Shown: positions 1 through 64,000 of the stretch, in pieces
Numbering within the stretch: position 1 is the first letter of the stretch
How the letters are laid out: each line of letters starts with the position of its first letter
DNA from: a virus
Taxonomy: Duplodnaviria > Caudoviricetes
IMG/VR virus record: IMGVR_UViG_3300014205_000174
DNA length: 64,000 nt
Reading direction: 5' to 3' (one strand)
Program-made: the position numbers and the translations under genes
The notes under the pieces: model-generated
Told to the model about the DNA's origin: nothing
The model's database searches: none
Seen by the model: only the letters and a program-made list of their open reading frames with translations

Positions 1-419
1 TTGTAGTACTGAAGATGCTGGCAGTAGCCCGTTGCATAATTACCTCGCTCCATTTCTTCTTTCATGAACCGGAACTGCTCGTCAGTATAAAACTCATCGC
101 AGTCTATGGTTAGATGATGAGTGCACCCAACCTCCCTAGATATCTCCAGCCCGATGTTGCGCTTCTTGGTCTCATTCAGGGAGGCATTTTCCCCGCCGGT
201 GTTCTGAATGTCTGGTTCATAGATATGCAGCCTGTCGATAAGCCCCTCATCGCGCAGTCTCCGCAATAAAGGCTCAAGGCCCTCATTACACTGTTCGCCA
301 TGGTTGGATATCTTCTGGTAGACCACAGATACATAGTTTACATTATTACGAATACTCTTTATCGAGTGCTCTAATAATTCTTCGCCGTCGAAAAGGCTGT
401 ATGAGGCACCAAGTTTCAT
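1..419 (-). CDS. Putative glycosyltransferase (GT-A fold), runs off the window edge
   Basis: Manual translation from ATG at 419: MKLGASYSLFDGEELLEHSIKSIR...KRNIGL...HHLTIDCDEFY, with a DxD motif. Confidence 0.55.
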   Translation of the reverse strand, partial: MKLGASYSLFDGEELLEHSIKSIRNNVNYVSVVYQKISNHGEQCNEGLEPLLRRLRDEGLIDRLHIYEPDIQNTGGENASLNETKKRNIGLEISREVGCTHHLTIDCDEFYTDEQFRFMKEEMERGNYATGYCQHLQYY

Positions 420-497
420 GTATGTTTTGTTTAATGTTTAAATTTATTCGGGAACTTTTGTCTCTGTGTCGTCAGGGGAAACGCTATTGGCCGGGAC

Positions 498-1601
498 TTA
501 CGGCTTCGATAATTCAAGCCTGGGGTAAACATTAATAGTCACTTCCGTTTCAGGGAGCAGGTCGAATTCCAGTCTCGATAATCCATCCATCCGGTAGTTG
601 TAGATGATGTTGTTAACGCCATTAGCTATGTCTACCGCCGTACCATCATCACAAACCAGCCTTTGATACGAATCTTTTTTGTTTATAATCCGACTTTTGT
701 ACTGTCCACAACTATCCGCTGTGACATATGTGACTTGTTGAACCAATTGCAGTTTATTTGCGGATGTCAATTGCGTAAAGACAACATCAAACGGCCTGAC
801 ATTGGAGTTATTAAGGATTTCATGATAACTCCTTCTTGAATCATTCGATGATATCGTACTCAATACTACCCCTTCTTTGGTTTTAACCGTGATGCCATTT
901 GCATCATTGGCAACAAGAGGAGAATTATTATATAGCGCTGTCACAGCATGAAAAATACGGAAATCTTTAATCACTTTATTTGAATGATTCTGCACACAAA
1001 TAGAATATGGAATCCCTAGACTTTTCACATCTGCGGCATGCTGCATCACTGGTGGCATATCTAGCAACTCACTGTCTTCCTGAATATCCGCAAGCGTTAC
1101 AATAACCTCCGAGTTCGCCAAGACGCCGTCAAATCTTAACGAAATCCATACATATGGAGTGACGTCAATCTTCACCCCAACAACTTTTTTACTGTTTTGA
1201 GGAGCGGTATTAATCCTGTTGAATGTCGTTGGGGCAGCACCTGCATTATTGCTCCCAGCCATACTTGAGTCGATTGATTCAAATACCGGTAACACGTGAC
1301 GAATGTCCTGGTCGGCCTCAACGCCAACGTCATACCTATGTATAAGGCGATAAGGAATTGCCTTATCAATTATTAAATTGCAGTGAAATGCGCGGCCTTG
1401 ACAAAGCGCTATAAGCGCCTCAAAAGACAAGCCTTCTATATCAGATTCTATAATTATCCCGTCTTTATTCTGATTAACAATGTCTGTATCCCAGGCCGAT
1501 TCGTCTATAGCCATGTTATACAAGGCCAGTGTCACGTCATTAATATCCCTATCCGTAGTGTTTCTGATTTTGAACCGAAGTTCTTTTGGTAAGTTTTGCA
1601 T
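498..1601 (-). CDS. Hypothetical protein with two similar beta-rich halves, possibly virion-related
   Basis: 367-aa ORF; both halves begin with (F/I)x(I/V)xN and end in a beta-strand-rich segment; function not established. Confidence 0.3.
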   Translation of the reverse strand: MQNLPKELRFKIRNTTDRDINDVTLALYNMAIDESAWDTDIVNQNKDGIIIESDIEGLSFEALIALCQGRAFHCNLIIDKAIPYRLIHRYDVGVEADQDIRHVLPVFESIDSSMAGSNNAGAAPTTFNRINTAPQNSKKVVGVKIDVTPYVWISLRFDGVLANSEVIVTLADIQEDSELLDMPPVMQHAADVKSLGIPYSICVQNHSNKVIKDFRIFHAVTALYNNSPLVANDANGITVKTKEGVVLSTISSNDSRRSYHEILNNSNVRPFDVVFTQLTSANKLQLVQQVTYVTADSCGQYKSRIINKKDSYQRLVCDDGTAVDIANGVNNIIYNYRMDGLSRLEFDLLPETEVTINVYPRLELSKP

Positions 1602-1902
1602 GCTTGGTTTGTTTTAAGATTTAAACTATTTTTTTTATTTACTTCACTTTATCCCTTCCTGGATAATCATCCAGGAAAACTAAAATATTGTCAATGTTAT
1701 CAATCCTTTCTGCATTATCGGTAAGTTGCGCCTGTATTATCTTCTTCTCCTCCCCGCGCAGAAAATAGTCTTCGTCAAATCTGTTTTTACCCATTGTGTG
1801 TGATGTGATTTTTATGAATTCACTTTCCTTGTTTGTTGCACCTACTTTTTCATGCTTTAATTTCGTCTCCTTACCAAGGATAGTCAGGTAAGAGAGCGCA
1901 GT

Positions 1903-2169
1903 GTTGTAACTACCTTTTGAATGACCTGCAATTATAGTATTGCGACTTATTGTCTGGTTACTTAGTTCTAAAGGGTTGTAACTACCTTTTAAATTACCGA
2001 CTCTCACAACTAAATTTACCGCCAGGGGTTTTATTGTCCAGTTGTAACTACCTTTCAAATTAGGGCCTGCTACAACACATATTTTAATTGCCTGTTTGCA
2101 ATAGTAGTTGTAACTACCTTTCAAATTAGGGCCTTTTACAACTACTGACAGGGTAGCTATCATCTATCA
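1903..2169 (-). CRISPR. Mini-CRISPR array C: 3 intact 36-nt repeats, 1 degenerate repeat, 4 spacers
   Basis: Repeats at 2107-2142, 2041-2076, 1975-2010 and degenerate 1903-1938 (- strand e.g. GTTGTAAAAGGCCCTAATTTGAAAGGTAGTTACAAC); spacers of 27, 30, 30 and 36 nt. Confidence 0.92.
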
Positions 2170-2295
2170 GTTGCAACTACAACTACCTTAAAAGGCAAAT
2201 ATTTTAAAAAATAAAAAAAGTATTCGGGAGTGGCTAATAATCCCTCCCGCCAAGGACGTACAACCGCCCCACAAAATATTATGTCAAAGAACTTA
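2170..2295 (-). ncRNA. Guide-RNA scaffold copy C (tracr/omegaRNA-like, fused to a half-repeat)
   Basis: Reverse complement is nearly identical to 27107-27232 and 27694-27818; differences lie mainly in a hairpin loop and the anti-repeat/half-repeat end. Confidence 0.85.
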
Positions 2296-2899
2296 GTTTA
2301 CTATAATTACTGCCACTTCGACCGCCCGTATGTCTGAATCAATCTCATGGCCTTTTCTTCCATCCTGCTGATGCCCCTGCTACACGTATTCCTGTATTTG
2401 TTTCTGCACCTTTTTACGTAATAATGAAGCACTGACAGTAAGCTATAATTTTCACCTTTGCGAATACCTGCAATAGTCATGTTGTAGGCATTTATAAAGT
2501 TCCGCCACTGGCCCCGCATTATCATACTGCGGCAAATCTCCCGGCCTTCTATTTTTACTATTTGCGATATCTCCTTCGTAGTTATTACTGATAAGAACTT
2601 TCGTTTTCCTTACACTCAACACATACCTCAAACTCCTCGCTCATGTCCGACCGGACATTCCAGAAACCGCACCTTACGCACCGGTAAACAGCCGCCTTTA
2701 TCGCCTCGTGCTCCTGTTCGGTTAAAATGCCTATACCGTATCCTGGGTATACACTGTCAATAGCCTGGCTAATGCCATCCGTGGTTTGCGGCAATTGCTT
2801 GATGACCGCATTTACGTCAAAATTCGCTGGGCGCGTAATATTATGCTGCATAGTGTGTGATTTAAACAGAGAAAGAATTGCATGCAATCAAGCCAGAAG

Positions 2900-3151
2900 C
2901 TACTTCATCTCCGGCCAATCCCAATATCCCAACTGCCCCTGCTTCCAGTTTGATTTATGCGGCACATTTTCAACATAATTTACAGGGTCATTATAATTCG
3001 GGAGCAGCACGTGCAAATCAAGAAAAATGTCGGTAGAATCACTCGACACCGTGGCCGGAAATTTTACAAAGCCATTATTTTCGGATGGCGAACAATCCAT
3101 TGGAAAATAATGCACGGCCCTGCCGCATGTTGGAATTTTTACTTCACTCAT
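2900..3151 (-). CDS. Small conserved phage protein
   Basis: PTxGRxVHY...PA.V...W.WP pattern common in phage hypothetical proteins. Confidence 0.45.
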   Translation of the reverse strand: MSEVKIPTCGRAVHYFPMDCSPSENNGFVKFPATVSSDSTDIFLDLHVLLPNYNDPVNYVENVPHKSNWKQGQLGYWDWPEMK

Positions 3152-3194
3152 AGTTGGTTTGTTTTTCGATTTAAAATTAATAAATATATTTTAC

Positions 3195-3443
3195 TTAAGC
3201 AAAATCATTGTGCTTTGTCGGGGTCATTATTTCGTCAATCAGCTCATTCTGCATGGCGTACTTGCAAAATGTACATCCATGCACCCTTGTAGTTACTCCA
3301 TTGTTATAAAAATCAAGTATACCGTCAATATCACACAGCTTGAATTGGTCATTAACCCTGTATAGATTCTCTGGCGAAAGCTCTGCGCTGGGACAAACGT
3401 ATACATTTCCGTCCGTAAATACAAAAGGCTTTACCATATGCAT
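3195..3443 (-). pseudogene. C-terminal (SPASM/Twitch-like) fragment of a radical SAM protein
   Basis: KPFVFTDGNVYVC...CTFCKY pattern; no CxxxCxxC core domain upstream. Confidence 0.4.
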
Positions 3444-3617
3444 GTAGCAGTTATGGTTCTTCCTTTCTCCCTTTTAGACTTGATAACATCAACATTCAAC
3501 CTTTCAGCTATCCCAGCAAGATAAGCGGTGTCATAACGATAAATGTCAATTGACTTTAGCGTCTGTAGGCTAATATTCGAAATGTATACTATCGCTAGGT
3601 CTACTGTTTTCATGCGT

Positions 3618-3971
3618 TTAAGTTGTTGGTGTGGTTTTTGAATTATCGATTACATTAATGTCCAAATAAAAATCCGCCCAGATATTCATCGTGTATACAA
3701 CTCTCCCGTTCGGCTTGTCGTAATGAGGAACAGTGTGACTGTCCTTAAATGGATTGTCTGTAAAGCAACCAGATAATGCCGCAACCATTTCCTCTACCGG
3801 CCTAGCGTCTTCCGTCCAGGGCATAGCCATAATATCCATATCACTTGACAGGCTGCCGTGCAGACCCAACGCCCAACCACAATCAAGGGCAGCCTTTCGT
3901 AAGTCCTCAAAGATGCATGCATAAAATGCAGCCTTGCCATTGGTTACTATATGCTCCCTGCTTTTTGCCAT
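3618..3971 (-). CDS. Conserved phage hypothetical protein (nucleotidyltransferase-like motif)
   Basis: GWALGLHGSLSSDMDIMAMPW (GS..DxD). Confidence 0.4.
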   Translation of the reverse strand: MAKSREHIVTNGKAAFYACIFEDLRKAALDCGWALGLHGSLSSDMDIMAMPWTEDARPVEEMVAALSGCFTDNPFKDSHTVPHYDKPNGRVVYTMNIWADFYLDINVIDNSKTTPTT

Positions 3972-3972
3972 A

Positions 3973-4560
3973 CTATTTTTCCCAGCCTAACTTTTTAGCC
4001 GTATTATTGAAAATATCTACAACCTGGTCAGATAAATTGAACCGCACTTGGTTTTTGATAATAGAAAGATAAATATCGCCATTGTCATGTCTTTCGCTGG
4101 CAGCTTTCCAGTCGAAAAACATTTCAATAAGGTCGAACAAGTCAAACCCATTCACGCCATTTTTATAATGCTCCGGGTGGTGGCTGTTATTGGCGTAATG
4201 ATGGTCTAGTGCGACTTTAAGTTCTTTGAGAAACCCTAAGTACTCCTCGCTACCATACGTAGCCCCTGCTAGCTTTGGCGTCCAGACATCAAACAACTCT
4301 TTTTCCGGGCTCGTTAGCTTGGAGTCATCGTGACACCCCGCACGCTTCAGTAATTCACCGGCGGCACCTGACAACAACTGGGCCACGCGCTTAATGTGCA
4401 GCATCGTATCTATCCTGCTGTCATAAACAAGCTCCACTTTCTCTAACTGCTCAAATGAGTGCTGCACAATAGCCCTGTCTGGCATGGATTGAGCCCATGC
4501 ATCCCAATACGTCTCAGCCGTGTAAATTTTATTCGTTTTTTTGTCTATGCGGTATTCCAT
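3973..4560 (-). CDS. DUF5662-family HD-like protein
   Basis: H..RV, HDDSKL, HHY..NSHHPEH, EMFFDW motifs. Confidence 0.7.
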   Translation of the reverse strand: MEYRIDKKTNKIYTAETYWDAWAQSMPDRAIVQHSFEQLEKVELVYDSRIDTMLHIKRVAQLLSGAAGELLKRAGCHDDSKLTSPEKELFDVWTPKLAGATYGSEEYLGFLKELKVALDHHYANNSHHPEHYKNGVNGFDLFDLIEMFFDWKAASERHDNGDIYLSIIKNQVRFNLSDQVVDIFNNTAKKLGWEK

Positions 4561-4561
4561 T

Positions 4562-4849
4562 CTAAATCAGTTGGTTTTTAGCATGTGCCGAAGCGGCCTC
4601 ATCCTGGTCTCTTAATATTTTCAAACTTAGATTGTAGTCCTTAAACTTATTGTACAGCGTTCGCTCTGTGATACCGAGCTCATTGGCAATAAACGCAACA
4701 TCTTTGGTCGGGTGCCGCTTGAATGCACGCTGAATGGTGTCACACTCCATTCGCGCAAGGTTAAGCTTACCGTCACCAAAAGCATAGTAGTCGCCCTTGA
4801 TTCGACGATTTTCTACTACCGGAGTTCGACCGCTTACTGATTCCAACAA
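4562..4849 (-). CDS. Stand-alone Fis-type (HTH_8) DNA-binding protein
   Basis: LNLARMECDTIQRAF...IANELGITERTLYNKFKDYNL resembles the C-terminal HTH of NtrC-type enhancer-binding proteins; no AAA+ domain. Confidence 0.75.
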   Translation of the reverse strand: MLESVSGRTPVVENRRIKGDYYAFGDGKLNLARMECDTIQRAFKRHPTKDVAFIANELGITERTLYNKFKDYNLSLKILRDQDEAASAHAKNQLI

Positions 4850-4873
4850 GATTTATTATTTAATAATTATGCT

Positions 4874-4888
4874 GCAATAATCGTGCCG
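4874..4888 (-). promoter_or_regulatory. sigma54-type -24/-12 promoter upstream of the Fis-HTH gene
   Basis: CGGCACG-ATTA-TTGC. Confidence 0.75.
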
Positions 4889-5121
4889 GATTTTAACATT
4901 TTAACCAGTAGATTCAATATATTCAATGTCTTTTTTAGGAATTGAGTCTATGGTCTTGTAGCTCTTGCTGCGGGCTCGGTGCGTGTAGCAATAGAAACCG
5001 TTCTTGTCCTGCGCAACAGAGACGCCTTTAGCCTTTGCTGTCTTTGCCAGGAACTTCGGAGTTTTCGAAACTGTTTTATGTGCTTTGCTCATAAGCGTAT
5101 TATTGAATAGAAAAATGAAAC

Positions 5122-5757
5122 CTACTTTATAAGCCAGCCGTACTCCGCTTCCGCATTCAGAATATCACTAAACCCGGAGCGCTGTGTAACTATTGGCGTG
5201 GGTGCGCTGAAGCAATAGACATTGTGTATTTTTTGCAACTGCTCATAATAAACATCCAGCGGGCTTTGCGCGGGAGTTATTTTATCAATAATAGGCTGAT
5301 ACATTTGCGACCTGATTCCAATGCAGTGCGTGGAATAGGTGCTGTGTATCCGCAGCACCTTGTCATTAATGACATGCGGAGGCATAACACCTACAACATG
5401 CCCATTATGATTACCGGAGAAATAGACCATGTCCCAATTGGCAGGAAGCGCTTCAAAATAATCTGCAATTTTACTGAGCTCATGGCTGAATACAATATCG
5501 TCCTCCAGTATAAGGATATATTTATGATTTTTCGCCTTCGCGTCTTCCAGTATGCTGATATTTGTCTTCACAAGGCCCACAGCACCCAGAGAAAGCGTAT
5601 GCCCCTGGTTGGCAAGCGTATTGCCATCAACAGCAGAAACGCGCGTGACGATGATTTTATGTTTTAATACCTCTTCGTATACCTGCAACCACCGGTCTGT
5701 CCTCCGGTCAAGGTTAATCAGGTATATCTCATCGAATAATGAATTCAGTCTGTGCAT
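5122..5757 (-). CDS. Glycosyltransferase family 25
   Basis: IYLINLDRRTDR, RVSAVDG, LILEDD motifs. Confidence 0.85.
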   Translation of the reverse strand: MHRLNSLFDEIYLINLDRRTDRWLQVYEEVLKHKIIVTRVSAVDGNTLANQGHTLSLGAVGLVKTNISILEDAKAKNHKYILILEDDIVFSHELSKIADYFEALPANWDMVYFSGNHNGHVVGVMPPHVINDKVLRIHSTYSTHCIGIRSQMYQPIIDKITPAQSPLDVYYEQLQKIHNVYCFSAPTPIVTQRSGFSDILNAEAEYGWLIK

Positions 5758-5990
5758 GAGTAAACGGATTAAAAATTGTCGGCAGCATCGTGGCCCTGGG
5801 CAATACTTCCGGGATTATATGACTTTGAGCTATTCTTATGAACAGATACGACAGCTACGCTTACAATAGCTATCAATAAAACCACTACCAGCAAGTCCGA
5901 CCGTCCCTCTTTAGATAATTTAATGTCCATGATTCAAATTTTACATAAAGATACTGATTACGGATAAAAATAACATCAACTACATTGTTT

Positions 5991-6568
5991 CTATGGTACC
6001 GTCAATAAGCTTGTTGTGTAAGTCTGACCAAAACTAATGCTTTCAATGTCTCCTGCGTCCGCCCATGCGGTCAGTACCGCTTGGGCAAAACCGGGGAATT
6101 GCTTTGCAGAAGTTCTACTATGTAGCTGCTGGAATTTTTCTAAAGCAGCATTACGCGTGTAATCGTCGGCTATAGTCTCAATCCATTGTTTTATTGTTTT
6201 CATCGAATGATTTCTGGTCAAATGTAATTATTAGTTTGTTTCAAAACAAATAGTTTGCTTTAAAACAAACTAAAACTGCTGGAATAACACTATGATGCCT
6301 TTGTCATAGTCGCTTTTCATTTTAGACCAAAAATTCACACTCTCATTGGATTCCACCTGAGCCCATGTGAAAGCACGCAACAGGGACTGGTCAAAGCTGG
6401 CGACTTCTATTTTCGCCACACCGGCATTTCGGTCATCGAGCTTCTTAAGCTTCTCCAACGCGGCAGTGCGCGTATAATCATCGGCTATAAGCTCAATCCA
6501 TTCCTTTAGAGTTTTCATCGATAATGATTGATTGTCAAATGCAATTATTAGTTTGCTTTAAAACAAAC
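5991..6568 (-). repeat. Tandem duplication of a small gene with its upstream region (ORFs 5991-6221 and 6270-6518)
   Basis: MKTIKQWIETIADDYTRNAALEK vs MKTLKEWIELIADDYTRTAALEK; upstream sequences also align (tcaaatgYaattattagtttgYttYaaaacaaa). Confidence 0.8.
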
Positions 6569-6585
6569 GAAAGTAAATCAGGCGC

Positions 6586-8436
6586 TTAATAGACCTCGGG
6601 AAACTCCCGTACTGCAAATTCTTCGGGGAATTCGTTGATATCACTACCATGCCGCACTTTCATGCCCATTTTCTTACCAAGGTAAGTGCCCATCTGTTTT
6701 ATAAACACAGGCACGCCGGCTCTTTTACATTGCTGGATAATCTCGCCTATCCAATGACCCTCACAGGGCCGATATCCCCACTTGCCTATCTCGTTGCCGC
6801 TCTCCCCGCCAACAATAACCCAATGAATAAGCGTATAAATGCCTACATAGCCATGACCCCAGTCTTTTGGCGCGGTACCCAGCAGGCCCAAGTTAAGCGG
6901 GCTTAATAATGGCTCACAACTCAGGAAGCGGACTTTCGCCGGTACCTGGCATAGTAATGGCACCCTTTCCTCTGCACGTTCCTGATTCTCCACACTGGTG
7001 CCAAGCCATACATTTTCCCAACCATCACCCCAGTCCGCCGGTAAGTGTTCTAGAATTCGCTCCGGATGCTTTGTGAGTATTTGAAAGATAAGATGAGGAC
7101 ACTTGCGGATAATGTCCCAGGCCTCATGCCTAAAGGAATCAATTTCCGGGTGAAAGAAATCGGTGAGTGACGATGTAAACACCAGTGGCCTGCCACCCCA
7201 TGCCTCAGACTTAGTGCCCTTGTACTTCAGGGGCATATTGAATGTCGCAGGAGCCGTTCTTTTCACAATGCGACCATCATACTTAAACCTGTCACCCTCA
7301 CGCATCATATAGCAATTGTGAACTATAAATCCATTAGCTACAAATGTTTTTGAAGAGGTCTGTATATCAATCAACTCAGTTTCCCCAATATATTTTATGC
7401 CGTAAATAATTTGGTGGTTGGTAGCGGTTCTTTGGCCAGTAACAATGCAGTTTCTTAATAATGCCGGAGTAACTGTTGTAAAAAAATTTACTTTTTCAAC
7501 CAACCCACCGTGAAGAGTAAACACATTGCTAGCATAGCTGTATTTAAACCCCAGTTTATCCAGGCTTTTTGATATATTATCAACTACTTCCTTATTTGCG
7601 ACTACACCCTGAGCAATTCTTAAGGCATTAGTTCTTAATTTTTCGCGTTTTTTGGATTTATACGTACTCATATTCCCCTCTGCGTCAAACATTCCGGAAA
7701 TATAGCCCCTATGCCAATCTATGTCGTCTGTTGGATTATTATAACATTCCAATATTTTACTCAAAACTGGCTGGCTGCGGCTCTCAACTTTATTTATTTT
7801 AGTTTGCCCCTCCTCCGCACTAAATTCCTTTATGTCAAGCACCATATTGAACAATACTTTACAATATAGTACCACCCTGTCAAGTATTACTGTATCACAC
7901 AAAGCAATACGCCAATAACACTGTGGCGATTCCTTCTTCCATACGCTACCCCAGTCCGGACTATATTTGAATGTGCCATCTCCGTCAGTGACGCCAGCGA
8001 TATACCCTTTCATAAAAGTCTCAGTTATTGAATTCCCCTCGTATACATTCAATACATTAAGCTTCGTTTTTGAAACTTTGAGCAGGCTTAACGTCTTCCA
8101 TGGATTTCTTATTCCCAGAGAAAGGAATGGGTGGTCTTCGCTACACACAATTGTTCTGCCATTAGCTATACTTATTTCGAAAGCTGGCTTTACCACGCGA
8201 GATATCGCTTCAACGGTTGCGATTTCAAATTCTCTATATTGATTCGAAGCGTATTCCTGCACGGAAAAAACCTTGTCCCCTACTTGCAGCTCTGACATTT
8301 TTTTCCTTGTATAGTCCGCCATCAATATTATACTATCAGGGTGCAAGCAATTTTTACACCCTTCACTTTTGGGCGTACATCCCCTTGCAAGGTTATAAGT
8401 GATGTCTGTCCACGGTATGTTGGTTCTTGTTCCCAT
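6586..8436 (-). CDS. DUF5131 (phage Gp37/Gp68-like, radical-SAM-related) protein containing an intein
   Basis: TNIPWTDITYN..RGC....EGCKN/CY, SLTDFFH, FQILTKHPER, NVWLGTSVENQ, RFLSCEPLL, WVIVGGESG, VPVFIKQMG. Confidence 0.88.
   Translation of the reverse strand: MGTRTNIPWTDITYNLARGCTPKSEGCKNCLHPDSIILMADYTRKKMSELQVGDKVFSVQEYASNQYREFEIATVEAISRVVKPAFEISIANGRTIVCSEDHPFLSLGIRNPWKTLSLLKVSKTKLNVLNVYEGNSITETFMKGYIAGVTDGDGTFKYSPDWGSVWKKESPQCYWRIALCDTVILDRVVLYCKVLFNMVLDIKEFSAEEGQTKINKVESRSQPVLSKILECYNNPTDDIDWHRGYISGMFDAEGNMSTYKSKKREKLRTNALRIAQGVVANKEVVDNISKSLDKLGFKYSYASNVFTLHGGLVEKVNFFTTVTPALLRNCIVTGQRTATNHQIIYGIKYIGETELIDIQTSSKTFVANGFIVHNCYMMREGDRFKYDGRIVKRTAPATFNMPLKYKGTKSEAWGGRPLVFTSSLTDFFHPEIDSFRHEAWDIIRKCPHLIFQILTKHPERILEHLPADWGDGWENVWLGTSVENQERAEERVPLLCQVPAKVRFLSCEPLLSPLNLGLLGTAPKDWGHGYVGIYTLIHWVIVGGESGNEIGKWGYRPCEGHWIGEIIQQCKRAGVPVFIKQMGTYLGKKMGMKVRHGSDINEFPEEFAVREFPEVY
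7315..8349 (-). mobile_element. Intein (345 aa) with LAGLIDADG homing endonuclease
   Basis: Starts CLHPDSIILMAD, block B CSEDHPF, two motifs GYIAGVTDGDG and GYISGMFDAEG, ends TFVANGFIVHN followed by Cys. Confidence 0.92.
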
Positions 8437-9182
8437 TACAATAAATTATGGCAATGAATTCATATGTTTTTCTATTATTTTCGCCGCATCTTCAATATCG
8501 CACGACATGGAGTCGTAACCAATGATTGATTTTACGAAAACTCCGACCCGGCCTACGCCGCATTTTTTTGCCGCATCAAGCTGCTTTAAAATAGCCTGTG
8601 CGTCCGTCCTGACCTCTATTGCATGTATGTATATTTCCATGTTTTTTGGAGTGTGTTTTATGAGCCGAATAATTGAGCTATTCGGCTCGCTTTACTTCTT
8701 TAGTCTTCTTATTAGGCCCTGGCTTCGGTTTCTTCATCAAATGGATTTCGGCAACGACCTCCCCCTCCAGCGTAACCGACAATATGTTTTCGTCTCCCTT
8801 CAACTGCGCCGCTGTCCATTCCATAATAGCTATCAGAAACTCAGGCCTGGTAATTTCTGCCCTGTCGTCAGACATAGTCCACTTGTTTCGCTTGGAATCC
8901 TTAGCAATGTACACGCTTCCAGAAAGTGGCGACACTAATAGTTTGTAATCTTTAGCACTCATACTTTTTTTTTACAATGTTTTTAAAAAGGCTTTTGCAC
9001 TTTCCCACGCCTGCGGCTCCGTCCGGCCCTTCCCGGCTTTCTTTTTATGTTTCTTACCAGGTGGCATATAGTAGATGTTGTATTCACCGTTTATTACTCT
9101 GCACTCCGCACTGGGAGCCATACTTATTACAACGTCTTTGGTAGTCATTAATATTTTATGGTTTATAACTGTTTACCTGATA

Positions 9183-9893
9183 TCAATTGGTTGCATTAAA
9201 AGGCACTTCATAAGTTTCCGCTCCCGGAAGACCACCCCATTTTTTAATATAAAATTGTTTGTTTTCTTCAATGAGCGGTTGCAGGGATGGGTCTCTTAAC
9301 AACGATGAACTGCGGTTAAATACATTGGGATTTAAAAACGGAACCTGTGCCACTTCTATACCCATAAGCTTCATCCTGCGCATCATGTCGTTGTCGTTGT
9401 AGTAGATAGACAAGTCCGTATCAAACTCACCAACCTTAGCAAAAACCTCGTCGCTGATTAGAAATGCACACCAGTCGTATGCTTTCTCGCAAACGTAAAT
9501 TTTATTACCCAACTCCGGGTCATGTATCAGCAAAGACATTTCCTCCTGCGTCCTGTTGAGGTATATATCGTCATTGAGCACAAGGGCATGCGTATGCTCT
9601 TTGAAAGCCTCCTCCAGCAACGCGTTCCACGCTGCCGCAACGCCAATGTTTTTACTATTCCACGACCTGATTACTTTTATGTTCAGCAATGCTGATAGCA
9701 TTTGTTCATTCTTAGCAGCCCACCAATAATCCCTTAACATCGTCAGCAAGGGATAAATACTCTGAGGGCCATTTTCATAAATAATGATTTTGGTAGTAGG
9801 CATGTTGACCACATAGTACATCAAAGCAGGCAGTAATAAATCGGCCCTGTTCAATGTCGGAATGACTACGCAATATTTTATATCTTTTTGCAT
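9183..9893 (-). CDS. Glycosyltransferase family 2
   Basis: VVIPTLNR, NIGVAAAWN, LVLNDD, VGEFD...YYND.D. Confidence 0.85.
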   Translation of the reverse strand: MQKDIKYCVVIPTLNRADLLLPALMYYVVNMPTTKIIIYENGPQSIYPLLTMLRDYWWAAKNEQMLSALLNIKVIRSWNSKNIGVAAAWNALLEEAFKEHTHALVLNDDIYLNRTQEEMSLLIHDPELGNKIYVCEKAYDWCAFLISDEVFAKVGEFDTDLSIYYNDNDMMRRMKLMGIEVAQVPFLNPNVFNRSSSLLRDPSLQPLIEENKQFYIKKWGGLPGAETYEVPFNATN

Positions 9894-10419
9894 GGGAATG
9901 TATTTATTTACGCTGCATCGGCAGCCTTACTGCGATGCTTTAATAAACCAATGATTGAAATTCAACCCGAACCCTGGGTGTCTTGGGTCTACTACTACCC
10001 CGTTATCGTCAGTAAAAAATACAGCATTAGCCCATCCGCAACAAGTACCATGCAGTTCGGATATCACACCGCATGCACATGTGGGCTGTTTTTGAACTGG
10101 AACGTATATCATGGCGGCCCGTCTCCAGTAATAATCCTGCTCAATAAGGGTGTACATAGAATTATCAGAACGGATAAACAGTACTTCGTCGTGGTTAAAT
10201 CGTAACGTACCGTACTTGGTTGCAAGTATATACAGTCCGTTATGCTCAAGGGAAACAGGTACACCCCTGAAGCTAAAGCTATAGTGCGGCTCTTCGCTAT
10301 TCCGCTTGGCGTAATCAACGAAATCCGCAAAGTTTATAACCTGGACTTCGTGTTTTTCTACTACTACTTTTTGCAAATTCATAAAGTGCTGCTCCATGTC
10401 TATATTCTTTCCGGGTTGA

Positions 10420-11034
10420 TTATTTGCCTTGGTATTGAAATGAAAGTTTGTTGTAGTGATTTGCTTCGTATGCCCGCATGCCGTCATCATGGTAAAGAAC
10501 AAAGGATACGATACCTGCATCCAGGGCCATCTTGCTGCACATCGTACAGTATGGCTCGCCGCAGCTCACCGGCTTGTCGTTTTCGTCTATGCGCACAAAA
10601 TAAAGCCTACAGCCTACGGTATTGAACTTGCCGGCATTCATTATAGCGCGTTGCTCCGCATGTATGCAGCAGGTGCGGTCGCTCTTGAAATCTTTTGGTA
10701 TACTGTCCTTGAAACAGGCCTCATCAACACACAATGGCATTGAATTAAAACCTTGGCCAACTATTACCCCATTCGGACTTACAATAACAGAACCGCACCG
10801 GGAACGTCTACAGGTGGCCATCTTAGCAAGCTCTATGCACTCGTGTATATAACGCTGCACCGACTCCAGCGGAACTACCCTGTAGTCGGAACCAGATTTA
10901 TGATTACTCTTTGCAGGCCGGCGGCGCTTAATGTACCGGAACAAGTCCTCCCCAAATCGAACTACAAATGTCAATACAGCGACAAATACAAATATTATAT
11001 AAAGTCGGTTTTCGGAAGTTGTTATGCTCATCAT
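10420..11034 (-). CDS. dCMP/cytidine deaminase-family protein
   Basis: C.R..CGSVIV..GFN, HAEQRAI, PYCTMC zinc-binding motifs; true start probably downstream of the annotated one. Confidence 0.8.
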   Translation of the reverse strand: MMSITTSENRLYIIFVFVAVLTFVVRFGEDLFRYIKRRRPAKSNHKSGSDYRVVPLESVQRYIHECIELAKMATCRRSRCGSVIVSPNGVIVGQGFNSMPLCVDEACFKDSIPKDFKSDRTCCIHAEQRAIMNAGKFNTVGCRLYFVRIDENDKPVSCGEPYCTMCSKMALDAGIVSFVLYHDDGMRAYEANHYNKLSFQYQGK

Positions 11035-11246
11035 GCTACGTGCTTATATTGTTTACCGGTTAATTCCTTGTATTCATACTCCAGGTTAATGACCAACAGC
11101 GCATACTCCTTTACCAGATAATATTTCGCATATGCCCGCATATCCGGCGAGCTGTGATGCATGGAGCATATGATATATTTATCCAGCGCCTCATGCGCGT
11201 CGTATACTTCCTGCCGCAGCTTCTTCTGTTCTATTACTTTCATATT

Positions 11247-11543
11247 TTACGCGGCTATTGATAATGTCTCTTCAGGTAATAACTTCTGTAAATTATCCAA
11301 GTCCTTTTTATACGCCTCATCACAGCTCAGATATCCGGTCACAACATTCACGCCATGCTGTATGGTAGCCGTATCCATTTTAAAACGCTTGGCAATTACC
11401 GGGAAAGAATAATATTCTTCCTTGCAATGGCGCAGCAGATACCAGATAAACTGCCTGCACTTAATATATGGCGCGGCCCTGTTCCTCTGGAATGGATTTA
11501 CACCGAAGTAACCACTAACTGTCTGAATTATAACTGAAATCAT
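11247..11543 (-). CDS. DnaA C-terminal-like HTH protein
   Basis: RQFIWYLLR...SFPVIAKRFKMDTATIQHGV resembles DnaA domain IV. Confidence 0.7.
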   Translation of the reverse strand: MISVIIQTVSGYFGVNPFQRNRAAPYIKCRQFIWYLLRHCKEEYYSFPVIAKRFKMDTATIQHGVNVVTGYLSCDEAYKKDLDNLQKLLPEETLSIAA

Positions 11544-11558
11544 TGAAAAAATAAAGTC

Positions 11559-11573
11559 GCAACAATCGTGCCA
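11559..11573 (-). promoter_or_regulatory. sigma54-type promoter upstream of the DnaA-C-like gene
   Basis: TGGCACG-ATTG-TTGC. Confidence 0.8.
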
Positions 11574-11576
11574 GAT

Positions 11577-11837
11577 TTAACCACGCTCCAAACCTTCCGG
11601 CCAGTCCAGCAGGTCATCAGCCTTCACGCCAAGCACAAAAGCAAATATCATTAGTGTGTCTGTGGTCATGAAGCTCTTCTTACCGGTAACGTGCTGGCTT
11701 ATATTGCTCTTGTTCATTACACAGTCGGTTTTTTCTTTTATCCTCAATATAAATTCCGCCTGGGAAATGTTTTGTTGCTCAAGTATAATAGAAAGTCGTG
11801 TTCGTTTTTTATTTCCCGCTACCGTGCCATTAGACAT
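11577..11837 (-). CDS. XRE-family HTH regulator
   Basis: LSIILEQQNISQAEF...NKSNISQHVTGK...LGVKADDLL. Confidence 0.7.
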   Translation of the reverse strand: MSNGTVAGNKKRTRLSIILEQQNISQAEFILRIKEKTDCVMNKSNISQHVTGKKSFMTTDTLMIFAFVLGVKADDLLDWPEGLERG

Positions 11838-13977
11838 CCGATTAATATTTTTGTTTGCTTCAAAGATAACAATGTTTCGAATATTATATACTATGCGTCT
11901 TTTTTATTTGGTCAAAATAGTCCACTTCTTTTAACAATGATGCCGTATCCTGCCACCCATTCTTGGTTTTCTCGTAACCAACCCACGTATATTCGACGCC
12001 TTTCTCTGTTTTTGTGGTAACCCCTTCGACGGGGACAGTTACCGTTTCTCCAATAATAAAACTGGTGCTGTATTGCATGGGTAGCCTGTTCCAGACATCA
12101 TTCATAGCTTTTCGCGCAGCATCTAATGTCACCGCCTCAATGAGAATTGGGTCATTTATGCCAGAAAAGTAGAATTTATATATTTTAACCCCGTTGTAAT
12201 CTCTCATCACCATGTACCTTCCGGCCTGATTTTAAAATATACCGACCAATGCTCCTTTGGAAAACGCCCATGCCACATGCCCGTACCCGCACGGCTCCCG
12301 TCGCTATATTGGAGCGGCGTGCACTCGGAGCATAGTTGCTTGCCAATTAACTCGTCAGGCAGTGACCCTGGAGCAAAGGCAACCATACTTCGTCCCCAGT
12401 AATGACCGCAGGCCGTATTTTCAACACAATCGCATTTCGCACAAACAAATAGTGGCATTCTGTAAAGATATAATCCAATTCGTTAATAAACGTTCTGCGA
12501 CTTCCCATTATGTATTGTCGGCCTACTAAAAATTCGGTTTTTATTTTCTTTATCCCACTTAGCCTTCAATTCACAATGGTTTTTATACTCTTGCTTTTCA
12601 TACCTCAGTAAATACCCGTAGGTTCTAAACTGTTTCGCAAATGAAACCGCATCGGGAAAGCGCCTAAAGGATTTCACCTCATAATAAGAGGAATAGTATG
12701 GCGTGTTTTTATGGTCATAACCCACATAGGTTGCCTGATATTTTATAACGTCAGAATGCAACCAGTTATCATTAGTATAGAGTACTACATAATTATTAAC
12801 CCAAGCATCGCTTACCTGGTCTTTATGCACTGGATTTGGTATTACTTTCACATGATATTGAGCAGATGCTATCGCATGGTAAATCACAAAAATAAATGCA
12901 AGTGTTATTTTATTCATTGTTACTTAGTTTTTATTGTTCCTCAATAGCTATTCCTTCGTCAATCAAACTCCGGACAGGCCCCCAGCCGCAGTCGTAGTAT
13001 TCTCCGCGCAGAAAATCAAATATTGGTAGTGAGTATTCTATGATTTCAAAACTCTCCTCGTGAATGCGGATATTGCTCGGGGTAAAGTATATTTTAATGC
13101 TGCGTTTTTTATTTGATTTACCTATAGCTCCGTTGTCGCCATCAATATTAAGGCATTGCTCTGTACGTGTGATAACGGGATTGTGTATACCGGCCAATCT
13201 GGCTATTTCCAGTCCGTGCTCGTCCGTTATCGTATATAGGCGCTTGAGGATGAGCTTGTGTGGGCAATGACCAATGCTATATGCGTGCAATGAGCACCAT
13301 TGTCCTGTTTCTTTTACCTGGAAAGCAGAGCTATTTACGCTATACAAAGTAAGAATATGGTCGACATCTATTAAGGTAAAGGCGTCGTCGGAACCATCAT
13401 CTTTTGATGGCAATTCACCCATTTGTATGCGAGCCCCAATATAGGATGCAAAAATTCTATGCAATACGCCGTCTATCATGGTTTTTTAAAATAATTTCAG
13501 TAAAACAATAGCGTAATAATAAGGATTCACACCCACACTACGCGCCCTCGCGCATAGCGATTCATATGGATTTGCAAACCCTGCGTTATTTTCACCGTAA
13601 GACTGGTACAATTCATATGGAATATCCGAAATGCGCTCAGCTATACTTTGACAATATTCATGATTATCCCTAATTTTAGACAAGGAGCCAAGCAACCTCC
13701 ACCTGCCGGTCGGCAATAATATCACTTCCGATTCATTTGGGCCTTCGCAAAACGGGCCTAGCGGATATACTATATCTAACTTATTGTCATGCAAGTGCAC
13801 TGTAAGCGTAAATTGATTTAAACCCACAAACAACAAATTTCCTGCTTCTCTTAAACGATTATCCATTTTTTCATATTAAATATCAATAATACTCCCTACC
13901 TTTATGCTGCTTTTGTTTCCATTACCAAGGTAATTCTTTGTTGGATTTGTTCCCATAAAGGTATTTTAAGGTGTTTA

Positions 13978-14012
13978 CAAACAGGTCGCGCTTTGTAGTG
14001 CGGCCTGTTTTG
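13978..14012. terminator. Intrinsic terminator-like hairpin (possibly bidirectional)
   Basis: aaacaggtcgcgct-ttgt-agtgcggcctgtttt. Confidence 0.6.
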
Positions 14013-14122
14013 TTTTGCCTATTACCAGCATCTACCGCAAATATCCTGCCAAATTACATTCCGGTAGTGCCTCAGTTTGAATGTTAATGTTTTTTAACAA
14101 ATAGGAGTAGTAACTTTGTTGC

Positions 14123-14257
14123 ATGGCAAAGAAAGCACGTCCAGCACGTCCTAAAGATACAAATCAACTGGCAAAACGCATAGCTGATATAGCTACTGGC
14201 GAAATTACCGAACAAAAGATTCCAGCCCCAAAGCCAGCAAAGAAAAAGGCAAGCTGA
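14123..14257 (+). CDS. Small basic protein often seen with IS1-like elements (44 aa, not in ORF track)
   Basis: MAKKARPARPKDTNQLAKRIADIATGE..., preceded by a TAACTTTG promoter-like motif. Confidence 0.65.
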   Translation: MAKKARPARPKDTNQLAKRIADIATGEITEQKIPAPKPAKKKAS

Positions 14258-14271
14258 TTTAATCCAGTTGA

Positions 14272-14574
14272 TTACTTAATGCGCCTACCCTGTTCGTCAT
14301 ATACTATTACAGGGGCAGAAATCTTTTCTCCTTTCACATTAAAAATGTATAGAGAGGCTGGTTGCGCGCCAATCATATAAACAGGAACCATGCCTTTATG
14401 CGTAAAATATTCGTAAGCACTTAGGATTTCCTCTTTGCTATAGTTACAATACGCTGTAAATATAAACCCTTCGCTATTATGCCTGCCAGTCTCAGTAAGC
14501 CCAATGCGCCAGTCGCTATATGGCTCCGTAGCCTTTTCGAGAATTCTATCTATCAATAGATTTTCATGTTTCAT
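14272..14574 (-). CDS. Hypothetical cargo protein
   Basis: ORF; likely start ATG at 14574 (MKHENLL) just after the structured leader. Confidence 0.55.
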   Translation of the reverse strand: MKHENLLIDRILEKATEPYSDWRIGLTETGRHNSEGFIFTAYCNYSKEEILSAYEYFTHKGMVPVYMIGAQPASLYIFNVKGEKISAPVIVYDEQGRRIK

Positions 14575-14590
14575 TTGTTTGTGTTTATGA

Positions 14591-14750
14591 TGAGCAAAAA
14601 AATAGCGTAACCGAAATTCAGTTGCTCGTTCAAGGCTTACCACAGCCCGCTCAATACAACGAATACAGTTACGCCATTTTAGGGCGCATCATATCCATAG
14701 ATTGTATTGAGCTTGCCGATTTAAACTGTGGTAATTCTGAACGGGCAACT
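14591..14750 (-). ncRNA. Long-hairpin structured leader RNA (copy 1)
   Basis: Nested stems agttgctcgttca/tgaacgggcaact, ttaccacag/ctgtggtaa, gctcaatacaa/ttgtattgagc, then ATTTCGGTTACGCTATTTTTTTGCTCA; same architecture at 60151-60295. Confidence 0.7.
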
Positions 14751-14899
14751 ACTTCTATAATACTGAAAATCTTCCTTTTTATCTATCCATGCAGTTAGTT
14801 TTGGTAAATGATTTTGTTAGCTTTGAAGCAAACAACTTATTACAAATGTAATTACTTTCATTATAAATAGTCCATTGGTGCGAAAAAAATAAAGCCTGC

Positions 14900-15616
14900 A
14901 TGAATAACAAAGAACGAATACTAAATGACTACGAAATACTGGGGGTATTCTATGTTAAAAAGGAGTTGTATAGAGCATACGTGAAGTATTACAATGAAAT
15001 TGATGCCCTGCTGCTTTATGATAAGCCTATACCAGCCGCATTACTCAAACGCTTCATCGCATTAATCCATAAAGAGAACTGGATACAGTCTAAGCATATT
15101 CAAAAGCTACTGAAAGGTAAAAGCGTATATACCAAGAAAGTAATAGACTACTTTTCAAAGCCTGAAAATGAAGAGTATTTATTTGAGGGCGAATCAACAG
15201 AAAAAGTCATGCTGTTTGATATACTTTCCGAAACCACTACCGAGCAAATACAACACGTGCCGTATTCATTTAAGGCAATGATTGATACCTGCATCCATGC
15301 TTACTTCACAATTGGGCAGGTGATACAAATGGATAAAAATGATATTGTAGTGTTTTTCTTTAACGACATTCAGGAATATACGCAACGACACTTTACCGAA
15401 GAGCAGCTACGTCAATACAAGCCATTCAGAATGAAAGTAATTGCAGCGTATCTCACTATGAGTATTGGGATGAAATTATGGGAGCCTGGTACTGTTATTC
15501 CAATAATGAATAAAAAAGGCAAGTACGAAAACAAGAGCATTCATACCCACTTCCGGAACAAAGATTTGGAGAATGTCACAAAAAATGCGCTGAGAGCTAA
15601 AAAGAGAAAAGCCTGA
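14900..15616 (+). CDS. Hypothetical cargo protein
   Basis: 238-aa ORF inside the transposon. Confidence 0.6.
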   Translation: MNNKERILNDYEILGVFYVKKELYRAYVKYYNEIDALLLYDKPIPAALLKRFIALIHKENWIQSKHIQKLLKGKSVYTKKVIDYFSKPENEEYLFEGESTEKVMLFDILSETTTEQIQHVPYSFKAMIDTCIHAYFTIGQVIQMDKNDIVVFFFNDIQEYTQRHFTEEQLRQYKPFRMKVIAAYLTMSIGMKLWEPGTVIPIMNKKGKYENKSIHTHFRNKDLENVTKNALRAKKRKA

Positions 15617-15704
15617 GTTTTCTCCCAGACTTTTCTCTTATACTGTGGCTTGACCCCAGTTCAAAATTATAAAATCCGACCCTAAAGTCAAAATACTATT
15701 TTTC

Positions 15705-15743
15705 GACCTTAGGTTCACTTTTTCAAAAAGTGAACCTAAGGTC
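15705..15743. repeat. Perfect 39-bp palindrome with related flanking half-sites
   Basis: GACCTTAGGTTCACTTTTT-C-AAAAAGTGAACCTAAGGTC; related motifs near 15651, 15678 and 15761. Confidence 0.85.
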
Positions 15744-15969
15744 AGTTTTTGTATTTCCCATCCTAAGGTCAAACCCATAAAAACCGATTTCTTTTTAATG
15801 ATTATTTGTGAATAGCCGGGCTATACTTTTGCTGCATGGCTGATTGGAGATAGTGGCAACATACTTTACTTGACCCTCAAAAAAAAACATTAAAAAATGA
15901 AAATAGATACCTCATAGCCCGAAAACAAAAAACCACCTGCTGTAACAAGTGGTTTTCCCGATTTCTTAT

Positions 15970-16041
15970 GCGCACGTAGTTTAATGGATAGAACTCGGGC
16001 TTCGGAGGCCGGCAGTTTGGGTTCGATTCCCAACGGGCGTA
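15970..16041 (+). tRNA. tRNA-Arg(TCG)-like gene, possibly degenerate
   Basis: GCGCACG-TA-GTTT-AATGGATA-GAAC...CTTCGGA...TTGGG-TTCGATT-CCCAA-CGGGCGT-A; perfect T-arm, one acceptor mismatch, imperfect anticodon stem, no encoded CCA. Confidence 0.6.
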
Positions 16042-16152
16042 CTATGTCACAAATGTAGGAAGTTGTATTTATGTGACCAAATAAAAATCATTGTTCATAA
16101 TTTCCAAAATAACTGGAAATATTTTTACTATTTCCAATAAAATGCACAAATC

Positions 16153-16167
16153 TGGCACGCAATTTGA
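16153..16167 (+). promoter_or_regulatory. sigma54-type promoter upstream of the transposase
   Basis: TGGCACG-CAAT-TTGA. Confidence 0.65.
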
Positions 16168-16197
16168 AATATATTGTTCACATACACGCACTAAGAA

Positions 16198-17082
16198 ATG
16201 AACAGGTTAAGCATTGCAGACAGGACTAAGATAGTTAGATTGTTGGTTGAGGGTAATTCTCTCCGTTCCTGCTCCCGGATAATGGACGTATCCATAAACA
16301 CAGTAACCAAGTTACTGGAAAAGGTAGGTGCCGCCTGCCTGAAGTTCCACCACGAGACCGTTATAAACGTGCCTGCAAAGCGGGTTGAATGTGATGAGAT
16401 TTGGTCGTTTGTCTACGCCAAAGAGAAAAACGTACCGTATTGCACTAAGCACGATGACACCAAAGTTGGCGATGCATGGACATTCGTAGGAATGGACGCT
16501 GATACCAAACTGGTTGTTTCCTGGCTTGTAGGTTGCAGGGATGCTATATCCGCAAATGATTTTATGCTGGAAGTATCAGCGAGGCTGCGCAACAGGGTGC
16601 AGCTTACTACCGATGGCTTTAAGCCTTACCTGAGAGCAGTAGAAACTGCATTTGATGATGAAATAGACTTTGCCCAGCTAATCAAGATTTACGGAGCCCC
16701 GGAAGGTAATGGTACGGAGAAAAGGTATAGTCCGGCAAAGTGTACAGGAATCGAAACTAAGCGGGTGTCTGGCGACCCAGACCCAGCATTCATATCTACC
16801 AGCTACATAGAGCGTCAAAACCTCACTATGCGTATGCAAATGCGTCGCTTTACGCGTTTGACCAATGGCTTCTCAAAGAAGATGGAAAACCATTGCCACG
16901 CTATAGCGCTGCACTTTGTTTACTGCAACTTTGTAAGAAGGCATACAACCCTGCGCGTAACACCAGCTATGGCAGCAGGATTAACAGACCGCTTTATGAA
17001 GCTTGAGGATATTGTATGCATGGCTTATGCTGATGAAATAGCACAGGAAGAAAAAATCAGAGCCAGATATAGGAGGGCGTAA
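16198..17082 (+). CDS. IS1-family DDE transposase
   Basis: N-terminal HTH (EGNSLRSCSRIMDVSINTV), VECDEIWSFV, LTTDG, TSYIERQNLTMR...RFTRLTNGFSKK, TPAMAAG. Confidence 0.9.
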   Translation: MNRLSIADRTKIVRLLVEGNSLRSCSRIMDVSINTVTKLLEKVGAACLKFHHETVINVPAKRVECDEIWSFVYAKEKNVPYCTKHDDTKVGDAWTFVGMDADTKLVVSWLVGCRDAISANDFMLEVSARLRNRVQLTTDGFKPYLRAVETAFDDEIDFAQLIKIYGAPEGNGTEKRYSPAKCTGIETKRVSGDPDPAFISTSYIERQNLTMRMQMRRFTRLTNGFSKKMENHCHAIALHFVYCNFVRRHTTLRVTPAMAAGLTDRFMKLEDIVCMAYADEIAQEEKIRARYRRA

Positions 17083-17114
17083 CGAAAGTATAAAATCCTA
17101 TTGTAGGACTACAT

Positions 17115-17639
17115 TCATTTTATGGATTCTAAGTAAGTTGCTGATACTGCTAATTGCGTAGCAAAATCAATATTTCTGTCGCCATGCTGATACATGTGCT
17201 TTAGCATTTCCATCTCAGTAACTCCTACTTTACTACGATGTTTCATTGCAATTAAGACATCTGAGCAAATTAATGTATTCTTATTGTTTATAACAATCTT
17301 GTACTGGTTCATCACTTCGACAAGTAATGGCTTTACCACTTCAATATCCGGCATCCCTTCAAAAGCATAGTGAATTGCTTCGTATGCTTCATCAGTATTA
17401 CCAGTCAGGCTATGGTGCAACTGAAAATCTTGCATTTCTTCATCTGTTGGCATTACGTAGTGTGTAGTATCTACATTCCTTTTCTCAACGATTACGCTAT
17501 CGTCATGCTCCAGACCCTCGCTATTTATCCATCGGTCTATATTCCTGTTAACTAGCATCCCTAATGCAATCCCGATTAAAACCGCTGAAAGAAGAGAAAT
17601 TTTTTTATGCCGAATAATCCACGTGTTTATTTTGTTCAT
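17115..17639 (-). CDS. Hypothetical membrane-anchored cargo protein
   Basis: N-terminal hydrophobic helix ISLLSAVLIGIALGMLV. Confidence 0.55.
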   Translation of the reverse strand: MNKINTWIIRHKKISLLSAVLIGIALGMLVNRNIDRWINSEGLEHDDSVIVEKRNVDTTHYVMPTDEEMQDFQLHHSLTGNTDEAYEAIHYAFEGMPDIEVVKPLLVEVMNQYKIVINNKNTLICSDVLIAMKHRSKVGVTEMEMLKHMYQHGDRNIDFATQLAVSATYLESIK

Positions 17640-18015
17640 TATGTAAAAGTATTATACCTTTCGGTAAAATTGTCAAAACAGAAAAATATGGAAGTTCTTT
17701 TACAGCAGTATCCGTACCCATCTAATAATTCCGACCAAACGTACTATGACTTTATAGGCAGAATAATAGAAATCAATTCAGAATCAATTCAGAAGTCGGA
17801 CGTAAAACTTTTACCTAAATTAGATATATATAAACTAGAGGTCAAGCTCTATTTAATTGGAGACAACATCACAGAAGAAATAAAAGAGGCTTACTTCAAT
17901 AAAATCAAAGATTGGGTTTTGTGAGTACCGCTCTGCATAATTGCAATATGCACTTTGTTAAAAAACATTAACATTCAAACTGAGACACTACCTACATTCC
18001 TGTTTATTTTATTTT

Positions 18016-18030
18016 TGGCACGGGGTTTGA
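18016..18030 (+). promoter_or_regulatory. sigma54-type promoter
   Basis: TGGCACG-GGGT-TTGA. Confidence 0.7.
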
Positions 18031-18483
18031 TGTATGTGTACTATGGAAGCGCACAAACTGATATTTATTGAAGCAAACAAGGTTGTAACTATAGAAGATG
18101 CTAATACCCCGTATGCATTTATTTATTTAAGAATCAGTAAAGTAATGGTTCCTTTGGGTGATAACCATATCGGCAGAGAGCACACCATCGCCTACCCGGT
18201 ACTTATATCAGAAAACGGCAAAATAAATAACGGAGACCGGTTTATCACCTGTTACGGCGCTATAGATATAGCAGATGAGAGCACAGACTGGGATACCATT
18301 ATCAATGACTGCCCGTACAAAGTAATCATGGCCCCTCACGAAATAAGAAAAAGGGATATCCAAAAGATACAAGACGAGGAGTATAAATACGGCGACAAAT
18401 TCTTTGTCAAGGATGATGGCTGTTTGATTTTACAAACCGACCTGGTTAATTACATGGAGGGGTTGAAAGCACAGTAAAATATT

Positions 18484-18498
18484 TGGCACGGGAATTGC
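18484..18498 (+). promoter_or_regulatory. sigma54-type promoter
   Basis: TGGCACG-GGAA-TTGC. Confidence 0.85.
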
Positions 18499-18761
18499 TT
18501 TTATAACATTAATAAAACAGATACAATGTATATACCACCAGACTACTGCACTATTTGCGAAAATTACATCAAAGGAGATTCCGACCTTTTTATAAAAGGG
18601 GTTAAGCTCCTAACACCGCTTCAATTATTGGAATGCATGGATACCCTTACAAAGTATGATACCGTTGATGACATGAATACAAAGTATTCCCTCTTCGATG
18701 CTTTTGATATTTTCAGAACCGCTCTTCGGCCAAATAAATGGCCCTTCAATAAAAACAACTA

Positions 18762-19214
18762 ATGGCCTCAGACTTCAGAGAACGTACCGATTGCCCACTG
18801 GGATTACGCAATAATAACCCAGGCTTCCTTGTAACAAATAGTGAGGCGCTTAGATTTCCCGGATACCGTGACGGCAACCATGGATTTTGCATATTCGAAG
18901 ACGTGTCATGGGGTATCTGCGCCTTTTTGTGGTATTACTACAGGCACGTGCAACGCAATCCTGGCGCTACCATTGGCAGCTACCTTAAAATGTACACTGC
19001 CGATACCAGAAAATATATCGCTACTGTAGTTGCCAGCTCAGGGCTTTCCGCTGATGACCTATTACCTATAGACCCCGATACGATAATAAAAGTCATGCGG
19101 GGCCAGTTCGAGGCGGAATTAGGAGGCAAGGAATATGCAGACCTGATTAGTGATGCGGATATCCTTGATGGCTTCGCGCTGCTGCTATTATTACCGGAGG
19201 ATGTGGTTTCATAA
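18762..19214 (+). CDS. NNPGN-motif lysozyme-like/virion protein, divergent paralog of 28751-29329
   Basis: MASDFR...GLRNNNPGFL...KVMRGQFEAELG aligns with the 28751 gene. Confidence 0.6.
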   Translation: MASDFRERTDCPLGLRNNNPGFLVTNSEALRFPGYRDGNHGFCIFEDVSWGICAFLWYYYRHVQRNPGATIGSYLKMYTADTRKYIATVVASSGLSADDLLPIDPDTIIKVMRGQFEAELGGKEYADLISDADILDGFALLLLLPEDVVS

Positions 19215-20963
19215 CGATAATAATTCACTTATGAATAACTCAACAACAGCCACTCAGAAGTTCGCAACCAATACGCTGGTTACGCATAATAAAAAAACCA
19301 AGCTTGGTATTGGATGCATCGTGAAGGTGCTTGCTAAAAACGTCAAGGTTATTTTTGGTGACCGGTATATAATAACCTGCACGTCCCGTCAATTAACTGA
19401 AGTAGACACATCGAAATGCAGCACCATGACCTTTAATGCATTTCAAAACAGGAATATCGGAAATACATGGGAGGGCAGCAATAACATTGTCATTATAGGT
19501 AATGAGGTTAGACAATATGTAGGAATTGGCTGGGTTACTCTGCGTGTAGTGACAGGAAATGACTTATTAAAATACCCGAGAATAATTCATTAAATACAAA
19601 CAAAAACATGAGCGCAAAAATATTAAAGCCTTCACACCTTAACGGTATTTTCCCATTAGATTCCGTAATGCAATGCGGCCAAGACGAGAACAATATGCAG
19701 TGGTTAGTAATGCAGCTCCACAAGAGCGGAGACGTCTTCCGGCGCATAGCATACGACGAATATGTATCCTGGGGTGGCCGCCGTAACGAATCGCGCTTTA
19801 GCGAACTGGCTAAATACTGTGAATCGGAAGAAGCGATTATCTTGTTCTCCCCGGCATACAAGTCGGTACATAATAAACTGCAATTGATTTAATTATGGAG
19901 CCATTTACTTTCATAGATAAAAGTGAGATAGATGAGCGTGCCGCTTTTGCTAATGCGGTCTGTCAATTACTGTATGATAAGCACTATGGCAACCTGGACG
20001 TCTTGGCTACTGTTGTAGAACCGATTTACAATAATTTTCAAGGGTGCGTAAGAAATATTTACGAATTAATAGGTAGCCAAATCCCGCTATTTGCGCTGTA
20101 CGAATTAAAAACATACGGGGCGAAAAATTGGGATTTTACGAAAAAGGAATATGCTGACGCGCTTTCCAGGGCCGAAAAGGCGTGTCGTGATTATTATGAA
20201 AATTAAATACACTACTATGAATGAAGAGCAAATAATAGACGGGGACAATTTGATAGCTGGCTTTATGGAGCTTACTTACGGGAAAATATGGCACCCAAAA
20301 GACAGTCCCGAAATAGGCTACGAATGGACATGCGGGGACAATTTGGACAGTGCCGCTATGCACCCTTTATATAGGTTTGCACATTGCTCTAAATATCTCT
20401 ATTTCAATACATCTTTTGACTGGCTTATGCCCGTAGTTGAAAAAATAGAATCCCTCAACGACGACATAGTTAACAAAGTCTATGTAAACATAAGCGAACG
20501 GAAGTGCGCAATGTGGACATACTTTGACGTAACGGAGGTACTAAGAGAAGATGTCGGCGATGGAGGCATGAGCGATATGCTAAAAAATGAGGTAGGCGGC
20601 AAGTTCAAGGTGCGAATATCATCCAAGGTCTCTAAAATAGATGCCGTATACCGGGCCGTGGTGCAATTCATCACATGGTATAATAACCAAAAAAAATACG
20701 CGACCCATGAAACCGAAGCAAAAGGCAAAAGAGCTAGTTGAGAAGTTCCTGACCATCACCTCGCCTCAGTACCGGCTCACAATGCAGATTTCCATAAACG
20801 AGCAGCTAACTACTGCCAAAAAATGCGCTGAATACGCATGTCTGGAGATACTTAATGCCAACCCGCACAGCAACGTACTGAACGCTACCCAGCCGGCATT
20901 CAACACTACCGCATACTGGCGTGAAGTAAAAAAAGAAGTGGCCAATATAACCATTAAGAACTT

Positions 20964-20978
20964 TGGCACGTAAATTGC
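20964..20978 (+). promoter_or_regulatory. sigma54-type promoter
   Basis: TGGCACG-TAAA-TTGC. Confidence 0.85.
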
Positions 20979-20986
20979 TTTACACA

Positions 20987-22117
20987 ATGTCTACAAAACA
21001 ACAAGCAAAGATTATGAACGATTCATCAAAAACTACGCTGTCCAATATTGCCGACAAGCTTTCTTTACAGCATGCGCAGAAAAAGGACTTCATTGCTCCG
21101 AGCAGCTTATTAAGCTACAGCGATGGCAGCATTTTCGTAAAACTGAAAGAGGATGAGGAGCCCGCTTCATTCAAAGTGAATGAGTACTGCCATGAGCAGA
21201 TAGCGGAAAAGCTGGATATCCCGGCCAAGTACTATAACCGCATGCGGGCCAAAAACAAGGAGCTGCTGGAGAGTAACATTAACTCCTGGCTGGTAAAAAA
21301 CACTAACGGCAAGTATATGCTTCGCTGCCTGCAAACCGAAGAAAATGCCGTGGCGCGCGCTTTCCTTTCCAACTCTTTTAACTGCATCGACAATTATGAT
21401 GTACTGTACGCAGCCCTGGATGCCATCAAGCGCATGCGCGTGGATATAGAAGTAGTCAAGGCAGAGGTTACCGACAAGAAAATGTACCTGAAAGTCATAT
21501 GCCCCCAAATAGAAATACAGGCCAAAGAATTCCTTAAGGGTTATCTTGAAAAAGGCGGCGAAGTTAATCATGGGATTGTTTCCGGCATGGTCATAAGCAA
21601 TTCAGAAATAGGATGCGGTCAGTTTATTGTTGCGCCCATGGGCTGGCTTGGCGTGTGCAACAACGGTTTAATGGTTATGGATGACGCCATAAGCCAGATA
21701 CACTTGGGCCAGCGCCTACCGGCAGGAGAAATAATGTGGAGCGAAGAGACGAAATCCAAAAACAGGGAACTGGTAATCTCCCAGGTTCAGGACGCCGTTG
21801 CCACTTTCCTGAATAAAGACTACCTGGGCAAACTGATTAATAAGTATGCCGCAACACGAGACATCCCACTTAGTCATCCTTACGATGCCGCTCAGAACAT
21901 CTGCAAGGAACTGTCCATACCGGACAACCACAGGGCCAATATCCTGAAGTACTTCCTTGAAGATGGCGTACATGACGCCTCGGGCATAATTCATGCCGTG
22001 ACCAGGGAGTCGCAGAACATGACCCCGGATATGCAGTATGATGTTGAGTCCTCAATACTGGGTCACATAAACAAAATCGATAAATACGATAAGATTTTCA
22101 AAGTAGGCAAAAACTAA
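20987..22117 (+). CDS. DUF932-like phage protein
   Basis: HEQIAEKLDIPAKYYNRM, RAFLSN...IDN, ISNSEIGCG, VCNNG; start reassigned to ATG 20987 because the annotated TTG lies inside the sigma54-type promoter. Confidence 0.6.
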   Translation: MSTKQQAKIMNDSSKTTLSNIADKLSLQHAQKKDFIAPSSLLSYSDGSIFVKLKEDEEPASFKVNEYCHEQIAEKLDIPAKYYNRMRAKNKELLESNINSWLVKNTNGKYMLRCLQTEENAVARAFLSNSFNCIDNYDVLYAALDAIKRMRVDIEVVKAEVTDKKMYLKVICPQIEIQAKEFLKGYLEKGGEVNHGIVSGMVISNSEIGCGQFIVAPMGWLGVCNNGLMVMDDAISQIHLGQRLPAGEIMWSEETKSKNRELVISQVQDAVATFLNKDYLGKLINKYAATRDIPLSHPYDAAQNICKELSIPDNHRANILKYFLEDGVHDASGIIHAVTRESQNMTPDMQYDVESSILGHINKIDKYDKIFKVGKN

Positions 22118-22140
22118 GTTTCTTTTCACTTGTATTAGTA

Positions 22141-22169
22141 AAAAGCCCGCCCATCCGGCGGGCTTTTTT
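22141..22169 (+). terminator. Intrinsic terminator
   Basis: aaaagcccgcc-catcc-ggcgggctttttt. Confidence 0.8.
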
Positions 22170-22174
22170 ATTTT

Positions 22175-22189
22175 TGGCACGCCGTTTGC
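22175..22189 (+). promoter_or_regulatory. sigma54-type promoter directly after a terminator
   Basis: TGGCACG-CCGT-TTGC. Confidence 0.85.
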
Positions 22190-22744
22190 ATTACATTAGT
22201 AAACCGGGTATAAAACCGGATTCAAATGGGACAGGATAGAAAAGAACAGATATTAAGCAAATATTTAGGGTTAACGGGGTTTGAAATAAGGAAGCTCCCT
22301 TTTGGCGCTGTGCTATTAGGCTACAGGTCGGTAATCAAGCCTTATCCTTTCAAAACATTTTATCCGGTTGAATCCATTATAGACAAGAGGGCGATGTGCA
22401 AACAAGTAGATGCGGCAATGGCTGACTGCATAAAAAAGTTAAAGGCAGACCCTGCGTTAATGAAAAAGCTTGCAAAATAAGTACCCATGTCATTCATAGC
22501 AATATTTTATACGAACGTATCAACACCGGGATTTAAAGTAGGGGATTACCTGAACTACAGTTACTTCAACGCACCAGTCGATGAAAACAACTATCATTGG
22601 CGATATGATTACTATAATGCAACCAATGGCAAGGCTAAAGGAGGCATGCGCGTGCGGTTTATGAAAAACATTCCAAATAACCTTACCCAGGAAAATCTGC
22701 GACTACTTGAAAAGACAAAATACTCTGACTTGAAAAACATAAAA

Positions 22745-23113
22745 GGCAACTACTGACCTGTTTGGCGGAAAGAAATTGCTAATATGACGCAAGTTAAGCC
22801 AATCCTGCAATACGGGGTATGCAGTTTAAAAAAAGTTATTCATAAAATTTGGTTTGAAACCGGCAGCATCTTGCAACTAACCGGTTGGAGTTATTTGCGG
22901 AATGTGTAGGTATTATTGCCTCTGCTTATTGTGACTTTGGAAAATGTTTCTTCTTTACAGCCACTTGCGTGTCTTAAAATCTTGAAGTGATTGTCTCCTA
23001 CACAGAATGTATTATTACCTTTTTCTGAATTCTGTATAGCCTCATGTAAGTATATAACATCGTTGTCTATCCCTAATTCATCTATGTCTATGGTATAAAA
23101 GTCGCTGGCTGCT
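22745..23113 (+). mobile_element. Remnant left end of the 52517-61031 element family (diverged TIR plus 3' fragment of the DUF1036-like gene)
   Basis: GGCAACTACTGACCTGTTTGGC matches the TIR at 52517; 22891-23113(-) encodes ...IYLHEAIQNSEKGNNTFCVGD...FSKVTISRGNNTYTFRK*, homologous to the C-terminus of 52665-53681. Confidence 0.85.
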
Positions 23114-24121
23114 ATGTACCGCTATAAGAAACGTGCTATGCTTATGCAGGGACTTATTGACCGCAGTGAAGTATTTAGTCCGCTTCCGGGGAAGATAAAT
23201 ATTTTCAACCTTGAGGAATCTAAAGACATGGTGAACTTCGTTTATGACGATGAGGCCACGCTTCCTTCAGGCCGTTTATCCTTTAAAGACTGGCACAAAA
23301 ATCTTAACAGCACTATTACCCACGGCAGCAGAATACTCATTACAGCAGAATACGCGAACACCTTCAGTGGTAAATATGGAGCTGAAGAGCAGCAGAGTAG
23401 AAGCTTTGGTATTTTAAAGCAAAGCCGAAACCTACCTTACCTTCCCGATAAAGGCATCTATGACGTGGAGCTTTACAAGGAAAAATGTGACGGATGGCTG
23501 TCCGAGCCAAAGTTCCTTGATTATGAGCAGAGGGGACTTATTATCAGTAGAGGAAAATCACGTAAAGGCAATACAGTCAAAAACTACCACCCACCGGCTA
23601 ATAAGCATGAGCAAGATTGGCCAAGGGTAAATGAAATGTACGACGATATTTACTGTGAATATTTAGAACCGCACCTGACTATTATGTATTTACCCACCAG
23701 AGAGACATGGTACAGGTATGATGAGCGAAAAAACAAGGTGCGCTTTGAAATATACCAGGATGATGACTTTGTGCTGCACTGGGACAGACTATCACTGGAG
23801 GACATTGATTTTTACCTGGAGTCCCGCGTTGACCGCCCTAACTACCTGGATATGATGCCCGTACTGGTGAGCACTAAGGCACTGATACATGAAGAACAGG
23901 CGAAAGAGGCCCCGTTCATTCAAATGCTCGTAGGGGGAATAATGAAAGAACAAACTGCGCTCTCCATGGATGAGATTAAGACCAGGGTCATAAGGTGTGT
24001 GCATTGGTGGAAATGGAAGAATATGATAAAACGACCCATCGACAAGGATGATGTACTGGCTGTTCGCATGATACAAAAGCGTGTTTTGTCCAAAAACTAT
24101 GATGAGCTGAAGTGGGAGTGA
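23114..24121 (+). CDS. Phage hypothetical protein, possibly 5'-truncated
   Basis: 335-aa ORF beginning right at the edge of the element remnant. Confidence 0.5.
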   Translation: MYRYKKRAMLMQGLIDRSEVFSPLPGKINIFNLEESKDMVNFVYDDEATLPSGRLSFKDWHKNLNSTITHGSRILITAEYANTFSGKYGAEEQQSRSFGILKQSRNLPYLPDKGIYDVELYKEKCDGWLSEPKFLDYEQRGLIISRGKSRKGNTVKNYHPPANKHEQDWPRVNEMYDDIYCEYLEPHLTIMYLPTRETWYRYDERKNKVRFEIYQDDDFVLHWDRLSLEDIDFYLESRVDRPNYLDMMPVLVSTKALIHEEQAKEAPFIQMLVGGIMKEQTALSMDEIKTRVIRCVHWWKWKNMIKRPIDKDDVLAVRMIQKRVLSKNYDELKWE

Positions 24122-24128
24122 TTTTATT

Positions 24129-24143
24129 TGGCACGGGATTTGC
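24129..24143 (+). promoter_or_regulatory. sigma54-type promoter heading the gene run that ends in the cas12f-like gene
   Basis: TGGCACG-GGAT-TTGC. Confidence 0.85.
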
Positions 24144-25942
24144 ACTACACCCGATATAACCATTCGTTAAGATGAAGAAGAAGATTAGAACTATTGAGCA
24201 CGCCAGCGGCGCTTATAAAACGATGACCCTGCAAATTCTTGGCCTCCGGTTCCCGGAATCTAATTCTGATACCCTTGAAACAATTGGCTGCATAACTTTT
24301 CAGTGTGATGCCGGCGAAGACCGCTGGTACGGTCGCAGCTATAAGGTTGAAACCGACAATCCAGATAATCTTTTGAAAATGGGCAAGTTAGCGACATTCA
24401 TTAAAAACAATGCCGATTCAGAGGCCCAGCCGCAGGAAATAAAGCTGCTTATTGGCGCTGAAGAGCACATATATCATTGCGGCCAGTACATACCGGTATC
24501 CTGCATTGGTATGAGGTATTACAAGGTGATGGATGGGGCCTCTTTTTATTCAAGCATCATTGCACCAAACGATATCATTGCCGAAAAACAACTGGTTGCC
24601 AAAAAGTGGGAGCACATGAAACTGGTTTATACTCATACCATAGCTGCATAAAAATAATAATAATATCTAAAAACATGGCAAAGTCAAACACTCCGAATCC
24701 GGACATAATAATGTTACAAAACAAACTTGCTGATATCCTCCTGCGAGTAGACGAGGGCGACGACCTTGTAATAACCGGTGTGATTGGCGGCTCTATTGCC
24801 ATGAACACAACACATATTCAGAGCGATTGTGTGGCTGAATTTGTAAACAATATCATTACTCTTTACCCGGAAATAAGGGCCTCTATAAAATGAACAACTT
24901 AAAAACAAGCGACCTGAAAACAAATATCATGGTTCGGGATTACCGGCATGACCTCCTAATGTTTGCTGCATATAAGGAATCAGTTCTCGGCCAGTTGAGC
25001 GCGCACATTCTGTCACTCCCGGACAATCCGGAAATTACCAGGGTGGGCAATGGCAACTCTTTTACCATGAGTATTTCCAGCCTTGGGAAATCATTGTCGC
25101 TGTCTGCCGAATCCTATGATTTTAAGTTCCAGTATGGTGTTATTGTTGAAAAAATAAAGAGTGCCGATGATTGCCTGTCTGCTTTGCAGAAAATAGTAGC
25201 CGATGGCTTTATTAAAACCGATAATTACGGCAAGGTTACTTTACATGAGACGGTAGTGGCATACATTAAAGATATCATTGCATAATAATGGAGCGTGACT
25301 ATAAATTCGCTATTGGGCAAACTGTATACACCTATGATGAAGACGAATACCAGTTCATAAAGGGCATAGTAACAGACAAAACCTCTGCTACAGTTTGCAT
25401 ACAATGGGAAAATAGAAAGACCGCGACCGACTACCAGCAATACGATTACGATAAATTAAAAACAGTAAAGCCAAAAAATTATAAGAAATAATGCTAACCG
25501 CAGAAACACTACTTGTACGACCTATTGATGCAGATAAAATAGCTGCATTAATTACAGCTACGCTACCTGCATTACCAGAAGGCGAGACGTACTATGTATC
25601 TCCGTATGTGGCGATAGTACCGGAATATGATAACTGCATATTGACGCCGGACTGCGATTATGACTTTTCAGTAAGCAAGATGTACATAGATGGTGCTTTT
25701 CAGCCTGTTTTTACCGTCAGTGTAAATAAGCGTATCCCTTTTACCACTGAGGACAAATTACCAGGCTACACCGAGAAACATGCATGCCTGTTTAATCTAG
25801 GCATACATACACAGGTTATTCCTTCCCTGCTAAAACAACCGGTAAGTTTACGTGAGTTTATGGGCAGTCAGTACAATTCCAATCCATGCATTAAAAAGAA
25901 CATGAAAGATTGTTTATCCGAAATCAATAATCCATAAAAATA

Positions 25943-27094
25943 ATGGCTGAAAAACGTATAGTTATTACCCGGAAAGTAAAAATAGACTTTGACGTTGCCG
26001 ACAAGGCCGCATTAAAGGAGTGCTATAATACCGTGTTCTCATGGAACCGGATAGTGCACAAGGCCGCAAACTGGATAATCACGCACCAGTACATGCAGGA
26101 AAACGTAAAGGACTTCTTCTACATTACAGATGCGATAAAGCTGAAGCTGGCCAACATCGACAAAGACGAGGACGGCATACTCACCACCAGCAAGGACAAT
26201 ACCACCTACCAGTTGCTTAGCAAAGCATTTAAGGGGGAATGCCCGATGGGTATGCTATCCGGCCTTAATACGGTTGTGTGCAAGAAATACAAGTCCGATG
26301 CCTTCAAAATAAAGAAAGGCGAAGTCTCCCTTGCCTCTTACCGCAGAAATATCCCTATGCCCATCCGGAGCGCGGATATCTCTTCCTGGGAAAAGCAAAG
26401 TGATGGCAACTATTCATTTTTCGTATACGGCCTGGCTTTCAAAACATGGTTTGGCAAAGACCTGAGCGACAACCAGTCAATATTCGACCGCGCACTGCAA
26501 ACCGGCGAGTATAAGCTTTGTGATTCATCCTTTCAACTGGAAAAGAAAGACGGTAAGTGGAAGATGTTTTTCCTGGCAGTATTCTCCTTTGACAAGGAGC
26601 TTGTTAAGGTGGATGAAAATAAAGCCGCTGTTTGCCGGCTTAGTATACAATACCCGATTGTTATTGCAGAAAAGAAAGACAAGTTCTGGCATATCGGCAC
26701 CGCTGAAGAATATATGCACCGCAGGCTGGCCATACGCGGCGCTTTACACAGGGTTCAAAAAGCCTGTAAGTATAATAAAGGGGGTAAGGGCCGGGACAAA
26801 AAGCTACATGCCATAGAGCGCTTTGAAGACGCTGAAAGCAATTACATTAATAGCCGCATGCACCTTTATAGCCGACAGCTAATTGATTACTGCATAAAGC
26901 GCGGTATCGGCAAGATTGTACTCGACAACTACAAGGAGGTTGTTGACAAGACACATCAGGAGAATGAGGAAAGTAAATTTTTGCTGAGCTCATGGAGTTA
27001 CTTTAATTTAGCTGATAAAATAAAATACAAGGCTGCAAAAGTGGGCATATTGGTGGAGATGGAAGGAGACCCGGAGCCCGAGCCAGTAATTTAG
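25943..27094 (+). CDS. Nuclease-dead Cas12f/TnpB-like RNA-guided DNA-binding protein
   Basis: ITRKVKI N-terminus, G..SL.SYR, YKLCDSS, bridge-helix region RRLAI...GGKGR.KKL, H.YSR.LIDYC, WSYF.L.DKIKYKA...GI.V; RuvC-I position reads CRLSIQYP (no Asp), RuvC-II region IVLDNY; protein ends before the Zn-finger/RuvC-III; directly followed by scaffold and CRISPR array. Confidence 0.85.
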   Translation: MAEKRIVITRKVKIDFDVADKAALKECYNTVFSWNRIVHKAANWIITHQYMQENVKDFFYITDAIKLKLANIDKDEDGILTTSKDNTTYQLLSKAFKGECPMGMLSGLNTVVCKKYKSDAFKIKKGEVSLASYRRNIPMPIRSADISSWEKQSDGNYSFFVYGLAFKTWFGKDLSDNQSIFDRALQTGEYKLCDSSFQLEKKDGKWKMFFLAVFSFDKELVKVDENKAAVCRLSIQYPIVIAEKKDKFWHIGTAEEYMHRRLAIRGALHRVQKACKYNKGGKGRDKKLHAIERFEDAESNYINSRMHLYSRQLIDYCIKRGIGKIVLDNYKEVVDKTHQENEESKFLLSSWSYFNLADKIKYKAAKVGILVEMEGDPEPEPVI

Positions 27095-27106
27095 TTTGTT
27101 TTTCAG

Positions 27107-27232
27107 TAAGTTCTTTGACATAATATTTTGTGGGGCGGTTGTACGTCCTTGGCGGGAGGGATTCTTTTCCACTCCCGAATACTTTTTTTATTTTTTAATG
27201 ATATTTGCCTTTGTTTGAAAGGTAGCTACAAC
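27107..27232 (+). ncRNA. Guide-RNA scaffold copy A (tracr/omegaRNA-like, fused to a half-repeat)
   Basis: Starts 12 nt after the cas12f-like stop; hairpins GGGGCG-GTTGTA-CGTCCT and CGGGAG..CTCCCG; anti-repeat TTTGCCTTT pairs with half-repeat AAAGGTAG; three copies in the window. Confidence 0.85.
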
Positions 27233-27424
27233 GGTAAGCCGTCGTCTACGGGCACTGTGAGTTGTAAATGACCAGGATTTGAAAGGTAGCTACAACCTTA
27301 GTCGCACAAAAGGGAGCGACCTGCATGGCTGTAAAAGACCGGAATTTGAAAGGTAGTTACAACAACCAGAGGATAACGGTTTCACGATATTGTGAATGAC
27401 CATAATTTGAAAGGTAGTTACAAC
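27214..27424 (+). CRISPR. Mini-CRISPR array A: half-repeat, 3 full repeats, 3 bounded spacers
   Basis: Half-repeat 27214-27232; repeats 27261-27296, 27328-27363, 27389-27424; spacers of 28, 31 and 25 nt; a possible 4th spacer up to a GTTGT remnant near 27453. Confidence 0.93.
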
Positions 27425-27461
27425 GAATGGTAACGGTTTTACTTAAACAGAAAGTTGTTTT

Positions 27462-27677
27462 ATGAATAATGTGCGAAAAATTGGTCGCTGTTTTAATGGG
27501 GCCGAAAGAGACGGAGGAAAGACGGTACATGCTATTGACTCCGAAAAGCCAAATGGAGACTGGTTTGGGAAGGCCGTTTGCGGAACAGAACCAGGGTATC
27601 GGGGAAACGGCTGGGCGAAAACAGATAAACCAGTAAGTTGTACACGGTGTATAAATAAAATGGCGAAACGCACGTAG
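27462..27677 (+). CDS. Small Cys/His (Zn-finger-like) protein between arrays A and B
   Basis: VHAI...AVCG...W...VSCTRC. Confidence 0.55.
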   Translation: MNNVRKIGRCFNGAERDGGKTVHAIDSEKPNGDWFGKAVCGTEPGYRGNGWAKTDKPVSCTRCINKMAKRT

Positions 27678-27693
27678 AGCGTGTGTGGCTTTT

Positions 27694-27818
27694 TAAGTTC
27701 TTTGACATAATATTTTGTGGGGCGGTTGTACGTCCTTGGCGGGAGGGATTCTTTTCCACTCCCGAATACTTTTTTATTTTTTAAGGTATTTGCCTTTGTT
27801 TTGAAAGGTAGTTACAAC
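27694..27818 (+). ncRNA. Guide-RNA scaffold copy B
   Basis: Nearly identical to 27107-27232, ending in TTTGAAAGGTAGTTACAAC. Confidence 0.85.
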
Positions 27819-28092
27819 GATTAATAGTTCAAGTTCACTGATTTTTAGTTGTATAAGACCATAATTTGAAGGGTAGTTACAACACATAAGCTACTACAAG
27901 AAGCATTTTCACTGTTGTGAAAGACCCGAATTTAAAAGGTAGTTACAACGTACATTCATTGGGCTAAATTTTGATTTGGCTGTAAAAGACCCAAATTCAA
28001 AAAGTAGCTACAACTAAAGCAGTGATATAAAACATCATGGGCCTGTGTTCACGTTACGTGAACGACCATTAAACCAGTTTAAGTAGCTACAC
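27800..28092 (+). CRISPR. Mini-CRISPR array B: half-repeat, 3 full repeats and a degenerate terminal repeat
   Basis: Repeats 27848-27883, 27914-27949, 27979-28014; spacers of 29, 30 and 29 nt; remnant AAGTAGCTACAC at 28081-28092. Confidence 0.92.
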
Positions 28093-28111
28093 CCAAAAAC
28101 AATAAGAACGA

Positions 28112-28642
28112 ATGAGAATAATATTCCTTGACATAGACGGAGTCTTAAACAGCCAGCTTTTTTACACTGAAAGAAGTCAATGCCAAAGGGCCAGTGATGG
28201 CGCAGGAGCCGACATTGACGAGCGGTGCGTTAATTACCTAAACAGCCTGATTGCAGAAACCGGAGCAAAGGTTGTGATAAGCTCCACCTGGCGGTCAGAT
28301 GGCCTTGAATATTGCAAGACGGCATTGGAGGCAAAGGGCTTTGTTGGCGAGATAATCGATGTCACTCCTCACTTACGCCACGAAGGCTGTCTCAGAGGCA
28401 ATGAAATCTACCACTGGATACAGAAAAACAGCGAGATGCTATGCGGGAGCACAAATGGCAGCGACTTCAAGGAATATGTAATATTTGACGATGATAGCGA
28501 TATGCTGTACTGGCAACGCAACAACTACATCCAGATTGACGCCTATTGCGGACTCACTCCGAATCAATGCTACAGGGCCAAATTTATTCTCTGCCGTGAT
28601 ATGACTTTCGGAGACAGTTTTGGAAATAATATAAAAAAGTAA
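28112..28642 (+). CDS. HAD-superfamily phosphatase (HAD_SAK_2-like)
   Basis: IIFLDIDGVLN, VISSTWR, RGNEI..W, YVIFDDDSDM. Confidence 0.85.
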   Translation: MRIIFLDIDGVLNSQLFYTERSQCQRASDGAGADIDERCVNYLNSLIAETGAKVVISSTWRSDGLEYCKTALEAKGFVGEIIDVTPHLRHEGCLRGNEIYHWIQKNSEMLCGSTNGSDFKEYVIFDDDSDMLYWQRNNYIQIDAYCGLTPNQCYRAKFILCRDMTFGDSFGNNIKK

Positions 28643-28750
28643 CTACAACACTATAAATTAAGGTCAGGTGGGGCAAAAAACTAAGTTTTGGCCCAGAAAT
28701 ATGTTTTATTTGATATTATCACATATCTTTGGCCCTTAATCCACCCCTTC

Positions 28751-29329
28751 ATGGCTTCTGATTTTAGAAAACAGACAAGTTATCCGCGCGGGATTCGAAA
28801 TAATAATCCTGGTAATCTGGTAGAGGTATCATCCGGATGGCTGGGCCAGTCAGGCAGCGATGGCAGATTTGCCGTATTTGAGAGCATGCCATGGGGTATC
28901 CGGGCTTTTTTAATGAATTACTACTCTTCTATAGAGAGGCATAAGATTTCCACCCTTACTGATTACATACACCGGTATGCACCGCCATTCGAAAATGACA
29001 CCACCAAGTATATTAATACCGTTGCGGCCCGTGCAGGCATTGACGCAAACGGGCCTATACCTACAGACCGGGATACGGTAACCAAAATCATGCGGGGCCA
29101 GTTCGAAGTAGAATTAGGCAAGAAGTATGCCGACATGATTACGGATGATGATATAAATGGCGGCTTTGAGCTCCTGAGCAGCCCGCTGAAGACCTTTTTT
29201 AATTCCATAACAATTTTCTATCACAGCAACCCAGCCGCAACATACGGCATAGCAACTGCCTTGGCCATTGGCGCAAGCATGCTGGTCTTTGGTGGCATAA
29301 AGCTTATCCGCTCCGCCAGGAAGAAGTAA
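28751..29329 (+). CDS. NNPGN-motif lysozyme-like/virion protein with C-terminal TM helix
   Basis: RGIRNNNPGNL, DGRFAVF, RYAPPFENDTTKY; hydrophobic C-terminus; likely start ATG 28751. Confidence 0.7.
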   Translation: MASDFRKQTSYPRGIRNNNPGNLVEVSSGWLGQSGSDGRFAVFESMPWGIRAFLMNYYSSIERHKISTLTDYIHRYAPPFENDTTKYINTVAARAGIDANGPIPTDRDTVTKIMRGQFEVELGKKYADMITDDDINGGFELLSSPLKTFFNSITIFYHSNPAATYGIATALAIGASMLVFGGIKLIRSARKK

Positions 29330-29345
29330 TAACGCCCATAAAGTT

Positions 29346-29360
29346 TGGCACACTATTTGC
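29346..29360 (+). promoter_or_regulatory. sigma54-type promoter
   Basis: TGGCACA-CTAT-TTGC. Confidence 0.8.
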
Positions 29361-30649
29361 GCTATGATGGGAAAATATATTCAGGATGTTGATTTCAGAT
29401 TTATCAAAGGAAAATTATATGGTTGTCTGCGAAGGGGCGGCAGAATTATTAAATGTAGCACAAGCCCTAGCCAGGACGGACGCAAAATTTTATGCAGCCG
29501 TAATTAACCACCATGAGTCCTTTATTGAAGCGCCGGACTGTATTCGCCAGACTGTGCTGGCCTCCGAATTGGATACTATCGATACCGAATCTGACATTGA
29601 CCTGGAGACACACCCGTATCTCCAGTACCTGCTCAATGAAATCAGCGCCTATGAGACGAAGTACAATGCAACGAAAGTAAAGGAGCTGGAAGCCACTACA
29701 GAGCAATTGAAAGATTACTATTCCAGTTCCGCATCTACCTTATGGGAAAGAAAATGCGATACGGAGCGTCATTACAGGAAAGCCGCACCCTACTTCCCGG
29801 ACATTGTAAATAACAATGTGGTCTCATCGCCAAGTGCTGCCGGAATGAGAAAAATGGCCGCCGGTTTAGCTAATTAACTATTTTTGTTTTTACTTAAAGC
29901 AATTCATGACAGATAATTTATATTTCGGGAAGGATACTACTGAGGAGCGATTAAATAATGAGCGCAATCAGCGTTCTTTTATAAAAGAACTAAAACAGGC
30001 ATTGCCGGACATCCTCATGTACGACGCCTACAGCCCGACATTAGGCTTCCGGATAAGTGTATTTGTTGATGATTTACAAAAATTCAACTACTGTTCATGG
30101 CTGCTTTCTACCGACTGGTATTCGCATTCAGAATATCTTACCAGTCTACAGAATGATGATGCCGGCCAAGGTGAATTAAAGTCGTTTCTCGAATTTTCGA
30201 TGCTGCAATACCCGCAAGCTTACGGCGAGGAGCGCCTGAAGAAACTACCGATATAACCGCTATATTTGCTTTCTTCCATTTTAAAACCAAATAAAAAAAA
30301 CAACCAATGAAAAAAACATTATTAGCAGTCGCTTTATTAGCATTGGCGTCCACGACGTCTACATTTGCCCAGTCGAATACCCCGGCATCCGACACTACGA
30401 AAAACGCTGCTTCGGTTACGGGCCAGCCGCAGCAGCCAGAGAGAAAATACGTCATCTACCTTACCGCACAGCAAATCTCCTTACTGGGCCAGATTATGTC
30501 ATCGTCCACCGCGCCGTATGTTAATGTAATCGCCCTGGAGAAGATACTTAACGAGCAACTGGGGCCGCAATCAACCCCCGATAATACCAACGCCAACGCA
30601 ACCCCGGTAAAAACGCCGCCAGCGCCGCCTGCTAAGAAGAAATAAAGTT

Positions 30650-30664
30650 TGGCACGGGAATTGC
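30650..30664 (+). promoter_or_regulatory. sigma54-type promoter
   Basis: TGGCACG-GGAA-TTGC. Confidence 0.85.
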
Positions 30665-30677
30665 TTTATAACCTGTT

Positions 30678-31061
30678 ATGAAAGCAACTGAAATTCGGCT
30701 TGGCAACCTTATACAGACCAATGATACGCATTGGTCACCAGGACTTCAGCACAAGCACACTCTTGTTAATTTAAGTATTTTTTGCAGTTTAGTTACTACG
30801 GAATGTTCTCCCTACGAGGGCATTCCGTTGACTTATAATTTAGTTTGCGACCTGCTTAACTTTGAACTATATCATGGAAACCCAAGACTTGAAAGCTTTT
30901 ACGTTAACAAGCAGGGCTACTATCCTTTTCATATCTACGAGCACCGAGACCAGACTTTTTGGTTTAATGAGCATTTGCAAATAAAGTACGTACATCAAAT
31001 GCAAAATCTTTATTTTGCCCTTACCGGGGAAGAGTTAATCATTTCAACCAATGAGCGATAA
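30678..31061 (+). CDS. Bacteroidota-phage family protein (ELRIGN...HQLQNLYFALTG type)
   Basis: EIRLGN, GIPLT, YVHQMQNLYFALTGEEL; paralogs at 31051, 49833 and 50979. Confidence 0.65.
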   Translation: MKATEIRLGNLIQTNDTHWSPGLQHKHTLVNLSIFCSLVTTECSPYEGIPLTYNLVCDLLNFELYHGNPRLESFYVNKQGYYPFHIYEHRDQTFWFNEHLQIKYVHQMQNLYFALTGEELIISTNER

Positions 31062-31440
31062 AATTATACGGGCTATAACACCGGCAGAAGTACGATACGG
31101 AAATAAGCTTCTGTATAAAAACAAGATTGTGCCTATAATTGGCATCCACGAAACGACGCTCCGCGTGAAGGGCCTTGGTGATATTTCTATTTTAGACTTT
31201 AAGCCCATCCCTATTACTCCTGGCCTACTGAAGCGTTACGGCTTTACTTTTAACAAGAGGGCCAACGAGTATACCCATTATGACGAGCATGCTTTTATAC
31301 TTCGGGGCTCTCCGTCTGGCAGGCTGGGATATTATATAACTTATGGGGTACAGCGCGATGGATTTAAATATATCCAGTACTTTCATGAACTACAAAATGT
31401 TTTCTTTTTACTTACCGGTATAGAGTTAGCTACCAAATAA
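31051..31440 (+). CDS. Bacteroidota-phage family protein (paralog)
   Basis: EVRYGN, PIPIT...YGF, YFHELQNVFFLLTG.EL. Confidence 0.65.
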   Translation: MSDKIIRAITPAEVRYGNKLLYKNKIVPIIGIHETTLRVKGLGDISILDFKPIPITPGLLKRYGFTFNKRANEYTHYDEHAFILRGSPSGRLGYYITYGVQRDGFKYIQYFHELQNVFFLLTGIELATK

Positions 31441-31443
31441 TTT

Positions 31444-32286
31444 ATGTTTAATAGCGTATCAAAAATAAATCCTGTTATAGCCTGGTGGAGCGGCGGAGCC
31501 GATAGTGCCATCACCTGCTGGTTTTGCCTGCAATGGTTTGGGAAAGAGAATGTGCGGGTTATTTTCATTGATACCAAAAATGAAGATAAAGACACCTATC
31601 GCTTTAAAGCAGACTGCGAGCGATGGCTTGGTGTTCCCATAGAAACAATCAGCACTGATAAATGGGAAACCATTGAAGAAGTATGGGAACATTACTTATC
31701 GCTTAATGTGGCTACCGGCGCGATATGCTCAACAGAGCTTAAAAGAGTGGTACGACAGAACTTTCAAATGAAAAATGCTTATTCCTATCAGGCATTTGGG
31801 TTTGATGCAAAAGAAATAAACAGGGCGCGGAACATGAAACGCAATTACCCGGATTCTAATCCCATTTTCCCGCTTATTTACCAATTGATAGACAAGGGAG
31901 AGTCAATTAAAATGCTTCAAAAGCACGGCATAGAAGTCCCTGATTCTTACAAAATGGGATATTCGAACAATAATTGCCTTGAAACAGGATGCGTAAAGGG
32001 GGGGATAGGATATTGGCAGAAATTTAGGGTGGATTTCCCAGACAGGTATTATAAAATGGCTATGCGGGAACATTATTATACCAGGCTAAAAGGAGAACCC
32101 GTAACCATTTGTAAAGACCAATCAAAAGACGGAGGCCTTGTTTTTTTGCTGCCAAATCCAGATTATCCGCACATGAAAGACCTTTCAATGATGAAAGGTC
32201 GAATGCCGGAGCCATTAATGGAGTGCAATGGCTTCTGTAGCGTAAACGATGTTGTAAATAATATTAAGAAAATAGCCAACAAATAA
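31444..32286 (+). CDS. PAPS reductase-like (PP-loop) protein
   Basis: WWSGGADSA PP-loop, GAICSTELKR, YSNNNC..GCVKGG.GYW. Confidence 0.8.
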   Translation: MFNSVSKINPVIAWWSGGADSAITCWFCLQWFGKENVRVIFIDTKNEDKDTYRFKADCERWLGVPIETISTDKWETIEEVWEHYLSLNVATGAICSTELKRVVRQNFQMKNAYSYQAFGFDAKEINRARNMKRNYPDSNPIFPLIYQLIDKGESIKMLQKHGIEVPDSYKMGYSNNNCLETGCVKGGIGYWQKFRVDFPDRYYKMAMREHYYTRLKGEPVTICKDQSKDGGLVFLLPNPDYPHMKDLSMMKGRMPEPLMECNGFCSVNDVVNNIKKIANK

Positions 32287-32828
32287 CAAGGACATGAACA
32301 CATACGAAAAAGCAGCAATAGCAGTTGCAGAAAGGCGCGTACCGTACTTTCCGCTATCTGACAGAGCGATTCAATTACAAGTAGAAACCATAGAACTGGC
32401 CTTGGCCTTGGGCGACAACAGCATGGATAAAATTGGGGCCAAAATTGGACATATAAGTTTTTTGTTGCTTGTTATAGCTTATAGGGTTAATGCTCAAAAA
32501 TCGCTTCAAACCTACATTGACGAGGCAATGGCCAATATGGGCGTACATGACACAAACAAGCAGGACTTGCTAACAACATCCGTTTCGGATTTCGCCACTA
32601 CTGTCATAAAATTGTGGGCCTCCTTAATGCCATCGCCCAAGAGCAACACAGATTCCCTTATCGGCACCTGCGCATACCTGCTTTACCAAATAAACGATGC
32701 CTTCAATGATATCTATTCACGTCACTTGGAGTACAAGCGCAGTATCTTCTGGCGCATAGAGGACGCTTCCGAAAATATAGAATGCGCCGCCTTAAACATA
32801 CCTATCGACAATTAAAATAACACCCCTG

Positions 32829-34373
32829 ATGTTTAACAGAGATTTTTATCCAACGCCTGACGATGTCATTGACCGTATGATATACGGGATTGATGTATCC
32901 GGCAAAGTCATCCTGGAGCCCAGTGCCGGGAAGGGGAATATAGTGGACTACCTGCATGCCAATGGCGCAAAGGAAGTAATTACCTGCGAACTCAATAAAG
33001 AACTCAATATTATTCTTCAGAGCAAGAGCCGCGTTATTGCTCATGACTTCCTGACGCTAAAGTCCGATGATGTAAGCCACATAAACCTCATCATAGGCAA
33101 TCCCCCATTCAGCGCAGATGACAAGCACATTCTGCATGCGTACAACATTGCTCCGCCTGGGTGCACCGTGGTCATGCTGTGCAACTACTCTATATACAAA
33201 AACCCATATACTAAAGTTCGGGAACAACTCTGGAGCCTTATCCGTGAAAACGGGAAAATAGAAAACCTCGGTAACTGCTTTGATAATGCAGAGCGGACTA
33301 CCAATGTCGAGGTTGGCTGCATCCATTTAAAGAAGCCAGGCAACGGCTACGACCAGGAATTTGAAGGTTTTTTTATGCAGGAGGAAGTAGAGGCGCAGGA
33401 AAACGGCATAATGCCCTACAGCATCATACGCGACCTCGTAAACAGGTATGTGGCCGCAGTGAAGTTATTTGACGAGCAAACGGACATGGGCGTAAGAATG
33501 AACCAGCTCACGTCTACGTTTTTTAGCAGCGAGCTGTCCTTTTCCTGCTCCTCTGATAAAGCACCGATACTGCGCAAGGATTTTCGCAAAGACCTTCAGA
33601 AATCTGCATGGCGCTGGGTATTCAGTAAAATGAATATGCAGAAGTACACGACCAAGGGCCTGATGGACGATATCAATAAGTTTGTTGAGAAACAAAACGA
33701 TGTACCTTTTACCATGCGCAACATCTATAAAATGATAGAGATTGTGGTCAATACCACTGATAGCCGCATGGACAGGGCCATAATAGAGGTTTTTGACAAG
33801 CTGACGTCTCACTATAAGGAGAACCGGTATAATGTCGAGGGATGGGCCACGAACAGCCATTACCTTGTAAATGAGAAATTTATCATGCCTGGGCTTTGCA
33901 CGCCTGGATTTAAGGGGCAAATAGAAATAAAATCCTATCGGAGTTCAAATTACGAATTGGTAGAAGATATGGCAAAGGCCCTGTGTTTTCTTACCAGAAA
34001 AAATTATGATGAAATCATATCGCTCCAGTCCTTTATTGATTATAGGTATCTACTGATGAAGGATGGGCACATTGTAAGCAGAACAACCGAAAATTACAGC
34101 GCCTGCTTTCACAGGTTGTCGGAAGCGAAATCGGCACAGAAAAAATTCGCAGAAAACGGGGTGAATGTCAGCATACATGACCGGCAGATTTATTGGGGAG
34201 AATGGTTTGAATGGTCTTTCTTCGAAATAAAGTGCTACAAAAAGGGTACAGCCCATATGAAATTTAAAGACAGGGATATCTGGGCCTTGTTCAACCAAAA
34301 TGTGTCGCGCATCAAGGGTTACCCGCTTCCGGAAGGCGTTTTCAGAAAAGAAAAAACAAAAAAAGCAGTATAA
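32829..34373 (+). CDS. N6-adenine DNA methyltransferase with DUF4942-like C-terminal domain
   Basis: DFYPTP, ILEPSAGKGN, NPPF; C-terminal FEIKCYKKGTAH.KF. Confidence 0.8.
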   Translation: MFNRDFYPTPDDVIDRMIYGIDVSGKVILEPSAGKGNIVDYLHANGAKEVITCELNKELNIILQSKSRVIAHDFLTLKSDDVSHINLIIGNPPFSADDKHILHAYNIAPPGCTVVMLCNYSIYKNPYTKVREQLWSLIRENGKIENLGNCFDNAERTTNVEVGCIHLKKPGNGYDQEFEGFFMQEEVEAQENGIMPYSIIRDLVNRYVAAVKLFDEQTDMGVRMNQLTSTFFSSELSFSCSSDKAPILRKDFRKDLQKSAWRWVFSKMNMQKYTTKGLMDDINKFVEKQNDVPFTMRNIYKMIEIVVNTTDSRMDRAIIEVFDKLTSHYKENRYNVEGWATNSHYLVNEKFIMPGLCTPGFKGQIEIKSYRSSNYELVEDMAKALCFLTRKNYDEIISLQSFIDYRYLLMKDGHIVSRTTENYSACFHRLSEAKSAQKKFAENGVNVSIHDRQIYWGEWFEWSFFEIKCYKKGTAHMKFKDRDIWALFNQNVSRIKGYPLPEGVFRKEKTKKAV

Positions 34374-36938
34374 TTTTGGCAATAAAACAACCAAACGATA
34401 TGAAAAAGACAGTGCTACTATTATTAATCATGTGCTTTGCGTGTAATGCAAACGCACAACACGATACCGCATATACCTTACCGCTGGGACAGGCTTTGCT
34501 ACTCACTTGGGACGTGAGCAAAGTTCGGCATGTGTACACCAGGTACTTTGATACAATTCCTGAGATGTCGGGCAACCTGGGTTTAACGTTGCGAACAGAA
34601 CGGGCGGGCGGGGATGGCTCAGATAACAACCCCGACACCATTTATGCCTGGAATCACTTTGAGTATATGCGATGCTGGGTGGACAAGGAAATGAATTGGT
34701 GGGATGTAGTTATGGATAAGGCATGGAACAGGTATCAGAAAAACCATTTTGCGAAAGACTATAACCAATATTCCACGGCAGCATTGAGGTACTATTATTG
34801 GAGCGGTGTCCGGGCCGGCATTCAATTGGTCATTCATGAAAGATATACTGACCCGCACTTTGATTTTGAGTTCAAAAGCAAGAAGCCGTAACCAGCACAT
34901 CAAATCATCAACTACAAACATTTTTATATGAGTATTTTTGAAGACCTGCAATCATCTGCATCGTGTATTAACATGGATTTGCAGACACTCCTGGCCGAAA
35001 CGGACGAGGAAAAGAAGAAAGTGATAGTCGAGCGCATGCAGCAGAACATTGACAGGTGCATGAAGTTATCGGTAGATGTACGCGATAATGCAGGGGCCAT
35101 ATACAACCTACTAAATAAGTTTTATCCGGTAGCGCTTAAGGATGTCACAGGGGCGCTGATTGCTGGCATGGCGCAAAACGCTCCTAAACCCTGGATAAAC
35201 AGTGGCATTAATCCGCGTAGTAGGCGTAAACGGTAAGTTTAACCGACGAAAATAACTTCAACAACATGAGCAAGAAAGCCAGAAATAAAAAAGCCACCGA
35301 CCGCTGGGAGTGGCGGGATTTGGATAGATACTTATTCGAACCTAAATTTTTAAAAGGCAATCGCAACTATTTGCGCCAGCCGCCACCGCTACGCATATTT
35401 TCAATATTTAATTTCCCGATAAAGGATTAAAATCAAGAGACTAATTATGAAAGAGAGACTACGTAACACCCCAATACCTGAAGAAACACCAGAACTAAAC
35501 TATAGAATAAAAAAGAAGATACTAAGACTATGGGATGGCGATAGGACAATATACAGAGTACAGAAGAAAGGATGGTTAGGTTGGTACTATATAGGAAAGC
35601 CATATACCACATCAGAGGCTGCTGCAAAAAATCAAATAAAAGAGCATATAAACAGGAGGCAAGCAAGAAAAACTGAAATAATACCAGCGATATGAAAGAA
35701 AAACTAATGGCTATAGCGTCATACATGGGCTACAAGACGTGGATTGCCGACAATGGGAATATTATGGCGGAAAACGCAGAAGGCGGTGCCGGACATATTG
35801 ATAGTATGTGTTTGCCATTCCAGTACCATACGAAAATAGAACTGCTTTACCCTGTGGCGGGTAAGGTTGTGAAAGAGTTGAGAGAAATGCATAGCGGTAA
35901 GGCTACCATGTGCGTATGCGACATTGAAGATGCCAACAGCCTATTTGAATCGCCACCTACAACACTTTTTGAGGCTGTTTTTGAAGGAGCGAAATTTTTA
36001 AATCAATTTTCACCACCACAAAATCAACCCAAATGACAACAATATTTACACGCGGGCCGCAGCAGCCTGACAAGAAAGAAAAGTCGATAGTATTTCAATC
36101 GTTCCTGGTGTTAGGGCACGAGCCTACAAACGGAAGATTGGCCGAAGCAATGAAATCGCCTAAAGAATACGCCAACATTGAAATAATATGTGAGGACTAT
36201 GAGCACGGGGGCAAGTCCCTGATGTTTGCATATGACACCGACAGGGCCAACGGCCATTTGTACATAGGATACGCAAATGATAAATTCGTAGAGTAGCGCC
36301 TGGATTGCAAAATAATTACTAATAAACATGAACCGACACTGCCCCCATACCAACCTTCCTTGCGAATTCGAAAACTGCTTCCTGGATTGCAGCGCAGATG
36401 ATGCCTCTATTGACTCCCGGCAGCATGCAACGCCAGCTCCCGGCAGGGGAGCCCACTACCTTCCGGCAGGGCAACCCTCTATACCGGTATCCGAACCAAA
36501 ACCAGTCAACACCGGGAAGAAATCGAGAAAGCAAATAAGGAAGGACAACCAGGTTACCGCCGATGCGTGGCGAATATCGAAACCTGAACAGCTACTGGAT
36601 ATCCAGCATATTGACCTTGTCGCATCTGAAAAGTACGAAAAACACAAGGAAAATGTGGCCCGCAGAATATCCCTGGCAATGGGCGATGGTGATTACGCAA
36701 AATATCTCCCGGCGGCAAGGGCACTGGTGCAATTCGAATACCAGGCATTTATCAGGGGCGTAATGAGCAGGGATATTATCCCGCACTTCACGCATAAGTT
36801 TGGCAAAAAAGTGTATTTTTTGCCACTTTCGAAGCCGCTGGACATCGCGCTTAAAAAATTCGGATACGCTCCGGAATATAGCAAGGAGCTCGGATATGCC
36901 GAGTATTAAATTTATATTTTAAAAAACACGCATACTAT

Positions 36939-37361
36939 ATGGAAAACAGAATTACATCGGAAAATATTACATCGCTCAAAGAAGGCGAGATATTTGTCTT
37001 CGGCTCCAACCTTTCGGGCAGACACGGCAAGTTTGCGGCCAAGCTTGCATTAAACTTTGGCGCTGTATGGGGCCAGGCTGCCGGCCTACAGGGAAACAGC
37101 TATGGCATTCCTACCAAAAACCATTCGATTACCAAAACGCTGCCTATTGACGAAATTAAACCCTATGTGGATAAATTTATCGCTGTGGCAAGGGAAAACA
37201 GCCATCTGACCTTTTTAGTTACCCAGGTTGGATGCGGGGCCGCTGGATATAAGCCAAAAGATATTGCGCCGCTCTTCCAGGAAGCCTTTGGCGTTGAGAA
37301 CATTCATCTCCCAAAATCATTCTGGCGCATCATTACCGCGCGTCACCTTAAAAAAAAATGA
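36939..37361 (+). CDS. A1S_2505-like (macrodomain-related) phage protein
   Basis: EIFVFGSNLSGRHG..AA, G.QG.SYGIPT, FLVTQVGCG.AG. Confidence 0.75.
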   Translation: MENRITSENITSLKEGEIFVFGSNLSGRHGKFAAKLALNFGAVWGQAAGLQGNSYGIPTKNHSITKTLPIDEIKPYVDKFIAVARENSHLTFLVTQVGCGAAGYKPKDIAPLFQEAFGVENIHLPKSFWRIITARHLKKK

Positions 37362-38170
37362 GCACAATGCCTGATTTCCTGTTTCAAATAAAGGGTAAAA
37401 ACGAACAGCGCGCGTGGCTATGGCCACCGCTGTGGACGGATAAGGTAACGGCCAGCGATGCCAAACAGGCCCGTTTAATGGTGGAGGAGCAGTTTGGTAT
37501 AAAAATGCCTGGACGTGTAATGCGCAAAGACATTGAAACACAGACCATCCTGCTTATTATCAAGGAAATTAAGCCAGAGGATACTTATACTTTGGCTATG
37601 TGGGATAAACACCAGTGTAAGTTGTGCGCAAAGGAGTACACGCTTGTCGAGCGCTATCAGTTAGGTTATAACGGAGGTGGGCAGGAATTTTGTTCCTACA
37701 AATGCAGCAAAGAATATAATACGGTAGCTTCTTACGTGGAAGCCTTTAACCAGAGTGGCAACGGCAAGCACCCGCCTGTTATTTATAAGGTTACCAACAA
37801 GATTAATGGCATGTGCTACATTGGCAAGACCATGCAGGCCTTTACCTTCAGGTGGTACCAGCACTTCTTCCAGGGCCGCACCAGCAAATTTCACAAAGCC
37901 ATTAAAACCTACGCATACACTGACTGGACATTTGAGGTCATAGAGATTGTGCAGCTCCCATCGGATACTAAGAACATATCCACCATGAATGATTTCATCT
38001 TCAGCCGGGAAATGCACTGGATTAACCACTATGACAGCATAAAGAATGGCTACAACTCGGTGAACTCAAAAAATGAATTCGAGGAGGAAGTAACGGATGT
38101 ACACCCAAATATTTCCAGTACTATTTTCGAATGCCTCGACAACCAACAAACTGTTGAAAACTCGCAGTAA
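37358..38170 (+). CDS. GIY-YIG nuclease-domain protein
   Basis: VIYKVTNKINGMCYIGKT...RW.QH...E..WI..YDS..NGYN, preceded by a CxxC..FCS.KC Zn motif. Confidence 0.8.
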   Translation: MSTMPDFLFQIKGKNEQRAWLWPPLWTDKVTASDAKQARLMVEEQFGIKMPGRVMRKDIETQTILLIIKEIKPEDTYTLAMWDKHQCKLCAKEYTLVERYQLGYNGGGQEFCSYKCSKEYNTVASYVEAFNQSGNGKHPPVIYKVTNKINGMCYIGKTMQAFTFRWYQHFFQGRTSKFHKAIKTYAYTDWTFEVIEIVQLPSDTKNISTMNDFIFSREMHWINHYDSIKNGYNSVNSKNEFEEEVTDVHPNISSTIFECLDNQQTVENSQ

Positions 38171-38173
38171 ACT

Positions 38174-38188
38174 TGGCACACATTTTGC
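38174..38188 (+). promoter_or_regulatory. sigma54-type promoter
   Basis: TGGCACA-CATT-TTGC. Confidence 0.8.
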
Positions 38189-41100
38189 CATTGTTATAAT
38201 ACGCTACAAATACATCGCTACAAATAATTATCATGGATAGTCCAATTGATGTAAATAAAATACTAGAGCTGCTTTTTGATTGTGATGAGTATGCAAGTAC
38301 ACGGGATAGGCTCGCAATATCGCGAAGCGTTACTTTAAAAACACTTAGGCAACTGGGCGCTGCATTCAACTGGCATCTGTGTGAGAATGCTGTTTCTACT
38401 AAGGAGTCTGTAGCCGACTGGGTAAAACATTTTGGCCATTGGCTAAATCAACAAGGCTCCGCACCCGTCTCTATACCCACAGATAGGATATCAGCAGCAA
38501 AAAACTTCGGAATAGAACCACGCAACCTGGATAACCTACTGGCTGGTAAAGCCGATATCGGCACCGCAAGTGCATTAGGGATTACGACAACTAAACTTCA
38601 GGAGTTTTTAGATTGTCAGGCAAATGCAGACATGGGAATATTGCTGAGCACTTCAACCGCCGCATTGCAGGAGTTTTTATATAAATTAGGCAAACAAGGC
38701 GCTGTTGGCCTTATTCTCGGACTGCTTATTAAAATAAAAAAATGACCTTAAGCGATAATCAAATAGCAATTATACGGCGCATGAAAAAGGGAGAGCCATT
38801 GACTCGCTCAAAAGATTCCGGTCTTTTCTGGATAGACACCTATGACCAGGTGAAGAGCAACGTAGCCAATAGCCTTATCTACTTAAACATAATCCAGGAA
38901 GATACCGACAAGCGGGATAACTACAGTGTTTTTTATAAGCTCGACCCAACGCTTCCCGGCTAACTATGGCTTGCGCTGACACTTACATTGACCCAAGCGA
39001 ACTAGCACACAGCTTCATTTACAGCCTCCGGGCCGGCGACTCCTTTAAGTTACATGGGAAAAATATAGAGGTGGTCAAAAAATCAGCGACTGGAGCTCTT
39101 ACGCTGAATATTGAGGGTCGCGGTACAAAGCGACTGCATTTTAAATATGGGCAATACTTTGGAACCATGGGCCGTGGCGTTGATTGGTTTGATAACTACT
39201 TCAGGGACATAGAAGGAGTCATTATTGTAGACCTGCTTAACCGGTATAATCCATTTCACACGCCATCAGTCTTCAGCACTAAGCCACAAGAACATTCCTG
39301 AATGCTATATTGAGCAATTGCCATTTATCCATGCTGGTTAAAGCTGGCTTTTGCTCCTGCACCCACTCTGGCCCATACTTATCTTCCAGCATCACCAGTA
39401 TTTCCTTTTCCGTGTAACTATTTTCAAATTCAGAAAGACACTGCCGCTCAATGCATTCAGCCTCGTCCCTGGCTCCTATTACCTGGTTAATGCAAACAGT
39501 GCCGTCAATACCCAGCAGGGCAAATGATTTGTTCTGTTTTTTATTTACGACAGTGTAGAAAAACACGCCGGTAAATCCCTTGCTGAGCGTTGCCTTTAAA
39601 TTTTCAGTTTGTATTTCGTTCCTCATAATGGCCATAAGTTACATAAAACAAGAAAAACCTGCTATTCCCATAGCAGGCAATAAATAAAGAAATGTGCGGT
39701 TTTATGCAGTAGCCGCAGGCGTAACTGCCGCAGCAGCGACCGGAGCCGCAGACATACTGCCGCCCTGATTATAACCCACTACAAAACCTAACGCAGCACA
39801 TATAAAACCTATGTGATGGGCGTACTGTGGCTTTAAAAAACGTCCACCTACTTCGCCAATCGCAAAACCAACGACTGCACCTATAGCACCATTACGCAGT
39901 TTAATGTTTTCCATAAAATAGATTTAGTGTGTTATAAAAATGTATAAGATGGCACAAATATAAATAAATTATTTTGGAAATAAAAAACCCTGCATAAAGC
40001 AGGGTAGATATTATAAATAAATCAAGGCATTATGTTACTGGTTCCGATAGGCATCTATCATGTCGTAATGATTGCTGTACACCAGCGGGGATGGGGTAAA
40101 ACCGTCCGGCCCAGGGATGCCCTCATTTATCTGAAACGTAATAAAGCCAGCGCACTCCTTGGTATTTTCATCGCATTCCCGATTGTTGCCATCTTCGCTG
40201 GATACGGTCGTTTTGTGGCAATGGAACGAGCCAAATACATTCGTAGCGTGCTCAGCCAGCTCGTGGCCAAATGCAGGCCGCAGGAATGGCTTGACGTCCA
40301 TGCGGAATGGGCATTTATTGCACGGCTGCTTCATGAAATATGCATTCTCGCTACTCATGCACCAGTTTTAATGCGTTTGCGGCCACCTCCTCAAACTTGC
40401 GCATGTCGTATGGCAGACCGTGCACGACTTTACGCATTTGCATTTCACACGACTCAAGCATAAGCCTCAACATCTTTATTTGCTCATCCTGGTTACTTTC
40501 CTGCGGCGCAAAATGTGCATGCAACTGGAGATAAAGCGCATGCAGCGTGGTGTCAGAGAAAATAATCTCATTTTTTATTTGCCGGAATGAAATATTCCCG
40601 CCAGCATCCATACGCTGCTTCACTTCTATTTTCGGCCCTATCGACTGAAGTAGGGTAAATGCCAGTGGCTCGGTGGTGTCTTTATTTTTCATATTGGTGT
40701 TTACTTGTTAAATCCCGCATGTAATGTTTTCGTTTGTCCGTCTCGTCACTTTCGTGAAACCAGGTATTCCATTTGGTACCAGGAAAGAATACGCCAACTT
40801 CTTTGTTTTTCTCTCCAAAAATTCGAATCTCCTGCACTGTCCCTATACGGGATGTCGCATGCTGAATATCATGGTTTACCTCTACTGTAAAATTACCAGC
40901 AGCGGCAGCGTTTAAAATATCTTGCATGTTCATAATGACTATGGTAGTTGTTGTGTTTGCAATTAAAGCTATTCCCAAATATTAGTATCCTGATTAAAAA
41001 CCGGTTGCTTGCCCATCCGCCCAAGCTTGTACGCATAATCCACTATATCAGAAAATGACATGCCGCTTTCATTGTAATTATGCAGACATGCGTCATGTAT

Positions 41101-44100
41101 AGCATCTGACGGCTCTATTTTTCCAGGGAACAAAGCATTGAGCTCCGCCTGGAGCGCAACGGCTGTGGATTCATTCATGCTGATTTCAACATCTACCTTA
41201 TGCACGTACTTTTCATGCAGGTAGATTGTTTTTTGTTTCGTTGAGTTTTCAAGTACCTGAAAGATTATGGTACTGGCTCCTTCGTATAGTGTTTTCTTTT
41301 CCATTATTAATCAATATTTATTGCGCTGCCAACAGGCGTGAGCACTAGCATTTGTTTGTTTTTAGTCACCTCTCCGCATGCGATAACTTCACGAAATAAA
41401 GGCAATACCGCATCAAAGTTTGCCGACTTGGCTTTACCAGCCTTGTATAGTTTATAGTTTACCAAGTCGTTGTGCACAACGGCATAAAGCTTCCAGCCAT
41501 CGCGCATTAACCGCAGAATTGCTTTCTGCTTTTCCGTGAGATTGATTTTATTTTCCATTTTAAATTTTCTTTTTACAGCCTGTCATATCGGTTCTACGCT
41601 GGCGTGTTAGAAAGTAATGGTGCGCCATAAACCTCCTCTGTCTGCTAAGTTTTTCTGTGCAGCATTAACTACCGCCTTACAAGCATCGTCATAATCGAGG
41701 TAATAGCAAAATGATGGGCCTTTCTCTCCGACGTATTTACCTTTCATGTGCTCAACGCTACCGCTATCTATAAGCATTATGTATCGCGGATTCCTTGGCA
41801 TCTTGCCGCCATAGTACCATGACTTTATGTGCGTGGGCGTTACCTCATGCAAATCTGCGCCTAATGGCACATTGTCAAAATCGGATAGTTGCGTTATTTT
41901 CATCTTTGGTTGTATTAAATGTTATTTGCGTTCTGACGGAGAATTATATCGTTGGTAGATGTAAAAATGCTTGCCGGTTTCTTCGGTGCACCTTTCCATG
42001 AGCGTATCCCCAAATATTTCTTTAATCTGGGTGAATGATTCGTCATGGTCTTTTTCTGAAAGACTTGGGTGAAACTTTAACTCCCATTTAATGGATTTAT
42101 CCCCCATTTCAACCTCAATAACTGCGGTTGGGAATAGTTGTCTTAGCCTTTTTTGGTAGCGGGTAATGTCCATTGTGGTGTCTTTACCCTGTGGCGCATT
42201 GCCTTTCAAAAACAAACTGGCAATTTCAGCAAAAGCCGCACCGCTTATCACTATGTAACTATTCCCTTGCCATAAGCAAAGATTTCCGCTTTGACTTATT
42301 CCGGCCTCTATCTTAGGATGCGCATTCCCTGATTCTATAAATTTAGTTTCCATTGCTAACGTGTTTTTCGTAAAAAATCAGTAAAATAACTGTTCGGTGT
42401 TTGAGTCTACTATTCTGACAAATTCATCCCTCGTTAAAGGCCTGTATCCAGCTTCATCCTTGTTAAGGTAATCCGCAACGCAATCTTTTGTAAAGCCTAT
42501 CGGAAACACCATGCCGTCTGTAGCAACGGAAATCAGGCAATACTGTTGGTTGTGCGCCCGATTTTCCTCTCCGCCAGTGCCCCCTGGGCCAAAATAGCCG
42601 AAACCAATTTTGTAAGTAACGGTGCACGCAAACGATGTGTCGATGCTGTTTTTAGGGGATGTTTCTTTTATTAGAAGCATTCCCGATTTTATGTCTTTGG
42701 GTAAAAATATATTTTTCATGTTTTATTGTTTTTAATAAACGGTGCTTTTATCTGACAAAATAAGCCTCTTTCTTTTTGCCTCTGATTTATGCATATCAAT
42801 ATACAATGATTGAAAGCATCCACCCGACTCATACCCTACATGCACATCATGGTTGGGTTGGATTGCCGACTCCTGATAATGCGTGGCCAGAGACAACCTA
42901 TCGGCGTAAGGCATATCTATAATTTTAGTTTTCTTTCGTTTCACGCGCTTACTTTTTGTTTAAATGCCCCTGTGGTTTGTAAACAAGTTCTTTTTGATGA
43001 ACTGGGCAATGCTTGCTTTCATTCATCCATTTGTTTTGTTTGGGTGTCGGGAACTTCGCGAATGACACCAATGCCCGTGATGTATAATTACACCCTTCTA
43101 TTGGACAACTCGTTGTCTTTTTATGACCTTGGTGGTGGCTCATTGCTTGTTGCTTGTTTCCGGCAAAATACCTGATTTTATACAATGCTCTTCATATAGG
43201 GTCACTAGTTGCTCATTGGTAACGATGCCGTCTGTTTTAGCCATTCTTCGCTCTTCGCATCTCCAGTATGTATTCAAGTCAATCCAATTAATGAAATTGA
43301 GCAGGTGTAATTTCGGGAGATTATTTTGATTGTCGTTTTCGTTTAGCATATTTCTAATTTATAAAATAGTGGTATTTAAAATGCCCCGGACGCAATTAAC
43401 CTGTAGTGCTTCTCAGTTGGCTCCAGTAAACCAACATCAAAGATATCGTCGTCAGTTTTCTTTGGGTACCGTTTAAGAAACTTTTTCTTAGCATCTTCCT
43501 CGGTGGCAGCTTTAACTGGCTGCACCGCAGTACCCAGTTTACCCATAAACCATATCGTAAAAATTGGTAGTTTTTTCATGTTGTTGTTGATGTTAAGTTA
43601 CGCGTCCTTTGCGTTTATCAATACCTCTCCATCATCTCCGGGCGAGGCGTAGTCTACGGTTATTTTACCGTCTGTATTTTCCACAGAGGATATGTCTATT
43701 ATCACTTCTGCGTCCTGGTCTAAGTGGCGCAATTCCGACATCAATTGAGATACTGTCATTTTGATTAAGTTAAAGTTGAATTTATTTATAAAATCTTGTT
43801 TTCTTTTTTTAATACTTAACAATCTTTTCTTCAAAGTCAGCAAGAGTTATCTCACCGCTATTTAATTGCAGCAGCATTGACCTGCCATGCGCAACCCCCT
43901 CGTTATAAATCTTATTGCGCTCATTTGCAATCACCTCTTTTCTTTGAGTCTCTACAGATGCAAATCCATCGCGCAATTCTGCCTGTTGCAACCCTAATGC
44001 ATCTACAATTTTCTTTAACGCATCTGCATATTTCTTTGAGATAATTACGCTTTTTGATGAAGTGGTGGCGCTACAATCCGTTAAATCTACGCGACTGGTA

Positions 44101-44946
44101 AACCCAACCCGCCTGGCCATCGCATCCAAAAGTTCGAAAAAAGCCTCTTCTATTTCTACACCATGGTGTTCGTGATTATAGAATCTAAGTTTATACCACT
44201 GCGCACTTGCCATTGTATAGTCCTCTGGCCGATAATCATTCCTCAATTCCTTACCAATGGTGTATACCTTAAGGCAATCGTCACATAGTTTATTAATGTG
44301 TATGCGGGGGCACTCCTTGCCGGATTTCCCACAGCCCTGGCACGGCTTTTCACCTTCGTACTTTTTCATAGTTAATTTAATTCACCACAAGCATATCTAT
44401 CCTTGTAGTATTTTCCGTTTGTCAAATATTGTTGAAACTCCTTTTCGGTAATCATAATGGCCAATTCAATAGAAACCAAACAAAAAGGAACACGCCTTAC
44501 TACCCTGCGACCACACCTGCATTCATAAATAACCTCCCGCCAATTAAAGCTAACATACCTGGCAACTACCGGCACACTATGTAAATGAATATGCAACTTG
44601 CTTTTTATGTATTCAAAAATGCTCACCATATTAGCTGTATTGAAAGTTATTTCATTAGTTTTTCAACGTTTCTTATGCTTTCTTCGTCAACAGAAACCCA
44701 TGCATCTTCATACGTGGGCAGTATTAAGGCCTGTTCGTCATAACACAAAACATGGCCCTTTTTTCTTATTATAATCCGGGATTTTTGCCAAAACATATTT
44801 ACAAACTGCTTTGCGTATTCAATCGCCGCAAGTTCGTGATTGTCCGGGTACTTCTCCAACATCTGCTTTGCCGTTAGCAAATCTTTAGACCGCGTTGGAC
44901 TTACTGTAGAATGGTTTTCCATATTTTCGTTTATACACCCTGTAAT

Positions 44947-44961
44947 GCAAATCCCGTGCCA
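44947..44961 (-). promoter_or_regulatory. sigma54-type promoter heading the leftward gene run
   Basis: TGGCACG-GGAT-TTGC. Confidence 0.85.
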
Positions 44962-45014
44962 AATAAAAAGCGCTGGCAAAAAACCAGCGCTGTAGTATAT
45001 AATGTAAGATTATG

Positions 45015-45299
45015 CTATGAAACCACGTTCAAAGCACCAATAAGCCTATTTTCCATCTTCTTGCGCAGCTTGTCGCCGTGCTTGATGAATAAAATGCGAT
45101 GGGCCTGGTGATTTGCTCGCTCATTTGTTATATCGTATATCTTGGAAATGGTCACACCCATCTGGTCTGCCAGTTTCTCGCTCCAGTTAATATCCAGCCG
45201 CCTAAGCGATGCGGCCATGTCCTTTATATGGTCGATGGTGATTTCATTAACCACCTCATTACCATGCATTTTTTCAATATTTTCGGTATCGGTCTTCAT
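45015..45299 (-). CDS. Putative HTH regulator at the divergent switch
   Basis: WSEKLADQMGVTISKIYDITN; transcribed divergently from the replication operon. Confidence 0.45.
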   Translation of the reverse strand: MKTDTENIEKMHGNEVVNEITIDHIKDMAASLRRLDINWSEKLADQMGVTISKIYDITNERANHQAHRILFIKHGDKLRKKMENRLIGALNVVS

Positions 45300-45324
45300 T
45301 AAATAACTTTTCACAAATGTAAAA

Positions 45325-45376
45325 AAAGTTTGGGTTTTCTTTGTGGAAAGTTTGGAGAAAGTTTGGGTTTTCTTTG
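45325..45376. promoter_or_regulatory. Direct-repeat operator in the divergent intergenic region
   Basis: AAAGTTTGGGTTTTCTTTG at 45325 and 45358, with a partial AAAGTTTGG at 45347. Confidence 0.6.
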
Positions 45377-45867
45377 GAATTTGTTAGAAAGTGTAAAAAA
45401 TCTTTCTTTACTTTGTCCCCCTCCAATTAGTTTTTTATGTCCGTGATAACAAGGAAGCATATAGATATGGCCTCGAAGCTATACAAGATGATGGATTATG
45501 TAAAAGAAGCCAGATTACGGAGCCCGGATACATACAAAACCGTAGAGACGCTGCTTAAGAACTACTCCGCAGCACACAAACTTACTATCCTGGAAGCAGC
45601 AATAGAAATAGCAAAAGACCACGAAGGGATGCAAGTCATGTGGCTTCTGGGTGTAGCGGGTATCCTATCAGAAGAAAAAGAAGACGCGCCAGCCCCAACT
45701 TAGTTATCCCACGCCAGCCCCAAACCACTATCAATAAATTAAACACCACTTACCTCCACATCCTACCTCATTAACTACCAGCAACTTACAACGCAATTAC
45801 TTTTTTATCGAAACCTAACTACAGTCCGCAATGGCCTTTTTTTTATCTCAAAAACTCTTTGTCGCTT

Positions 45868-46737
45868 ATTTTGCCGCAGCAAAAGGTGCAGCGAAGTGCG
45901 TAGCAACATGCGCAACTGGTTTCAATTCAATACACAGCACGAATAAATATGGCACGCATTTTGCTGTCATACACTTTGATTCTCCATTTTTCACCTTATG
46001 AATTTCAAAAGCAACACACCGAGGGGCCACCCAGGGTAATCTTTTTGATTACTTTTTTACAAATCAACTACATACACTATATTTTATTACCAATATAACT
46101 AAAAGACATTCCCGGAATGGCTCTTTTTTCGCTCAAATTCTGTTTGATTAATTCTTTGCTCAGCATTTTGCCGCAGCAAAATTTACAGCAAGTGTGCAAT
46201 CAAATAGTTCACCAACCTCATTTTTTACCACAATCACACATTTATGTCGACCAGAAAGAAGGAATACTACATGAAGTTCAATGTAAAGGACTTCATGACC
46301 GACCAAAAGCTCCAGGAGTGCGGCCCAGCGGCCAATGGAGTCTACATTCACATACTTTGCGTGCTCTTTAATTCTGAAGAAAGGGGCAGATATTTATTCA
46401 AAACGGACGAAATAAAGCAATTTGCAGACATTTTGCCGCAGCAAAATGCGCAGCAAATAAATCAGCAAACGGAACAGCAAATAAAAAACATTTGCTGTGT
46501 TTTTGCCGGACGACTTGTTAAACATTTGCCGTTTTCAGAAAGAGAGGTTGAGTCTGGTTTAGTGGAGCTTATATTAAATAATGTATTATACTTTGAAGGC
46601 TTTTATCTATGTCAAAAAAGGATGATTCATGACGCAAGTGTAAGTAAATCAAGGAGTAACGCTGGCCGTAAAGGTGCAATGGTCACAAACAGCAGAAAAA
46701 ACGGGGCAAATCCGGGTGTAATTTTGCCGCAGCAAAA
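45868..46737 (+). repeat. Four iteron-like repeats (candidate replication origin)
   Basis: ATTTTGCCGCAGCAAAA at 45868, 46165, 46430 and 46721, upstream of and inside the initiator-like gene. Confidence 0.75.
45950..45964 (+). promoter_or_regulatory. sigma54-type promoter upstream of the replication initiator
   Basis: TGGCACG-CATT-TTGC. Confidence 0.8.
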
Positions 46738-47326
46738 TGCGCAGCAAAAGAAGCGGCTAAGTAAACAGCAAAATCCTAACTATAACTATAGTAATAAAGA
46801 AGTAGTAGTTAATAAGGATAAAAAGGGGGTATTACGTAATACGGGAGGGGGTACGGGGGAAAAAAAATCTGGGGGAAAAAAAGGATTAAACGATTTAAAC
46901 GAAATTGAAAACAAAATGATGAATCAACTTTACGAGGTAAACGATTTCCTGGAGCTTTACTTCAGAGACCGCAAGTATGCATCGCCAAGGGAAAGCCTGG
47001 CGGCGTCCAAATACATGGACTTGGAAACACTTGAGGAGTGGGCCAAAGCATTCAATAAATTCCTGGTGATAAGCGGCGCTGACCTTGATGACGATGGCCG
47101 CACTGTGAAAACCAACGCAGACTGGGTAAGGCACTTCGGGTTCTGGCTGGCAAAGCAAGACCTGAATCAGAATCCTCAAAAAATTAACGAAGAAAAAAAT
47201 AAAAATCACAATGGAAAGCAAAAACAGCACAGCAGTGCAGCAAACGGAACAGGCGGAAATGTTGATATACTCTCAACGTTCGCAAAAATTGATTCAGTGC
47301 TTAGGAATAATGGAAAGCACGGATGA
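46244..47326 (+). CDS. Phage replication initiator / replisome organiser-like protein
   Basis: YMKFNVKDFMTD...GVYIHILC N-terminus (DUF1376/YdaU-like), RSNAGRKG, low-complexity linker containing iterons. Confidence 0.7.
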   Translation: MSTRKKEYYMKFNVKDFMTDQKLQECGPAANGVYIHILCVLFNSEERGRYLFKTDEIKQFADILPQQNAQQINQQTEQQIKNICCVFAGRLVKHLPFSEREVESGLVELILNNVLYFEGFYLCQKRMIHDASVSKSRSNAGRKGAMVTNSRKNGANPGVILPQQNAQQKKRLSKQQNPNYNYSNKEVVVNKDKKGVLRNTGGGTGEKKSGGKKGLNDLNEIENKMMNQLYEVNDFLELYFRDRKYASPRESLAASKYMDLETLEEWAKAFNKFLVISGADLDDDGRTVKTNADWVRHFGFWLAKQDLNQNPQKINEEKNKNHNGKQKQHSSAANGTGGNVDILSTFAKIDSVLRNNGKHG

Positions 47327-48215
47327 AAATGCACGGTCTGTCGCAAAATACGAATTAGTAATTCTAACCACCGAGCTTATGCCGGCAGGGGTGCCTGATT
47401 TAGCTGGCGTCGTGAATTATCCGAGCATACAGTCTTTGTTGAAAAGTTTAGGATATTCAAATATGCTAAAATTACTAATTCTGATGGTTAAGGATTTTTG
47501 CGGGAGCTTCAACATCAAGTACAACATGAACGGCGAGCAGATGCTTGAGGCGGCGGCTATGCTGCTTGACGAATGCGATAATTTCCGGCTTGAGGACTAC
47601 CACATCATGTTCACGCTTGGGAAAAGAGGGCGGTTGGTGGATGTGATGCACGAACTTGATATTTCGGTTATCAGCAAAATGGTCGACGAGTACTACCGGC
47701 TTAGACGTCAGGCTGGGGAAAAAGTGTATGAGCAGCAGGAATTAGCGACAAGGAACCTAGCCGCCAGTAAAAACCTGCTTTTACCAGCTCCGGACGGCAA
47801 CTCCGAAAAAACAGAAGCGGATTTGGAGTCGGAGAAGCGCTTCTCCGAAGTCACTAGGATGTTGACCGACTGGAAACGTAACGACGACCACGCCAGGATG
47901 CAGCAAATGCGGCAGCACCAGGAGCAATGGGCGCAGCAATTTTCCAACCATTCCGGCATAGACGTGAATGAAATCCTGGCCCAGTTCGGGAAAAATAAAA
48001 AATCAGCAAGGCTTAACGACACGGAAAAAAGTATCCTTGGCGTATACCGCATCCTGCGCAGCAACCAAAAGCTACTGAACGAGGTGCTGAAAAAATGCGA
48101 AATCACCATAGATGATTTCGTGAATCTGGGGAACTTAAACTTTCATGATAAAAATAAAATAGATGTTTTTATAAAAACCGGAAATAAACTAATTTCTGAA
48201 AACTACCGGAAATAG
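47211..48215 (+). CDS. Putative replication partner protein
   Basis: Overlaps the end of the initiator-like gene; position typical of a helicase loader; no diagnostic motif. Confidence 0.35.
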   Translation: MESKNSTAVQQTEQAEMLIYSQRSQKLIQCLGIMESTDENARSVAKYELVILTTELMPAGVPDLAGVVNYPSIQSLLKSLGYSNMLKLLILMVKDFCGSFNIKYNMNGEQMLEAAAMLLDECDNFRLEDYHIMFTLGKRGRLVDVMHELDISVISKMVDEYYRLRRQAGEKVYEQQELATRNLAASKNLLLPAPDGNSEKTEADLESEKRFSEVTRMLTDWKRNDDHARMQQMRQHQEQWAQQFSNHSGIDVNEILAQFGKNKKSARLNDTEKSILGVYRILRSNQKLLNEVLKKCEITIDDFVNLGNLNFHDKNKIDVFIKTGNKLISENYRK

Positions 48216-48409
48216 ACAAAAAACATGCCATTGCGTGTAGTTGGGTTAGGGGCTCCCTGTTTGTGGAAATTTAGCCACATAAATGCGGCAAAAAGCACGA
48301 CTTTAATAAAAGCATGCCAACCTATGTTAAAATGAATTAAAAATAATTAAAATATAGTTAAAAACAAGGAAAGTGCTAGGTGGGGTAAAAAAACTAAGTT
48401 TTTGAAATC

Positions 48410-48424
48410 CGGCACGCAAATTGA
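48410..48424 (+). promoter_or_regulatory. sigma54-type promoter
   Basis: CGGCACG-CAAA-TTGA. Confidence 0.6.
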
Positions 48425-48466
48425 TGTATATTCTTTAACACACAAAAAAACAAAAAATCAACTTTT

Positions 48467-49171
48467 ATGGGACGTCCTGCAATCGGCATAAAAATAGAGT
48501 GTAAAAAGCGGTTTTATACCTACGGAAGTTGTGTATATAAACTTTTTTACAATAAGGTGTATGTTTGGGTAAAGGCGAAGAATTGTTACGGGTCATTGAA
48601 AATGATTGAAAAATCAATGAACCAGTATATGAAGGGTGCGGAATCCCAAATGAAGGACGATAATCTGTATAAATACTTCTTTGATTATATAAAGAAGCAT
48701 AAAAACGGCACTTTTAATGTAGAGGTGTTGTCGGAGCCTGAAGCAACAGATTACGAGCTACTGATGCTGGAGGAGGAAATGGTCAAACAATCCCGGACTG
48801 ATACCAAGTGTCTTAATAATATAAGTGGTGCGTATATAAATCAGTGGAATCCCGAAACGGGAGAATACAACTGGTTGTCCAGGGCTAGTGTGGCTAACTT
48901 CATCCGTAACAGGAGAAGGGTGGTTAGTTTGTCTAAGAAGAAAAAGAAAAAAGCTAGCCTGGCTGAGGTGGGTGCATCTGAGGTGAAATCAAAAAAGAGT
49001 GCATCTTCTTCTGTGAGAAAATCGGCGAAGAAAAAAAGTGCGCCTGCGAAGGCTGGTAAAAAGAAAGCTGCGGGTAAAAGTGCGGCGAAGGCCAAGACGG
49101 CTGTTAAAAAGGTAGTTGCCGCGAAGAAAAAGCTAGCCCCAGTTAAAAAAGCTACCAGTAAGAAAAAATAA
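48467..49171 (+). CDS. Degenerate GIY-YIG-like domain with histone H1-like Lys/Ala tail
   Basis: CVYKL...VWVK, E.E...KCLN; C-terminal AKKKSAPAKAGKKKAAGKSAAKAK... Confidence 0.5.
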   Translation: MGRPAIGIKIECKKRFYTYGSCVYKLFYNKVYVWVKAKNCYGSLKMIEKSMNQYMKGAESQMKDDNLYKYFFDYIKKHKNGTFNVEVLSEPEATDYELLMLEEEMVKQSRTDTKCLNNISGAYINQWNPETGEYNWLSRASVANFIRNRRRVVSLSKKKKKKASLAEVGASEVKSKKSASSSVRKSAKKKSAPAKAGKKKAAGKSAAKAKTAVKKVVAAKKKLAPVKKATSKKK

Positions 49172-49832
49172 AGGCATTATAATTTGGTAATCATGAGCAA
49201 GCGAAATATTAAAAAAGCAGATGTTGTCTGGAGTGAGCAGGAAAATTTAAACGCCACAGCTTCGGCATTACATGGCTACTATTCCAACGAAAGGGTATGT
49301 GGCATTGGAGTTTATACTGGCGAATCTCATTTAGGGAATTCTGCCCTGTGTAATAAAAAAATGGGCGTATCTGAAGATGGCGAAATTTTTTTACCTATTG
49401 CCGATGTGCCGGTATCGAAACTTAATAAAAACGCGGCATGTAAAAGGTGCCTGAGGATTTTTGATAACATTGTTTAACCCAGAAAGGTAAATTAGGGGAT
49501 ATGGAGAGGCACCCAAAATTCGTAATAGTTGGCGATAACCTTTATATGGGAAAAGTTGTTTATCACAAGGAACTAATAAATACTGGCGATGTTGTATTGG
49601 GTGGCGGGTATTTTTTATACAACGATAAAGACGATTCATTTACGTTCTATGGGGATAGCCACGACTTCGGGCGGGCAACTGAAGAGCAGGTAAGGAATGC
49701 GGTTGAGAAAGGCAATGTAGGTGAAAGATGCAGGCCGCAACGATACGCGCAGCATAATTTGTATTACACGTATGATATTGGCCTTATGTCCGAGCGGGTG
49801 AAACTTAACAATAGAAACAGAAACCCAAAAAG

Positions 49833-50294
49833 ATGAATGGTGAAATAAGCCTTTTGGCCGAAGATTTGAGAATAGGCAACTGGATACACAGCGAAGGTAA
49901 GAACTACAAAGTTTTAGCCATTGACCCGCTGAATGTATATCAGGACTGTAAAGGAACTATTCAGATAGAAACAGCAAAGCACGACATTGTTGGCAGGTGG
50001 CTGCATAGGTGCTCTCCAATTTTATTGACGCCGGAAATATTGGAGAAAGCAGGGTTTGAGCAAAATGGTTTTAAGGCGTGGGATATATCAATTAACCCAC
50101 ACAAGGGCGGGCATAAGGTTTTGAGTTTTAGCGGGGACTACCTATACATAAAAGAGGGTTCGAACATTTTTGCTGCAAAAGATGATGATATTGTTTGCTT
50201 GTGGAATAAAGATTTAATGAAGGTGTTTTACCTGCACCAACTTCAAAACCTTTACTTCGCGCTTTGCGGTACCGAGCTAAAAATAGAAATGTAA
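49833..50294 (+). CDS. Bacteroidota-phage family protein (paralog)
   Basis: DLRIGN, PILLTPEILEKAGF, YLHQLQNLYFALCGTEL. Confidence 0.65.
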   Translation: MNGEISLLAEDLRIGNWIHSEGKNYKVLAIDPLNVYQDCKGTIQIETAKHDIVGRWLHRCSPILLTPEILEKAGFEQNGFKAWDISINPHKGGHKVLSFSGDYLYIKEGSNIFAAKDDDIVCLWNKDLMKVFYLHQLQNLYFALCGTELKIEM

Positions 50295-50978
50295 TGGATA
50301 ATAAAACAAGTAAATTAGTGAATACCTCTGCATTTGAGAGGGCGTGCAAAAATCTTGCAATGGGCAATAATATACACCGTGGATTTAATCGGGCTGAAAT
50401 AATTGATTCCCTAAATAATCCCGGTGTTTTTACAAATGGCATAAAAGCGGAGGTGACGGAATCCTGTGGCAGTGTGCAGGTAAAAGTGTGGTATAGCGAA
50501 GAGTACTGGGTCTCGGCATCTTAAAAATTCACTTAAATAACCTGGTTAAAGCGAAAATTATGGGCATCGTACTACTGAGAAAACTTACCGTAAAATCAAT
50601 TATAGGGTTTGGTGCATATAGGGATTTGCGGGTGCAGGATTTGATAAATCTAAAAAGACACAAAGAACTTATAAACATTTACTACAATCTCGGTAATATT
50701 GATTTTTCCGAGGAAGTAAAGGAGTATTGCTGTATAACCCCGGACAGGGAAATAACTAAACCTGGTAAAGACAATAGTGCGTATAGATTTTTTGTCGGCG
50801 ATTGTCTGTACGATATAATAGGCCGGGACGACAGTTACAATAAGAACAATGAATATAAATTAAGGAATGAAGTTCGGCTTTTGCGCAAATCAGAACAAAA
50901 TGCAAAAGTAAAGGCTAATGTAATTCGTCAAAACAAAGAGAAAAGCAAAATCCATAATAGAAACAGAAACCAAAAAAG

Positions 50979-51461
50979 ATGAAAGGTAAAATAAGCCTGT
51001 TGGCTGGGGATTTGAGAGTAAATAATATTGTACGCCTTAATAATCTGGAGTATCACCCCGAATTTAATGGCAGGCTGTGTATTGTGCAGGGTGTGCAGGC
51101 TAACAATGCTAATGGTTGTGTGGTTTGGTTAAGGGTTGCAGGGGATTTGCCCATACATGAAAAGATAGTCAGCAATATTTGCCAGCTCATTGAGTATGTA
51201 GCGCCGGTAGAGCTGACGCCGGAAATATTGGAGAAGTGCGGGTTTGAAAGGAAATTTAATTATGCCTCCAATAGAAATTCCTTCCACGTAAGTAGTAAGG
51301 GTAGGGACTTTGCATTAGAGGTTATTGATGAAAATCAATGGTCTTTTTATCAGATTAATAACGTGGGTATGATTCATAGGCTCGCTTCATTACAATACCT
51401 GCACCAGCTACAGAATCTCTATTACACGCTTTGCGGTACCGAGCTAAACATTAACTTGTAA
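50979..51461 (+). CDS. Bacteroidota-phage family protein (paralog)
   Basis: DLRVNN, PVELTPEILEKCGF, YLHQLQNLYYTLCGTEL. Confidence 0.65.
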   Translation: MKGKISLLAGDLRVNNIVRLNNLEYHPEFNGRLCIVQGVQANNANGCVVWLRVAGDLPIHEKIVSNICQLIEYVAPVELTPEILEKCGFERKFNYASNRNSFHVSSKGRDFALEVIDENQWSFYQINNVGMIHRLASLQYLHQLQNLYYTLCGTELNINL

Positions 51462-51982
51462 CTACCAGGCGTATGAAAAAGAGAGACACTAAGGAGCAGG
51501 CAATCATAGTAGCCCTTTGCCGTTGTGCGTTGGCTATTAATCCGACAGCCGCCACCAAACATCAGGTTAATAGATTAAGAGACCACTATAGGGATGTTGG
51601 CAATGATATCTCGTCAAACAAGATTGATAGAGTAATAAATGCTAGTGATGAAAATAGAGAAGATTTCAAAATTGTCAGAAGTGAACTGGATAAGGAAAAA
51701 GAGAAAGCGGAGTTTATTCAAAAGGTCTTTACAGAGTTTAAATGTAATTTAGAATTGGCATTTGAAAGGAAATTAAGCTTTTATAAAACGTGTCATCCTG
51801 AATTGACATACCACCATTGCGAAATACAGCCTTTAGATAAAGATGGCCATAAGTTGTTTGTTGTGCTTCACTTTGAATTTGAACAAAGCGAATTAAACCC
51901 AGCAAGACTGAGTGAACTTGTAACAGCCATGCGCGAAGCAGGAAAATAAATATTCTCACCAACTAAATAATAATCACACAAA

Positions 51983-52528
51983 ATGTATAGGCCAACAGCT
52001 AAAAGTTATTTTTCCGGAGCCGGAGGAATGGATATCGGCATGATGAATGCCGGAATAAACATGCAGCAATCATTAGACCTGGATAAGGACGCGGTGGATT
52101 GTATGCACAAGAACCCGAAATATTTTTCTCACTCTATTATTCACGGGGACATAAAGGATATTACCGTACTTGAGCAGGAGTTTACAGATATTGTCATTGG
52201 TACATATCCGTGTACGGCATACTCAACGGCTGCTGATATTCACGGTACCAGGACTGGAGACGACTTGTTTCTTCATTTTTTCCGGCATGTAGCAATAGGT
52301 CAGCCGGAGATGTATGTTCTGGAGAATGTGCCTGGGATGAAGAAGTTTCCGGTCGTTATGGAGGCCATGAGTAAGATTCCCGGATATTACATAAATATAT
52401 TTTGCCCACTGGATGCGTCTATCTGGTTGCCGCAACGCAGAAAACGATTAATTCTAATAGGGACAAAAAAGCCATTTACAATAAGTGCCCCTCAGTCTCC
52501 GTTGCGTAAAAAATCTGGCAACTACTGA
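51983..52528 (+). pseudogene. C5-cytosine DNA methyltransferase truncated by the element at 52517
   Basis: Motifs I FSGAGG, IV YPC, VI ENV, VIII Q.R.R present; TRD and motifs IX-X missing; stop codon supplied by the TIR. Confidence 0.85.
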
Positions 52529-52664
52529 CGTGTTTGGCTGAAAATAATTCATAATGTGATGCTAAGTTAAGTCAATCCTGCAATACAGATATAAGCGGTT
52601 TAAAAAAAGTTATCCATAAGTTTGGCTTTTAACTCTACACAATCTTACATCTACCCGGTTGGAA

Positions 52665-53681
52665 TTAATTACGGAAGGTGTAGGTATTATGTCCTCTGCT
52701 TATTGCGACTTTGGAAAATTGTTTGCTTATGCAACCTGTTCGCTTAGACATTTTGAATTGAGATTCACCTACGCAAAACATGCTGTTGCCTTTTAGCGAA
52801 TTCTGCACAGCCTCATGCAAATATACTGTGTTGTTATCAATGTGTAGCTCGTCTAAGTCTATACTATAGTAGTTGTTTGCGTCTATGCTATACCAACCTC
52901 TACTAACCCATGCACTTTCGCCATTATCAAAGTAAGCAAGGGCTACTGATATTTTTCTGCCGGTATTATTTATCAATTTTAAGTAATGGGTATTATGATT
53001 GTCATTGTTGGAATTGTCGTTGTCGCTTGACGAACTTGGTATATCGTTACCAGCATATAACTTAGATGAAGCGATGCCATTTGCGCCATGCGAAGATGAA
53101 TTGCTCCCACCTGAATAAGTATTATGGTCGGCTTCTCCTTCAACTATAGCAACAATATCTACAGTCACAATAATCCTTGTGGTTAATGATGGGTTTCGTA
53201 GCCCTAAATATAAAAATCTATCCCCTCTTCGGACTTGATAATTTCTTTTGCAACCTAATGAGTTGAGGCAAGTATAATCAGTAAATGTACTCCATTGTCC
53301 ATCCTGTTTATTAAGGAACATGTTTAGGTTCGAGCCGTCTTGGGGTAATAGAAATGCATCTATCTTAGCGTTACTGGGAGGAATGTCAATAAAATCAATT
53401 GCTCTTGATAAAACAAAACTTCCAGTCAGGGTAGCAGTTAACTTAGCTGCGAGTTTTATATCAGGGGCGGCATCATAATCTACAGATGATTTTACAACAT
53501 AGACTATTGATACAGCACCTTCTGGGATACTAACAGGTAGATAAGTCCGCGTAGTACCACCAAGCCGCCCTCCAGAGTTTAATTCAAAAGACTGTTTTGC
53601 TGCAACTTGTACAACTTTGTAGTTTTGTGAATAAATATTGCTGCCACATAAAAAAGCGATAAAGAAAAAGACTGTTCTCAT
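52665..53681 (-). CDS. Secreted protein with C-terminal DUF1036-like domain
   Basis: Signal peptide; NNTGRKISVALAY...WVSRGWYSI. Confidence 0.6.
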   Translation of the reverse strand: MRTVFFFIAFLCGSNIYSQNYKVVQVAAKQSFELNSGGRLGGTTRTYLPVSIPEGAVSIVYVVKSSVDYDAAPDIKLAAKLTATLTGSFVLSRAIDFIDIPPSNAKIDAFLLPQDGSNLNMFLNKQDGQWSTFTDYTCLNSLGCKRNYQVRRGDRFLYLGLRNPSLTTRIIVTVDIVAIVEGEADHNTYSGGSNSSSHGANGIASSKLYAGNDIPSSSSDNDNSNNDNHNTHYLKLINNTGRKISVALAYFDNGESAWVSRGWYSIDANNYYSIDLDELHIDNNTVYLHEAVQNSLKGNSMFCVGESQFKMSKRTGCISKQFSKVAISRGHNTYTFRN

Positions 53682-54421
53682 ATTTTAATCTTTCTTCAAA
53701 ACTAATATAAGAGACCGGAAATTCTATATCGGTCAAATGAATTACATAAAATTTGTTGACAGCCGTACACGCAAAGCCGGTAGTTCATTTCCAGAGGCAC
53801 GAATAGCACCGCTCAAAATATCAACGTTAGCATTTGCTGTGTCATACTTCGATTTATATTGCAACATAAAGTAGGTAACAGTAATCAGGCCCAACAGGCC
53901 TGTTATTTCCAGTGCAATGCGCATAAAAAAATGTTTAAGTGTAAGAAATAAGTTATTTTTGTCTTGTTCTGGGAGTGGAATTTTAGAACAAGACATTACT
54001 GGGTAGTTAGCGCTACCCATTTTTCATACACCAAATATAACACATTCCTTTTGGTAAATACATTTTGCAAACTACGGCAAGTCGGACGTATACCTGTTCA
54101 AAGAAAGTTATCCATAAAAATCTGGACTGAATTTCAAGAATTGAATTGCTGACCGGTTGAAACTCACTGTTGGGGCAAGGATTATTAATGTATTTTGTCC
54201 AATATCTTACGAGCCCTTTCCGTCATATCCTCTAATGCCTTTGGTTCATCATAAAACGCTTTTTGAGTATTTTTTATTTGCCGTTGGTATAGGTCTTCGA
54301 TTCGCTGAAAAATAATGGCCTGATTTGCTATAACTTGTCTCAGCATATCTTTTATTTCTTTGTCCATAATGGTTTGTTTTCTTTAAAGGTAATAAAAAGG
54401 GTAACCCCAGTTTGGGTTACT

Positions 54422-55489
54422 TCATCTTTTTGCTGCTTTAATTACCCTTCTGATTCCGTTGTTCTGTCTTTTCGATACCTGTGCCTTATTGTATTCTGTG
54501 TTCTTTTTTTGTACCCACCCGTTACCCGGAAGCCCATCTTCTCGAGATGTATAACTGATATAGCACCATTTATTCTGGGAGTCTAGAACAACAACGTTTA
54601 GATAATCTTTAATTGAATCAATAATCAAAGAACCAGTTTTAGGCTTGAGATACACAGAGCAATCATTTACTATCATTCTTACCTCGTTCTTTCCCTCTAA
54701 TAGTTTATGTATGGCTGCAAGTTCCTGATGTATTGGCACCAATTCCTGGTGTACTGACGTTAATACCTGATGTATCGGAACTATATCATTTTTCGTCACA
54801 GCATTTGAATCGGGTGGGATTACATACGGCAGAACACATTGAGCAACGGATACAACAAGGCTCAATAAAGTGACCACAAATATTATCTTTTCTCTTTTCT
54901 CTTTATTAGCACCTGACACACTTTTATACAGGTCAGCGCATATTTTCAATATATGTGTTTTGAAGAATTCAAAATCTTCCATTGTAATACCTGAGCCTCC
55001 GCCGGTAAGTCTTTCACTCATCTCCGCTACATCAGCCGTCACCTCTGCAAATTCATCCAATGATTCCCAGTCTTCGATTTTCGCATAGTATCTGGCAAGG
55101 GAGCTGGAAATGCCTGCCATCGCTGTTTGTAGAGTAGATATCTGGACAGCGGAGACCCGGTGACTATAGAAATTCTCTCGGATGCCATTTAGCGTAGACA
55201 TACCCCGTATTGAATTATACAGAGCGGGGTTAATGCTGATTGCTTTACTTGCTACCGACATGCGTTCGAAATGCTGCCCCATTGATATTACAGCGGTCAT
55301 TGCGCTATCGGGTATTCTAGGAACATTGAACCTGTTTGCTAAATTAGCAAAGGCCGAGAACGAGGGTATTTGCGTTTGAAATCTTTCAGGCAAGCGGGAC
55401 ATAGAATCAAAACGAGAAAATGTTTGCATCATCTCGTTTATCTTATTAAACCTGCCAAAAAAGTTATTCAGTCCATTGAAATCATGCAT
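54422..55489 (-). CDS. Membrane protein with C-terminal SH3b-like domain
   Basis: TM helix IIFVVTLLSLVVSVA; VYLKP...VVVL....KWCYISY...GWVQKK. Confidence 0.55.
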   Translation of the reverse strand: MHDFNGLNNFFGRFNKINEMMQTFSRFDSMSRLPERFQTQIPSFSAFANLANRFNVPRIPDSAMTAVISMGQHFERMSVASKAISINPALYNSIRGMSTLNGIRENFYSHRVSAVQISTLQTAMAGISSSLARYYAKIEDWESLDEFAEVTADVAEMSERLTGGGSGITMEDFEFFKTHILKICADLYKSVSGANKEKREKIIFVVTLLSLVVSVAQCVLPYVIPPDSNAVTKNDIVPIHQVLTSVHQELVPIHQELAAIHKLLEGKNEVRMIVNDCSVYLKPKTGSLIIDSIKDYLNVVVLDSQNKWCYISYTSREDGLPGNGWVQKKNTEYNKAQVSKRQNNGIRRVIKAAKR

Positions 55490-55572
55490 AACGTACGGTT
55501 GTACGTCAATTGTAACAAAAAAAGTTTACGCTTTCATGTTTCTTCGAAAATTTATAGAAACTTTGAGTATCC

Positions 55573-56229
55573 TCACGGAATGTAAGACTTAGCAATATCT
55601 TGCACTTTGGTGCGGACTGAAGACATAACGGCATTTTTCCAACCCTTGCTCTCATATCTTATTTCATTTCCAGTCGCATCATCTTGAATAACTAGCTCGC
55701 AATGGCTTACGTTAGAATACGTTGGCCTGTGGCGAACTTTGACACGAAAATAGACAGTCCTAGCCGGTTTCGAAGCAACTACTATAGAATCGGTATAATC
55801 ATCTATTAGTCCTATAGGGATAAAAAAATGTTGCTTTTCGTAATCCCGTTTATAGTCACCCCTTTTAGGACGCAGACCTCGTTTTTTGCCGTACCAATTG
55901 CGTATGAATTCTGGTTTTCTTTTTGAAATGAACTCCACTTGCGTATCGTGCGGCTTGCTATATGGCACTTTGTTCGTGGAATAGCCTGGAAGTTCTTTCA
56001 ACCCTATCGCTAGCGGACTAATCAAACCATCGAATTGAGTAAGTGGAATATTGGCCTTAACCGCCCTACATAGATATTCAGTGGCCTTTAGCCTGCTAAG
56101 TAGTCGGGAATAGGATTTCGGAACTAAGTATAGAGGATATCTCTTCTTGCAACGATTTCTGAAACGGGTAATACGAAGAATAGGCTGGACGGCGAGCTTG
56201 ATTCTTATGAATGATGGTATATATTTCAT
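55573..56229 (-). CDS. Hypothetical protein, possibly ART/RES-like fold
   Basis: YLCR, YSTN and VRHRPTYSNVSHCEL pattern; weak. Confidence 0.3.
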   Translation of the reverse strand: MKYIPSFIRIKLAVQPILRITRFRNRCKKRYPLYLVPKSYSRLLSRLKATEYLCRAVKANIPLTQFDGLISPLAIGLKELPGYSTNKVPYSKPHDTQVEFISKRKPEFIRNWYGKKRGLRPKRGDYKRDYEKQHFFIPIGLIDDYTDSIVVASKPARTVYFRVKVRHRPTYSNVSHCELVIQDDATGNEIRYESKGWKNAVMSSVRTKVQDIAKSYIP

Positions 56230-57042
56230 TTACACTTCCAAAGTAGGACTGTAATTTAGTGTCATTTTCGTAAATATGCAGCACTGCCTCAACATCATTT
56301 TCATCATTTTTATCGAAAGTATAAAAAAGTTCCAATTTATACTGATTCCCATTATCAAACTGAAGTGTTAAATACAGACTAGAAGAGTCGGTTAATGATG
56401 CCATAAAGTTCTTGAATTTGTACATTCTGAACTCATCGACCGTCCTACTTATGTAATGACGAATGTGCTTGATATGCTGTTGGTCTTCGTCAGCAATCAT
56501 GTTGAACTGCTTATTGATAGTGGAATATGCAATTCCTTTAAGAAGATTGTTTTGCTTAACTCCTTGTTATTAGATAACGTAATTGTTATCGTTTGCTCTC
56601 CCGATTCTATTTTTTTCACGGCCTCTTTATATTTTTCAGCATCATCTTTATTAGACAAAATTTGTCTTACTTCCTCACTCATAACATCAAGGTCGTTACT
56701 AAAAAATGAATTAATAACACTCCTCAATGCACCCGATATCTGTGTCAGAACAACTTTCATAATAAGTATGGTAAATAAACTATGCCATCAAGCGGCTGGT
56801 CAAATATAATATCTTTCTACCCACATTTCCAATAGCTCAAACGTTGTAACTGGCCAAAAATTGCAAAATGAGTTGAAATTTAACCGTTTTTTTACCTCAA
56901 GATGCTTAATGGTCGCACTAATTATTTACCATGGTGGTATCTGGAAAGCTCCATGACAGTACCCGAGCGGTACTGTCATGGAACTTGTGTTTTGCAGTTT
57001 TACTATATACCATTACGTTTGCATTGTACCCAAACTTTTGCA

Positions 57043-57783
57043 ATGAGATACTATATGTTTATTGATGAAAGCGGAGAGGCGAACATTACAAATCCAGACC
57101 CGCGATTTAATATATTTGTTCTGTGCGGGGTTATTTTTCGAGAAGACTGTTACCATACATTCAATCAACGATTCAAGGATATTAAGAACAATATATTTGG
57201 CAAAGAGGATATAGTATTTCATTCAGTTGAAATGAGGCCAAAGAAAGGAGTATTCAAAATTTTCTTGGATAAAGGGATTCTGGATAATTTTTATTTAGAG
57301 ATTGACGATATACTTAAAAATTGCGATTACCATATTATTTCCTGCGTTGTAAATAAAGAAAAGTACAAAATGGTCTATCCGGAAAAAAACCACGCTTATG
57401 AAGACGCCCTAACGTTTATATGCGAACGTGGGATTCATCTGATGGGAAGCAAAAACCGGCAAAACGTTTTGCATTTTTGCTTAGAAAAACGAGGAAAAAG
57501 CAAGGATGCGCAAATAAAGAAATACTACACTCGGTTTCTAAAATATGGGACTCAATATGTCAGCACCTACGACTTCCAATTGTGTCACCCTCATTTGCAC
57601 TTTCGAGGCAAAGACGAGAACATAAACGGGTTGCAACTTGCCGACTTAGTTGCATACCCTATTGCCCGAAAAATTCTTTCCCCCGAAAAGCCACAGCTAA
57701 CATTTAATATTTTTGAAGAGAAGTTATATTGCGGGAGCAATACCCGCTCCTATATTGGATGGGGTATAAAGCACTTCCCCTAA
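57043..57783 (+). CDS. DUF3800-family protein
   Basis: YMFIDESG, FHSVE, GLQLADLVAYPI; likely start ATG 57043. Confidence 0.85.
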   Translation: MRYYMFIDESGEANITNPDPRFNIFVLCGVIFREDCYHTFNQRFKDIKNNIFGKEDIVFHSVEMRPKKGVFKIFLDKGILDNFYLEIDDILKNCDYHIISCVVNKEKYKMVYPEKNHAYEDALTFICERGIHLMGSKNRQNVLHFCLEKRGKSKDAQIKKYYTRFLKYGTQYVSTYDFQLCHPHLHFRGKDENINGLQLADLVAYPIARKILSPEKPQLTFNIFEEKLYCGSNTRSYIGWGIKHFP

Positions 57784-57846
57784 ACGGTGAAACCTCAAAT
57801 TAATGAGGCTTCCCTACGGCAAGGCATCCGCCTGACACGTATTCAG
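57780..57846 (-). ncRNA. Candidate DUF3800-associated antisense small RNA
   Basis: Minus-strand TATCTTTG promoter motif near 57846-57853, followed by a short structured sequence ending in hairpin gaagcctca-ttaatt-tgaggtttc, convergent with the DUF3800 stop. Confidence 0.45.
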
Positions 57847-57955
57847 CAAAGATAGACGCATTTTCTTAAAATTCGATTTGTTTAACAAAATACCGTTATT
57901 TAACGGTATTTTGCTAAACTTCTATTGTATAGCTTTGCCTGTAAACTAAACACTT

Positions 57956-59122
57956 ATGAAGAAGTATTTTCCAATATTGGTATCAAAACTCGGTGAAATA
58001 AAAGCCTTAGAATGTTTGACGCAAGCAGCGAAGGAAGAAATATCTCCCGTTATCGAGTTAACCCCAGATATGTTTTTGGATGGATGGACTGAGAAGAAGA
58101 AAAACGCTGAAGCTGCTGCCGATGAAAAAAGAATGAAGAATAACCTAGACCCTATTGACAGAACTGCACGTAAACAGAAAGGTTATGAAAACATATTACT
58201 TACAAGCCTGAAAAAACATTGGATATTTCCTGATAACCAGATTCTGTTAGATTTTACCCATTGCGGCCTCACACTGCCTCGATATATATCTGAATTTCTA
58301 GCAGTCCTTAACTCAAGTAACATTAATGTAGTTCCGGTTGTATCTGCGACAAATTCACAAGATATCATCGATTTAATTTTAAAATTCGTGACTGAAAATG
58401 ACAGGCCTATCTGCCTACGTTTTGATTCGAATAATTTCGATAAAATATCTGAGCAAACCATTTTTGATAATCTCGTCACATCATATAATGTCAATAGAAA
58501 CCGTGTTATGATTTTGTTGGATGGCGGATATATTGAGGGGCACACTTACGAAATGTTTAAAAAATACACCTTAGAAGCCCTAAGCAGTCTGCCGAATACT
58601 AACGACTGGCGGGAGATTATTGTTAGTTTTGGTTCATTCCCTAAAGACCTATCAGATAGTAGCCTAGTCGCAAGAAAGGAACCACATCTACTTAAAAGAC
58701 ACGAGTGGGTAATATGGCAGGACATTAAGAAAGCAAATGCATGCGGCGGAAGGGTTAGATACAGCGACTACGGAATTAAGCATCCCGCATATGAAGAAAT
58801 AGGGTTTCCAGGCACTGCAAGCATAAAGTACAGTAGCGAAAATAATTTTGTCATTTATAAAGGCAAAAAATCGGGTGAAACTAAGTTAGGTAATGCTCAA
58901 TATATTATGCATGCGAAGGAACTAGTAACATCCGAATATTATACTAATGAGCACTTTTGCTGGGGGGACGAAAATATTATGGAATACTCAAAGAAAAGCC
59001 CAGAACCAACGCCAGCTAAAAAACCGGAAGGAAAACCCAAAAGGCCGGAATCTGGAGCCGCCAAAGAATGGATAGCATTTGGTCAAAATCACCATTTAAC
59101 TTTAATGAACAGCTTACTTTAA
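57956..59122 (+). CDS. Beta-family (T4 beta/Sce7725-like) protein
   Basis: YFPIL..K.GE..AL..L, GSFP.DL, R.EW..W, YSDYGIKHP, CWGD..I, W.....NHHLT. Confidence 0.8.
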   Translation: MKKYFPILVSKLGEIKALECLTQAAKEEISPVIELTPDMFLDGWTEKKKNAEAAADEKRMKNNLDPIDRTARKQKGYENILLTSLKKHWIFPDNQILLDFTHCGLTLPRYISEFLAVLNSSNINVVPVVSATNSQDIIDLILKFVTENDRPICLRFDSNNFDKISEQTIFDNLVTSYNVNRNRVMILLDGGYIEGHTYEMFKKYTLEALSSLPNTNDWREIIVSFGSFPKDLSDSSLVARKEPHLLKRHEWVIWQDIKKANACGGRVRYSDYGIKHPAYEEIGFPGTASIKYSSENNFVIYKGKKSGETKLGNAQYIMHAKELVTSEYYTNEHFCWGDENIMEYSKKSPEPTPAKKPEGKPKRPESGAAKEWIAFGQNHHLTLMNSLL

Positions 59123-59134
59123 GGCAGATTAAGG

Positions 59135-59677
59135 CTATCTTCTTTTCAAAATTTCACGTACAGATGCGGAGAGTGCGTCAATGTCTAAACTTTCGGATAA
59201 TAGCTCACACATATTCCAAACTCTATCGGATTTATAGAACGGAATACCGTGCTTATGAAGCACGGATATAAGCTCTTCTTTGCATAAAAGTTTGGCTATA
59301 AAAAATCCGTTTTTCGAAGGGTTTATGCCTCCTTCCTTTTCAACTTTATATTCCACCTCATCAGGACAATCGGAGCAAATTGCAACAGATACCCAGTCTG
59401 GAGTTATTGTTTTTATTTTTTCAATGTATCTCTTTTCCGTAACTACGGTCAAATAGTCAAAAACATTTGAGTATGCCAATAGCTGGTTTGGTAGGCGATT
59501 TAGAGTGTCAACTGCACTCTTAATCTCATATCCATGAAATGCACCATTAATAACAGCCATATCAATCCTAGCCCCCGCAACGGGCAATTTCATTTCCTCT
59601 ACAATCTTATCAATGTTATTAGTGTACTGCTGCAATTCTGTGCGTTTCAGAATCTCCCTAATGGCTGGGTCTTTCAT
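59135..59677 (-). CDS. Sce7726-family protein (PD-(D/E)xK-like)
   Basis: D..IR, EE.....ARIDMAVING.FHGYEIKS..DTL.RL..Q...YS.VFD. Confidence 0.85.
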   Translation of the reverse strand: MKDPAIREILKRTELQQYTNNIDKIVEEMKLPVAGARIDMAVINGAFHGYEIKSAVDTLNRLPNQLLAYSNVFDYLTVVTEKRYIEKIKTITPDWVSVAICSDCPDEVEYKVEKEGGINPSKNGFFIAKLLCKEELISVLHKHGIPFYKSDRVWNMCELLSESLDIDALSASVREILKRR

Positions 59678-59837
59678 GTTTTTTTCTTTTGGGCATGCGA
59701 AAAATAATATTTAGCTTTGGCTACTAAAGTCAATTAAATATTAACCCATAAGAAAAATATAATTATTTTCTATTAAATTCACAGTAGTGGATGGCAGTCC
59801 GGCTACCGTGACAAAGATAAAAACATTTAGGGAATAA

Positions 59838-59863
59838 AAAAGCCACCGAAAGGTGGCTTTTTT
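59838..59863. terminator. Bidirectional intrinsic terminator
   Basis: aaaaagccacc-gaaa-ggtggctttttt. Confidence 0.75.
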
Positions 59864-60150
59864 AGTGTATTATTTTATAGTCAAATACGCGGCAGGCGGT
59901 GAAAATAAAATCATTCTGACATATTGGGTGCAAAAATTGCGAGATACCAACCTGACAATACCACTGGCATGTAGTTTGAATATCGTTACTTGCGATTTGG
60001 CAAAGCCGTTATCAACATATTCCGAAAGTAATTACATTTGCTGTCGTTGTTTGCTTCAAAACGAACAAAATTATTTACTAAAACAAAGCACATGATTAGA
60101 TAAAAAGAGAATAATTCGACTACATACAAATTTTGTATTGTAACATTTAG

Positions 60151-60295
60151 TTGCTACTCTAAATCTCGAAAATTTAAAATTTCTCGCAACAAATGACTAC
60201 GGTACGCCCGTGTGGCGTAGCTGTGTCTTTTGCGAGAAAGGGCTTTCGAGAGCCTTGAGTAGCGGGAGATTTCAGTTACGCTATTTTTTTGCTCA
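60151..60295 (+). ncRNA. Long-hairpin structured leader RNA (copy 2)
   Basis: Stems gctactc/gagtagc, tctcgaaa/tttcgaga, tttctcgcaa/ttgcgagaaa, then ATTTCAGTTACGCTATTTTTTTGCTCA before ATG 60314. Confidence 0.7.
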
Positions 60296-60313
60296 CAATA
60301 AAACAAACCAACA

Positions 60314-60616
60314 ATGAAAAACACAATTAGAATTACAGCAGTAGTACTTTTTACATTCGCCACTAACGCAAGTCCTTGCATAGCCCAGACCGGTAAGAAG
60401 ACAATGGAATCATCTTTACATGCAAGTGGTGGCGACGCAGCAGCAGCCAACAAGAGCAGAGGTGCATTGGGCGCGGGGAATAACAAGTCAACCCCAGACA
60501 AAGCGCGGGGCGCAGGAGCATCCAAAACAAGAGGTGGAGGTAATGTACATAATGCTCAAAATGCCACAGAGCGAAAAAAGGCGAGAGATATTGTAAAAGA
60601 AAGAGGAGAAAAATAG
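60314..60616 (+). CDS. Small secreted low-complexity protein
   Basis: Signal peptide followed by a G/A/K-rich region. Confidence 0.55.
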   Translation: MKNTIRITAVVLFTFATNASPCIAQTGKKTMESSLHASGGDAAAANKSRGALGAGNNKSTPDKARGAGASKTRGGGNVHNAQNATERKKARDIVKERGEK

Positions 60617-60806
60617 CCCTAATTAGTTCGTTTTTTATTTACGTGTTTGGCTCAGGGGACTTTTGTTCGATAATTTCGCCTGTGGCTATATTCCTATGCA
60701 TTTTGCCAGGCGCATATTCTCTAAACAAGCAAGTGGACTTCTGGCATAATAGTTGTGCATTTCTTATTGCAATTGCTGTTTTTTAAAATCTACGTAACTT
60801 TACAAC

Positions 60807-60950
60807 ATGTCAACTGACAATAAAAAGAGAAAACCAAGGGTAAGTAAATACGACATGACGCTTAAGCTCGATTGCTCATTTGAGGAAGCAATTAAGAAAA
60901 CTCTTGTGGCTGCCGATAAGAAGATAAAGGAAAAGCAGGTCAAAAAGTAA
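60807..60950 (+). CDS. Small basic protein next to the right TIR (47 aa, not in ORF track)
   Basis: MSTDNKKRKPRVSKYDMTLKLDCSFEEAIKKTLVAADKK... Confidence 0.5.
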   Translation: MSTDNKKRKPRVSKYDMTLKLDCSFEEAIKKTLVAADKKIKEKQVKK

Positions 60951-61031
60951 AAATCACCCACATTTTGCTAGCCATAAACTGCATGTTGTCACATTATGAA
61001 TTATTTTCAGCCAAACACGTCAATAGTTGCC

Positions 61032-61795
61032 CCAAATTTGATGGTGTATTGGTACGAGGGCTCCGGCCTACCGAAATACGCCAGATAGCGGGCCGCACAG
61101 GGCGGTTTGGTGTTGCCGGTGCCGAAAATTGCTTTGTGTCCGCCAGCAGCAGCAAGATGCTCAAATATATTACCGACCAATATCACCAGCCGGACGAGGT
61201 GAAGAAAGCCTATGTGGGTCTTGATTTTGAAATGTTTTCCGGTTTTCCGGAAAGCATGTCGGTTCTGGAGCGCGTGCTGATGTTTGAAAAGGTGGATTTC
61301 ATTTTAGATAAACTGAAAGATATAGTGCGCAAGGAAAATGTTGGTAGGTATAAGGAAATTGCGGAAATGGTTAACCGGAAGCAGTTTTGCCTACACACCA
61401 AATGGACTTTGCTGACAGCGCCGGTGAAGGAAAATAATAAAAGCTACTTTTCCGCTACGGTAGATGCCTATGCGCGCAATGGCATTATAAGGCCCCCGGT
61501 AACAGAGATTCTTTCCGAAATCCGGGAATATGAGGATAAGATATCGGAAATAGAGCTGTATTTAAATCTTAGTAGAGTTCTAAATCACGACAATGACGAG
61601 CGGGAATGGATTATGCAGGAAAAGGTTGTGCTGATAAGCCAATTGAGTCAAATGCTCCTGGATAAGAAATTGTCAGTCAAGAAGAAATGCAAAACCTGTA
61701 CGACCATGTTGGCGCTCACTTATCCATATCCTTACTGCGAACCCTGTTATATGAATAGCGTAAGGAATCATTTTGACGATGACGGGTGGTTTTAA
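61032..61795 (+). pseudogene. C-terminal fragment of a Suv3-like SF2 helicase
   Basis: KFDG...L.PTEIRQIAGRTGRFG (motif VI) begins right after the TIR; Walker A/B absent. Confidence 0.75.
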
Positions 61796-61809
61796 AGGGA
61801 CTATAAATT

Positions 61810-61824
61810 TGGCACGCTTATTGC
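61810..61824 (+). promoter_or_regulatory. sigma54-type promoter
   Basis: TGGCACG-CTTA-TTGC. Confidence 0.85.
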
Positions 61825-62700
61825 AGAATATAGGTTAAATATAAGATTTTAACAATGAACGAAGCGGAGATTATAAAAAGTTTGCTCAGGCCCAGGTACC
61901 GATGTATCGGCAATATACCATGGGTGAATTCCATTAAGAAGGGAGATGTCCTTCAGTTCCAGGATGCCGTTGAATCTGCTTCCGGCTCGTTATTGGGTCA
62001 GTATTATATTCTTCAAGAAAAAGAAACATGGATTGACACTATGTTTTTAGATGAATATCCTCATTTGTTCGAGCGTTTATTTTGGTACGAAGACCGGCCT
62101 GTCGATACACCTATGCCAAAATATATGCGTATAGCGGATAATTATCCAAAAAAGAGTAGTGTTGTTTACAGGGTTGATGAGTGGGAGAAAGAACCATACG
62201 GCAATGCGCTATACCCCATAGAGCATGACGATAACGACAAGACGAAGCAATTCCTTAGCATAAAATGGTGGTTTGGCAAGAAGAGAAGCCAACCAGCTTC
62301 CGAGGAAGAATATATACAATACCAGCAGTCGCTTTTAGTACCTGAGCCCAAAATGGAACCGGTAAAAGACGAAGGCCATGTATACGGCAGCTATAAATTT
62401 GGTTCTAAGAAATAGTTTTAATTTTTCAATTCTTAATTTTAAACACGCAAAAATGGCAATAGTACAAGAGCAATTCCGCTGGCCAGCACTGGCTCACAGC
62501 CCAATTTTAACAGGCGATGTTTGTGAAAAAGTAAAAGGAGAGCACCAGGAGCCGTGGGAGATAATATCTATTCAGGTTGATACGATGAAATCCTATACGC
62601 CTGATAATGTAATTAAATTAGGCGAAATATTAATTGAGCTAGGTAACCGCGTTAAAAAGCAATACACATCTACCGGTAAATTTAAAGGCAAAAAACAAAA

Positions 62701-63090
62701 GTGATAGACGCCTGGTACATAGAAAATAAAAAGGCCATACTGCACTTTATGCCACAAGTGCAATATGGGACTAGTCATGCATCAGACGAAACGCTGATTC
62801 GGGAAGTATTGAATTCCGCCAGTGTTGCCCGTTTTTTCATTGAATATCATGGGGAACTGCCTAAGCGCACTATTGATATGCATAAAGAATATTTTGCACC
62901 GCTTTTGCAAATCAACGAACACGATAATGTAGAGGCTGCTATTGACATAGAAGAAGTGCCAAAAGGTTCTAAAGGAGTGGTGGTGTATGTGTACAGTAAT
63001 AAAACCACTTTAGAAGTAGAGTTTATCGTTAACGAGAACAGTATTGTTGAGACAGTAGAATATAACCAGATTTTTAAAAGCATCAATTAA
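62701..63090 (+). CDS. Protein with C-terminal DUF4926-like domain
   Basis: EHD.V....D...VPKG.KGVVVYVY......EVEF. Confidence 0.55.
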   Translation: MIDAWYIENKKAILHFMPQVQYGTSHASDETLIREVLNSASVARFFIEYHGELPKRTIDMHKEYFAPLLQINEHDNVEAAIDIEEVPKGSKGVVVYVYSNKTTLEVEFIVNENSIVETVEYNQIFKSIN

Positions 63091-63317
63091 CACACTATGG
63101 CGAACCTGACTAGTTACATTGTAAAGGCCAAATACCCCAAAATGCCATATCAGGTAGGGGAATTACTAACTGAAATCACCTGCTACCATCCAGATGGGCA
63201 GCCTTACACTATGTTTCGTTGCGAAGCATTAGGGAAAACTACCGGCTCGCAATTTGATTTAACCGAACAGGAGATTACTGATTGCCCTGCTGTTTTTGAA
63301 AAAGTTGAATAATGGTC

Positions 63318-63335
63318 GTTTGCTTTAAAGCAAAC
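63318..63335. promoter_or_regulatory. Perfect 18-bp palindromic operator (family also at 6234, 6253, 6551, 11853, 14816, 60049)
   Basis: GTTTGCTTTAAAGCAAAC; the other copies are near-matches, essentially all intergenic. Confidence 0.65.
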
Positions 63336-64000
63336 AATGAACTACTGGTGTAATTTAATGCCAGGGTATTTACAACGATAAAACAAACTGAATGAAATTC
63401 ATAGAATGCAAGACTTTTGCGGACGTATGTGCCGCCATGGGAAGAAGCGAGGCGGAGTTCCAAATAGTTCCATCTGCTTCTGCCGTTTTTAATGAATCAA
63501 TATGCCGGGAGCGGTTATTTCTTCTGTCGACGTGCGCAAATGGAGACCGGCAGGTTGACCTTACTGATACTACACAGGAGAAGTGGACGCCAATACATGA
63601 AATAATTAAAGACGACGGTGCTCTTTTTGGGTTTCGCTTGACGTATCACGACTACGACTACGTCATCTCGTGTTCGGCCCTTGGTGCCCGCCCGCCATTT
63701 TTGGATACAGGGGATGCGCGTTACGCGGGAGTGCAGTTTATTGACGAATTTGCGCGATGGCTGTATTATTTGAACAAGGTGTACCAGGAGATGTAAAAAT
63801 ATTTCATGCAACAGATGACGGGAAGAGTAATATTCGTGGGCATGTACTATAAAACTGGCCTAAAGGCCCTGGACAGTAGCACTAAGAGCGGCAAGATGGT
63901 TGACCGCATAATGGACAAACTCCCCATGGGGGTAAAGGTCAAAAAGTGCAACCTGTACTGCCTCGACCGCATGCCGCTCGATTCCGAGAAAGAAGAGCTA

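Follow-up and report, generated by a model that had tools for sequence, protein, structure and literature searches.

An array of CRISPR guides that lies far from any effector gene raises the question of whether it is a working part of a system or something left behind. We examined such a locus in a 64,000-nt stretch of phage DNA (the window), which covers positions 64,001-128,000 of the 211,455-bp ENA contig k141_2451761 from a landfill metagenome (run SRR6484325). In a search for sequencing runs that contain this DNA, one DNA run and no RNA run was found. The minus strand of the window at 1835-2295 was found to carry a third copy of a scaffold RNA, followed by an altered half-repeat, a mini-array with five spacers and a degenerate terminal repeat. 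The initial annotation of this locus, here cassette C, had recorded a complete scaffold with a four-spacer array, 25 kb from the effector gene and on the opposite strand. The scaffold, the array and the opposite strand were borne out, but the array has five spacers and extends to 1835, and the distance to the start of the effector gene, dcas12f, is 23.6 kb. No Pfam, Cas or TnpB match was detected for the ORFs that flank the cassette (498-1601, 1639-1794, 2307-2525 and 2585-4849), in agreement with the earlier statement that no cas gene adjoins it. Cassette C is an orphan (isolated) CRISPR array, with the nearest effector gene at the distance given above. Its 367-aa neighbour is an ORFan, and a search for synteny through homologues of this protein found none. 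A 174-aa ORF (1639-2163, minus strand) reported by the ENA and Logan gene callers crosses the array; it is probably spurious, since only its last 51 codons, the 51-aa ORF 1639-1794, lie outside the repeats. Further along the minus strand (6586-8436), a DUF5131 (phage Gp37/Gp68-like) gene is split by an intein, which carries a homing endonuclease domain of LAGLIDADG-like type.

Scaffold C is a structured RNA similar to a tracrRNA or an omegaRNA. It occupies 2194-2295 on the minus strand and was delimited by alignment with the two other copies (A and B) and by its match to R1, a covariance model of the scaffold. The 102-nt block runs from TAAGTTCTTTGACA, a conserved motif of the 5' part, at 2295 to TATTTGCC at 2194, and comprises a first stem with the loop GUUGUA, a second stem (GGGAGGG...CCACUCCC), a U-rich tract and a GCC(U)UUU anti-repeat. 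The altered half-repeat of the first, fused guide unit, TTTTAAGGTAGTTGTAGTTGCAAC, was placed at 2170-2193 by sequence, alignment and fold, and leads into spacer C1 (2143-2169). Downstream on the same strand are repeat 2 (2107-2142), with its 3' handle TTTGAAAGGTAGTTACAAC intact, spacer C2 (2077-2106), repeat 3 (2041-2076), spacer C3 (2011-2040), repeat 4 (1975-2010), spacer C4 (1939-1974, giving a 72-nt period), repeat 5 (1903-1938), which has a degenerate 5' half and a 3' handle matching at 17 of 19 positions, and spacer C5 (1871-1902). The cassette has four full repeats of 36 nt each (2142-1903); the degenerate terminal repeat (1835-1870) has the 3' end AAAGTAGGTGCAAC at 1848-1835, 68 nt past the end of the previous repeat. 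The 3' motif of the repeats occurs 12 times in the window, against 0.25 occurrences expected.

The duplication AACTAC AACTAC that had been noticed earlier in the half-repeat is present; on the cassette strand it reads GTAGTT GTAGTT. In addition to this 6-nt duplication, 6 nt are deleted from the anti-repeat hairpin, and the total length is kept (27 nt vs 26). The predicted fold of the first unit has a stem of 4 bp instead of ~7 bp and a new local hairpin, AGUUGU-AGUU-GCAACU, which can be formed by the duplication and sequesters the pseudoknot strand. The pseudoknot pairing of this unit is kept through a G-U wobble. Since the hairpin is shortened and the duplication is able to sequester the pseudoknot strand, the C1 guide may, on this folding model, be dead.

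We aligned 11 scaffold sequences, from the window and seven IMG/VR loci, over two stems and detected compensatory changes in 9 of the 14 pairs. Judged from this covariation, the scaffold is a real structured RNA. The top-scoring R1 match in the window fell on scaffold C (2208-2275; 71.2 bits, E 2.6e-27). The loop of stem 1 was complementary to the six bases at the end of the local repeat (GUUGUA/UACAAC in cassette C), and loop and repeat end covaried in five variants: GUUGUA/UACAAC in the window and in locus L011, UUGUAU/AUACAA in L008, GUUCG/CGAAC in L010, GCUGUA/UACAGC in L014 and GUUGUG/CACAAC in L001. In L008 and L012 a stretch without spacers separates the scaffold from the full repeats, in the manner of a tracrRNA gene, whereas in this phage the scaffold is fused to the first guide. 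An Rfam search returned only a sub-threshold match to CRISPR-DR34, and scans of IMG/VR and the JGI metagenomes with a scaffold pattern returned no match.

The two other cassettes lie on the plus strand. Cassette A (27107-27455) consists of a scaffold (27107-27209), a half-repeat ending at 27232, three repeats and four spacers; cassette B (27694-28084) consists of a scaffold (27694-27794), a half-repeat ending at 27818, three repeats, four spacers and a degenerate terminal repeat. Scaffold C was identical to copy A at 98 of 103 positions and to copy B at 96 of 102, and the three scaffolds were mutually 94-97% identical, an identity that could stem from recent copying or gene conversion instead of selection. 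The three substitutions between C and A fall in or beside the loop of the second hairpin and loosen at most the innermost A-U pair; the few remaining differences lie in the U/A-rich linker. The stems of scaffold C are intact, and to that extent the scaffold can be called complete, as it had been; the term carries a caveat for the first fused guide unit because this unit is structurally altered. The spacers of C had been said to differ from those of A and B, and indeed none of the 13 spacers is common to the arrays, the closest pair agreeing at 19 of 33 positions. The ten full repeats of this phage were 91% alike in their 3' halves and 66% alike in their 5' halves, and the four handles of cassette C matched at 17 to 19 of 19 positions. 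This is the pattern expected if the mature guide retains the 3' handle alone.

A motif, (G)TTCTTTGACA, was observed before the scaffold in all three cassettes (2278-2291, 27111-27124 and 27698-27711) and also in the relatives L012, L013, L008 and L010, in the last of which it stands between scaffold and array. With up to two mismatches allowed, it had 14 matches in the window against 2.4 expected; we looked for a consistent promoter context at the extra sites in the window and saw none. A promoter element, a boxA-like site and a part of the RNA are candidates for its role. A promoter and terminator scan gave nothing above shuffled sequences, and stem 2 with its T-run was not called as a terminator.

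It had been proposed that the scaffold and its array form a modular unit that has been copied into different transcription units, and that relatives should be scanned for further scaffold copies. R1 found exactly three copies in the window and no further copy on 28.5 kb of the same contig outside it. Between one and six copies were found in each related viral locus, and 143 in 80 bacterial loci, with up to 12 per locus, several cassettes at a locus being the usual state. All but one of the bacterial copies were on the strand of dcas12f, and nearly all lay within ~3 kb of that gene. Two complete Sphingobacteriaceae genomes each had an R1 match (G007:C1:4699265 and G009:C1:4030588) hundreds of kb from the dcas12f locus that was examined, each a candidate for either a stray cassette or a second dcas12f locus. 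The viral locus L010 contained a 300-nt duplication (10919-11218 and 12135-12434, 99% identical) that takes in the scaffold together with the final 180 nt of dcas12f and the first part of the array, and this appears to be a fresh example of cassette multiplication. The best parallel came from the 21.8-kb viral record G005, which, with a dCas12f 48% identical to that of the phage, carried two minus-strand cassettes directly downstream of dcas12f and a third on the plus strand (1431-1496), 16.9 kb from dcas12f and opposite to it. The stray cassette of G005 (L021 1431-1600) has a scaffold, its own repeat and spacers and a partial repeat, with a small ORF behind it; the small ORF ahead of the proximal cassette is partly copied as well, its 3' end falling within the duplicated segment. 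Given this parallel, the genome studied here is not alone in having a stray cassette on the opposite strand. Taken together with three nearly identical scaffolds that serve unrelated spacers, these sequence comparisons support the proposal of a modular, copied unit. The genes of the window run leftward up to ~14.6 kb and rightward from ~14.9 kb, and cassette C and dcas12f are each co-oriented with the genes of their own arm. From these gene directions, cassette C and dcas12f lie in divergent arms, in line with the earlier suggestion of different transcription units.

We searched for targets of the spacers at several levels. The 13 spacers gave nothing beyond chance in 92.5 kb of the phage genome (44% of it; record positions 54,498-147,033), where the thresholds for the window and the further stretches of the contig were 14/1, 16/2 and 20/4 mismatches and at least 70% ungapped identity. 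Array C had only chance-level matches (E of at least 0.3) among the INPHARED phages, in which the window itself has no entry. No exact 22-mer of C1, C4 or C5 was found in IMG/VR and none of C3 in the JGI metagenomes, and five Chitinophagaceae genomes gave no match to C1-C5 or A1-A3 at up to three mismatches in 24 nt. Altogether, no target was found for the spacers of cassette C, a scan of 401 Chitinophagaceae genomes included. In that family, C2 together with the start of repeat 3 (2065-2098) resembled a site in genome G384 (L120 ~1501-1534) at 30 of 34 positions, a weaker match that is antisense to the first codons of an M49 peptidase lipoprotein gene. The three positions at which repeat 3 leaves the repeat consensus also agree with this site. 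The first eight guide bases are mismatched, so the site is not a usable C2 target in that genome.

Spacer B3 (27950-27977) matched the Chitinophagaceae genome G407 (L127 1151-1178) at 26 of 28 positions from its first base. A 287-aa gene of unknown family contains the site and is flanked by a Sua5/YrdC-like gene and by RNase HII. It was the single notable match in the 401 genomes, where we estimate that 0.002-0.02 would be expected by chance, and was found in G407 alone among the 11 genomes of its genus. Going by this sequence match, B3 may hint at a gene targeted in the host and at which host that is. Spacer B4 matched the dcas12f gene within its first 90 nt (26013-26028, plus strand) at 14 of its first 16 bases and at 19 of 30 overall; the match may be due to chance, as ~0.4 such matches are expected across the window for 13 spacers. 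It is of note because self-regulating guides have been reported for dCas12f-sigmaE loci and because a spacer of the related phage G001 matches the gene directly upstream of dcas12f there (see below).

The reading that we consider probable, if far from certain, is that cassette C is a genuine and selectively maintained guide-RNA cassette of the phage's nuclease-dead Cas12f, situated away from the protein gene. That it is instead a decaying, non-functional relic, left behind when a dcas12f locus was duplicated or moved, or carried along as a passenger copy, with no working guides, is unlikely, although several features point that way. The first unit is altered by both a duplication and a deletion, repeat 5 and the terminal repeat are degenerate, and the sequences searched hold no target for its spacers; in addition, a possible vestige of the 3' end of dcas12f (CAGTAATT-TAG) lies directly upstream of scaffold C. 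On the other hand, the stems of the scaffold have stayed intact, and the 3' handle has been preserved in the four full repeats despite the divergence of their unconstrained 5' halves. Arrays A and B are just as heterogeneous in their repeats and likewise have no known targets, and the relative G005 retains a comparable stray cassette. We take these observations to argue for a maintained cassette over a relic.

The presumed user of the cassette is the product of dcas12f (25943-27094, plus strand), a protein of 383 aa. Residues 5-369 aligned with PDB chain 9n9c_A, 'Nuclease-deactivated Cas12f' (E 6.5e-81, 275 bits). The protein also aligned with active Cas12f chains; it has an arginine at the position of their RuvC-I aspartate and is truncated at the C terminus, ending before the RuvC-III and zinc-finger part. 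By these sequence features, it is a nuclease-dead Cas12f. Pfam gave nothing above threshold for this protein, and NCBIfam gave only sub-threshold TnpB and Cas12f matches. The scanned ORFs around dcas12f and around cassette C included no Cas family. As for canonical type V-F immunity, the RuvC domain is not catalytically competent, adaptation genes (cas1, cas2 or cas4) were not found nearby and the repeats are non-uniform. A 399-aa IS605-type TnpB with all three Pfam TnpB domains is encoded a few kb past the end of the window (L005 12838-14037; record ~130.2-131.4 kb). We considered the TnpB of this genome as the user of the cassette and rejected it, as it had no meaningful similarity to the dCas12f (E 0.66).

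The best bacterial relatives of the dCas12f were found in Chitinophagaceae MAGs, at 45-47% identity. The best of them (47%) is from the MAG G010 (G010:C2 30757-31884; L121), in which the array beside dcas12f has repeats 96% identical to those of the phage over 23-25 nt. These repeats and the dCas12f match point to the Chitinophagaceae as the donor or host lineage. Homologues with 72% and 59% identity, P0008 and P0023, are encoded on contigs of 199 kb and 316 kb, respectively.

More could be learned from related phages. The complete records G001 and G002 have 58 spacers, five of which match the phage's own genome, with scores of 27/28, 26/28, 26/28, 25/28 and 22/28; the last may be due to chance. 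In G002 (L028-L031) the self-matching spacers lie at 45505, 44851 and 44322 and their targets at 27081, 73293 and 34953, and in G001 (L008) spacer 7574-7603 has its target at 5759-5788. The 27/28 match of G001 lies in the gene directly upstream of its dcas12f. Each of the four best matches falls within a coding region or at a gene's 3' end, and none in upstream intergenic DNA. Six of the eight differences in these four matches are synonymous (binomial ~0.004, an estimate that takes a quarter of random changes to be silent), and by our own count the differences fall mostly in the TAM-proximal 11 nt (p ~0.06). The flanks of the four sites are ATC, CTG, CTG and TTT, with no common TAM. An exact copy of one of the self-matching G002 spacers was sought in IMG/VR and found only in the array of G002 itself. 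Judged by sequence, the self-matching spacers could be taken for a close relative's alleles of the phage's own genes; they may instead be old copies from which the genes have since drifted. The mostly synonymous differences suggest guides directed against sister phages, with the carrier's own allele re-spelled. The TAM-proximal position of the differences would also fit guides of this kind, with the carrier itself spared, but is suggestive only.

We also considered whether the system is an RNA-guided activator like dCas12f-sigmaE, with the C guides marking promoter-less phage or host genes and RNA polymerase recruited through an unrecognized sigma-like partner. This is improbable. The closest solved structure is indeed the dCas12f of a sigmaE-RNAP complex, a 148-aa gene of unknown fold lies 5 nt upstream of dcas12f in operon position, and single chimeric gRNAs similar to the fused first unit are known from dCas12f-sigmaE systems (PMC13472631). 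However, the upstream 148-aa protein resembled no sigma factor in searches of Pfam, NCBIfam, PDB and the ESM Atlas, no rpoE with a C-terminal extension is in an operon with dcas12f, and no neighbour gene was conserved with dcas12f across the nine phage loci that have a homologue. The self-matches of the relatives, moreover, do not lie in intergenic positions upstream of genes. A published cluster of dCas12f genes that lack rpoE and adjoin CRISPR arrays, the arrays being preceded by putative gRNAs, was read as repressive by its authors (Hoffmann et al., Nature 2026, Extended Data Fig. 1a,b; PMC13472631). Since no sigma similarity was found upstream and no neighbour gene is shared, the present system fits this group.

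An assembly artefact had been named earlier as an outcome that would undo the finding, and the scaffold is a repeat within which Logan k=31 unitigs of the same run break, as expected. A 24-kb Logan contig (L004), however, joins array C and the scaffold up to 2268 to the left flank; over the 11.8 kb compared, array C included, it did not differ from the ENA contig (100% identity). On the right flank, a Logan contig of 11.8 kb leads into the scaffold. The shared scaffold unitig spans only 57 nt, far less than the k=141 of the ENA assembly. Its depth was 107 and that of the flanks 34, in keeping with three copies genome-wide, although unitig depth is not strictly a copy number. Some loop variants, the half-repeat and all five spacers, moreover, are found in cassette C alone. 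With two assemblies in agreement and a k-mer depth that fits three copies, a repeat-induced misjoin that misplaced a dcas12f-proximal cassette is very hard to credit.

If cassette C is the maintained guide cassette that we favour, it would be transcribed with or within the leftward gene block and its transcript would be cut into units of a handle plus a spacer. Each unit would then pair with a scaffold, the first in cis and the later ones in trans, and would be loaded onto dCas12f produced from the rightward block. Such complexes would be expected to bind matching DNA without cutting it, and the most likely outcome, given that no sigma partner is present, would be a CRISPRi-like block of transcription or replication at the bound site. 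We infer repression over activation on the one ground that no recognizable sigma gene lies near dcas12f. By analogy with the relatives, the likeliest targets would be genes of close rival phages, or host genes. A more elaborate proposal is that this is a jumbo phage that spreads its dCas12f guide cassettes over two divergent arms, so that the guide sets are timed, and silences genes of co-infecting sister phages or of a Chitinophagaceae-like host without cutting them. We regard this proposal as speculative and rather doubtful as a whole.

To our knowledge, nuclease-dead Cas12f with guide cassettes has been described only in 2025-2026 and only from bacterial chromosomes. The present locus indicates that dCas12f guide machinery is also carried by large viruses, and that a guide cassette with its scaffold behaves as a movable module which can come to lie far from the effector gene, in at least two viral lineages. 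Should sister phages or the host be what the guides target, the system would amount to a natural CRISPRi encoded by a virus; should the reading of timed arms also be true, it would be a time-programmed viral CRISPRi in phage-phage conflict. The cassette could also be of use as a compact natural template for multiplexing dCas12f guides.

We compared the system with those already described. It shares with the rpoE-less dCas12f group a truncated dCas12f without sigmaE, a covarying RNA directly upstream of a CRISPR array and a Bacteroidota lineage, the published example being a Chitinophagaceae MAG (PMC13472631). It differs in being carried by a 211-kb virus with three cassettes, one of them 23.6 kb away and on the opposite strand, and in having the scaffold fused to the first guide. 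Furthermore, the published example targets the promoter of an RND efflux operon (PMC13472631), whereas the spacers of the viral relatives match phage coding genes. With the dCas12f-sigmaE systems, to which the 9n9c structure (Xiao et al.) belongs as part of the work on RNA-guided transcription (PMC13472631; 10.1101/2025.06.10.658880), it has in common the effector family, a guide at the 3' end of a multi-stem scaffold and several tandem gRNAs per locus. The legend of Fig. 3 of the dCas12f-sigmaE preprint mentions an orphan gRNA acting in trans (PMC12259090). Unlike those systems, the present one is in a viral genome, has neither rpoE nor an hth partner, and has its guides in repeat-spacer arrays, with spacers of ~27-36 nt, where those systems use single gRNAs whose guides measure 14-16 nt.

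Compact CRISPR arrays with a median of six repeats have been described from huge phages, with host-gene silencing or the exclusion of competing phages proposed as their roles (Al-Shayeb et al., Nature 2020; PMC7162821). The present arrays are similarly short, are carried by a large phage and have no adaptation genes nearby, but they go with a dead Cas12f that needs a tracr-like scaffold, and the whole cassette is dispersed in the genome. The dCas12f is also similar to TldR, the TnpB-like nuclease-dead repressors used for gene control, in being a small, RuvC-inactivated, RNA-guided DNA binder of the TnpB/Cas12 lineage (Wiegand et al., bioRxiv 10.1101/2023.11.30.569447). TldR has one omegaRNA-derived guide beside its own gene, whereas arrays, several cassettes and a protein of the Cas12f branch are found here. 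Some TldR members are located on prophages. This kind of system, a scaffold and array beside an rpoE-less dCas12f, is already known (Hoffmann et al. 2026); what is new is its viral carrier, the dispersed cassette and a hint that viral arrays hold variants of phage genes that differ at silent sites.

Follow-up and report, generated by a model that had tools for sequence, protein, structure and literature searches.

Which RNA polymerase transcribes the nonstructural genes of a large, uncultured phage that probably infects a freshwater Bacteroidota? The original prediction concerned a 64-kb stretch of this phage's DNA, analyzed here at its full length and called the window (about 150 kb of the genome lies outside it), and listed 15 boxes resembling the −24/−12 promoters of sigma-54 (RpoN). 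Sigma-54 recognizes the consensus TGGCACG-N4-TTGCW, with glnAp2, pspA, and nifH as examples. The consensus TGGCACG-N4-TTGC was reportedly established by Barrios et al. in 1999. From comparison of sequences, we estimate a probability of roughly 0.7 that the window holds 16 genuine −24/−12 promoters read by the sigma-54 RNA polymerase of the host.

Sixteen boxes share one core and one spacing

Exactly 15 matches to YGGCACR-N4-TTGM occur in the window, at the coordinates and on the strands originally listed, against an expectation of 0.23 (standard deviation, 0.47). The shuffle maximum was 2, and none of 100 shuffles reached even 3. When the sites and their flanks (−8 to +10) are turned into a weight matrix, they score between 21.6 and 36.6, with the next unrelated match at 13.6. 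The matrix adds a 16th site to the list, the variant TGGCAGG-N4-TTGC at 14037(−), with a score of 23.7. The spacing is strict: when YGGCAC-Nk-TTGM was searched with k from 2 to 9, k = 5 gave 15 matches and each other value gave 0 or 1. GG is present at −24 in all 15 sites, and the −12 element is GC in 12 and GA in 3. Nine sites match TGGCACG-N4-TTGC at all eleven core positions, and the GG-to-GC distance is exactly 10 bp, as in the sigma-54 consensus. TGGCACG is also the top enriched 7-mer upstream of genes. Further, the matrix shows a conserved block that exceeds the core, with AAAWTY upstream and WNTAYA downstream.

Sigma-70-type promoters occur in the window at chance level, with no enrichment. 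Bacteroidota sigmaA promoters have TTG at −33 and TAnnTTTG at −7. The −7 box is found 65 times in the whole window against 76 expected and is 2.3-fold enriched only between genes; it is well positioned before six genes, three of which lie in one defense-like island. We rejected this −7 box as the source of the conserved flank, as only 3 of the 15 sites overlap it in that way.

The boxes lie at gene starts and point into the genes

Thirteen of the 16 sites fall outside every open reading frame (ORF) of at least 45 amino acids (such ORFs make up 87% of the window), and the remaining three lie only inside over-extended or doubtful ORF calls. All 16 are oriented with the next gene. The motif ends 3 to 44 nt before a start codon in 14 (Table 1), the exceptions being 14037(−) at 170 nt and 45950(+) at 152 to 280 nt. 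Many sites follow the preceding stop codon by only 3 to 16 nt, and two stand directly behind strong terminators (22175 and 44947). The placement at gene boundaries and the orientation that had been proposed are thus confirmed and, with core, spacing, position, and orientation all fitting, so is the likeness to the −24/−12 consensus of sigma-54.

Table 1. Sigma-54-type boxes and associated features in the 64-kb window
Feature	Coordinates	Strand	Context
Box CGGCACG-N4-TTGC	4874-4888	−	24 nt before TTG start of 95-aa ORF (4562-4849)
Box	11559-11573	−	15 nt before ATG 11543 (98-aa DnaA_C-like HTH protein); heads leftward block to about 4.9 kb
Variant box TGGCAGG-N4-TTGC, flanks matching	14037-14051	−	170 nt before ATG 13866; left half of transposon-split divergent pair
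Transposon, 3.9 kb	14063-17992		39-nt terminal inverted repeats; between sites 14037(−) and 18016(+)
Box (TTGA at −12)	16153-16167	+	Inside transposon, 30 nt before transposase ATG
Box	18016-18030	+	24 nt past transposon end; ATGs 3 and 12 nt downstream
Box	18484-18498	+	6 nt past preceding stop, 27 nt before ATG 18526
Box	20964-20978	+	Immediately 5' of DUF932-family gene 20987-22117
Intrinsic terminator (strong, 12 pairs)	22140-22168		Adjoins box 22175-22189
Box	22175-22189	+	36 nt before ATG 22226
Box	24129-24143	+	7 nt past preceding stop; heads run 24172-27094 ending in dCas12f
Box TGGCACA	29346-29360	+	25 nt before ATG 29386
Box, top matrix score	30650-30664	+	4 nt past preceding stop, 13 nt before ATG 30678
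Box TGGCACA	38174-38188	+	3 nt past preceding stop, 44 nt before ATG 38233
Intrinsic terminator	44991-44969		Adjoins box 44961-44947
Box	44961-44947	−	24 nt before ATG 44922
Box	45950-45964	+	Followed by 150-280 nt without long ORF, then 360-aa ORF at 46244
Box CGGCACG...TTGA	48410-48424	+	42 nt before ATG 48467
Box	61810-61824	+	14 nt past preceding stop, 30 nt before ATG 61855

The sites would form the main promoter class of the nonstructural arm of the phage. Three of them would serve, in series, a leftward block from 14.0 to about 0.5 kb, and eight would serve a rightward block from 18.0 to 39.3 kb. The box at 44947(−) is the only one for the leftward block from 44.9 to about 39.3 kb, and two more would cover 45.9 to 52.5 kb and one the region from 61.8 kb on. 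With transcripts predicted to start about 12 nt past the −12 GC, leaders would be about 0 to 32 nt long. At 18016, the closeness of both ATGs suggests a leader that is very short or absent.

As predicted, the gene run from 24129 ends in a nuclease-dead Cas12f (dCas12f; PDB 9n9c, E = 6.5e-81). The run behind 30650 includes a PAPS-reductase-like gene and a gene for a 514-aa DNA methyltransferase. A replication gene had also been placed behind one of the sites. We find no true one there; the only gene of this kind encodes the 98-aa DnaA C-terminal-like helix-turn-helix (HTH) protein after 11559(−). A small RNA downstream of the 45950 site was considered and rejected, its fold being no better than those of shuffles (z = −0.89).

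One box belongs to a transposon of bacterial type

The transposon between 14037(−) and 18016(+) encodes tRNA-Pro(CGG) as well as an IS1/IS240-like DDE transposase. It shares 74 to 87% nucleotide identity with two Flavipsychrobacter (Chitinophagaceae) contigs, and 97% at the repeats. The nearest bacterial copies of the transposase gene have TGGCACGTAAATTGG at the position equivalent to box 16153. Because it lies inside an element common to bacterial genomes, site 16153 is part of that element rather than of the phage backbone. It is the one site of the 15 listed that a host-type transposon carries.

The probable host has sigma-54, activators, and weaker boxes

Mainly from this one shared transposon, the host genus is probably Flavipsychrobacter. 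Each of three Flavipsychrobacter genomes encodes 2 or 3 rpoN (Sigma54_DBD) genes and 5 or 6 PF00158 activators. In one of these genomes, a third pair of rpoN and activator genes is located on a small contig. We considered this contig as a phage contig and rejected the idea, since nothing in it resembles the window.

Flavipsychrobacter groES, grpE, and dnaK have −24/−12 boxes 74 to 85 nt before the ATG. These are weaker than those of the phage, departing from the consensus at 1 to 3 core positions, whereas nine phage boxes are perfect. They also have a CTGCCAWWAT-like element 20 to 45 nt upstream that the phage sites lack; in the window, the strict form of this element has no match, and matches to its loose form show no association with the sites. 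Full boxes like those of the phage also occur at host genes, for example, that of a T9SS-sorted protein. The exact motif is found 9 times in the 64 kb of phage DNA and 4 to 7 times per host genome of 3.9 to 5.1 Mb, a density about 100-fold higher in the phage than in the host. The host findings agree with published data on Bacteroidota, where the sigma-54 motif SM4 is found at chaperone, protein quality-control, and envelope genes (Flavobacterium psychrophilum, PMC9723704; comparative survey, PMC12316311). With SM4 promoters, the phage boxes would have both phylum and sigma factor in common.

Activation probably does not involve a nearby enhancer

Pfam searches of about 66 ORFs in the 64-kb window detected no sigma factor of any class, no sigma-54 activator domain (PF00158), and no AAA+ domain. 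The phage-encoded RpoN that the original prediction allowed for did not materialize in the window, nor did a PF00158, Walker A, or GAFTGA motif. The 95-aa ORF at 4562-4849 has a weak Fis-type HTH_8 match (19 bits, below the cutoff) and no PDB relative, and we rejected it as a split activator. Similarly, no k-mer or palindrome that could mark a shared activator (enhancer) site is common to the sites within 260 bp upstream, a range that takes in the 80 to 150 bp or so at which an enhancer would be expected. The palindrome GGCA-N7-TGCC occurs 6 times where 1.28 are expected, a modest enrichment, and lies near two sites only; as an activator site it is a weak lead, being absent from the relatives. 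Without a sigma-54 gene, an activator gene, or an enhancer site in the window, the phage seems to use the host route.

Sigma-54 polymerase cannot initiate alone but waits at the promoter for an ATP-driven activator. We infer that the sites are bound by this polymerase and that the complex is opened by such an activator. Since many of the sites stand 3 to 16 nt behind stop codons and have no common upstream element, an enhancer close by is probably not needed for activation. The activator might be free in solution or act from distant or intragenic sites, or it might be a phage factor encoded outside the window. A bolder proposal is that sigma-54 is opened here without any DNA-bound enhancer protein and drives nearly the whole nonstructural program of a large phage from enhancerless promoters of consensus strength. 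We regard this as rather doubtful. The opening step might then fall to a phage-encoded or virion-delivered factor, to a host activator acting from solution, or to a non-AAA+ mechanism, and the phage could transcribe its own genes while shutting off the main sigma factor of the host.

Alternative explanations

The motif could instead be recognized by a transcription protein that the phage itself encodes beyond the window (a sigma-like factor, an RNA polymerase, or a DNA-binding activator), and its likeness to the sigma-54 consensus would then be convergent or borrowed. Most of the genome lies outside the 64 kb in which a sigma-54 or activator gene is missing, and conservation beyond the core would fit such a protein. 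So would the scarcity of the motif in three cultured Bacteroidota phages with a related methyltransferase (0, 1, and 0 sites), which suggests that it is specific to this lineage. We nevertheless consider this explanation unlikely, because the eleven core positions and the 10-bp spacing are precisely those of sigma-54, and boxes of the same type stand at the bacterial transposase copies and, in full form, at host genes such as that of the T9SS-sorted protein. The absence of any class of sigma factor among the ORFs of the window also argues against it.

Sigma-54 holoenzyme forms stable closed complexes even without an activator. The polymerase might thus dock at the sites and stay mostly silent, so that they serve as docking sites, sponges, roadblocks, or insulators. 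Intragenic sigma-54 sites that do not fire are found in E. coli (PMC4591121), and both the missing enhancer and the density relative to the host are consistent with this idea. Their placement makes it distinctly unlikely: no site is inside or antisense to a gene, where decoys could be, and all 16 are oriented with the next gene, 14 of them just before its start codon. Two come right after terminators, at the very point where transcription has to begin anew, and these blocks offer no alternative promoter class.

RNA-guided recruitment by the phage dCas12f together with an ECF sigma factor, with the motif as part of the guide target, is highly improbable. The window does encode three guide cassettes and a close homologue of a structurally solved nuclease-dead Cas12f, a family known for RNA-guided transcription in Bacteroidetes (PMC13472631). 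However, no spacer is complementary to any site, which brings the notion of guides aimed at the sites close to refutation, and spacers have no matches elsewhere in the window, where only scaffolds and repeats match one another. With four free positions, the motif also falls short of a 20-nt target. The published dCas12f-sigmaE system, in which the guide pairs with a target about 46 bp upstream of the transcription start, requires no promoter motif (PMC13472631), and the window yielded no ECF sigma factor.

Some sites have roughly 30 nt in common (18484 and 30650; 22175, 24129, and 44947), which might suggest chance matches or the copying of a repeat or mobile cassette. Both are refuted by the shuffle counts, the matrix separation, and the nonrandom placement and orientation, and site-to-site similarity extends no further than about 30 nt, which is promoter size.

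Comparison with known systems

Read as host sigma-54 promoters, the phage sites resemble bacterial ones in the 11 core positions, the GG-to-GC spacing, the location just 5' of genes, and the orientation of the gene. They differ in their density relative to the probable host, in their closeness to preceding stop codons, and in having no detected upstream activator site and no activator gene nearby.

To our knowledge, a sigma-54 program is not among the textbook strategies of phage transcription. In T4, late transcription depends on gp55 and gp33, and the sliding clamp acts as a mobile activator. By analogy only, the phage boxes may be likened to T4 late promoters, as compact promoters that lack an enhancer close by and whose activator would need no fixed DNA site; T4 differs in its sigma family and motif. 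The sole published phage case that we found is one sigma-54-like promoter in Pseudomonas phage YuA (Ceyssens et al. 2008, cited and re-detected in 10.1101/2023.10.13.562163). As described there, it is of the promoter type predicted here, dependent on host sigma-54, but is a single one amid sigma-70-type and phage-specific promoters, whereas here the class would head nearly every block of a 64-kb arm.

With most early and accessory genes, including anti-defense-type genes and the dCas12f system, behind such promoters, the phage program would be tied to an activator switch. Dependence on an activator could give a tight off-state, couple gene timing to an infection-triggered host stress signal, and make the phage immune to shutdown of the host main sigma factor. 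The promoters are short and can be put into reporters in Flavobacterium, or even in E. coli, so that a test of the idea does not require the phage in culture. Bacteroidota genetics may also gain strong, compact sigma-54 parts from these boxes.

Distant relatives

No close relatives were found by megablast against GenBank phages or by four protein-seeded scans of IMG/VR. A profile scan of IMG/VR returned only distant DUF932 phages without motif enrichment, and the extended motif of the relatives described below had 10 single matches in IMG/VR, about the chance level by estimate. Two distant metagenome relatives carry TGGCACG-N4-TTGCAATACA, with 4 sites in L082 and 2 in L083. One of the boxes in L083 lies upstream of a DUF932 homologue, as at 20964.

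A sigma-54-type motif marks gene starts across the window

A pattern search of the window recovered 15 matches to YGGCAC(G/A)-N4-TTG(C/A), in the same places and on the same strands as the sigma-54-type sites claimed in the original prediction; dinucleotide-preserving shuffles gave 0.23 expected matches (n = 100; maximum, 2). A weight matrix made from the sites, with 8 nt of upstream and 10 nt of downstream flank, scored them at 21.6 to 36.6 in a window scan in which the next unrelated match reached 13.6, and added a 16th site, 14037(-) (TGGCAGG-N4-TTGC; score, 23.7), with flanks as in the others. YGGCAC-Nk-TTGM has 15 matches at k = 5 and 0 or 1 at each other k from 2 to 9. The conserved block spans about 30 nt and comprises AAAWTY, TGGCACG, N4 (A/T-rich on its 3' side), TTGC, and WNTAYA. 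Site-to-site similarity ends at the limits of this block, so duplication of a longer repeat does not account for the sites. Upstream of genes, 7-mer enrichment in the window is highest for TGGCACG and TTGGCAC, with no second strong motif.

Gene calling was crude (longest ORF, greedy choice), and ORFs of at least 45 aa, which cover 87% of the window, were used for placement. Thirteen of the 16 sites lie outside every such ORF, and the remaining 3 fall only inside over-extended or doubtful calls. As originally proposed, the sites sit at gene boundaries, co-oriented with the next gene (16/16) and mostly within about 45 nt of it: the last base of the motif is 3 to 44 nt from the start codon in 14/16, with longer leaders behind 14037(-) (170 nt) and 45950(+) (152 to 280 nt). 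A co-directional stop codon lies 3 to 16 nt upstream of 18484, 24129, 29346, 30650, 38174, 61810, 11559, and 4874, and two sites immediately follow strong intrinsic terminators (22140 to 22168 and 44991 to 44969). Gene blocks whose sites are read as promoters are listed in the table.

About 280 nt after site 45950 (45965 to 46243) lack a long ORF and contain a 13-codon ORF; a small hairpin and, after it, six consecutive T residues lie at about 46035 to 46058, and the RNA fold of 45965 to 46243 is no better than that of shuffles (z = -0.89). The leader between 14037(-) and the ATG at 13866 holds a strong 14-pair hairpin at 13979 to 14010, with a T-run on the plus strand, which may act as a terminator in both directions or as a structured leader.

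The phage lineage is thinly sampled, and its closest DUF932 homologues show 52 to 61% identity. The same promoter motif is used in lake-type metagenome contigs of two distant relatives (L082 and L083; 52 to 55% identity), with four sites in 4 kb and two in 3 kb, respectively; one L083 site immediately precedes the DUF932 homologue, matching the window arrangement. Five of these six sites are TGGCACG-N4-TTGCAATACA or differ from it only slightly. The motif is kept while its flanking DNA is otherwise unalignable with that of the window, which argues for selection on the motif itself. In three cultured phages of Bacteroidota, the site counts are 0, 1, and 0, so the trait is one of certain lineages and not of every phage of the phylum.

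Genes behind the sites

Judged from predicted proteins, the gene content behind the sites is that of an accessory, early, or host-takeover type arm (see table), and no virion genes were found among the ORFs scanned in the window. The intein in the DUF5131 protein has a LAGLIDADG/HNH-like endonuclease region and matches Intein_splicing, Hint, and LAGLIDADG_3. The gene run from site 24129 does end in dCas12f, as predicted: its terminal 383-aa protein is a full-length match to nuclease-dead Cas12f (PDB 9n9c; E 6.5e-81). This family is known from Bacteroidetes, where it performs RNA-guided transcription with an ECF sigma factor (PMC13472631). The scanned window ORFs include no ECF sigma factor, and three Flavipsychrobacter genomes yielded no dCas12f homologue with the window protein as the query. 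Each of three guide cassettes, near the dCas12f gene and at the left end, consists of a roughly 105-nt scaffold (94 to 95% mutual identity) and then a ATTTGAAAGGTAGTTACAAC-type repeat array. The 174-aa ORF at 1639-2163(-), which overlaps the third array (repeats 1903 to 2144) and has no family matches, is probably not a gene.

The replication gene expected behind a site was not found among the scanned window ORFs; the closest is the first gene behind 11559(-), encoding a 98-aa HTH protein resembling the DnaA C terminus (DnaA_C; 32.3 bits, just above the cutoff). The first gene behind another leftward site encodes a small HTH protein with a weak, sub-cutoff Fis-type HTH_8 match (19 bits). These two proteins are possible regulators of the site-driven program.

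Features of the window and of Flavipsychrobacter genomes
Feature	Coordinates	Strand or direction	Sequence or context
Gene block	14.0 to about 0.5 kb	leftward	three sites in series, read as promoters
Gene block	18.0-39.3 kb	rightward	eight sites, read as promoters
Gene block	44.9-39.3 kb	leftward	one site, read as promoter
Gene block	45.9-52.5 kb		two sites, read as promoters
Gene block	61.8 kb onward		one site, read as promoter
DUF932 protein			behind site
514-aa DNA methyltransferase			behind site
PAPS-reductase-like protein			behind site
HAD_SAK_2 protein			behind site
GIY-YIG endonuclease			behind site
dCMP deaminase and glycosyltransferases			behind sites
DUF5131 protein, 616 aa, with intein	6586-8436	-	phage Gp37/Gp68-type; behind site
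C5 methylase			behind site
Many small proteins without assigned function			behind sites
dCas12f	25943-27094
Guide cassettes (three)	27107-28100 and 2295-1900(-)
DnaA_C-like HTH protein	11247-11543	-
HTH_8-like HTH protein	4562-4849	-
Transposon	14063-17992
Second sigma-54 gene and adjacent enhancer-binding-protein gene	G001:C13:78467-79985		Flavipsychrobacter
Second sigma-54 gene and adjacent enhancer-binding-protein gene	G002:C1:88797-90318		Flavipsychrobacter
Second sigma-54 gene and adjacent enhancer-binding-protein gene	G003:C6:224119-225607		Flavipsychrobacter
Third sigma-54 and enhancer-binding-protein pair	G002:C62:19241-20715		21.6-kb contig, lower G+C (39%)
groES box			TGGCAC-N5-GTGA (Flavipsychrobacter)
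grpE box			TGGCAA-N5-TTGC (Flavipsychrobacter)
dnaK box			TGGCAT-N5-TTGA (Flavipsychrobacter)

The host sigma-54 system as the predicted reader

Neither an rpoN-like nor an enhancer-binding-protein gene was found in the window by Pfam scanning of about 66 ORFs (all those of at least 170 aa and most of at least 117 aa) or by a six-frame pattern scan for the GAFTGA loop. The scanned ORFs contain no sigma-54, sigma-70-family, PF00158 (sigma-54 activator), or AAA+ domain, and the only Walker A match in called ORFs is spurious, within the GIY-YIG protein. No shared enhancer was apparent either: k-mers or palindromes shared by the 16 sites over the preceding 260 bp were limited to terminator stems and transposon ends. 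The palindrome GGCA-N7-TGCC occurs 6 times in the window versus 1.28 expected, at site 38174 itself and at 5611, 21983, 29117, 29246, and 52037; site 29346 is preceded by two copies, 100 to 230 bp away, and site 22175 by one, at 190 bp. Since it is missing from L082 and L083, we keep it only as a lead to a candidate activator element.

Each of the three Flavipsychrobacter genomes (Chitinophagaceae) has 2 to 3 Sigma54_DBD genes, one adjoining an activator gene, and 5 to 6 strong PF00158 genes; the sigma-54 and activator pairs may be a dedicated or mobile cassette. Flavipsychrobacter groES, grpE, and dnaK have -24/-12 boxes 74 to 85 nt upstream of the ATG, in agreement with reports that sigma-54 controls chaperone genes in Bacteroidota (PMC9723704, PMC12316311). 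These boxes are weaker than those of the phage and have a CTGCCAWWAT-like element 20 to 45 nt upstream, whereas the phage sites do not. The 64 kb of phage contain exact TGGCACG-N4-TTGC 9 times, compared with 4 to 7 copies in 3.9 to 5.1 Mb of the probable host, an approximately 100-fold higher density, and some host copies resemble real promoters with phage-like flanks (e.g., before a T9SS-sorted-protein gene).

We therefore favor, with a probability of about 0.7, predicted sigma-54-type promoters read by host RpoN polymerase as the main class of this arm. Of the two readers originally proposed, host RpoN is the one favored; phage-encoded RpoN was not found in the window. Reading by host RpoN is the only economical interpretation found. 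Because the window has no room for enhancers between genes and yielded neither a shared upstream site nor an activator gene, activation would most likely involve a putative activator that needs no enhancer close by or has its gene in another part of the phage genome. A phage-specific factor recognizing the same sequence is unlikely, though the least so of the alternatives. We give still less weight to non-firing docking sites, against which uniform orientation and start-codon proximity count. RNA-guided transcription via dCas12f is highly improbable, as no guide spacer matches the window, and chance matches are a negligible explanation.

In other phages, Pseudomonas phage YuA is credited with a single sigma-54-like promoter in a secondary citation of Ceyssens et al. 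2008 (10.1101/2023.10.13.562163), Pectobacterium phage Q19 has a weak sigma-54-like protein (PMC7693777), and a Mosigvirus has a protein similar to enhancer-binding proteins (10.64898/2026.10.06.757011). We found no published phage with a gene program on sigma-54 promoters, in a literature search thin on subscription journals, where absence is not proof.

A shared transposon and the probable host

The transposon is 3.9 kb long, has terminal inverted repeats of 39 nt, and lies between sites 14037(-) and 18016(+); before its insertion, these two sites probably formed a back-to-back promoter pair. The element carries tRNA-Pro(CGG), encodes an IS1/IS240-like DDE transposase, and has a further three or four small ORFs. 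Site 16153 is part of the transposon; the closest bacterial copies have TGGCACGTAAATTGG at the equivalent position. A sigma-54-like box of its own precedes the transposase gene in the phage and in these copies alike, and two more distant chromosomal copies (long contigs) have an apparent sigmaA-type promoter in its place. In 185,579 species genomes, the five most similar transposases (68 to 78% identity) come from Flavipsychrobacter or Bacteroidetes assemblies. For two of the contigs concerned, the similarity extends to the DNA of the element (74 to 87% identity, 97% at the repeats), and Flavipsychrobacter contig L232 terminates within the shared end segment. The transposon is a useful host marker. 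Among phages, those that best match the methyltransferase are cultured ones infecting Tenacibaculum, Leeuwenhoekiella, and Riemerella. The shared transposon, these matches, and the Bacteroidetes dCas12f family allow a confident prediction of a Bacteroidota host, perhaps, with moderate confidence, of the Chitinophagaceae.

Other promoter classes

Sigma-70-type promoters occur at chance levels in the window (56, 40, and 54 versus 53, 46, and 58 expected), and the Bacteroidota sigmaA -7 box, TAnnTTTG, shows no overall enrichment there (65 versus 76 expected). Between genes, it is enriched 2.3-fold (19 versus 8.2), with well-placed copies before 53681(-), 54020(-), 57956(+), 39914(-), 29906, and 30307, which points to a second, host-housekeeping promoter class, mainly in the 52.6- to 61.8-kb island. 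The -7 box was rejected as the source of the sigma-54-type motif, since just 3/15 sites overlap such a box via their flank. No sigma-54-type site lies in the island between 52665 and 59677. Its genes are defense-like or moron-like, including a DUF1036 C-terminal domain, DUF3800, and Beta_protein/phrog_9159.

Follow-up and report, generated by a model that had tools for sequence, protein, structure and literature searches.

What would a phage do with a dead Cas12f-like gene and its own supply of guides? The DNA analyzed here (hereafter the window, 64,000 nucleotides or 64 kb) belongs to a 211-kb phage-like genome that carries such a gene together with about 13 guides in three small cassettes. 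A sequence-only reading of the window had suggested that a virus uses this protein to bind DNA rather than cut it. We address in turn the protein, the RNA that adjoins it, the branch of the family to which it belongs, and the readings that these permit.

A nuclease-dead Cas12f on a phage-like genome

The dcas12f gene (25943–27094, plus strand) encodes a 383-aa protein with a REC/WED region and a truncated RuvC domain. Its best solved match is the nuclease-dead Cas12f of F. taeanensis (Fta; PDB 9N9C, E 6.5e-81, 40% identity), and its nearest active relative is Al3Cas12f (E 6.8e-38). An AlphaFold model (mean pLDDT 80) matches 9N9M in Foldseek with a TM of 0.73; the best Foldseek matches are Cas12f, and Cas12m and TnpB rank 24 or lower. 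The Cas12f/TnpB-like assignment made earlier is thereby confirmed as Cas12f by sequence and by fold, and the closest matches of either kind place the protein outside Cas12m and TldR. Mapping the catalytic triad onto active Al3Cas12f (9NZO), one of the checks that had been proposed, puts Arg232 at the position of the RuvC-I Asp and Asp328 at that of the RuvC-II Glu. Homology to Al3Cas12f ends at residue 372–373 and only an 11-aa tail without Cys pairs follows; the protein therefore lacks both RuvC-III and the Zn finger, as the first reading had it. An Asp at position 232 is found in none of 114 homologues, position 328 varies among them (N, E, D, K), and the longest homologue tails inspected contain no CxxC. 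The window protein thus has neither the D-E-D triad nor the Zn finger of active type V-F Cas12f, and combines a Cas12f-like sequence and fold with an inactivated RuvC and a C-terminal truncation that is shared by more than 40 relatives at >50% identity. It keeps the TAM-pocket residues Y89 and S106 when compared with sigmaE-linked dCas12f, as well as the lid Phe (Fta F337, here F346). Judged from sequence and predicted fold, it is a member of the natural nuclease-dead Cas12f family. In a comparison with a sediment relative (~90%–93% nucleotide identity), third codon positions account for 37 of the 40 listed differences, so the gene is conserved rather than decaying, and this substitution pattern indicates that it is under purifying selection.

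Gene content and relatives indicate that the carrier is a phage, as had been proposed, although no capsid or terminase gene was recognized within the 64-kb window. The surroundings of the gene had been described as free of cas1/2/4, sigma-factor genes, and transposase ends. This holds for the 93 window ORFs, among which there is no cas1/2/4 or sigma family, and for the dcas12f locus itself, which has no transposon ends and no adjacent rpoE with a CTD extension. A profile search for dCas12f-sigmaE, taking up the suggestion to look for a sigma factor past the locus, found no match in the window plus 20 kb of flanking DNA (84 of 211 kb). One correction is needed: an IS1-family transposase gene lies 9 kb upstream of dcas12f (16198–17082), with a tRNA-Pro just upstream of it (15970–16042), but it is unrelated to the dcas12f locus.

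Several other features of the genome were recorded. Sites of the sigma54 type (TGGCAC-N5-TTGC) occur 11 times in the window, at 11573 (minus strand), 18484, 20964, 22175, 24129, 29346, 30650, 38174, 44961 (minus strand), 45950, and 61810. Most of them stand directly 5' of genes, and the one at 24129 heads the gene run that contains dcas12f; a sigma70 promoter scan gave matches at chance level. A cluster of DUF3800, Beta-protein, and sce7726-family genes (56902–59677) looks like a cargo or defense island. About 2.2 kb past the window end, the same genome encodes an IS605-type TnpB (L322:12838–14037) whose catalytic motifs and Zn finger look intact and which is only distant kin of the window dCas12f.

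Three cassettes and their scaffold RNA

Two 89-nt leaders, at 27107 and 27694, are 98% identical and are each followed by 36-nt repeats at 61–67 nt spacing, which bears out the two scaffold-plus-array units already recognized behind the gene (scaffold A 27107–27232 and scaffold B 27694–27818, leaders included). Cassette A opens with a boxA-like antitermination element, the 13-mer also found before 23S rRNA, 15 nt after the dcas12f stop codon (27109–27121, plus strand). The scaffold proper (27130–27232, plus strand) comprises hairpin 1 with a pseudoknot loop, hairpin 2, an anti-repeat, and a fused 3' half-repeat, and runs into array A (27233–27453, plus strand; spacers A1–A4; full repeats 27261–27296, 27328–27363, and 27389–27424). 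Between cassettes A and B lie a 71-aa singleton ORF (27462–27677, plus strand), probably an ordinary phage gene, and then a hairpin with a T-run (27668–27696). The leader of cassette B (27696–27818, plus strand) has its boxA at 27696–27708, the scaffold core at 27717–27781, and a fused half-repeat; array B (27819–28092, plus strand) holds spacers B1–B4, with repeats at 27848–27883, 27914–27949, and 27979–28014 and a decayed terminal repeat at 28057–28092. A scan for the 3' end of the repeat revealed a third cassette, C, on the minus strand 24 kb from dcas12f (2293–1873). Its leader (2170–2293) has boxA at 2293–2281, the scaffold core at 2272–2208, and an altered fused half-repeat, and its array (1873–2169) holds spacers C1–C5, with repeats at 2142–2107, 2076–2041, 2010–1975, and 1938–1903. 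Gene finders call a 174-aa ORF through array C (1639–2163, minus strand) that is probably spurious.

With four spacers in A, four in B, and five in C, the genome encodes 13. The first reading had counted at least ten different guides; arrays A and B alone supply eight, and the figure is reached only with cassette C. Read depth in the source run is 107 over the shared scaffold start, 68 over the piece common to A and B only, and 34–35 over unique DNA, which means that the genome holds exactly three near-identical cassettes. The 3' half of the repeats is nearly invariant and the middle of the 5' half is variable, and spacers A4 and C5 have no clean downstream repeat. With degenerate repeats and decayed terminal units, part of the guides may be dead. 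In a phage-like relative (L270:11150–13407), the dCas12f gene is followed by a single scaffold and 33 or more spacers.

The 13-mer that heads each cassette occurs 15 times in five Bacteroidota genomes (once for the reversed control), and 9 of the 15 occurrences are in the 16S-23S spacer just before the 23S rRNA, the usual place of boxA, an element that counters Rho termination by recruiting NusB/NusE. On this evidence, the element is boxA-like and appears to be that of Bacteroidota rRNA operons. Two related phages have a second boxA (at L003:14483 and L093:10303) at the start of a long stretch that contains neither genes nor arrays and may be another structured RNA.

No Rfam or Pfam model was found for scaffold or protein. 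The scaffolds fold better than expected (z −3.4 and −4.3) and match their covariance model at E values of about 1e-23, where A and C were in the training set and B is nearly identical to A. Across 21 relatives, 98.5% of the cells in the two scaffold hairpins are paired, with 52 compensatory cells (0 of 500 shuffles; slid controls <49%). The last six bases of the repeat can pair with the loop of hairpin 1, which predicts a 6-bp pseudoknot, and the two segments covary, with four loop-repeat combinations seen (GTTGTA-TACAAC, GCTGTA-TACAGC, GTTGTG-CACAAC, and GCTGTG-CACAGC). [quoted passage not shown] In 14 relatives, a short anti-repeat 3' of hairpin 2 changes in step with the repeat. A predicted extra hairpin can sequester the fused half-repeat, which leaves the cis half-repeat partner of the scaffold ambiguous. 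Taken together, the covarying loop, the anti-repeat, and the invariant 3' half of the repeat suggest that the scaffold reads as a tracrRNA inside the array transcript, and that a structured guide scaffold with its guide 3' of the repeat is predicted to adjoin the dcas12f gene. The covariance model of the scaffolds also detects guide RNAs next to rpoE-linked genes, so the guide RNA is homologous across the dCas12f family.

A branch without sigma factors

We compared 114 proteins in a FastTree phylogeny (midpoint root; the Fta sequence itself is outside the tree). The window protein falls in a 44-member clade (SH support 100) whose members with known context lack rpoE and mostly lie among small unannotated genes. 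The rpoE-linked proteins form a separate clade (support 99), and most of the chromosomal loci fetched have rpoE directly upstream of dcas12f. Sigma-less relatives include IMG/VR viruses, among them a 77.6-kb member of the same clade scored 100% by CheckV (L090); a 371-kb contig (L272) on which dcas12f, scaffold, and array adjoin genes for the Gp23 major capsid, a prohead protease, and ribosomal protein bS21; Prevotella prophage-like regions with up to four scaffold-array cassettes (L081, L074, L076, and L088); and one Chitinophagaceae MAG. The Prevotella cassettes are scattered among replication genes, a design like that of the window genome.

The resemblance to sigmaE-linked dCas12f noted in the first reading is therefore correct at the level of the family but not of the clade, and the sequences differ at positions where the sigma factor is presumed to bind. 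In dCas12f-sigmaE systems, hydrophobic residues of RuvC form the docking site of the sigmaE CTD. Positions 227, 243, 328, 336, and 372 are hydrophobic in rpoE-linked proteins; they are charged in the window protein and mostly charged or polar in its clade, from which we infer that the sigmaE docking face is probably absent. The tail after the last motif is 6 aa long in 28 of 28 rpoE-linked proteins and 6–39 aa in the window clade, and the lid region shows 65% identity within the window clade versus 29% to rpoE-linked proteins. Together, the separate sigma-less clade and the changes at the presumed docking residues make repression far likelier than activation. Among rpoE-linked loci, those of Parapedobacter (L065, L060, L049, and L082) have long arrays, with 10–25 or more units of the repeat family seen here, and one P. 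luteus query segment has a 31-nt match, at 94% identity, in its own chromosome.

The spacers give little direct indication of what would be bound. The search for targets in Bacteroidota genomes and phages that had been recommended came back empty: none beyond chance for the 13 spacers in the window plus 20 kb of flanking DNA (84 kb of phage), for the spacers in INPHARED phages, or for those of arrays A and B in PLSDB. Exact IMG/VR scans with A1, A2, B3, and C2 gave no target, and a single 17-nt A1 match does not extend. Samples of Chitinophagaceae, Sphingobacteriaceae, and the whole phylum (200–300 Bacteroidota genomes) yielded matches at chance level only, promoters included, and the arrays of five relatives (L010, L065, L081, L092, and L270) no convincing foreign target. 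Two candidates were at chance level: 14 nt of C1 that match an amidohydrolase gene in two related genomes, and a 22-nt match to the 3' part of B1. The host and the rivals of the landfill sample are probably absent from the searched collections. Spacer content changes from one close relative to the next. In the sediment relative, one spacer equals B3 over exactly its first 9 nt and then diverges, as expected if selection acted on the 5' seed only. In the complete 77.6-kb phage, a spacer (7574–7602) matches the phage's own gene (5759–5787) at 28 of 29 nt on the sense strand, and this gene is directly upstream of dcas12f. Autoregulation and local acquisition are both possible sources of the match, which speaks for a dead effector, since a cutting enzyme is not expected to tolerate it.

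Other readings of the locus fare less well. That the protein retains nuclease activity through a rearranged site is highly improbable: the acidic residue at 328 does occupy the RuvC-II position, but it varies among the homologues, the RuvC-I Asp is gone in 114 of 114, and RuvC-III and the Zn finger are deleted. The anatomy thus gives good support to the earlier phrase "bind, not cut". Nor is the locus likely to be a decaying relic of a captured type V-F system. Its degenerate repeats, the altered half-repeat of cassette C, and the lack of spacer targets in our searches would fit decay, but divergence is biased to synonymous sites, relatives by the dozen carry the same truncation, and the scaffolds are almost identical in three cassettes with a structure that covaries.

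Slightly more weight, still small, attaches to activation in trans, in which the phage protein would recruit a CTD-bearing sigmaE of the host (or from elsewhere on the phage genome) and transcription would start ~46 bp downstream of the TAM. The closest solved relative is an activator, Chitinophagaceae and Sphingobacteriaceae carry rpoE-dcas12f loci that share the repeats and scaffold seen here, and the sigma search covered 84 of the contig's 211 kb. The lid Phe is kept too, but it is not diagnostic, being present also in active Al3Cas12f. Against activation are the sigma-less clade, the lack of a sigma gene in 84 kb, the hydrophobic-to-charged changes on the RuvC sheet with the free tail, and the need of the Fta protein for its cognate sigmaE (10.1101/2025.06.10.658880). 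We judge it about equally improbable that the protein is an RNA-guided platform for some other partner (nuclease, methylase, or recombinase) instead of a simple roadblock; Cas12k offers a precedent and the clade-specific conserved lid region could be a different docking site, but no conserved partner gene was seen beside dcas12f in the relatives, and the locus lacks transposon ends. The least improbable of these alternatives, though still unlikely, is a counter-defense sponge in which the dead protein and its scaffolds sequester host crRNAs or a host dCas12f/Cas12f, as has been proposed for a phage dead Cas9 with tracrRNA (PMC11656645). Repeats that match chromosomal arrays in Parapedobacter and others, and three scaffold copies per gene, would suit a sponge. 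However, the phage maintains a changing set of its own spacers next to each scaffold, and the host arrays with matching repeats serve dead effectors, leaving no cleavage to block.

Proposed silencing and its relation to known systems

We consider it probable that the locus is a phage-borne, cleavage-free derivative of type V-F that performs natural multiplexed CRISPR interference, RNA-guided DNA binding blocking transcription and host adaptation enzymes providing the spacers. Expression, loading, binding, and repression are here modeled on the F. taeanensis system. Each cassette would be transcribed within a phage operon, where boxA could recruit host NusB/NusE and let the non-coding stretch escape Rho termination. 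The scaffold would act as a built-in tracrRNA whose anti-repeat and 6-bp pseudoknot catch the conserved 3' half of the repeat, so that the next spacer becomes a 3' guide. The ratio of one scaffold to four or five spacers may be the reason that the phage duplicates whole cassettes rather than extending one array. A dCas12f dimer would then bind DNA beside a short 5' TAM, using about the first 14 nt of the spacer, as the F. taeanensis dCas12f does, and a complex without nuclease or sigmaE would block RNA polymerase (or replication) at the target. New spacers would be supplied in trans by host Cas1-Cas2. Granted silencing, rival phages or plasmids seem the leading candidates for targets, the host chromosome a somewhat weaker one, and the phage's own genes the least likely.

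More tentatively, and with slightly less than even confidence, phage dCas12f may form a widespread, as yet undescribed lineage that carries out adaptive multiplexed CRISPR interference. Host adaptation enzymes would fill scattered boxA-scaffold-array cassettes, a dozen host genes (e.g., for defense or a receptor) or rival elements would be silenced at once without cutting, and the lineage would also preserve a tracr-plus-array stage that preceded the single-guide sigmaE activators. A path from a dead Cas12f with an array to a tracr-half-repeat fusion has been proposed (PMC10691335); with a tracr-like scaffold, a fused half-repeat, and full arrays in one transcript, the proposed succession, in which active Cas12f gave rise to dead array-guided forms and these to sigmaE activators, becomes testable. 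If silencing is confirmed, a 383-aa protein and a ~100-nt scaffold would give phages natural reprogrammable gene silencing, and with it a new way to control hosts or other phages, and would offer a very compact CRISPRi chassis with native multiplexing.

The nearest known systems are the dCas12f-sigmaE RNA-guided transcription systems of Bacteroidota (Hoffmann et al. 2026, PMC13472631; Xiao et al., 10.1101/2025.06.10.658880; Sigma-TnpB, PMC10691335), which share with the window locus the protein family, the C-terminal truncation, the repeat family, and a homologous scaffold. The window locus differs in having no rpoE or hth neighbor, in its separate clade and phage-like carrier, in the charged residues on the presumed sigmaE face, and in its several boxA-scaffold-array cassettes with changing spacers in place of fixed single guides. 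The first of these papers (Extended Data Fig. 1a,b) also outlines a distinct cluster of putative dCas12f proteins near CRISPR arrays, without rpoE and with covarying guide RNAs upstream of the arrays, for which a putative repressor role is proposed. On that description, the window clade is likely the same cluster, both having a dead Cas12f, no rpoE, and a guide RNA upstream of the array. A dead effector with multi-spacer arrays, which the sequence-only reading had called unusual in a phage, is already on record, and is common among the relatives found here. The passages concerned report bacterial genomes and MAGs and an efflux-promoter target, and do not speak of phage carriage, dispersed cassettes, or boxA. 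Our literature search found no publication on a phage-borne natural dCas12f, and no experimental work on any member of the sigma-less clade.

Cas12m (subtype V-M) offers a functional parallel: a type V effector found on mobile elements, it is guided by arrays and silences through binding without cleavage (PMC11656645). It is nevertheless larger and of a different lineage from the window protein (Foldseek identity 7%). Cas12m is tracr-independent and processes its own crRNA. TldR proteins, dead TnpB derivatives that are in some cases prophage-borne, likewise repress under RNA guidance with a dead RuvC, but they derive directly from TnpB, unlike the window protein. They use a single omegaRNA guide and are not known to have arrays. 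Active Cas12f1 (Al3Cas12f and AsCas12f) resembles the window protein in fold, dimer-type architecture, and tracr-plus-crRNA logic; compared with it, the window system has lost the catalytic Asp, RuvC-III, and the Zn finger, has no adaptation genes in the window, and has its tracr-like part fused into the array transcript. What is new here is a phage-borne, sigma-less, multi-cassette form of a recently described kind of dCas12f.

Follow-up and report, generated by a model that had tools for sequence, protein, structure and literature searches.

A probable single-piece guide RNA at the head of CRISPR-type arrays beside a nuclease-dead Cas12f gene in a large phage

The question raised by this locus is what is encoded by an element of 125-126 nt that stands in front of each CRISPR-type array in a 64-kb window (the whole stretch of DNA that was analysed, 64,000 nucleotides), and whether it can be the guide of the Cas12f-like protein whose gene lies next to it. 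The initial annotation, made from the letters alone, had described it as a natural single-guide-like leader, in which a tracr-like scaffold is fused to a half-repeat, and had proposed a covariance model from homologous loci as a check. The setting is that of a phage: the window belongs to a 211-kb contig, its genes show PHROG matches and five relatives of the locus lie on IMG/VR viral contigs, the INPHARED collection containing no near-identical phage. For comparison 168 related loci were collected, which together with the window make up the 169 sources used in the structural pattern search.

The protein, P0001, has as its best PDB match 9n9c, 'Nuclease-deactivated Cas12f' (E 6.5e-81, residues 5-369), as against 7e-38 for active Cas12f entries; NCBIfam recognises TnpB (1.5e-10) and Cas12f, and no significant Pfam match was obtained. 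When aligned with the active Cas12f 9nzo, the RuvC-I Asp is replaced by Arg (AVCRLS) and the RuvC-II Glu by Asp (IVLD), and the chain ends about 90 aa early, before RuvC-III, with RuvC-III and the zinc finger absent. By this alignment P0001 is a dCas12f that has lost the catalytic RuvC. Entry 9n9c stems from the work in which dead Cas12f proteins of Bacteroidota were found to use natural single guides of 85-105 nt and to start transcription together with a dedicated sigmaE (Hoffmann, Wiegand et al., Nature 2026, PMC13472631; structure preprint 10.1101/2025.06.10.658880).

Three scaffold copies, A, B and C, almost identical to each other, are present in the window, each with an array behind it, which bears out the annotated opening of every array by an element of about 125 nt; copy C lies 24 kb off on the opposite strand and again precedes an array (Table 1). 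The layout is the same in each cassette, namely the boxA-like motif, two hairpins, a U-rich linker, a short hairpin and the 3' half of a repeat. Alignment of the three copies shows them to be unrelated upstream of TAAGTTCTTTGACAT, where identity starts sharply. From there on they agree across both hairpins and the linker, except for one base in the linker T-run of B and four positions in the hairpin-2 loop of C (GGATTATTAGCCA in copy C versus GGATTCTTTTCCA), in line with the loop variation noted at the outset; the other differences are confined to a few bases before TTTGCC and to the third hairpin. Copy C also carries a 6-nt duplication, GTAGTT, ahead of GCAAC. Each cassette begins directly 3' of the stop codon of an upstream ORF, with no promoter of its own seen, and a search of Rfam with positions 26900-28200 gave no match at E up to 1.

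Behind each cassette there are 3-5 diverged full repeats of 36 nt, separated by spacers of 25-31 nt and showing 72-89% identity to the reference repeat. The divergence is not even along the repeat: for ten full repeats the consensus match per position is 0.77 at 1-15 versus 0.94 at 16-36, as expected if, in the words of the first description, repeats vary in their 5' half and keep the 3' part. The anti-repeat looped to a half-repeat of that description holds in part. The hairpin formed by TTGCCTTT-GTTTG-AAAGGTAG is indeed there; the 'half-repeat', however, is in fact the whole first repeat, which has diverged in its 5' half and has 72% identity to the reference repeat. Between arrays A and B lies an ORF of 71 aa (27462-27677, +), rich in Cys and possibly a zinc ribbon, with no Pfam or PHROG match and no homologue in the related loci, and a terminator-like hairpin is found at 27668-27686.

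Table 1. Positions of the features discussed, numbered along the 64-kb window.
Feature	Position	Strand	Remarks
Nuclease-dead, C-terminally truncated Cas12f (dCas12f), 383 aa, P0001	25943-27094	+	PDB match, active-site alignment
Cassette A scaffold	27107-27232	+	12 nt after the dCas12f stop codon
boxA-like GTTCTTTGACAT	27110-27121 (A); 27697-27708 (B); 2292-2281 (C)	+ (A); + (B); - (C)	cassette starts
Hairpin 1, GGGGCG-[GTTGTA]-CGTCCT	27132-27149	+	RNAfold; loop 27138-27143 is the pseudoknot 5' strand
Hairpin 2, CGGGAG..CTCCCG, CGGGAGGG..CCACTCCCG (CGGGAGGG..CCACUCCCG in RNA letters)	27153-27177	+	RNAfold; variable loop
U-rich single-stranded linker, GAAUAC-U7-A-U6...	27178-27204	+	AAUAC/AAAUxx-U-rich segment kept after hairpin 2 in relatives
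Hairpin 3, TTGCCTTT (diverged 5' half of first repeat) with AAAGGTAG (repeat 3' half), loop GTTTG	27205-27225	+	RNAfold
TACAAC, pseudoknot 3' strand	27227-27232	+	directly ahead of the guide; helix columns 8-13 with 97-102
Array A	27233-27460	+	guide 1 27233-27260; full repeats 27261-27296, 27328-27363, 27389-27424, guides after each
Cassette B	27694-28095	+	scaffold 27694-27818; repeats end 27883, 27949, 28014; degenerate repeat ends 28095
Match of covariance model R1, cassette B	27719-27784	+	E 3.7e-5
Cassette C	1835-2295	-	scaffold 2295-2170; repeats end 2107, 2041, 1975, 1903; degenerate repeat ends 1835
Match of covariance model R1, cassette C	2270-2201	-	E 3.7e-6
sigma54-type promoter motif TGGCACGGGATTTGC	24129-24143	+	heads gene block 24172-27094, which ends with the dCas12f gene; putative promoter

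Concerning the fold, the transcript would form hairpin 1, hairpin 2 and a third hairpin, in which the first repeat folds its diverged 5' half back onto AAAGGUAG. In the RNAfold prediction UUGCCUUU pairs with AAAGGUAG, by a stem that measures 8 bp in copies A and B but is shorter in C, and UACAAC (TACAAC in the DNA) stays single-stranded ahead of the first spacer; this third hairpin is specific to the present locus type. Fold z-scores against shuffles are -3.4, -4.3 and -1.9 for the three copies. Among 30 relatives, three stem pairs of hairpin 1 show changes on both sides, as do 6 of the 8 pairs of hairpin 2, in which 97% of the cells of the 30-sequence alignment are paired.

The hairpin 1 loop, GTTGTA, is the exact complement of the TACAAC that terminates the repeat, as first remarked from the sequence, and the UACAAC ahead of the guide would pair with this loop as a pseudoknot of six potential pairs, three of which show compensatory changes across relatives. 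Loop and end are GTTGTA/TACAAC in the window, L002, L004, L006 and L087, GTTGTG/CACAAC in L001, GCTGTA/TACAGC in L008-L011, GTTGCA/TGCAAC in L016, L047, L090 and L091, GTTCGG/TCGAAC in L012 and L086, and CCTGTA/TACAG or CTTGCA/TGCAA in the sigmaE clade; L089 is a partial exception, with loop GTTTAA opposite TTACAAC. Counted over 140 distinct scaffolds, the complement of the scaffold's own loop follows downstream in 80 of 92 cases for TTGTA, 9 of 13 for CTGTA and 5 of 6 for TTGCA, compared with about 8-10% for a wrong complement. When the full structure with the pseudoknot is imposed on the 30-sequence alignment, 90.8% of the cells are paired and 12 of the 20 pairs show double changes, 3 of them in the pseudoknot. 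The covariation score of the whole structure is reached by 0 of 500 shuffles, and controls in which the helices are slid pair at 25-47%. The covariation looked for in homologous loci is thus found, and the compensatory changes uphold the predicted pseudoknot; the claim that TGCAAC of copy C retains the pairing through G-U is also correct, the alignment containing a single U.G cell at one pseudoknot position. A different arrangement, in which the repeat end pairs contiguously with GUUGUA-CG-UCCUU and opens hairpin 1, is less likely because the hairpin 1 stem covaries. Since a short repeat/anti-repeat pseudoknot is a known feature of Cas12f1 (PMC11246509), the loop/repeat-end pairing is, by its position and base changes, the counterpart of the known Cas12f guide pseudoknot and not a new invention.

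The structural pattern search finds the hairpin 1/hairpin 2 pair in 100 of the 169 sources, usually directly 3' of the gene, cellular sigmaE-type loci included. A covariance model, R1, was built from 21 cellular sigmaE-clade scaffolds, the window and its close array-linked relatives being left out. Run over both strands of the 64-kb window, it yields three matches, all of them the cassettes (E 1.7e-6, 3.7e-6 and 3.7e-5). As R1 matches exactly the three cassettes, the scaffold core is homologous to the guide RNAs of the sister clade, for which both the ends and the binding to the protein have been determined experimentally. A sigmaE-type dCas12f guide has four paired regions plus the guide (10.1101/2025.06.10.658880), and four paired regions are likewise present in the window element, namely hairpins 1, 2 and 3 and the pseudoknot. 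The R1 match, the folding and the covariation all agree with the proposed joining of a tracr-like scaffold to the 3' half of a repeat. The further proposal, that the first spacer is expressed as a single-piece guide, is backed by the homology to sister-clade single guides, which the available part of PMC13472631 describes as defined by RIP-seq, and has to be read as an analogy. By the same analogy, drawn from RIP-seq and cryo-EM of sigmaE-type dCas12f, a dCas12f dimer would bind the four-helix core, with the first spacer as its single-piece guide, and, as the sister clade and the missing catalytic residues suggest, would bind matching DNA without cutting it. With good though not full confidence we therefore read the element as the folded guide-RNA handle of a phage-borne nuclease-dead Cas12f, fused to the first guide.

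That the guide is fused, rather than made in two pieces, is likely by analogy. The family as a whole forms a series: a separate tracr with an array (L086, L008), fusion of the tracr to an entire first repeat by way of an anti-repeat loop (the first cassette of L001), fusion to a repeat's 3' half only, followed by an array (the window, L002, L004, L006 and L089), and single guides alone or in tandem (sigmaE clade); L018 has a fused unit with only short repeat remnants behind. We consider unlikely the competing view that hairpins 1 and 2 with the T-run are a separate short tracrRNA and that an ordinary array with a degenerate first repeat follows, all crRNAs pairing in trans. The U7-A-U6 tract after hairpin 2 could release such a short tracrRNA, but the terminator scan does not call hairpin 2 and the T-run, because the T-run starts 5 nt after the stem, an equivalent AAUAC-plus-U-rich linker runs inside the sister-clade single guides, and the upstream boxA would counter termination. 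Canonical Cas12f1 does work with a tracrRNA plus a crRNA (PMC11246509), the first unit does align with full repeats at 72%, and in L086 and L008 the scaffold is separated from the first repeat by 60-90 nt and a long anti-repeat; at the window locus, in contrast, the long anti-repeat to the repeat 5' half is absent (no complement to that half is found in the window scaffold, whereas L001, L008 and L086 do have one) and in all three cassettes the first unit has come to form a cis hairpin with its own 3' half. Very improbable, and already disfavoured, is that the element acts solely as a CRISPR leader, or as a terminator or attenuator of the gene upstream, and does nothing as a protein-bound RNA. 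Its place directly after stop codons and its hairpins with a T-run would suit that function, yet three helices, the long-range pseudoknot among them, carry compensatory changes, the element matches a model of experimentally defined guide RNAs, and the copy 24 kb away on the other strand is also located in front of an array.

Regarding transcription, the motif at the 5' edge of the cassettes resembles the boxA consensus of B. subtilis (AUGAUCUUUGAAA) and E. coli (UGCUCUUUAACA) (PMC13753749). A complete Pedobacter genome has the exact 12-mer five times; of four copies checked, two are located in rRNA operons, in the stretch that separates the spacer tRNAs from the 23S gene. This is the classical boxA position, and the identity with the Pedobacter rRNA-operon spacer motif supports the original labelling of the sequence as boxA-like. 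A boxA-type motif occurs 7-27 nt upstream in 25 of 135 distinct scaffolds, the expectation being 0.0027 per 45-nt window. As in the boxA/Nus antitermination of rRNA operons and CRISPR arrays, a UCUUUGA-type motif, identical to the rRNA-operon spacer motif of Bacteroidota, stands at the 5' edge of a long untranslated RNA, a likeness that in the present case is one of sequence. Given that each cassette starts where translation of the preceding ORF ends and shows no promoter, the motif can sensibly be read as an antitermination signal: GUUCUUUGACAU would load the host Nus antitermination complex, which would keep RNA polymerase going through the untranslated, structured and U-rich array. Boxes of this kind are not mentioned in the accessible text of the dCas12f paper PMC13472631, nor is the pseudoknot in the accessible texts of PMC13472631 and 10.1101/2025.06.10.658880.

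As it has no promoter of its own and lies at the end of the gene block headed by a sigma54-type motif, cassette A is probably transcribed by read-through from that block; for cassette B read-through is uncertain, since it lies behind a terminator-like hairpin. The pattern TGGCACG-N4-TTGC (sigma54-type -24/-12) occurs 16 times in the window, where 1.05 occurrences would be expected, and most of these sites lie a short way upstream of an ORF (examples are 18484, 20964, 22175, 24129, 30650, 44947 (-), 45950 and 61810), and the phage seems, by this enrichment, to rely on a sigma54-type promoter class. Readings of TTGACATAATAT as a sigma70-type or a Bacteroidetes-type promoter were discarded, as the spacing does not fit. 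It should also be noted that four cellular sigmaE-type loci (L128, L140, L015 and L051, 4100-5900) contain tandem arrays of 3-8 complete scaffold-plus-guide units after the dCas12f gene, in which several units are each preceded by the boxA-like GTTCTTTGAAA; the accessible texts of the dCas12f papers make no mention of such a word before the known omegaRNA-like tandem arrays.

The role of the repeats behind the fused unit is a separate matter. The downstream repeats keep AAAGGTAG-TACAAC and its complementarity to the loop, and their 5' halves drift; because they keep exactly the part that pairs with the scaffold, they probably borrow it, in cis on the precursor or in trans, and the trans use of the scaffold by downstream crRNAs that had been suggested initially is plausible from these repeats; relatives in which tracr and array are separate, and those in which the loop covaries with downstream repeat ends, point indirectly the same way. 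Duplex energies of scaffold with full repeat are no better than those with shuffled repeats, a comparison that says nothing either way on trans pairing. In its widest form, which we offer tentatively, one scaffold would serve every downstream repeat that keeps AAAGGUAG-UACAAC, in trans or on a boxA-protected precursor, and a 383-aa binder on a jumbo phage would thereby run at least 14 guides from three cassettes, silencing host defence or rival-phage genes. If true, this would be a natural and very compact multiplex CRISPRi with a tracr-in-leader design. It is possible instead, and we hold this too to be doubtful, that only the fused first guide of each cassette works and that the repeat-spacer units behind it are decaying relics of an ancestral CRISPR array. 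The repeats do differ among themselves (72-89% to the reference repeat) and the terminal ones are degenerate, the locus has no conserved neighbour gene in common with its relatives, and in the published scenario arrays shrink once the nuclease is lost (PMC10691335). Decay is nevertheless uneven, the better kept positions 16-36 being those that hold the pseudoknot strand and AAAGGTAG, the loop covaries also with the ends of downstream repeats in L001, L008 and L086, and array spacers next to dCas12f match genomic sites in the data of Hoffmann et al. (PMC13472631), as far as the available part of that report goes.

Two observations in relatives concern the arrays. At 2720-3300 of L042, a scaffold whose hairpin 1 is almost identical to that of the window is followed by an AT-rich stretch with ..TACAAC or ..GCAAC words every ~25-35 nt, so that its repeats look as if they had shrunk to the strand that would pair in the pseudoknot. 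One guide, GTCGGGAAATTTAACTCC[C/T]CTTATTCTCAG, is common to L002/L003 (7230-7290) and L004 (4470-4540), the other guides being different, and in L003 one repeat-spacer unit is repeated; to judge from the guide common to L002/L003 and L004, some guides may be fixed and not recent acquisitions.

Of the 14 guides located behind a recognisable repeat, 13 gave no target. Exact 20-mers of guides A1, B1, C1, A2 and C3 have no counterpart in viral contigs; blastn-short of 15 candidate guides (including the sequence after the degenerate repeat ending at 28095) against the collected loci returned only chance-level 13-16-mers, and when arrays A and B were compared by BLAST with 401 Bacteroidota genomes, no protospacer was significant (best match of spacer size, E 7.6e-4 per genome). 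The one lead to a target is given by guide M6, the last of array C, which has an exact 14-nt match at 48362-48375, 33 bp upstream of a sigma54-like motif, for which the chance expectation is roughly 0.02. A motif AGGTGGGG(C/T)AAAAA(A)CTAAGTTTT occurs at 28666-28689 and 48378-48402, each time directly upstream of a sigma54-like motif; the first copy is preceded by the repeat-like AAAAAGTAACTACAAC (28634-28649), and the second immediately by the M6 match. Outside the phage, a cellular Bacteroidota array of the same repeat family (GTTGTATATGGTCTTAATTTGAAAGGTTGATACAAC) was met in genome G128 (L177, G128:C16, ~1500-1800, minus), and no scaffold was detected in the 3-kb L177 locus.

In order to look for a partner of the protein, an HMM of 60 sigmaE proteins from cellular loci was used. 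It has no match among the ORFs of the window or of the close relatives searched, mostly viral or metagenomic, with the exception of a Chitinophagaceae MAG locus (L089), where two ORFs match; the upstream ORFs also show no Pfam sigma domain. Because no sigmaE gene accompanies dCas12f, the likely outcome of binding would be steric repression of host or rival-phage genes. Six ORFs, namely five upstream ones and the small one between arrays A and B, were looked for in the related loci and none recurs there, hence the conserved module is the protein with its RNA cassettes.

Compared with the natural single guides of dCas12f-sigmaE systems, as presented in the accessible texts of PMC13472631 and 10.1101/2025.06.10.658880, the window has the same truncated, RuvC-dead effector, a same-strand guide directly after the gene, a homologous hairpin 1/hairpin 2 core, four paired regions and a guide at the 3' terminus. 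It differs in that the window and its close relatives, L089 excepted, are without the sigmaE gene with C-terminal extension, in its phage setting, in the full CRISPR-type repeats and spacers behind the single guide, in having three cassettes of which one is distant, and, arguing by analogy, in a function that is probably binding and repression and not activation. Closer to it is the non-rpoE CRISPR-associated dCas12f cluster of Hoffmann et al. (Extended Data Fig. 1a,b; Chitinophagaceae MAG), for which the available part of the report (PMC13472631) proposes a repressor role: dead Cas12f occurs with arrays, and a covarying putative guide RNA lies upstream of the array, in both. The Chitinophagaceae MAG homologue, L089, is 47% identical and has the layout of the window including the boxA-like motif. 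The examples of that cluster are bacterial loci described by bioinformatics only, and the available part contains no mention of phage carriage, multiple cassettes, the boxA-like motif or pseudoknot covariation.

With the Type V-F1 Cas12f1 systems (Un1, As, Sp, Cn) the locus shares a 5-7-bp repeat/anti-repeat pseudoknot next to the guide (PMC11246509) and repeats that start with GTTG.. and end with ..CAAC. In the window, however, a cis hairpin takes the place of the long repeat/anti-repeat duplex, the scaffold measures ~100 nt versus ~200 nt, the nuclease is dead and the repeats are not identical. Unlike a TnpB omegaRNA, the element does not overlap the 3' end of the ORF; it begins past the stop codon in all three copies, two of which are not adjacent to the gene.

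The evolutionary scenario of Altae-Tran et al. (PNAS 2023, PMC10691335) bears directly on the direction of change. There, a Cas12f lost RuvC-III, its array was reduced until a half repeat was left close to the tracrRNA, and fusion gave a new omegaRNA that keeps the 3' end of the repeat. The anatomy is the same as that seen in the window, i.e. tracrRNA plus half repeat, repeat 3' end kept and RuvC-III lost, with the difference that in the scenario the array was minimised before fusion, whereas here the fused unit is accompanied by an array of several repeats. In the published phylogeny dead Cas12f falls within Cas12f1, and the tracrRNA-half-repeat fusion is taken there as a secondary re-emergence of the single guide (PMC10691335), so that the initial idea of an intermediate on the way from TnpB omegaRNA to CRISPR/tracr has to be abandoned in favour of the opposite direction, from CRISPR back to the single guide. 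A fused natural single guide for dCas12f, moreover, is already known, having been proposed in 2023 and shown in 2026: given the work of Altae-Tran et al. (PMC10691335) and the 2026 experiments (PMC13472631), the locus is a new example and not a new principle.

What it adds is modest, namely phage carriage, three cassettes, coexistence of fused guide and array, the boxA-like motif and explicit covariation of the pseudoknot. It displays a stage of guide-RNA evolution that had been inferred before but not observed in such a form: the tracrRNA has already fused with the first repeat, and a multi-repeat array survives beside it. The comparison set spans the whole range from separate tracr, through fusion to a full repeat and to a half repeat, to the single guide only. 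Two details, loop/repeat-end covariation across dCas12f guides and an rRNA-type boxA heading many cassettes, are absent from the accessible portions of the dCas12f literature compared. The locus also points to the use of RNA-guided DNA binding, and not cutting, by large phages, and, for compact multiplex repression tools, the combination of a 383-aa binder, a scaffold of ~100 nt and possibly an array that shares it would be of interest.

A final point concerns two features elsewhere in the window. A DUF5131 protein (phage Gp37/Gp68-type), encoded at 6586-8436 (-), is interrupted by an intein with an HNH-like insert. Between 45868 and 46772 there are four copies of ATTTTGCCGCAGCAAAA..., spaced by ~290 bp, each of which opens with the short palindrome TTTTGC-CGCA-GCAAAA.
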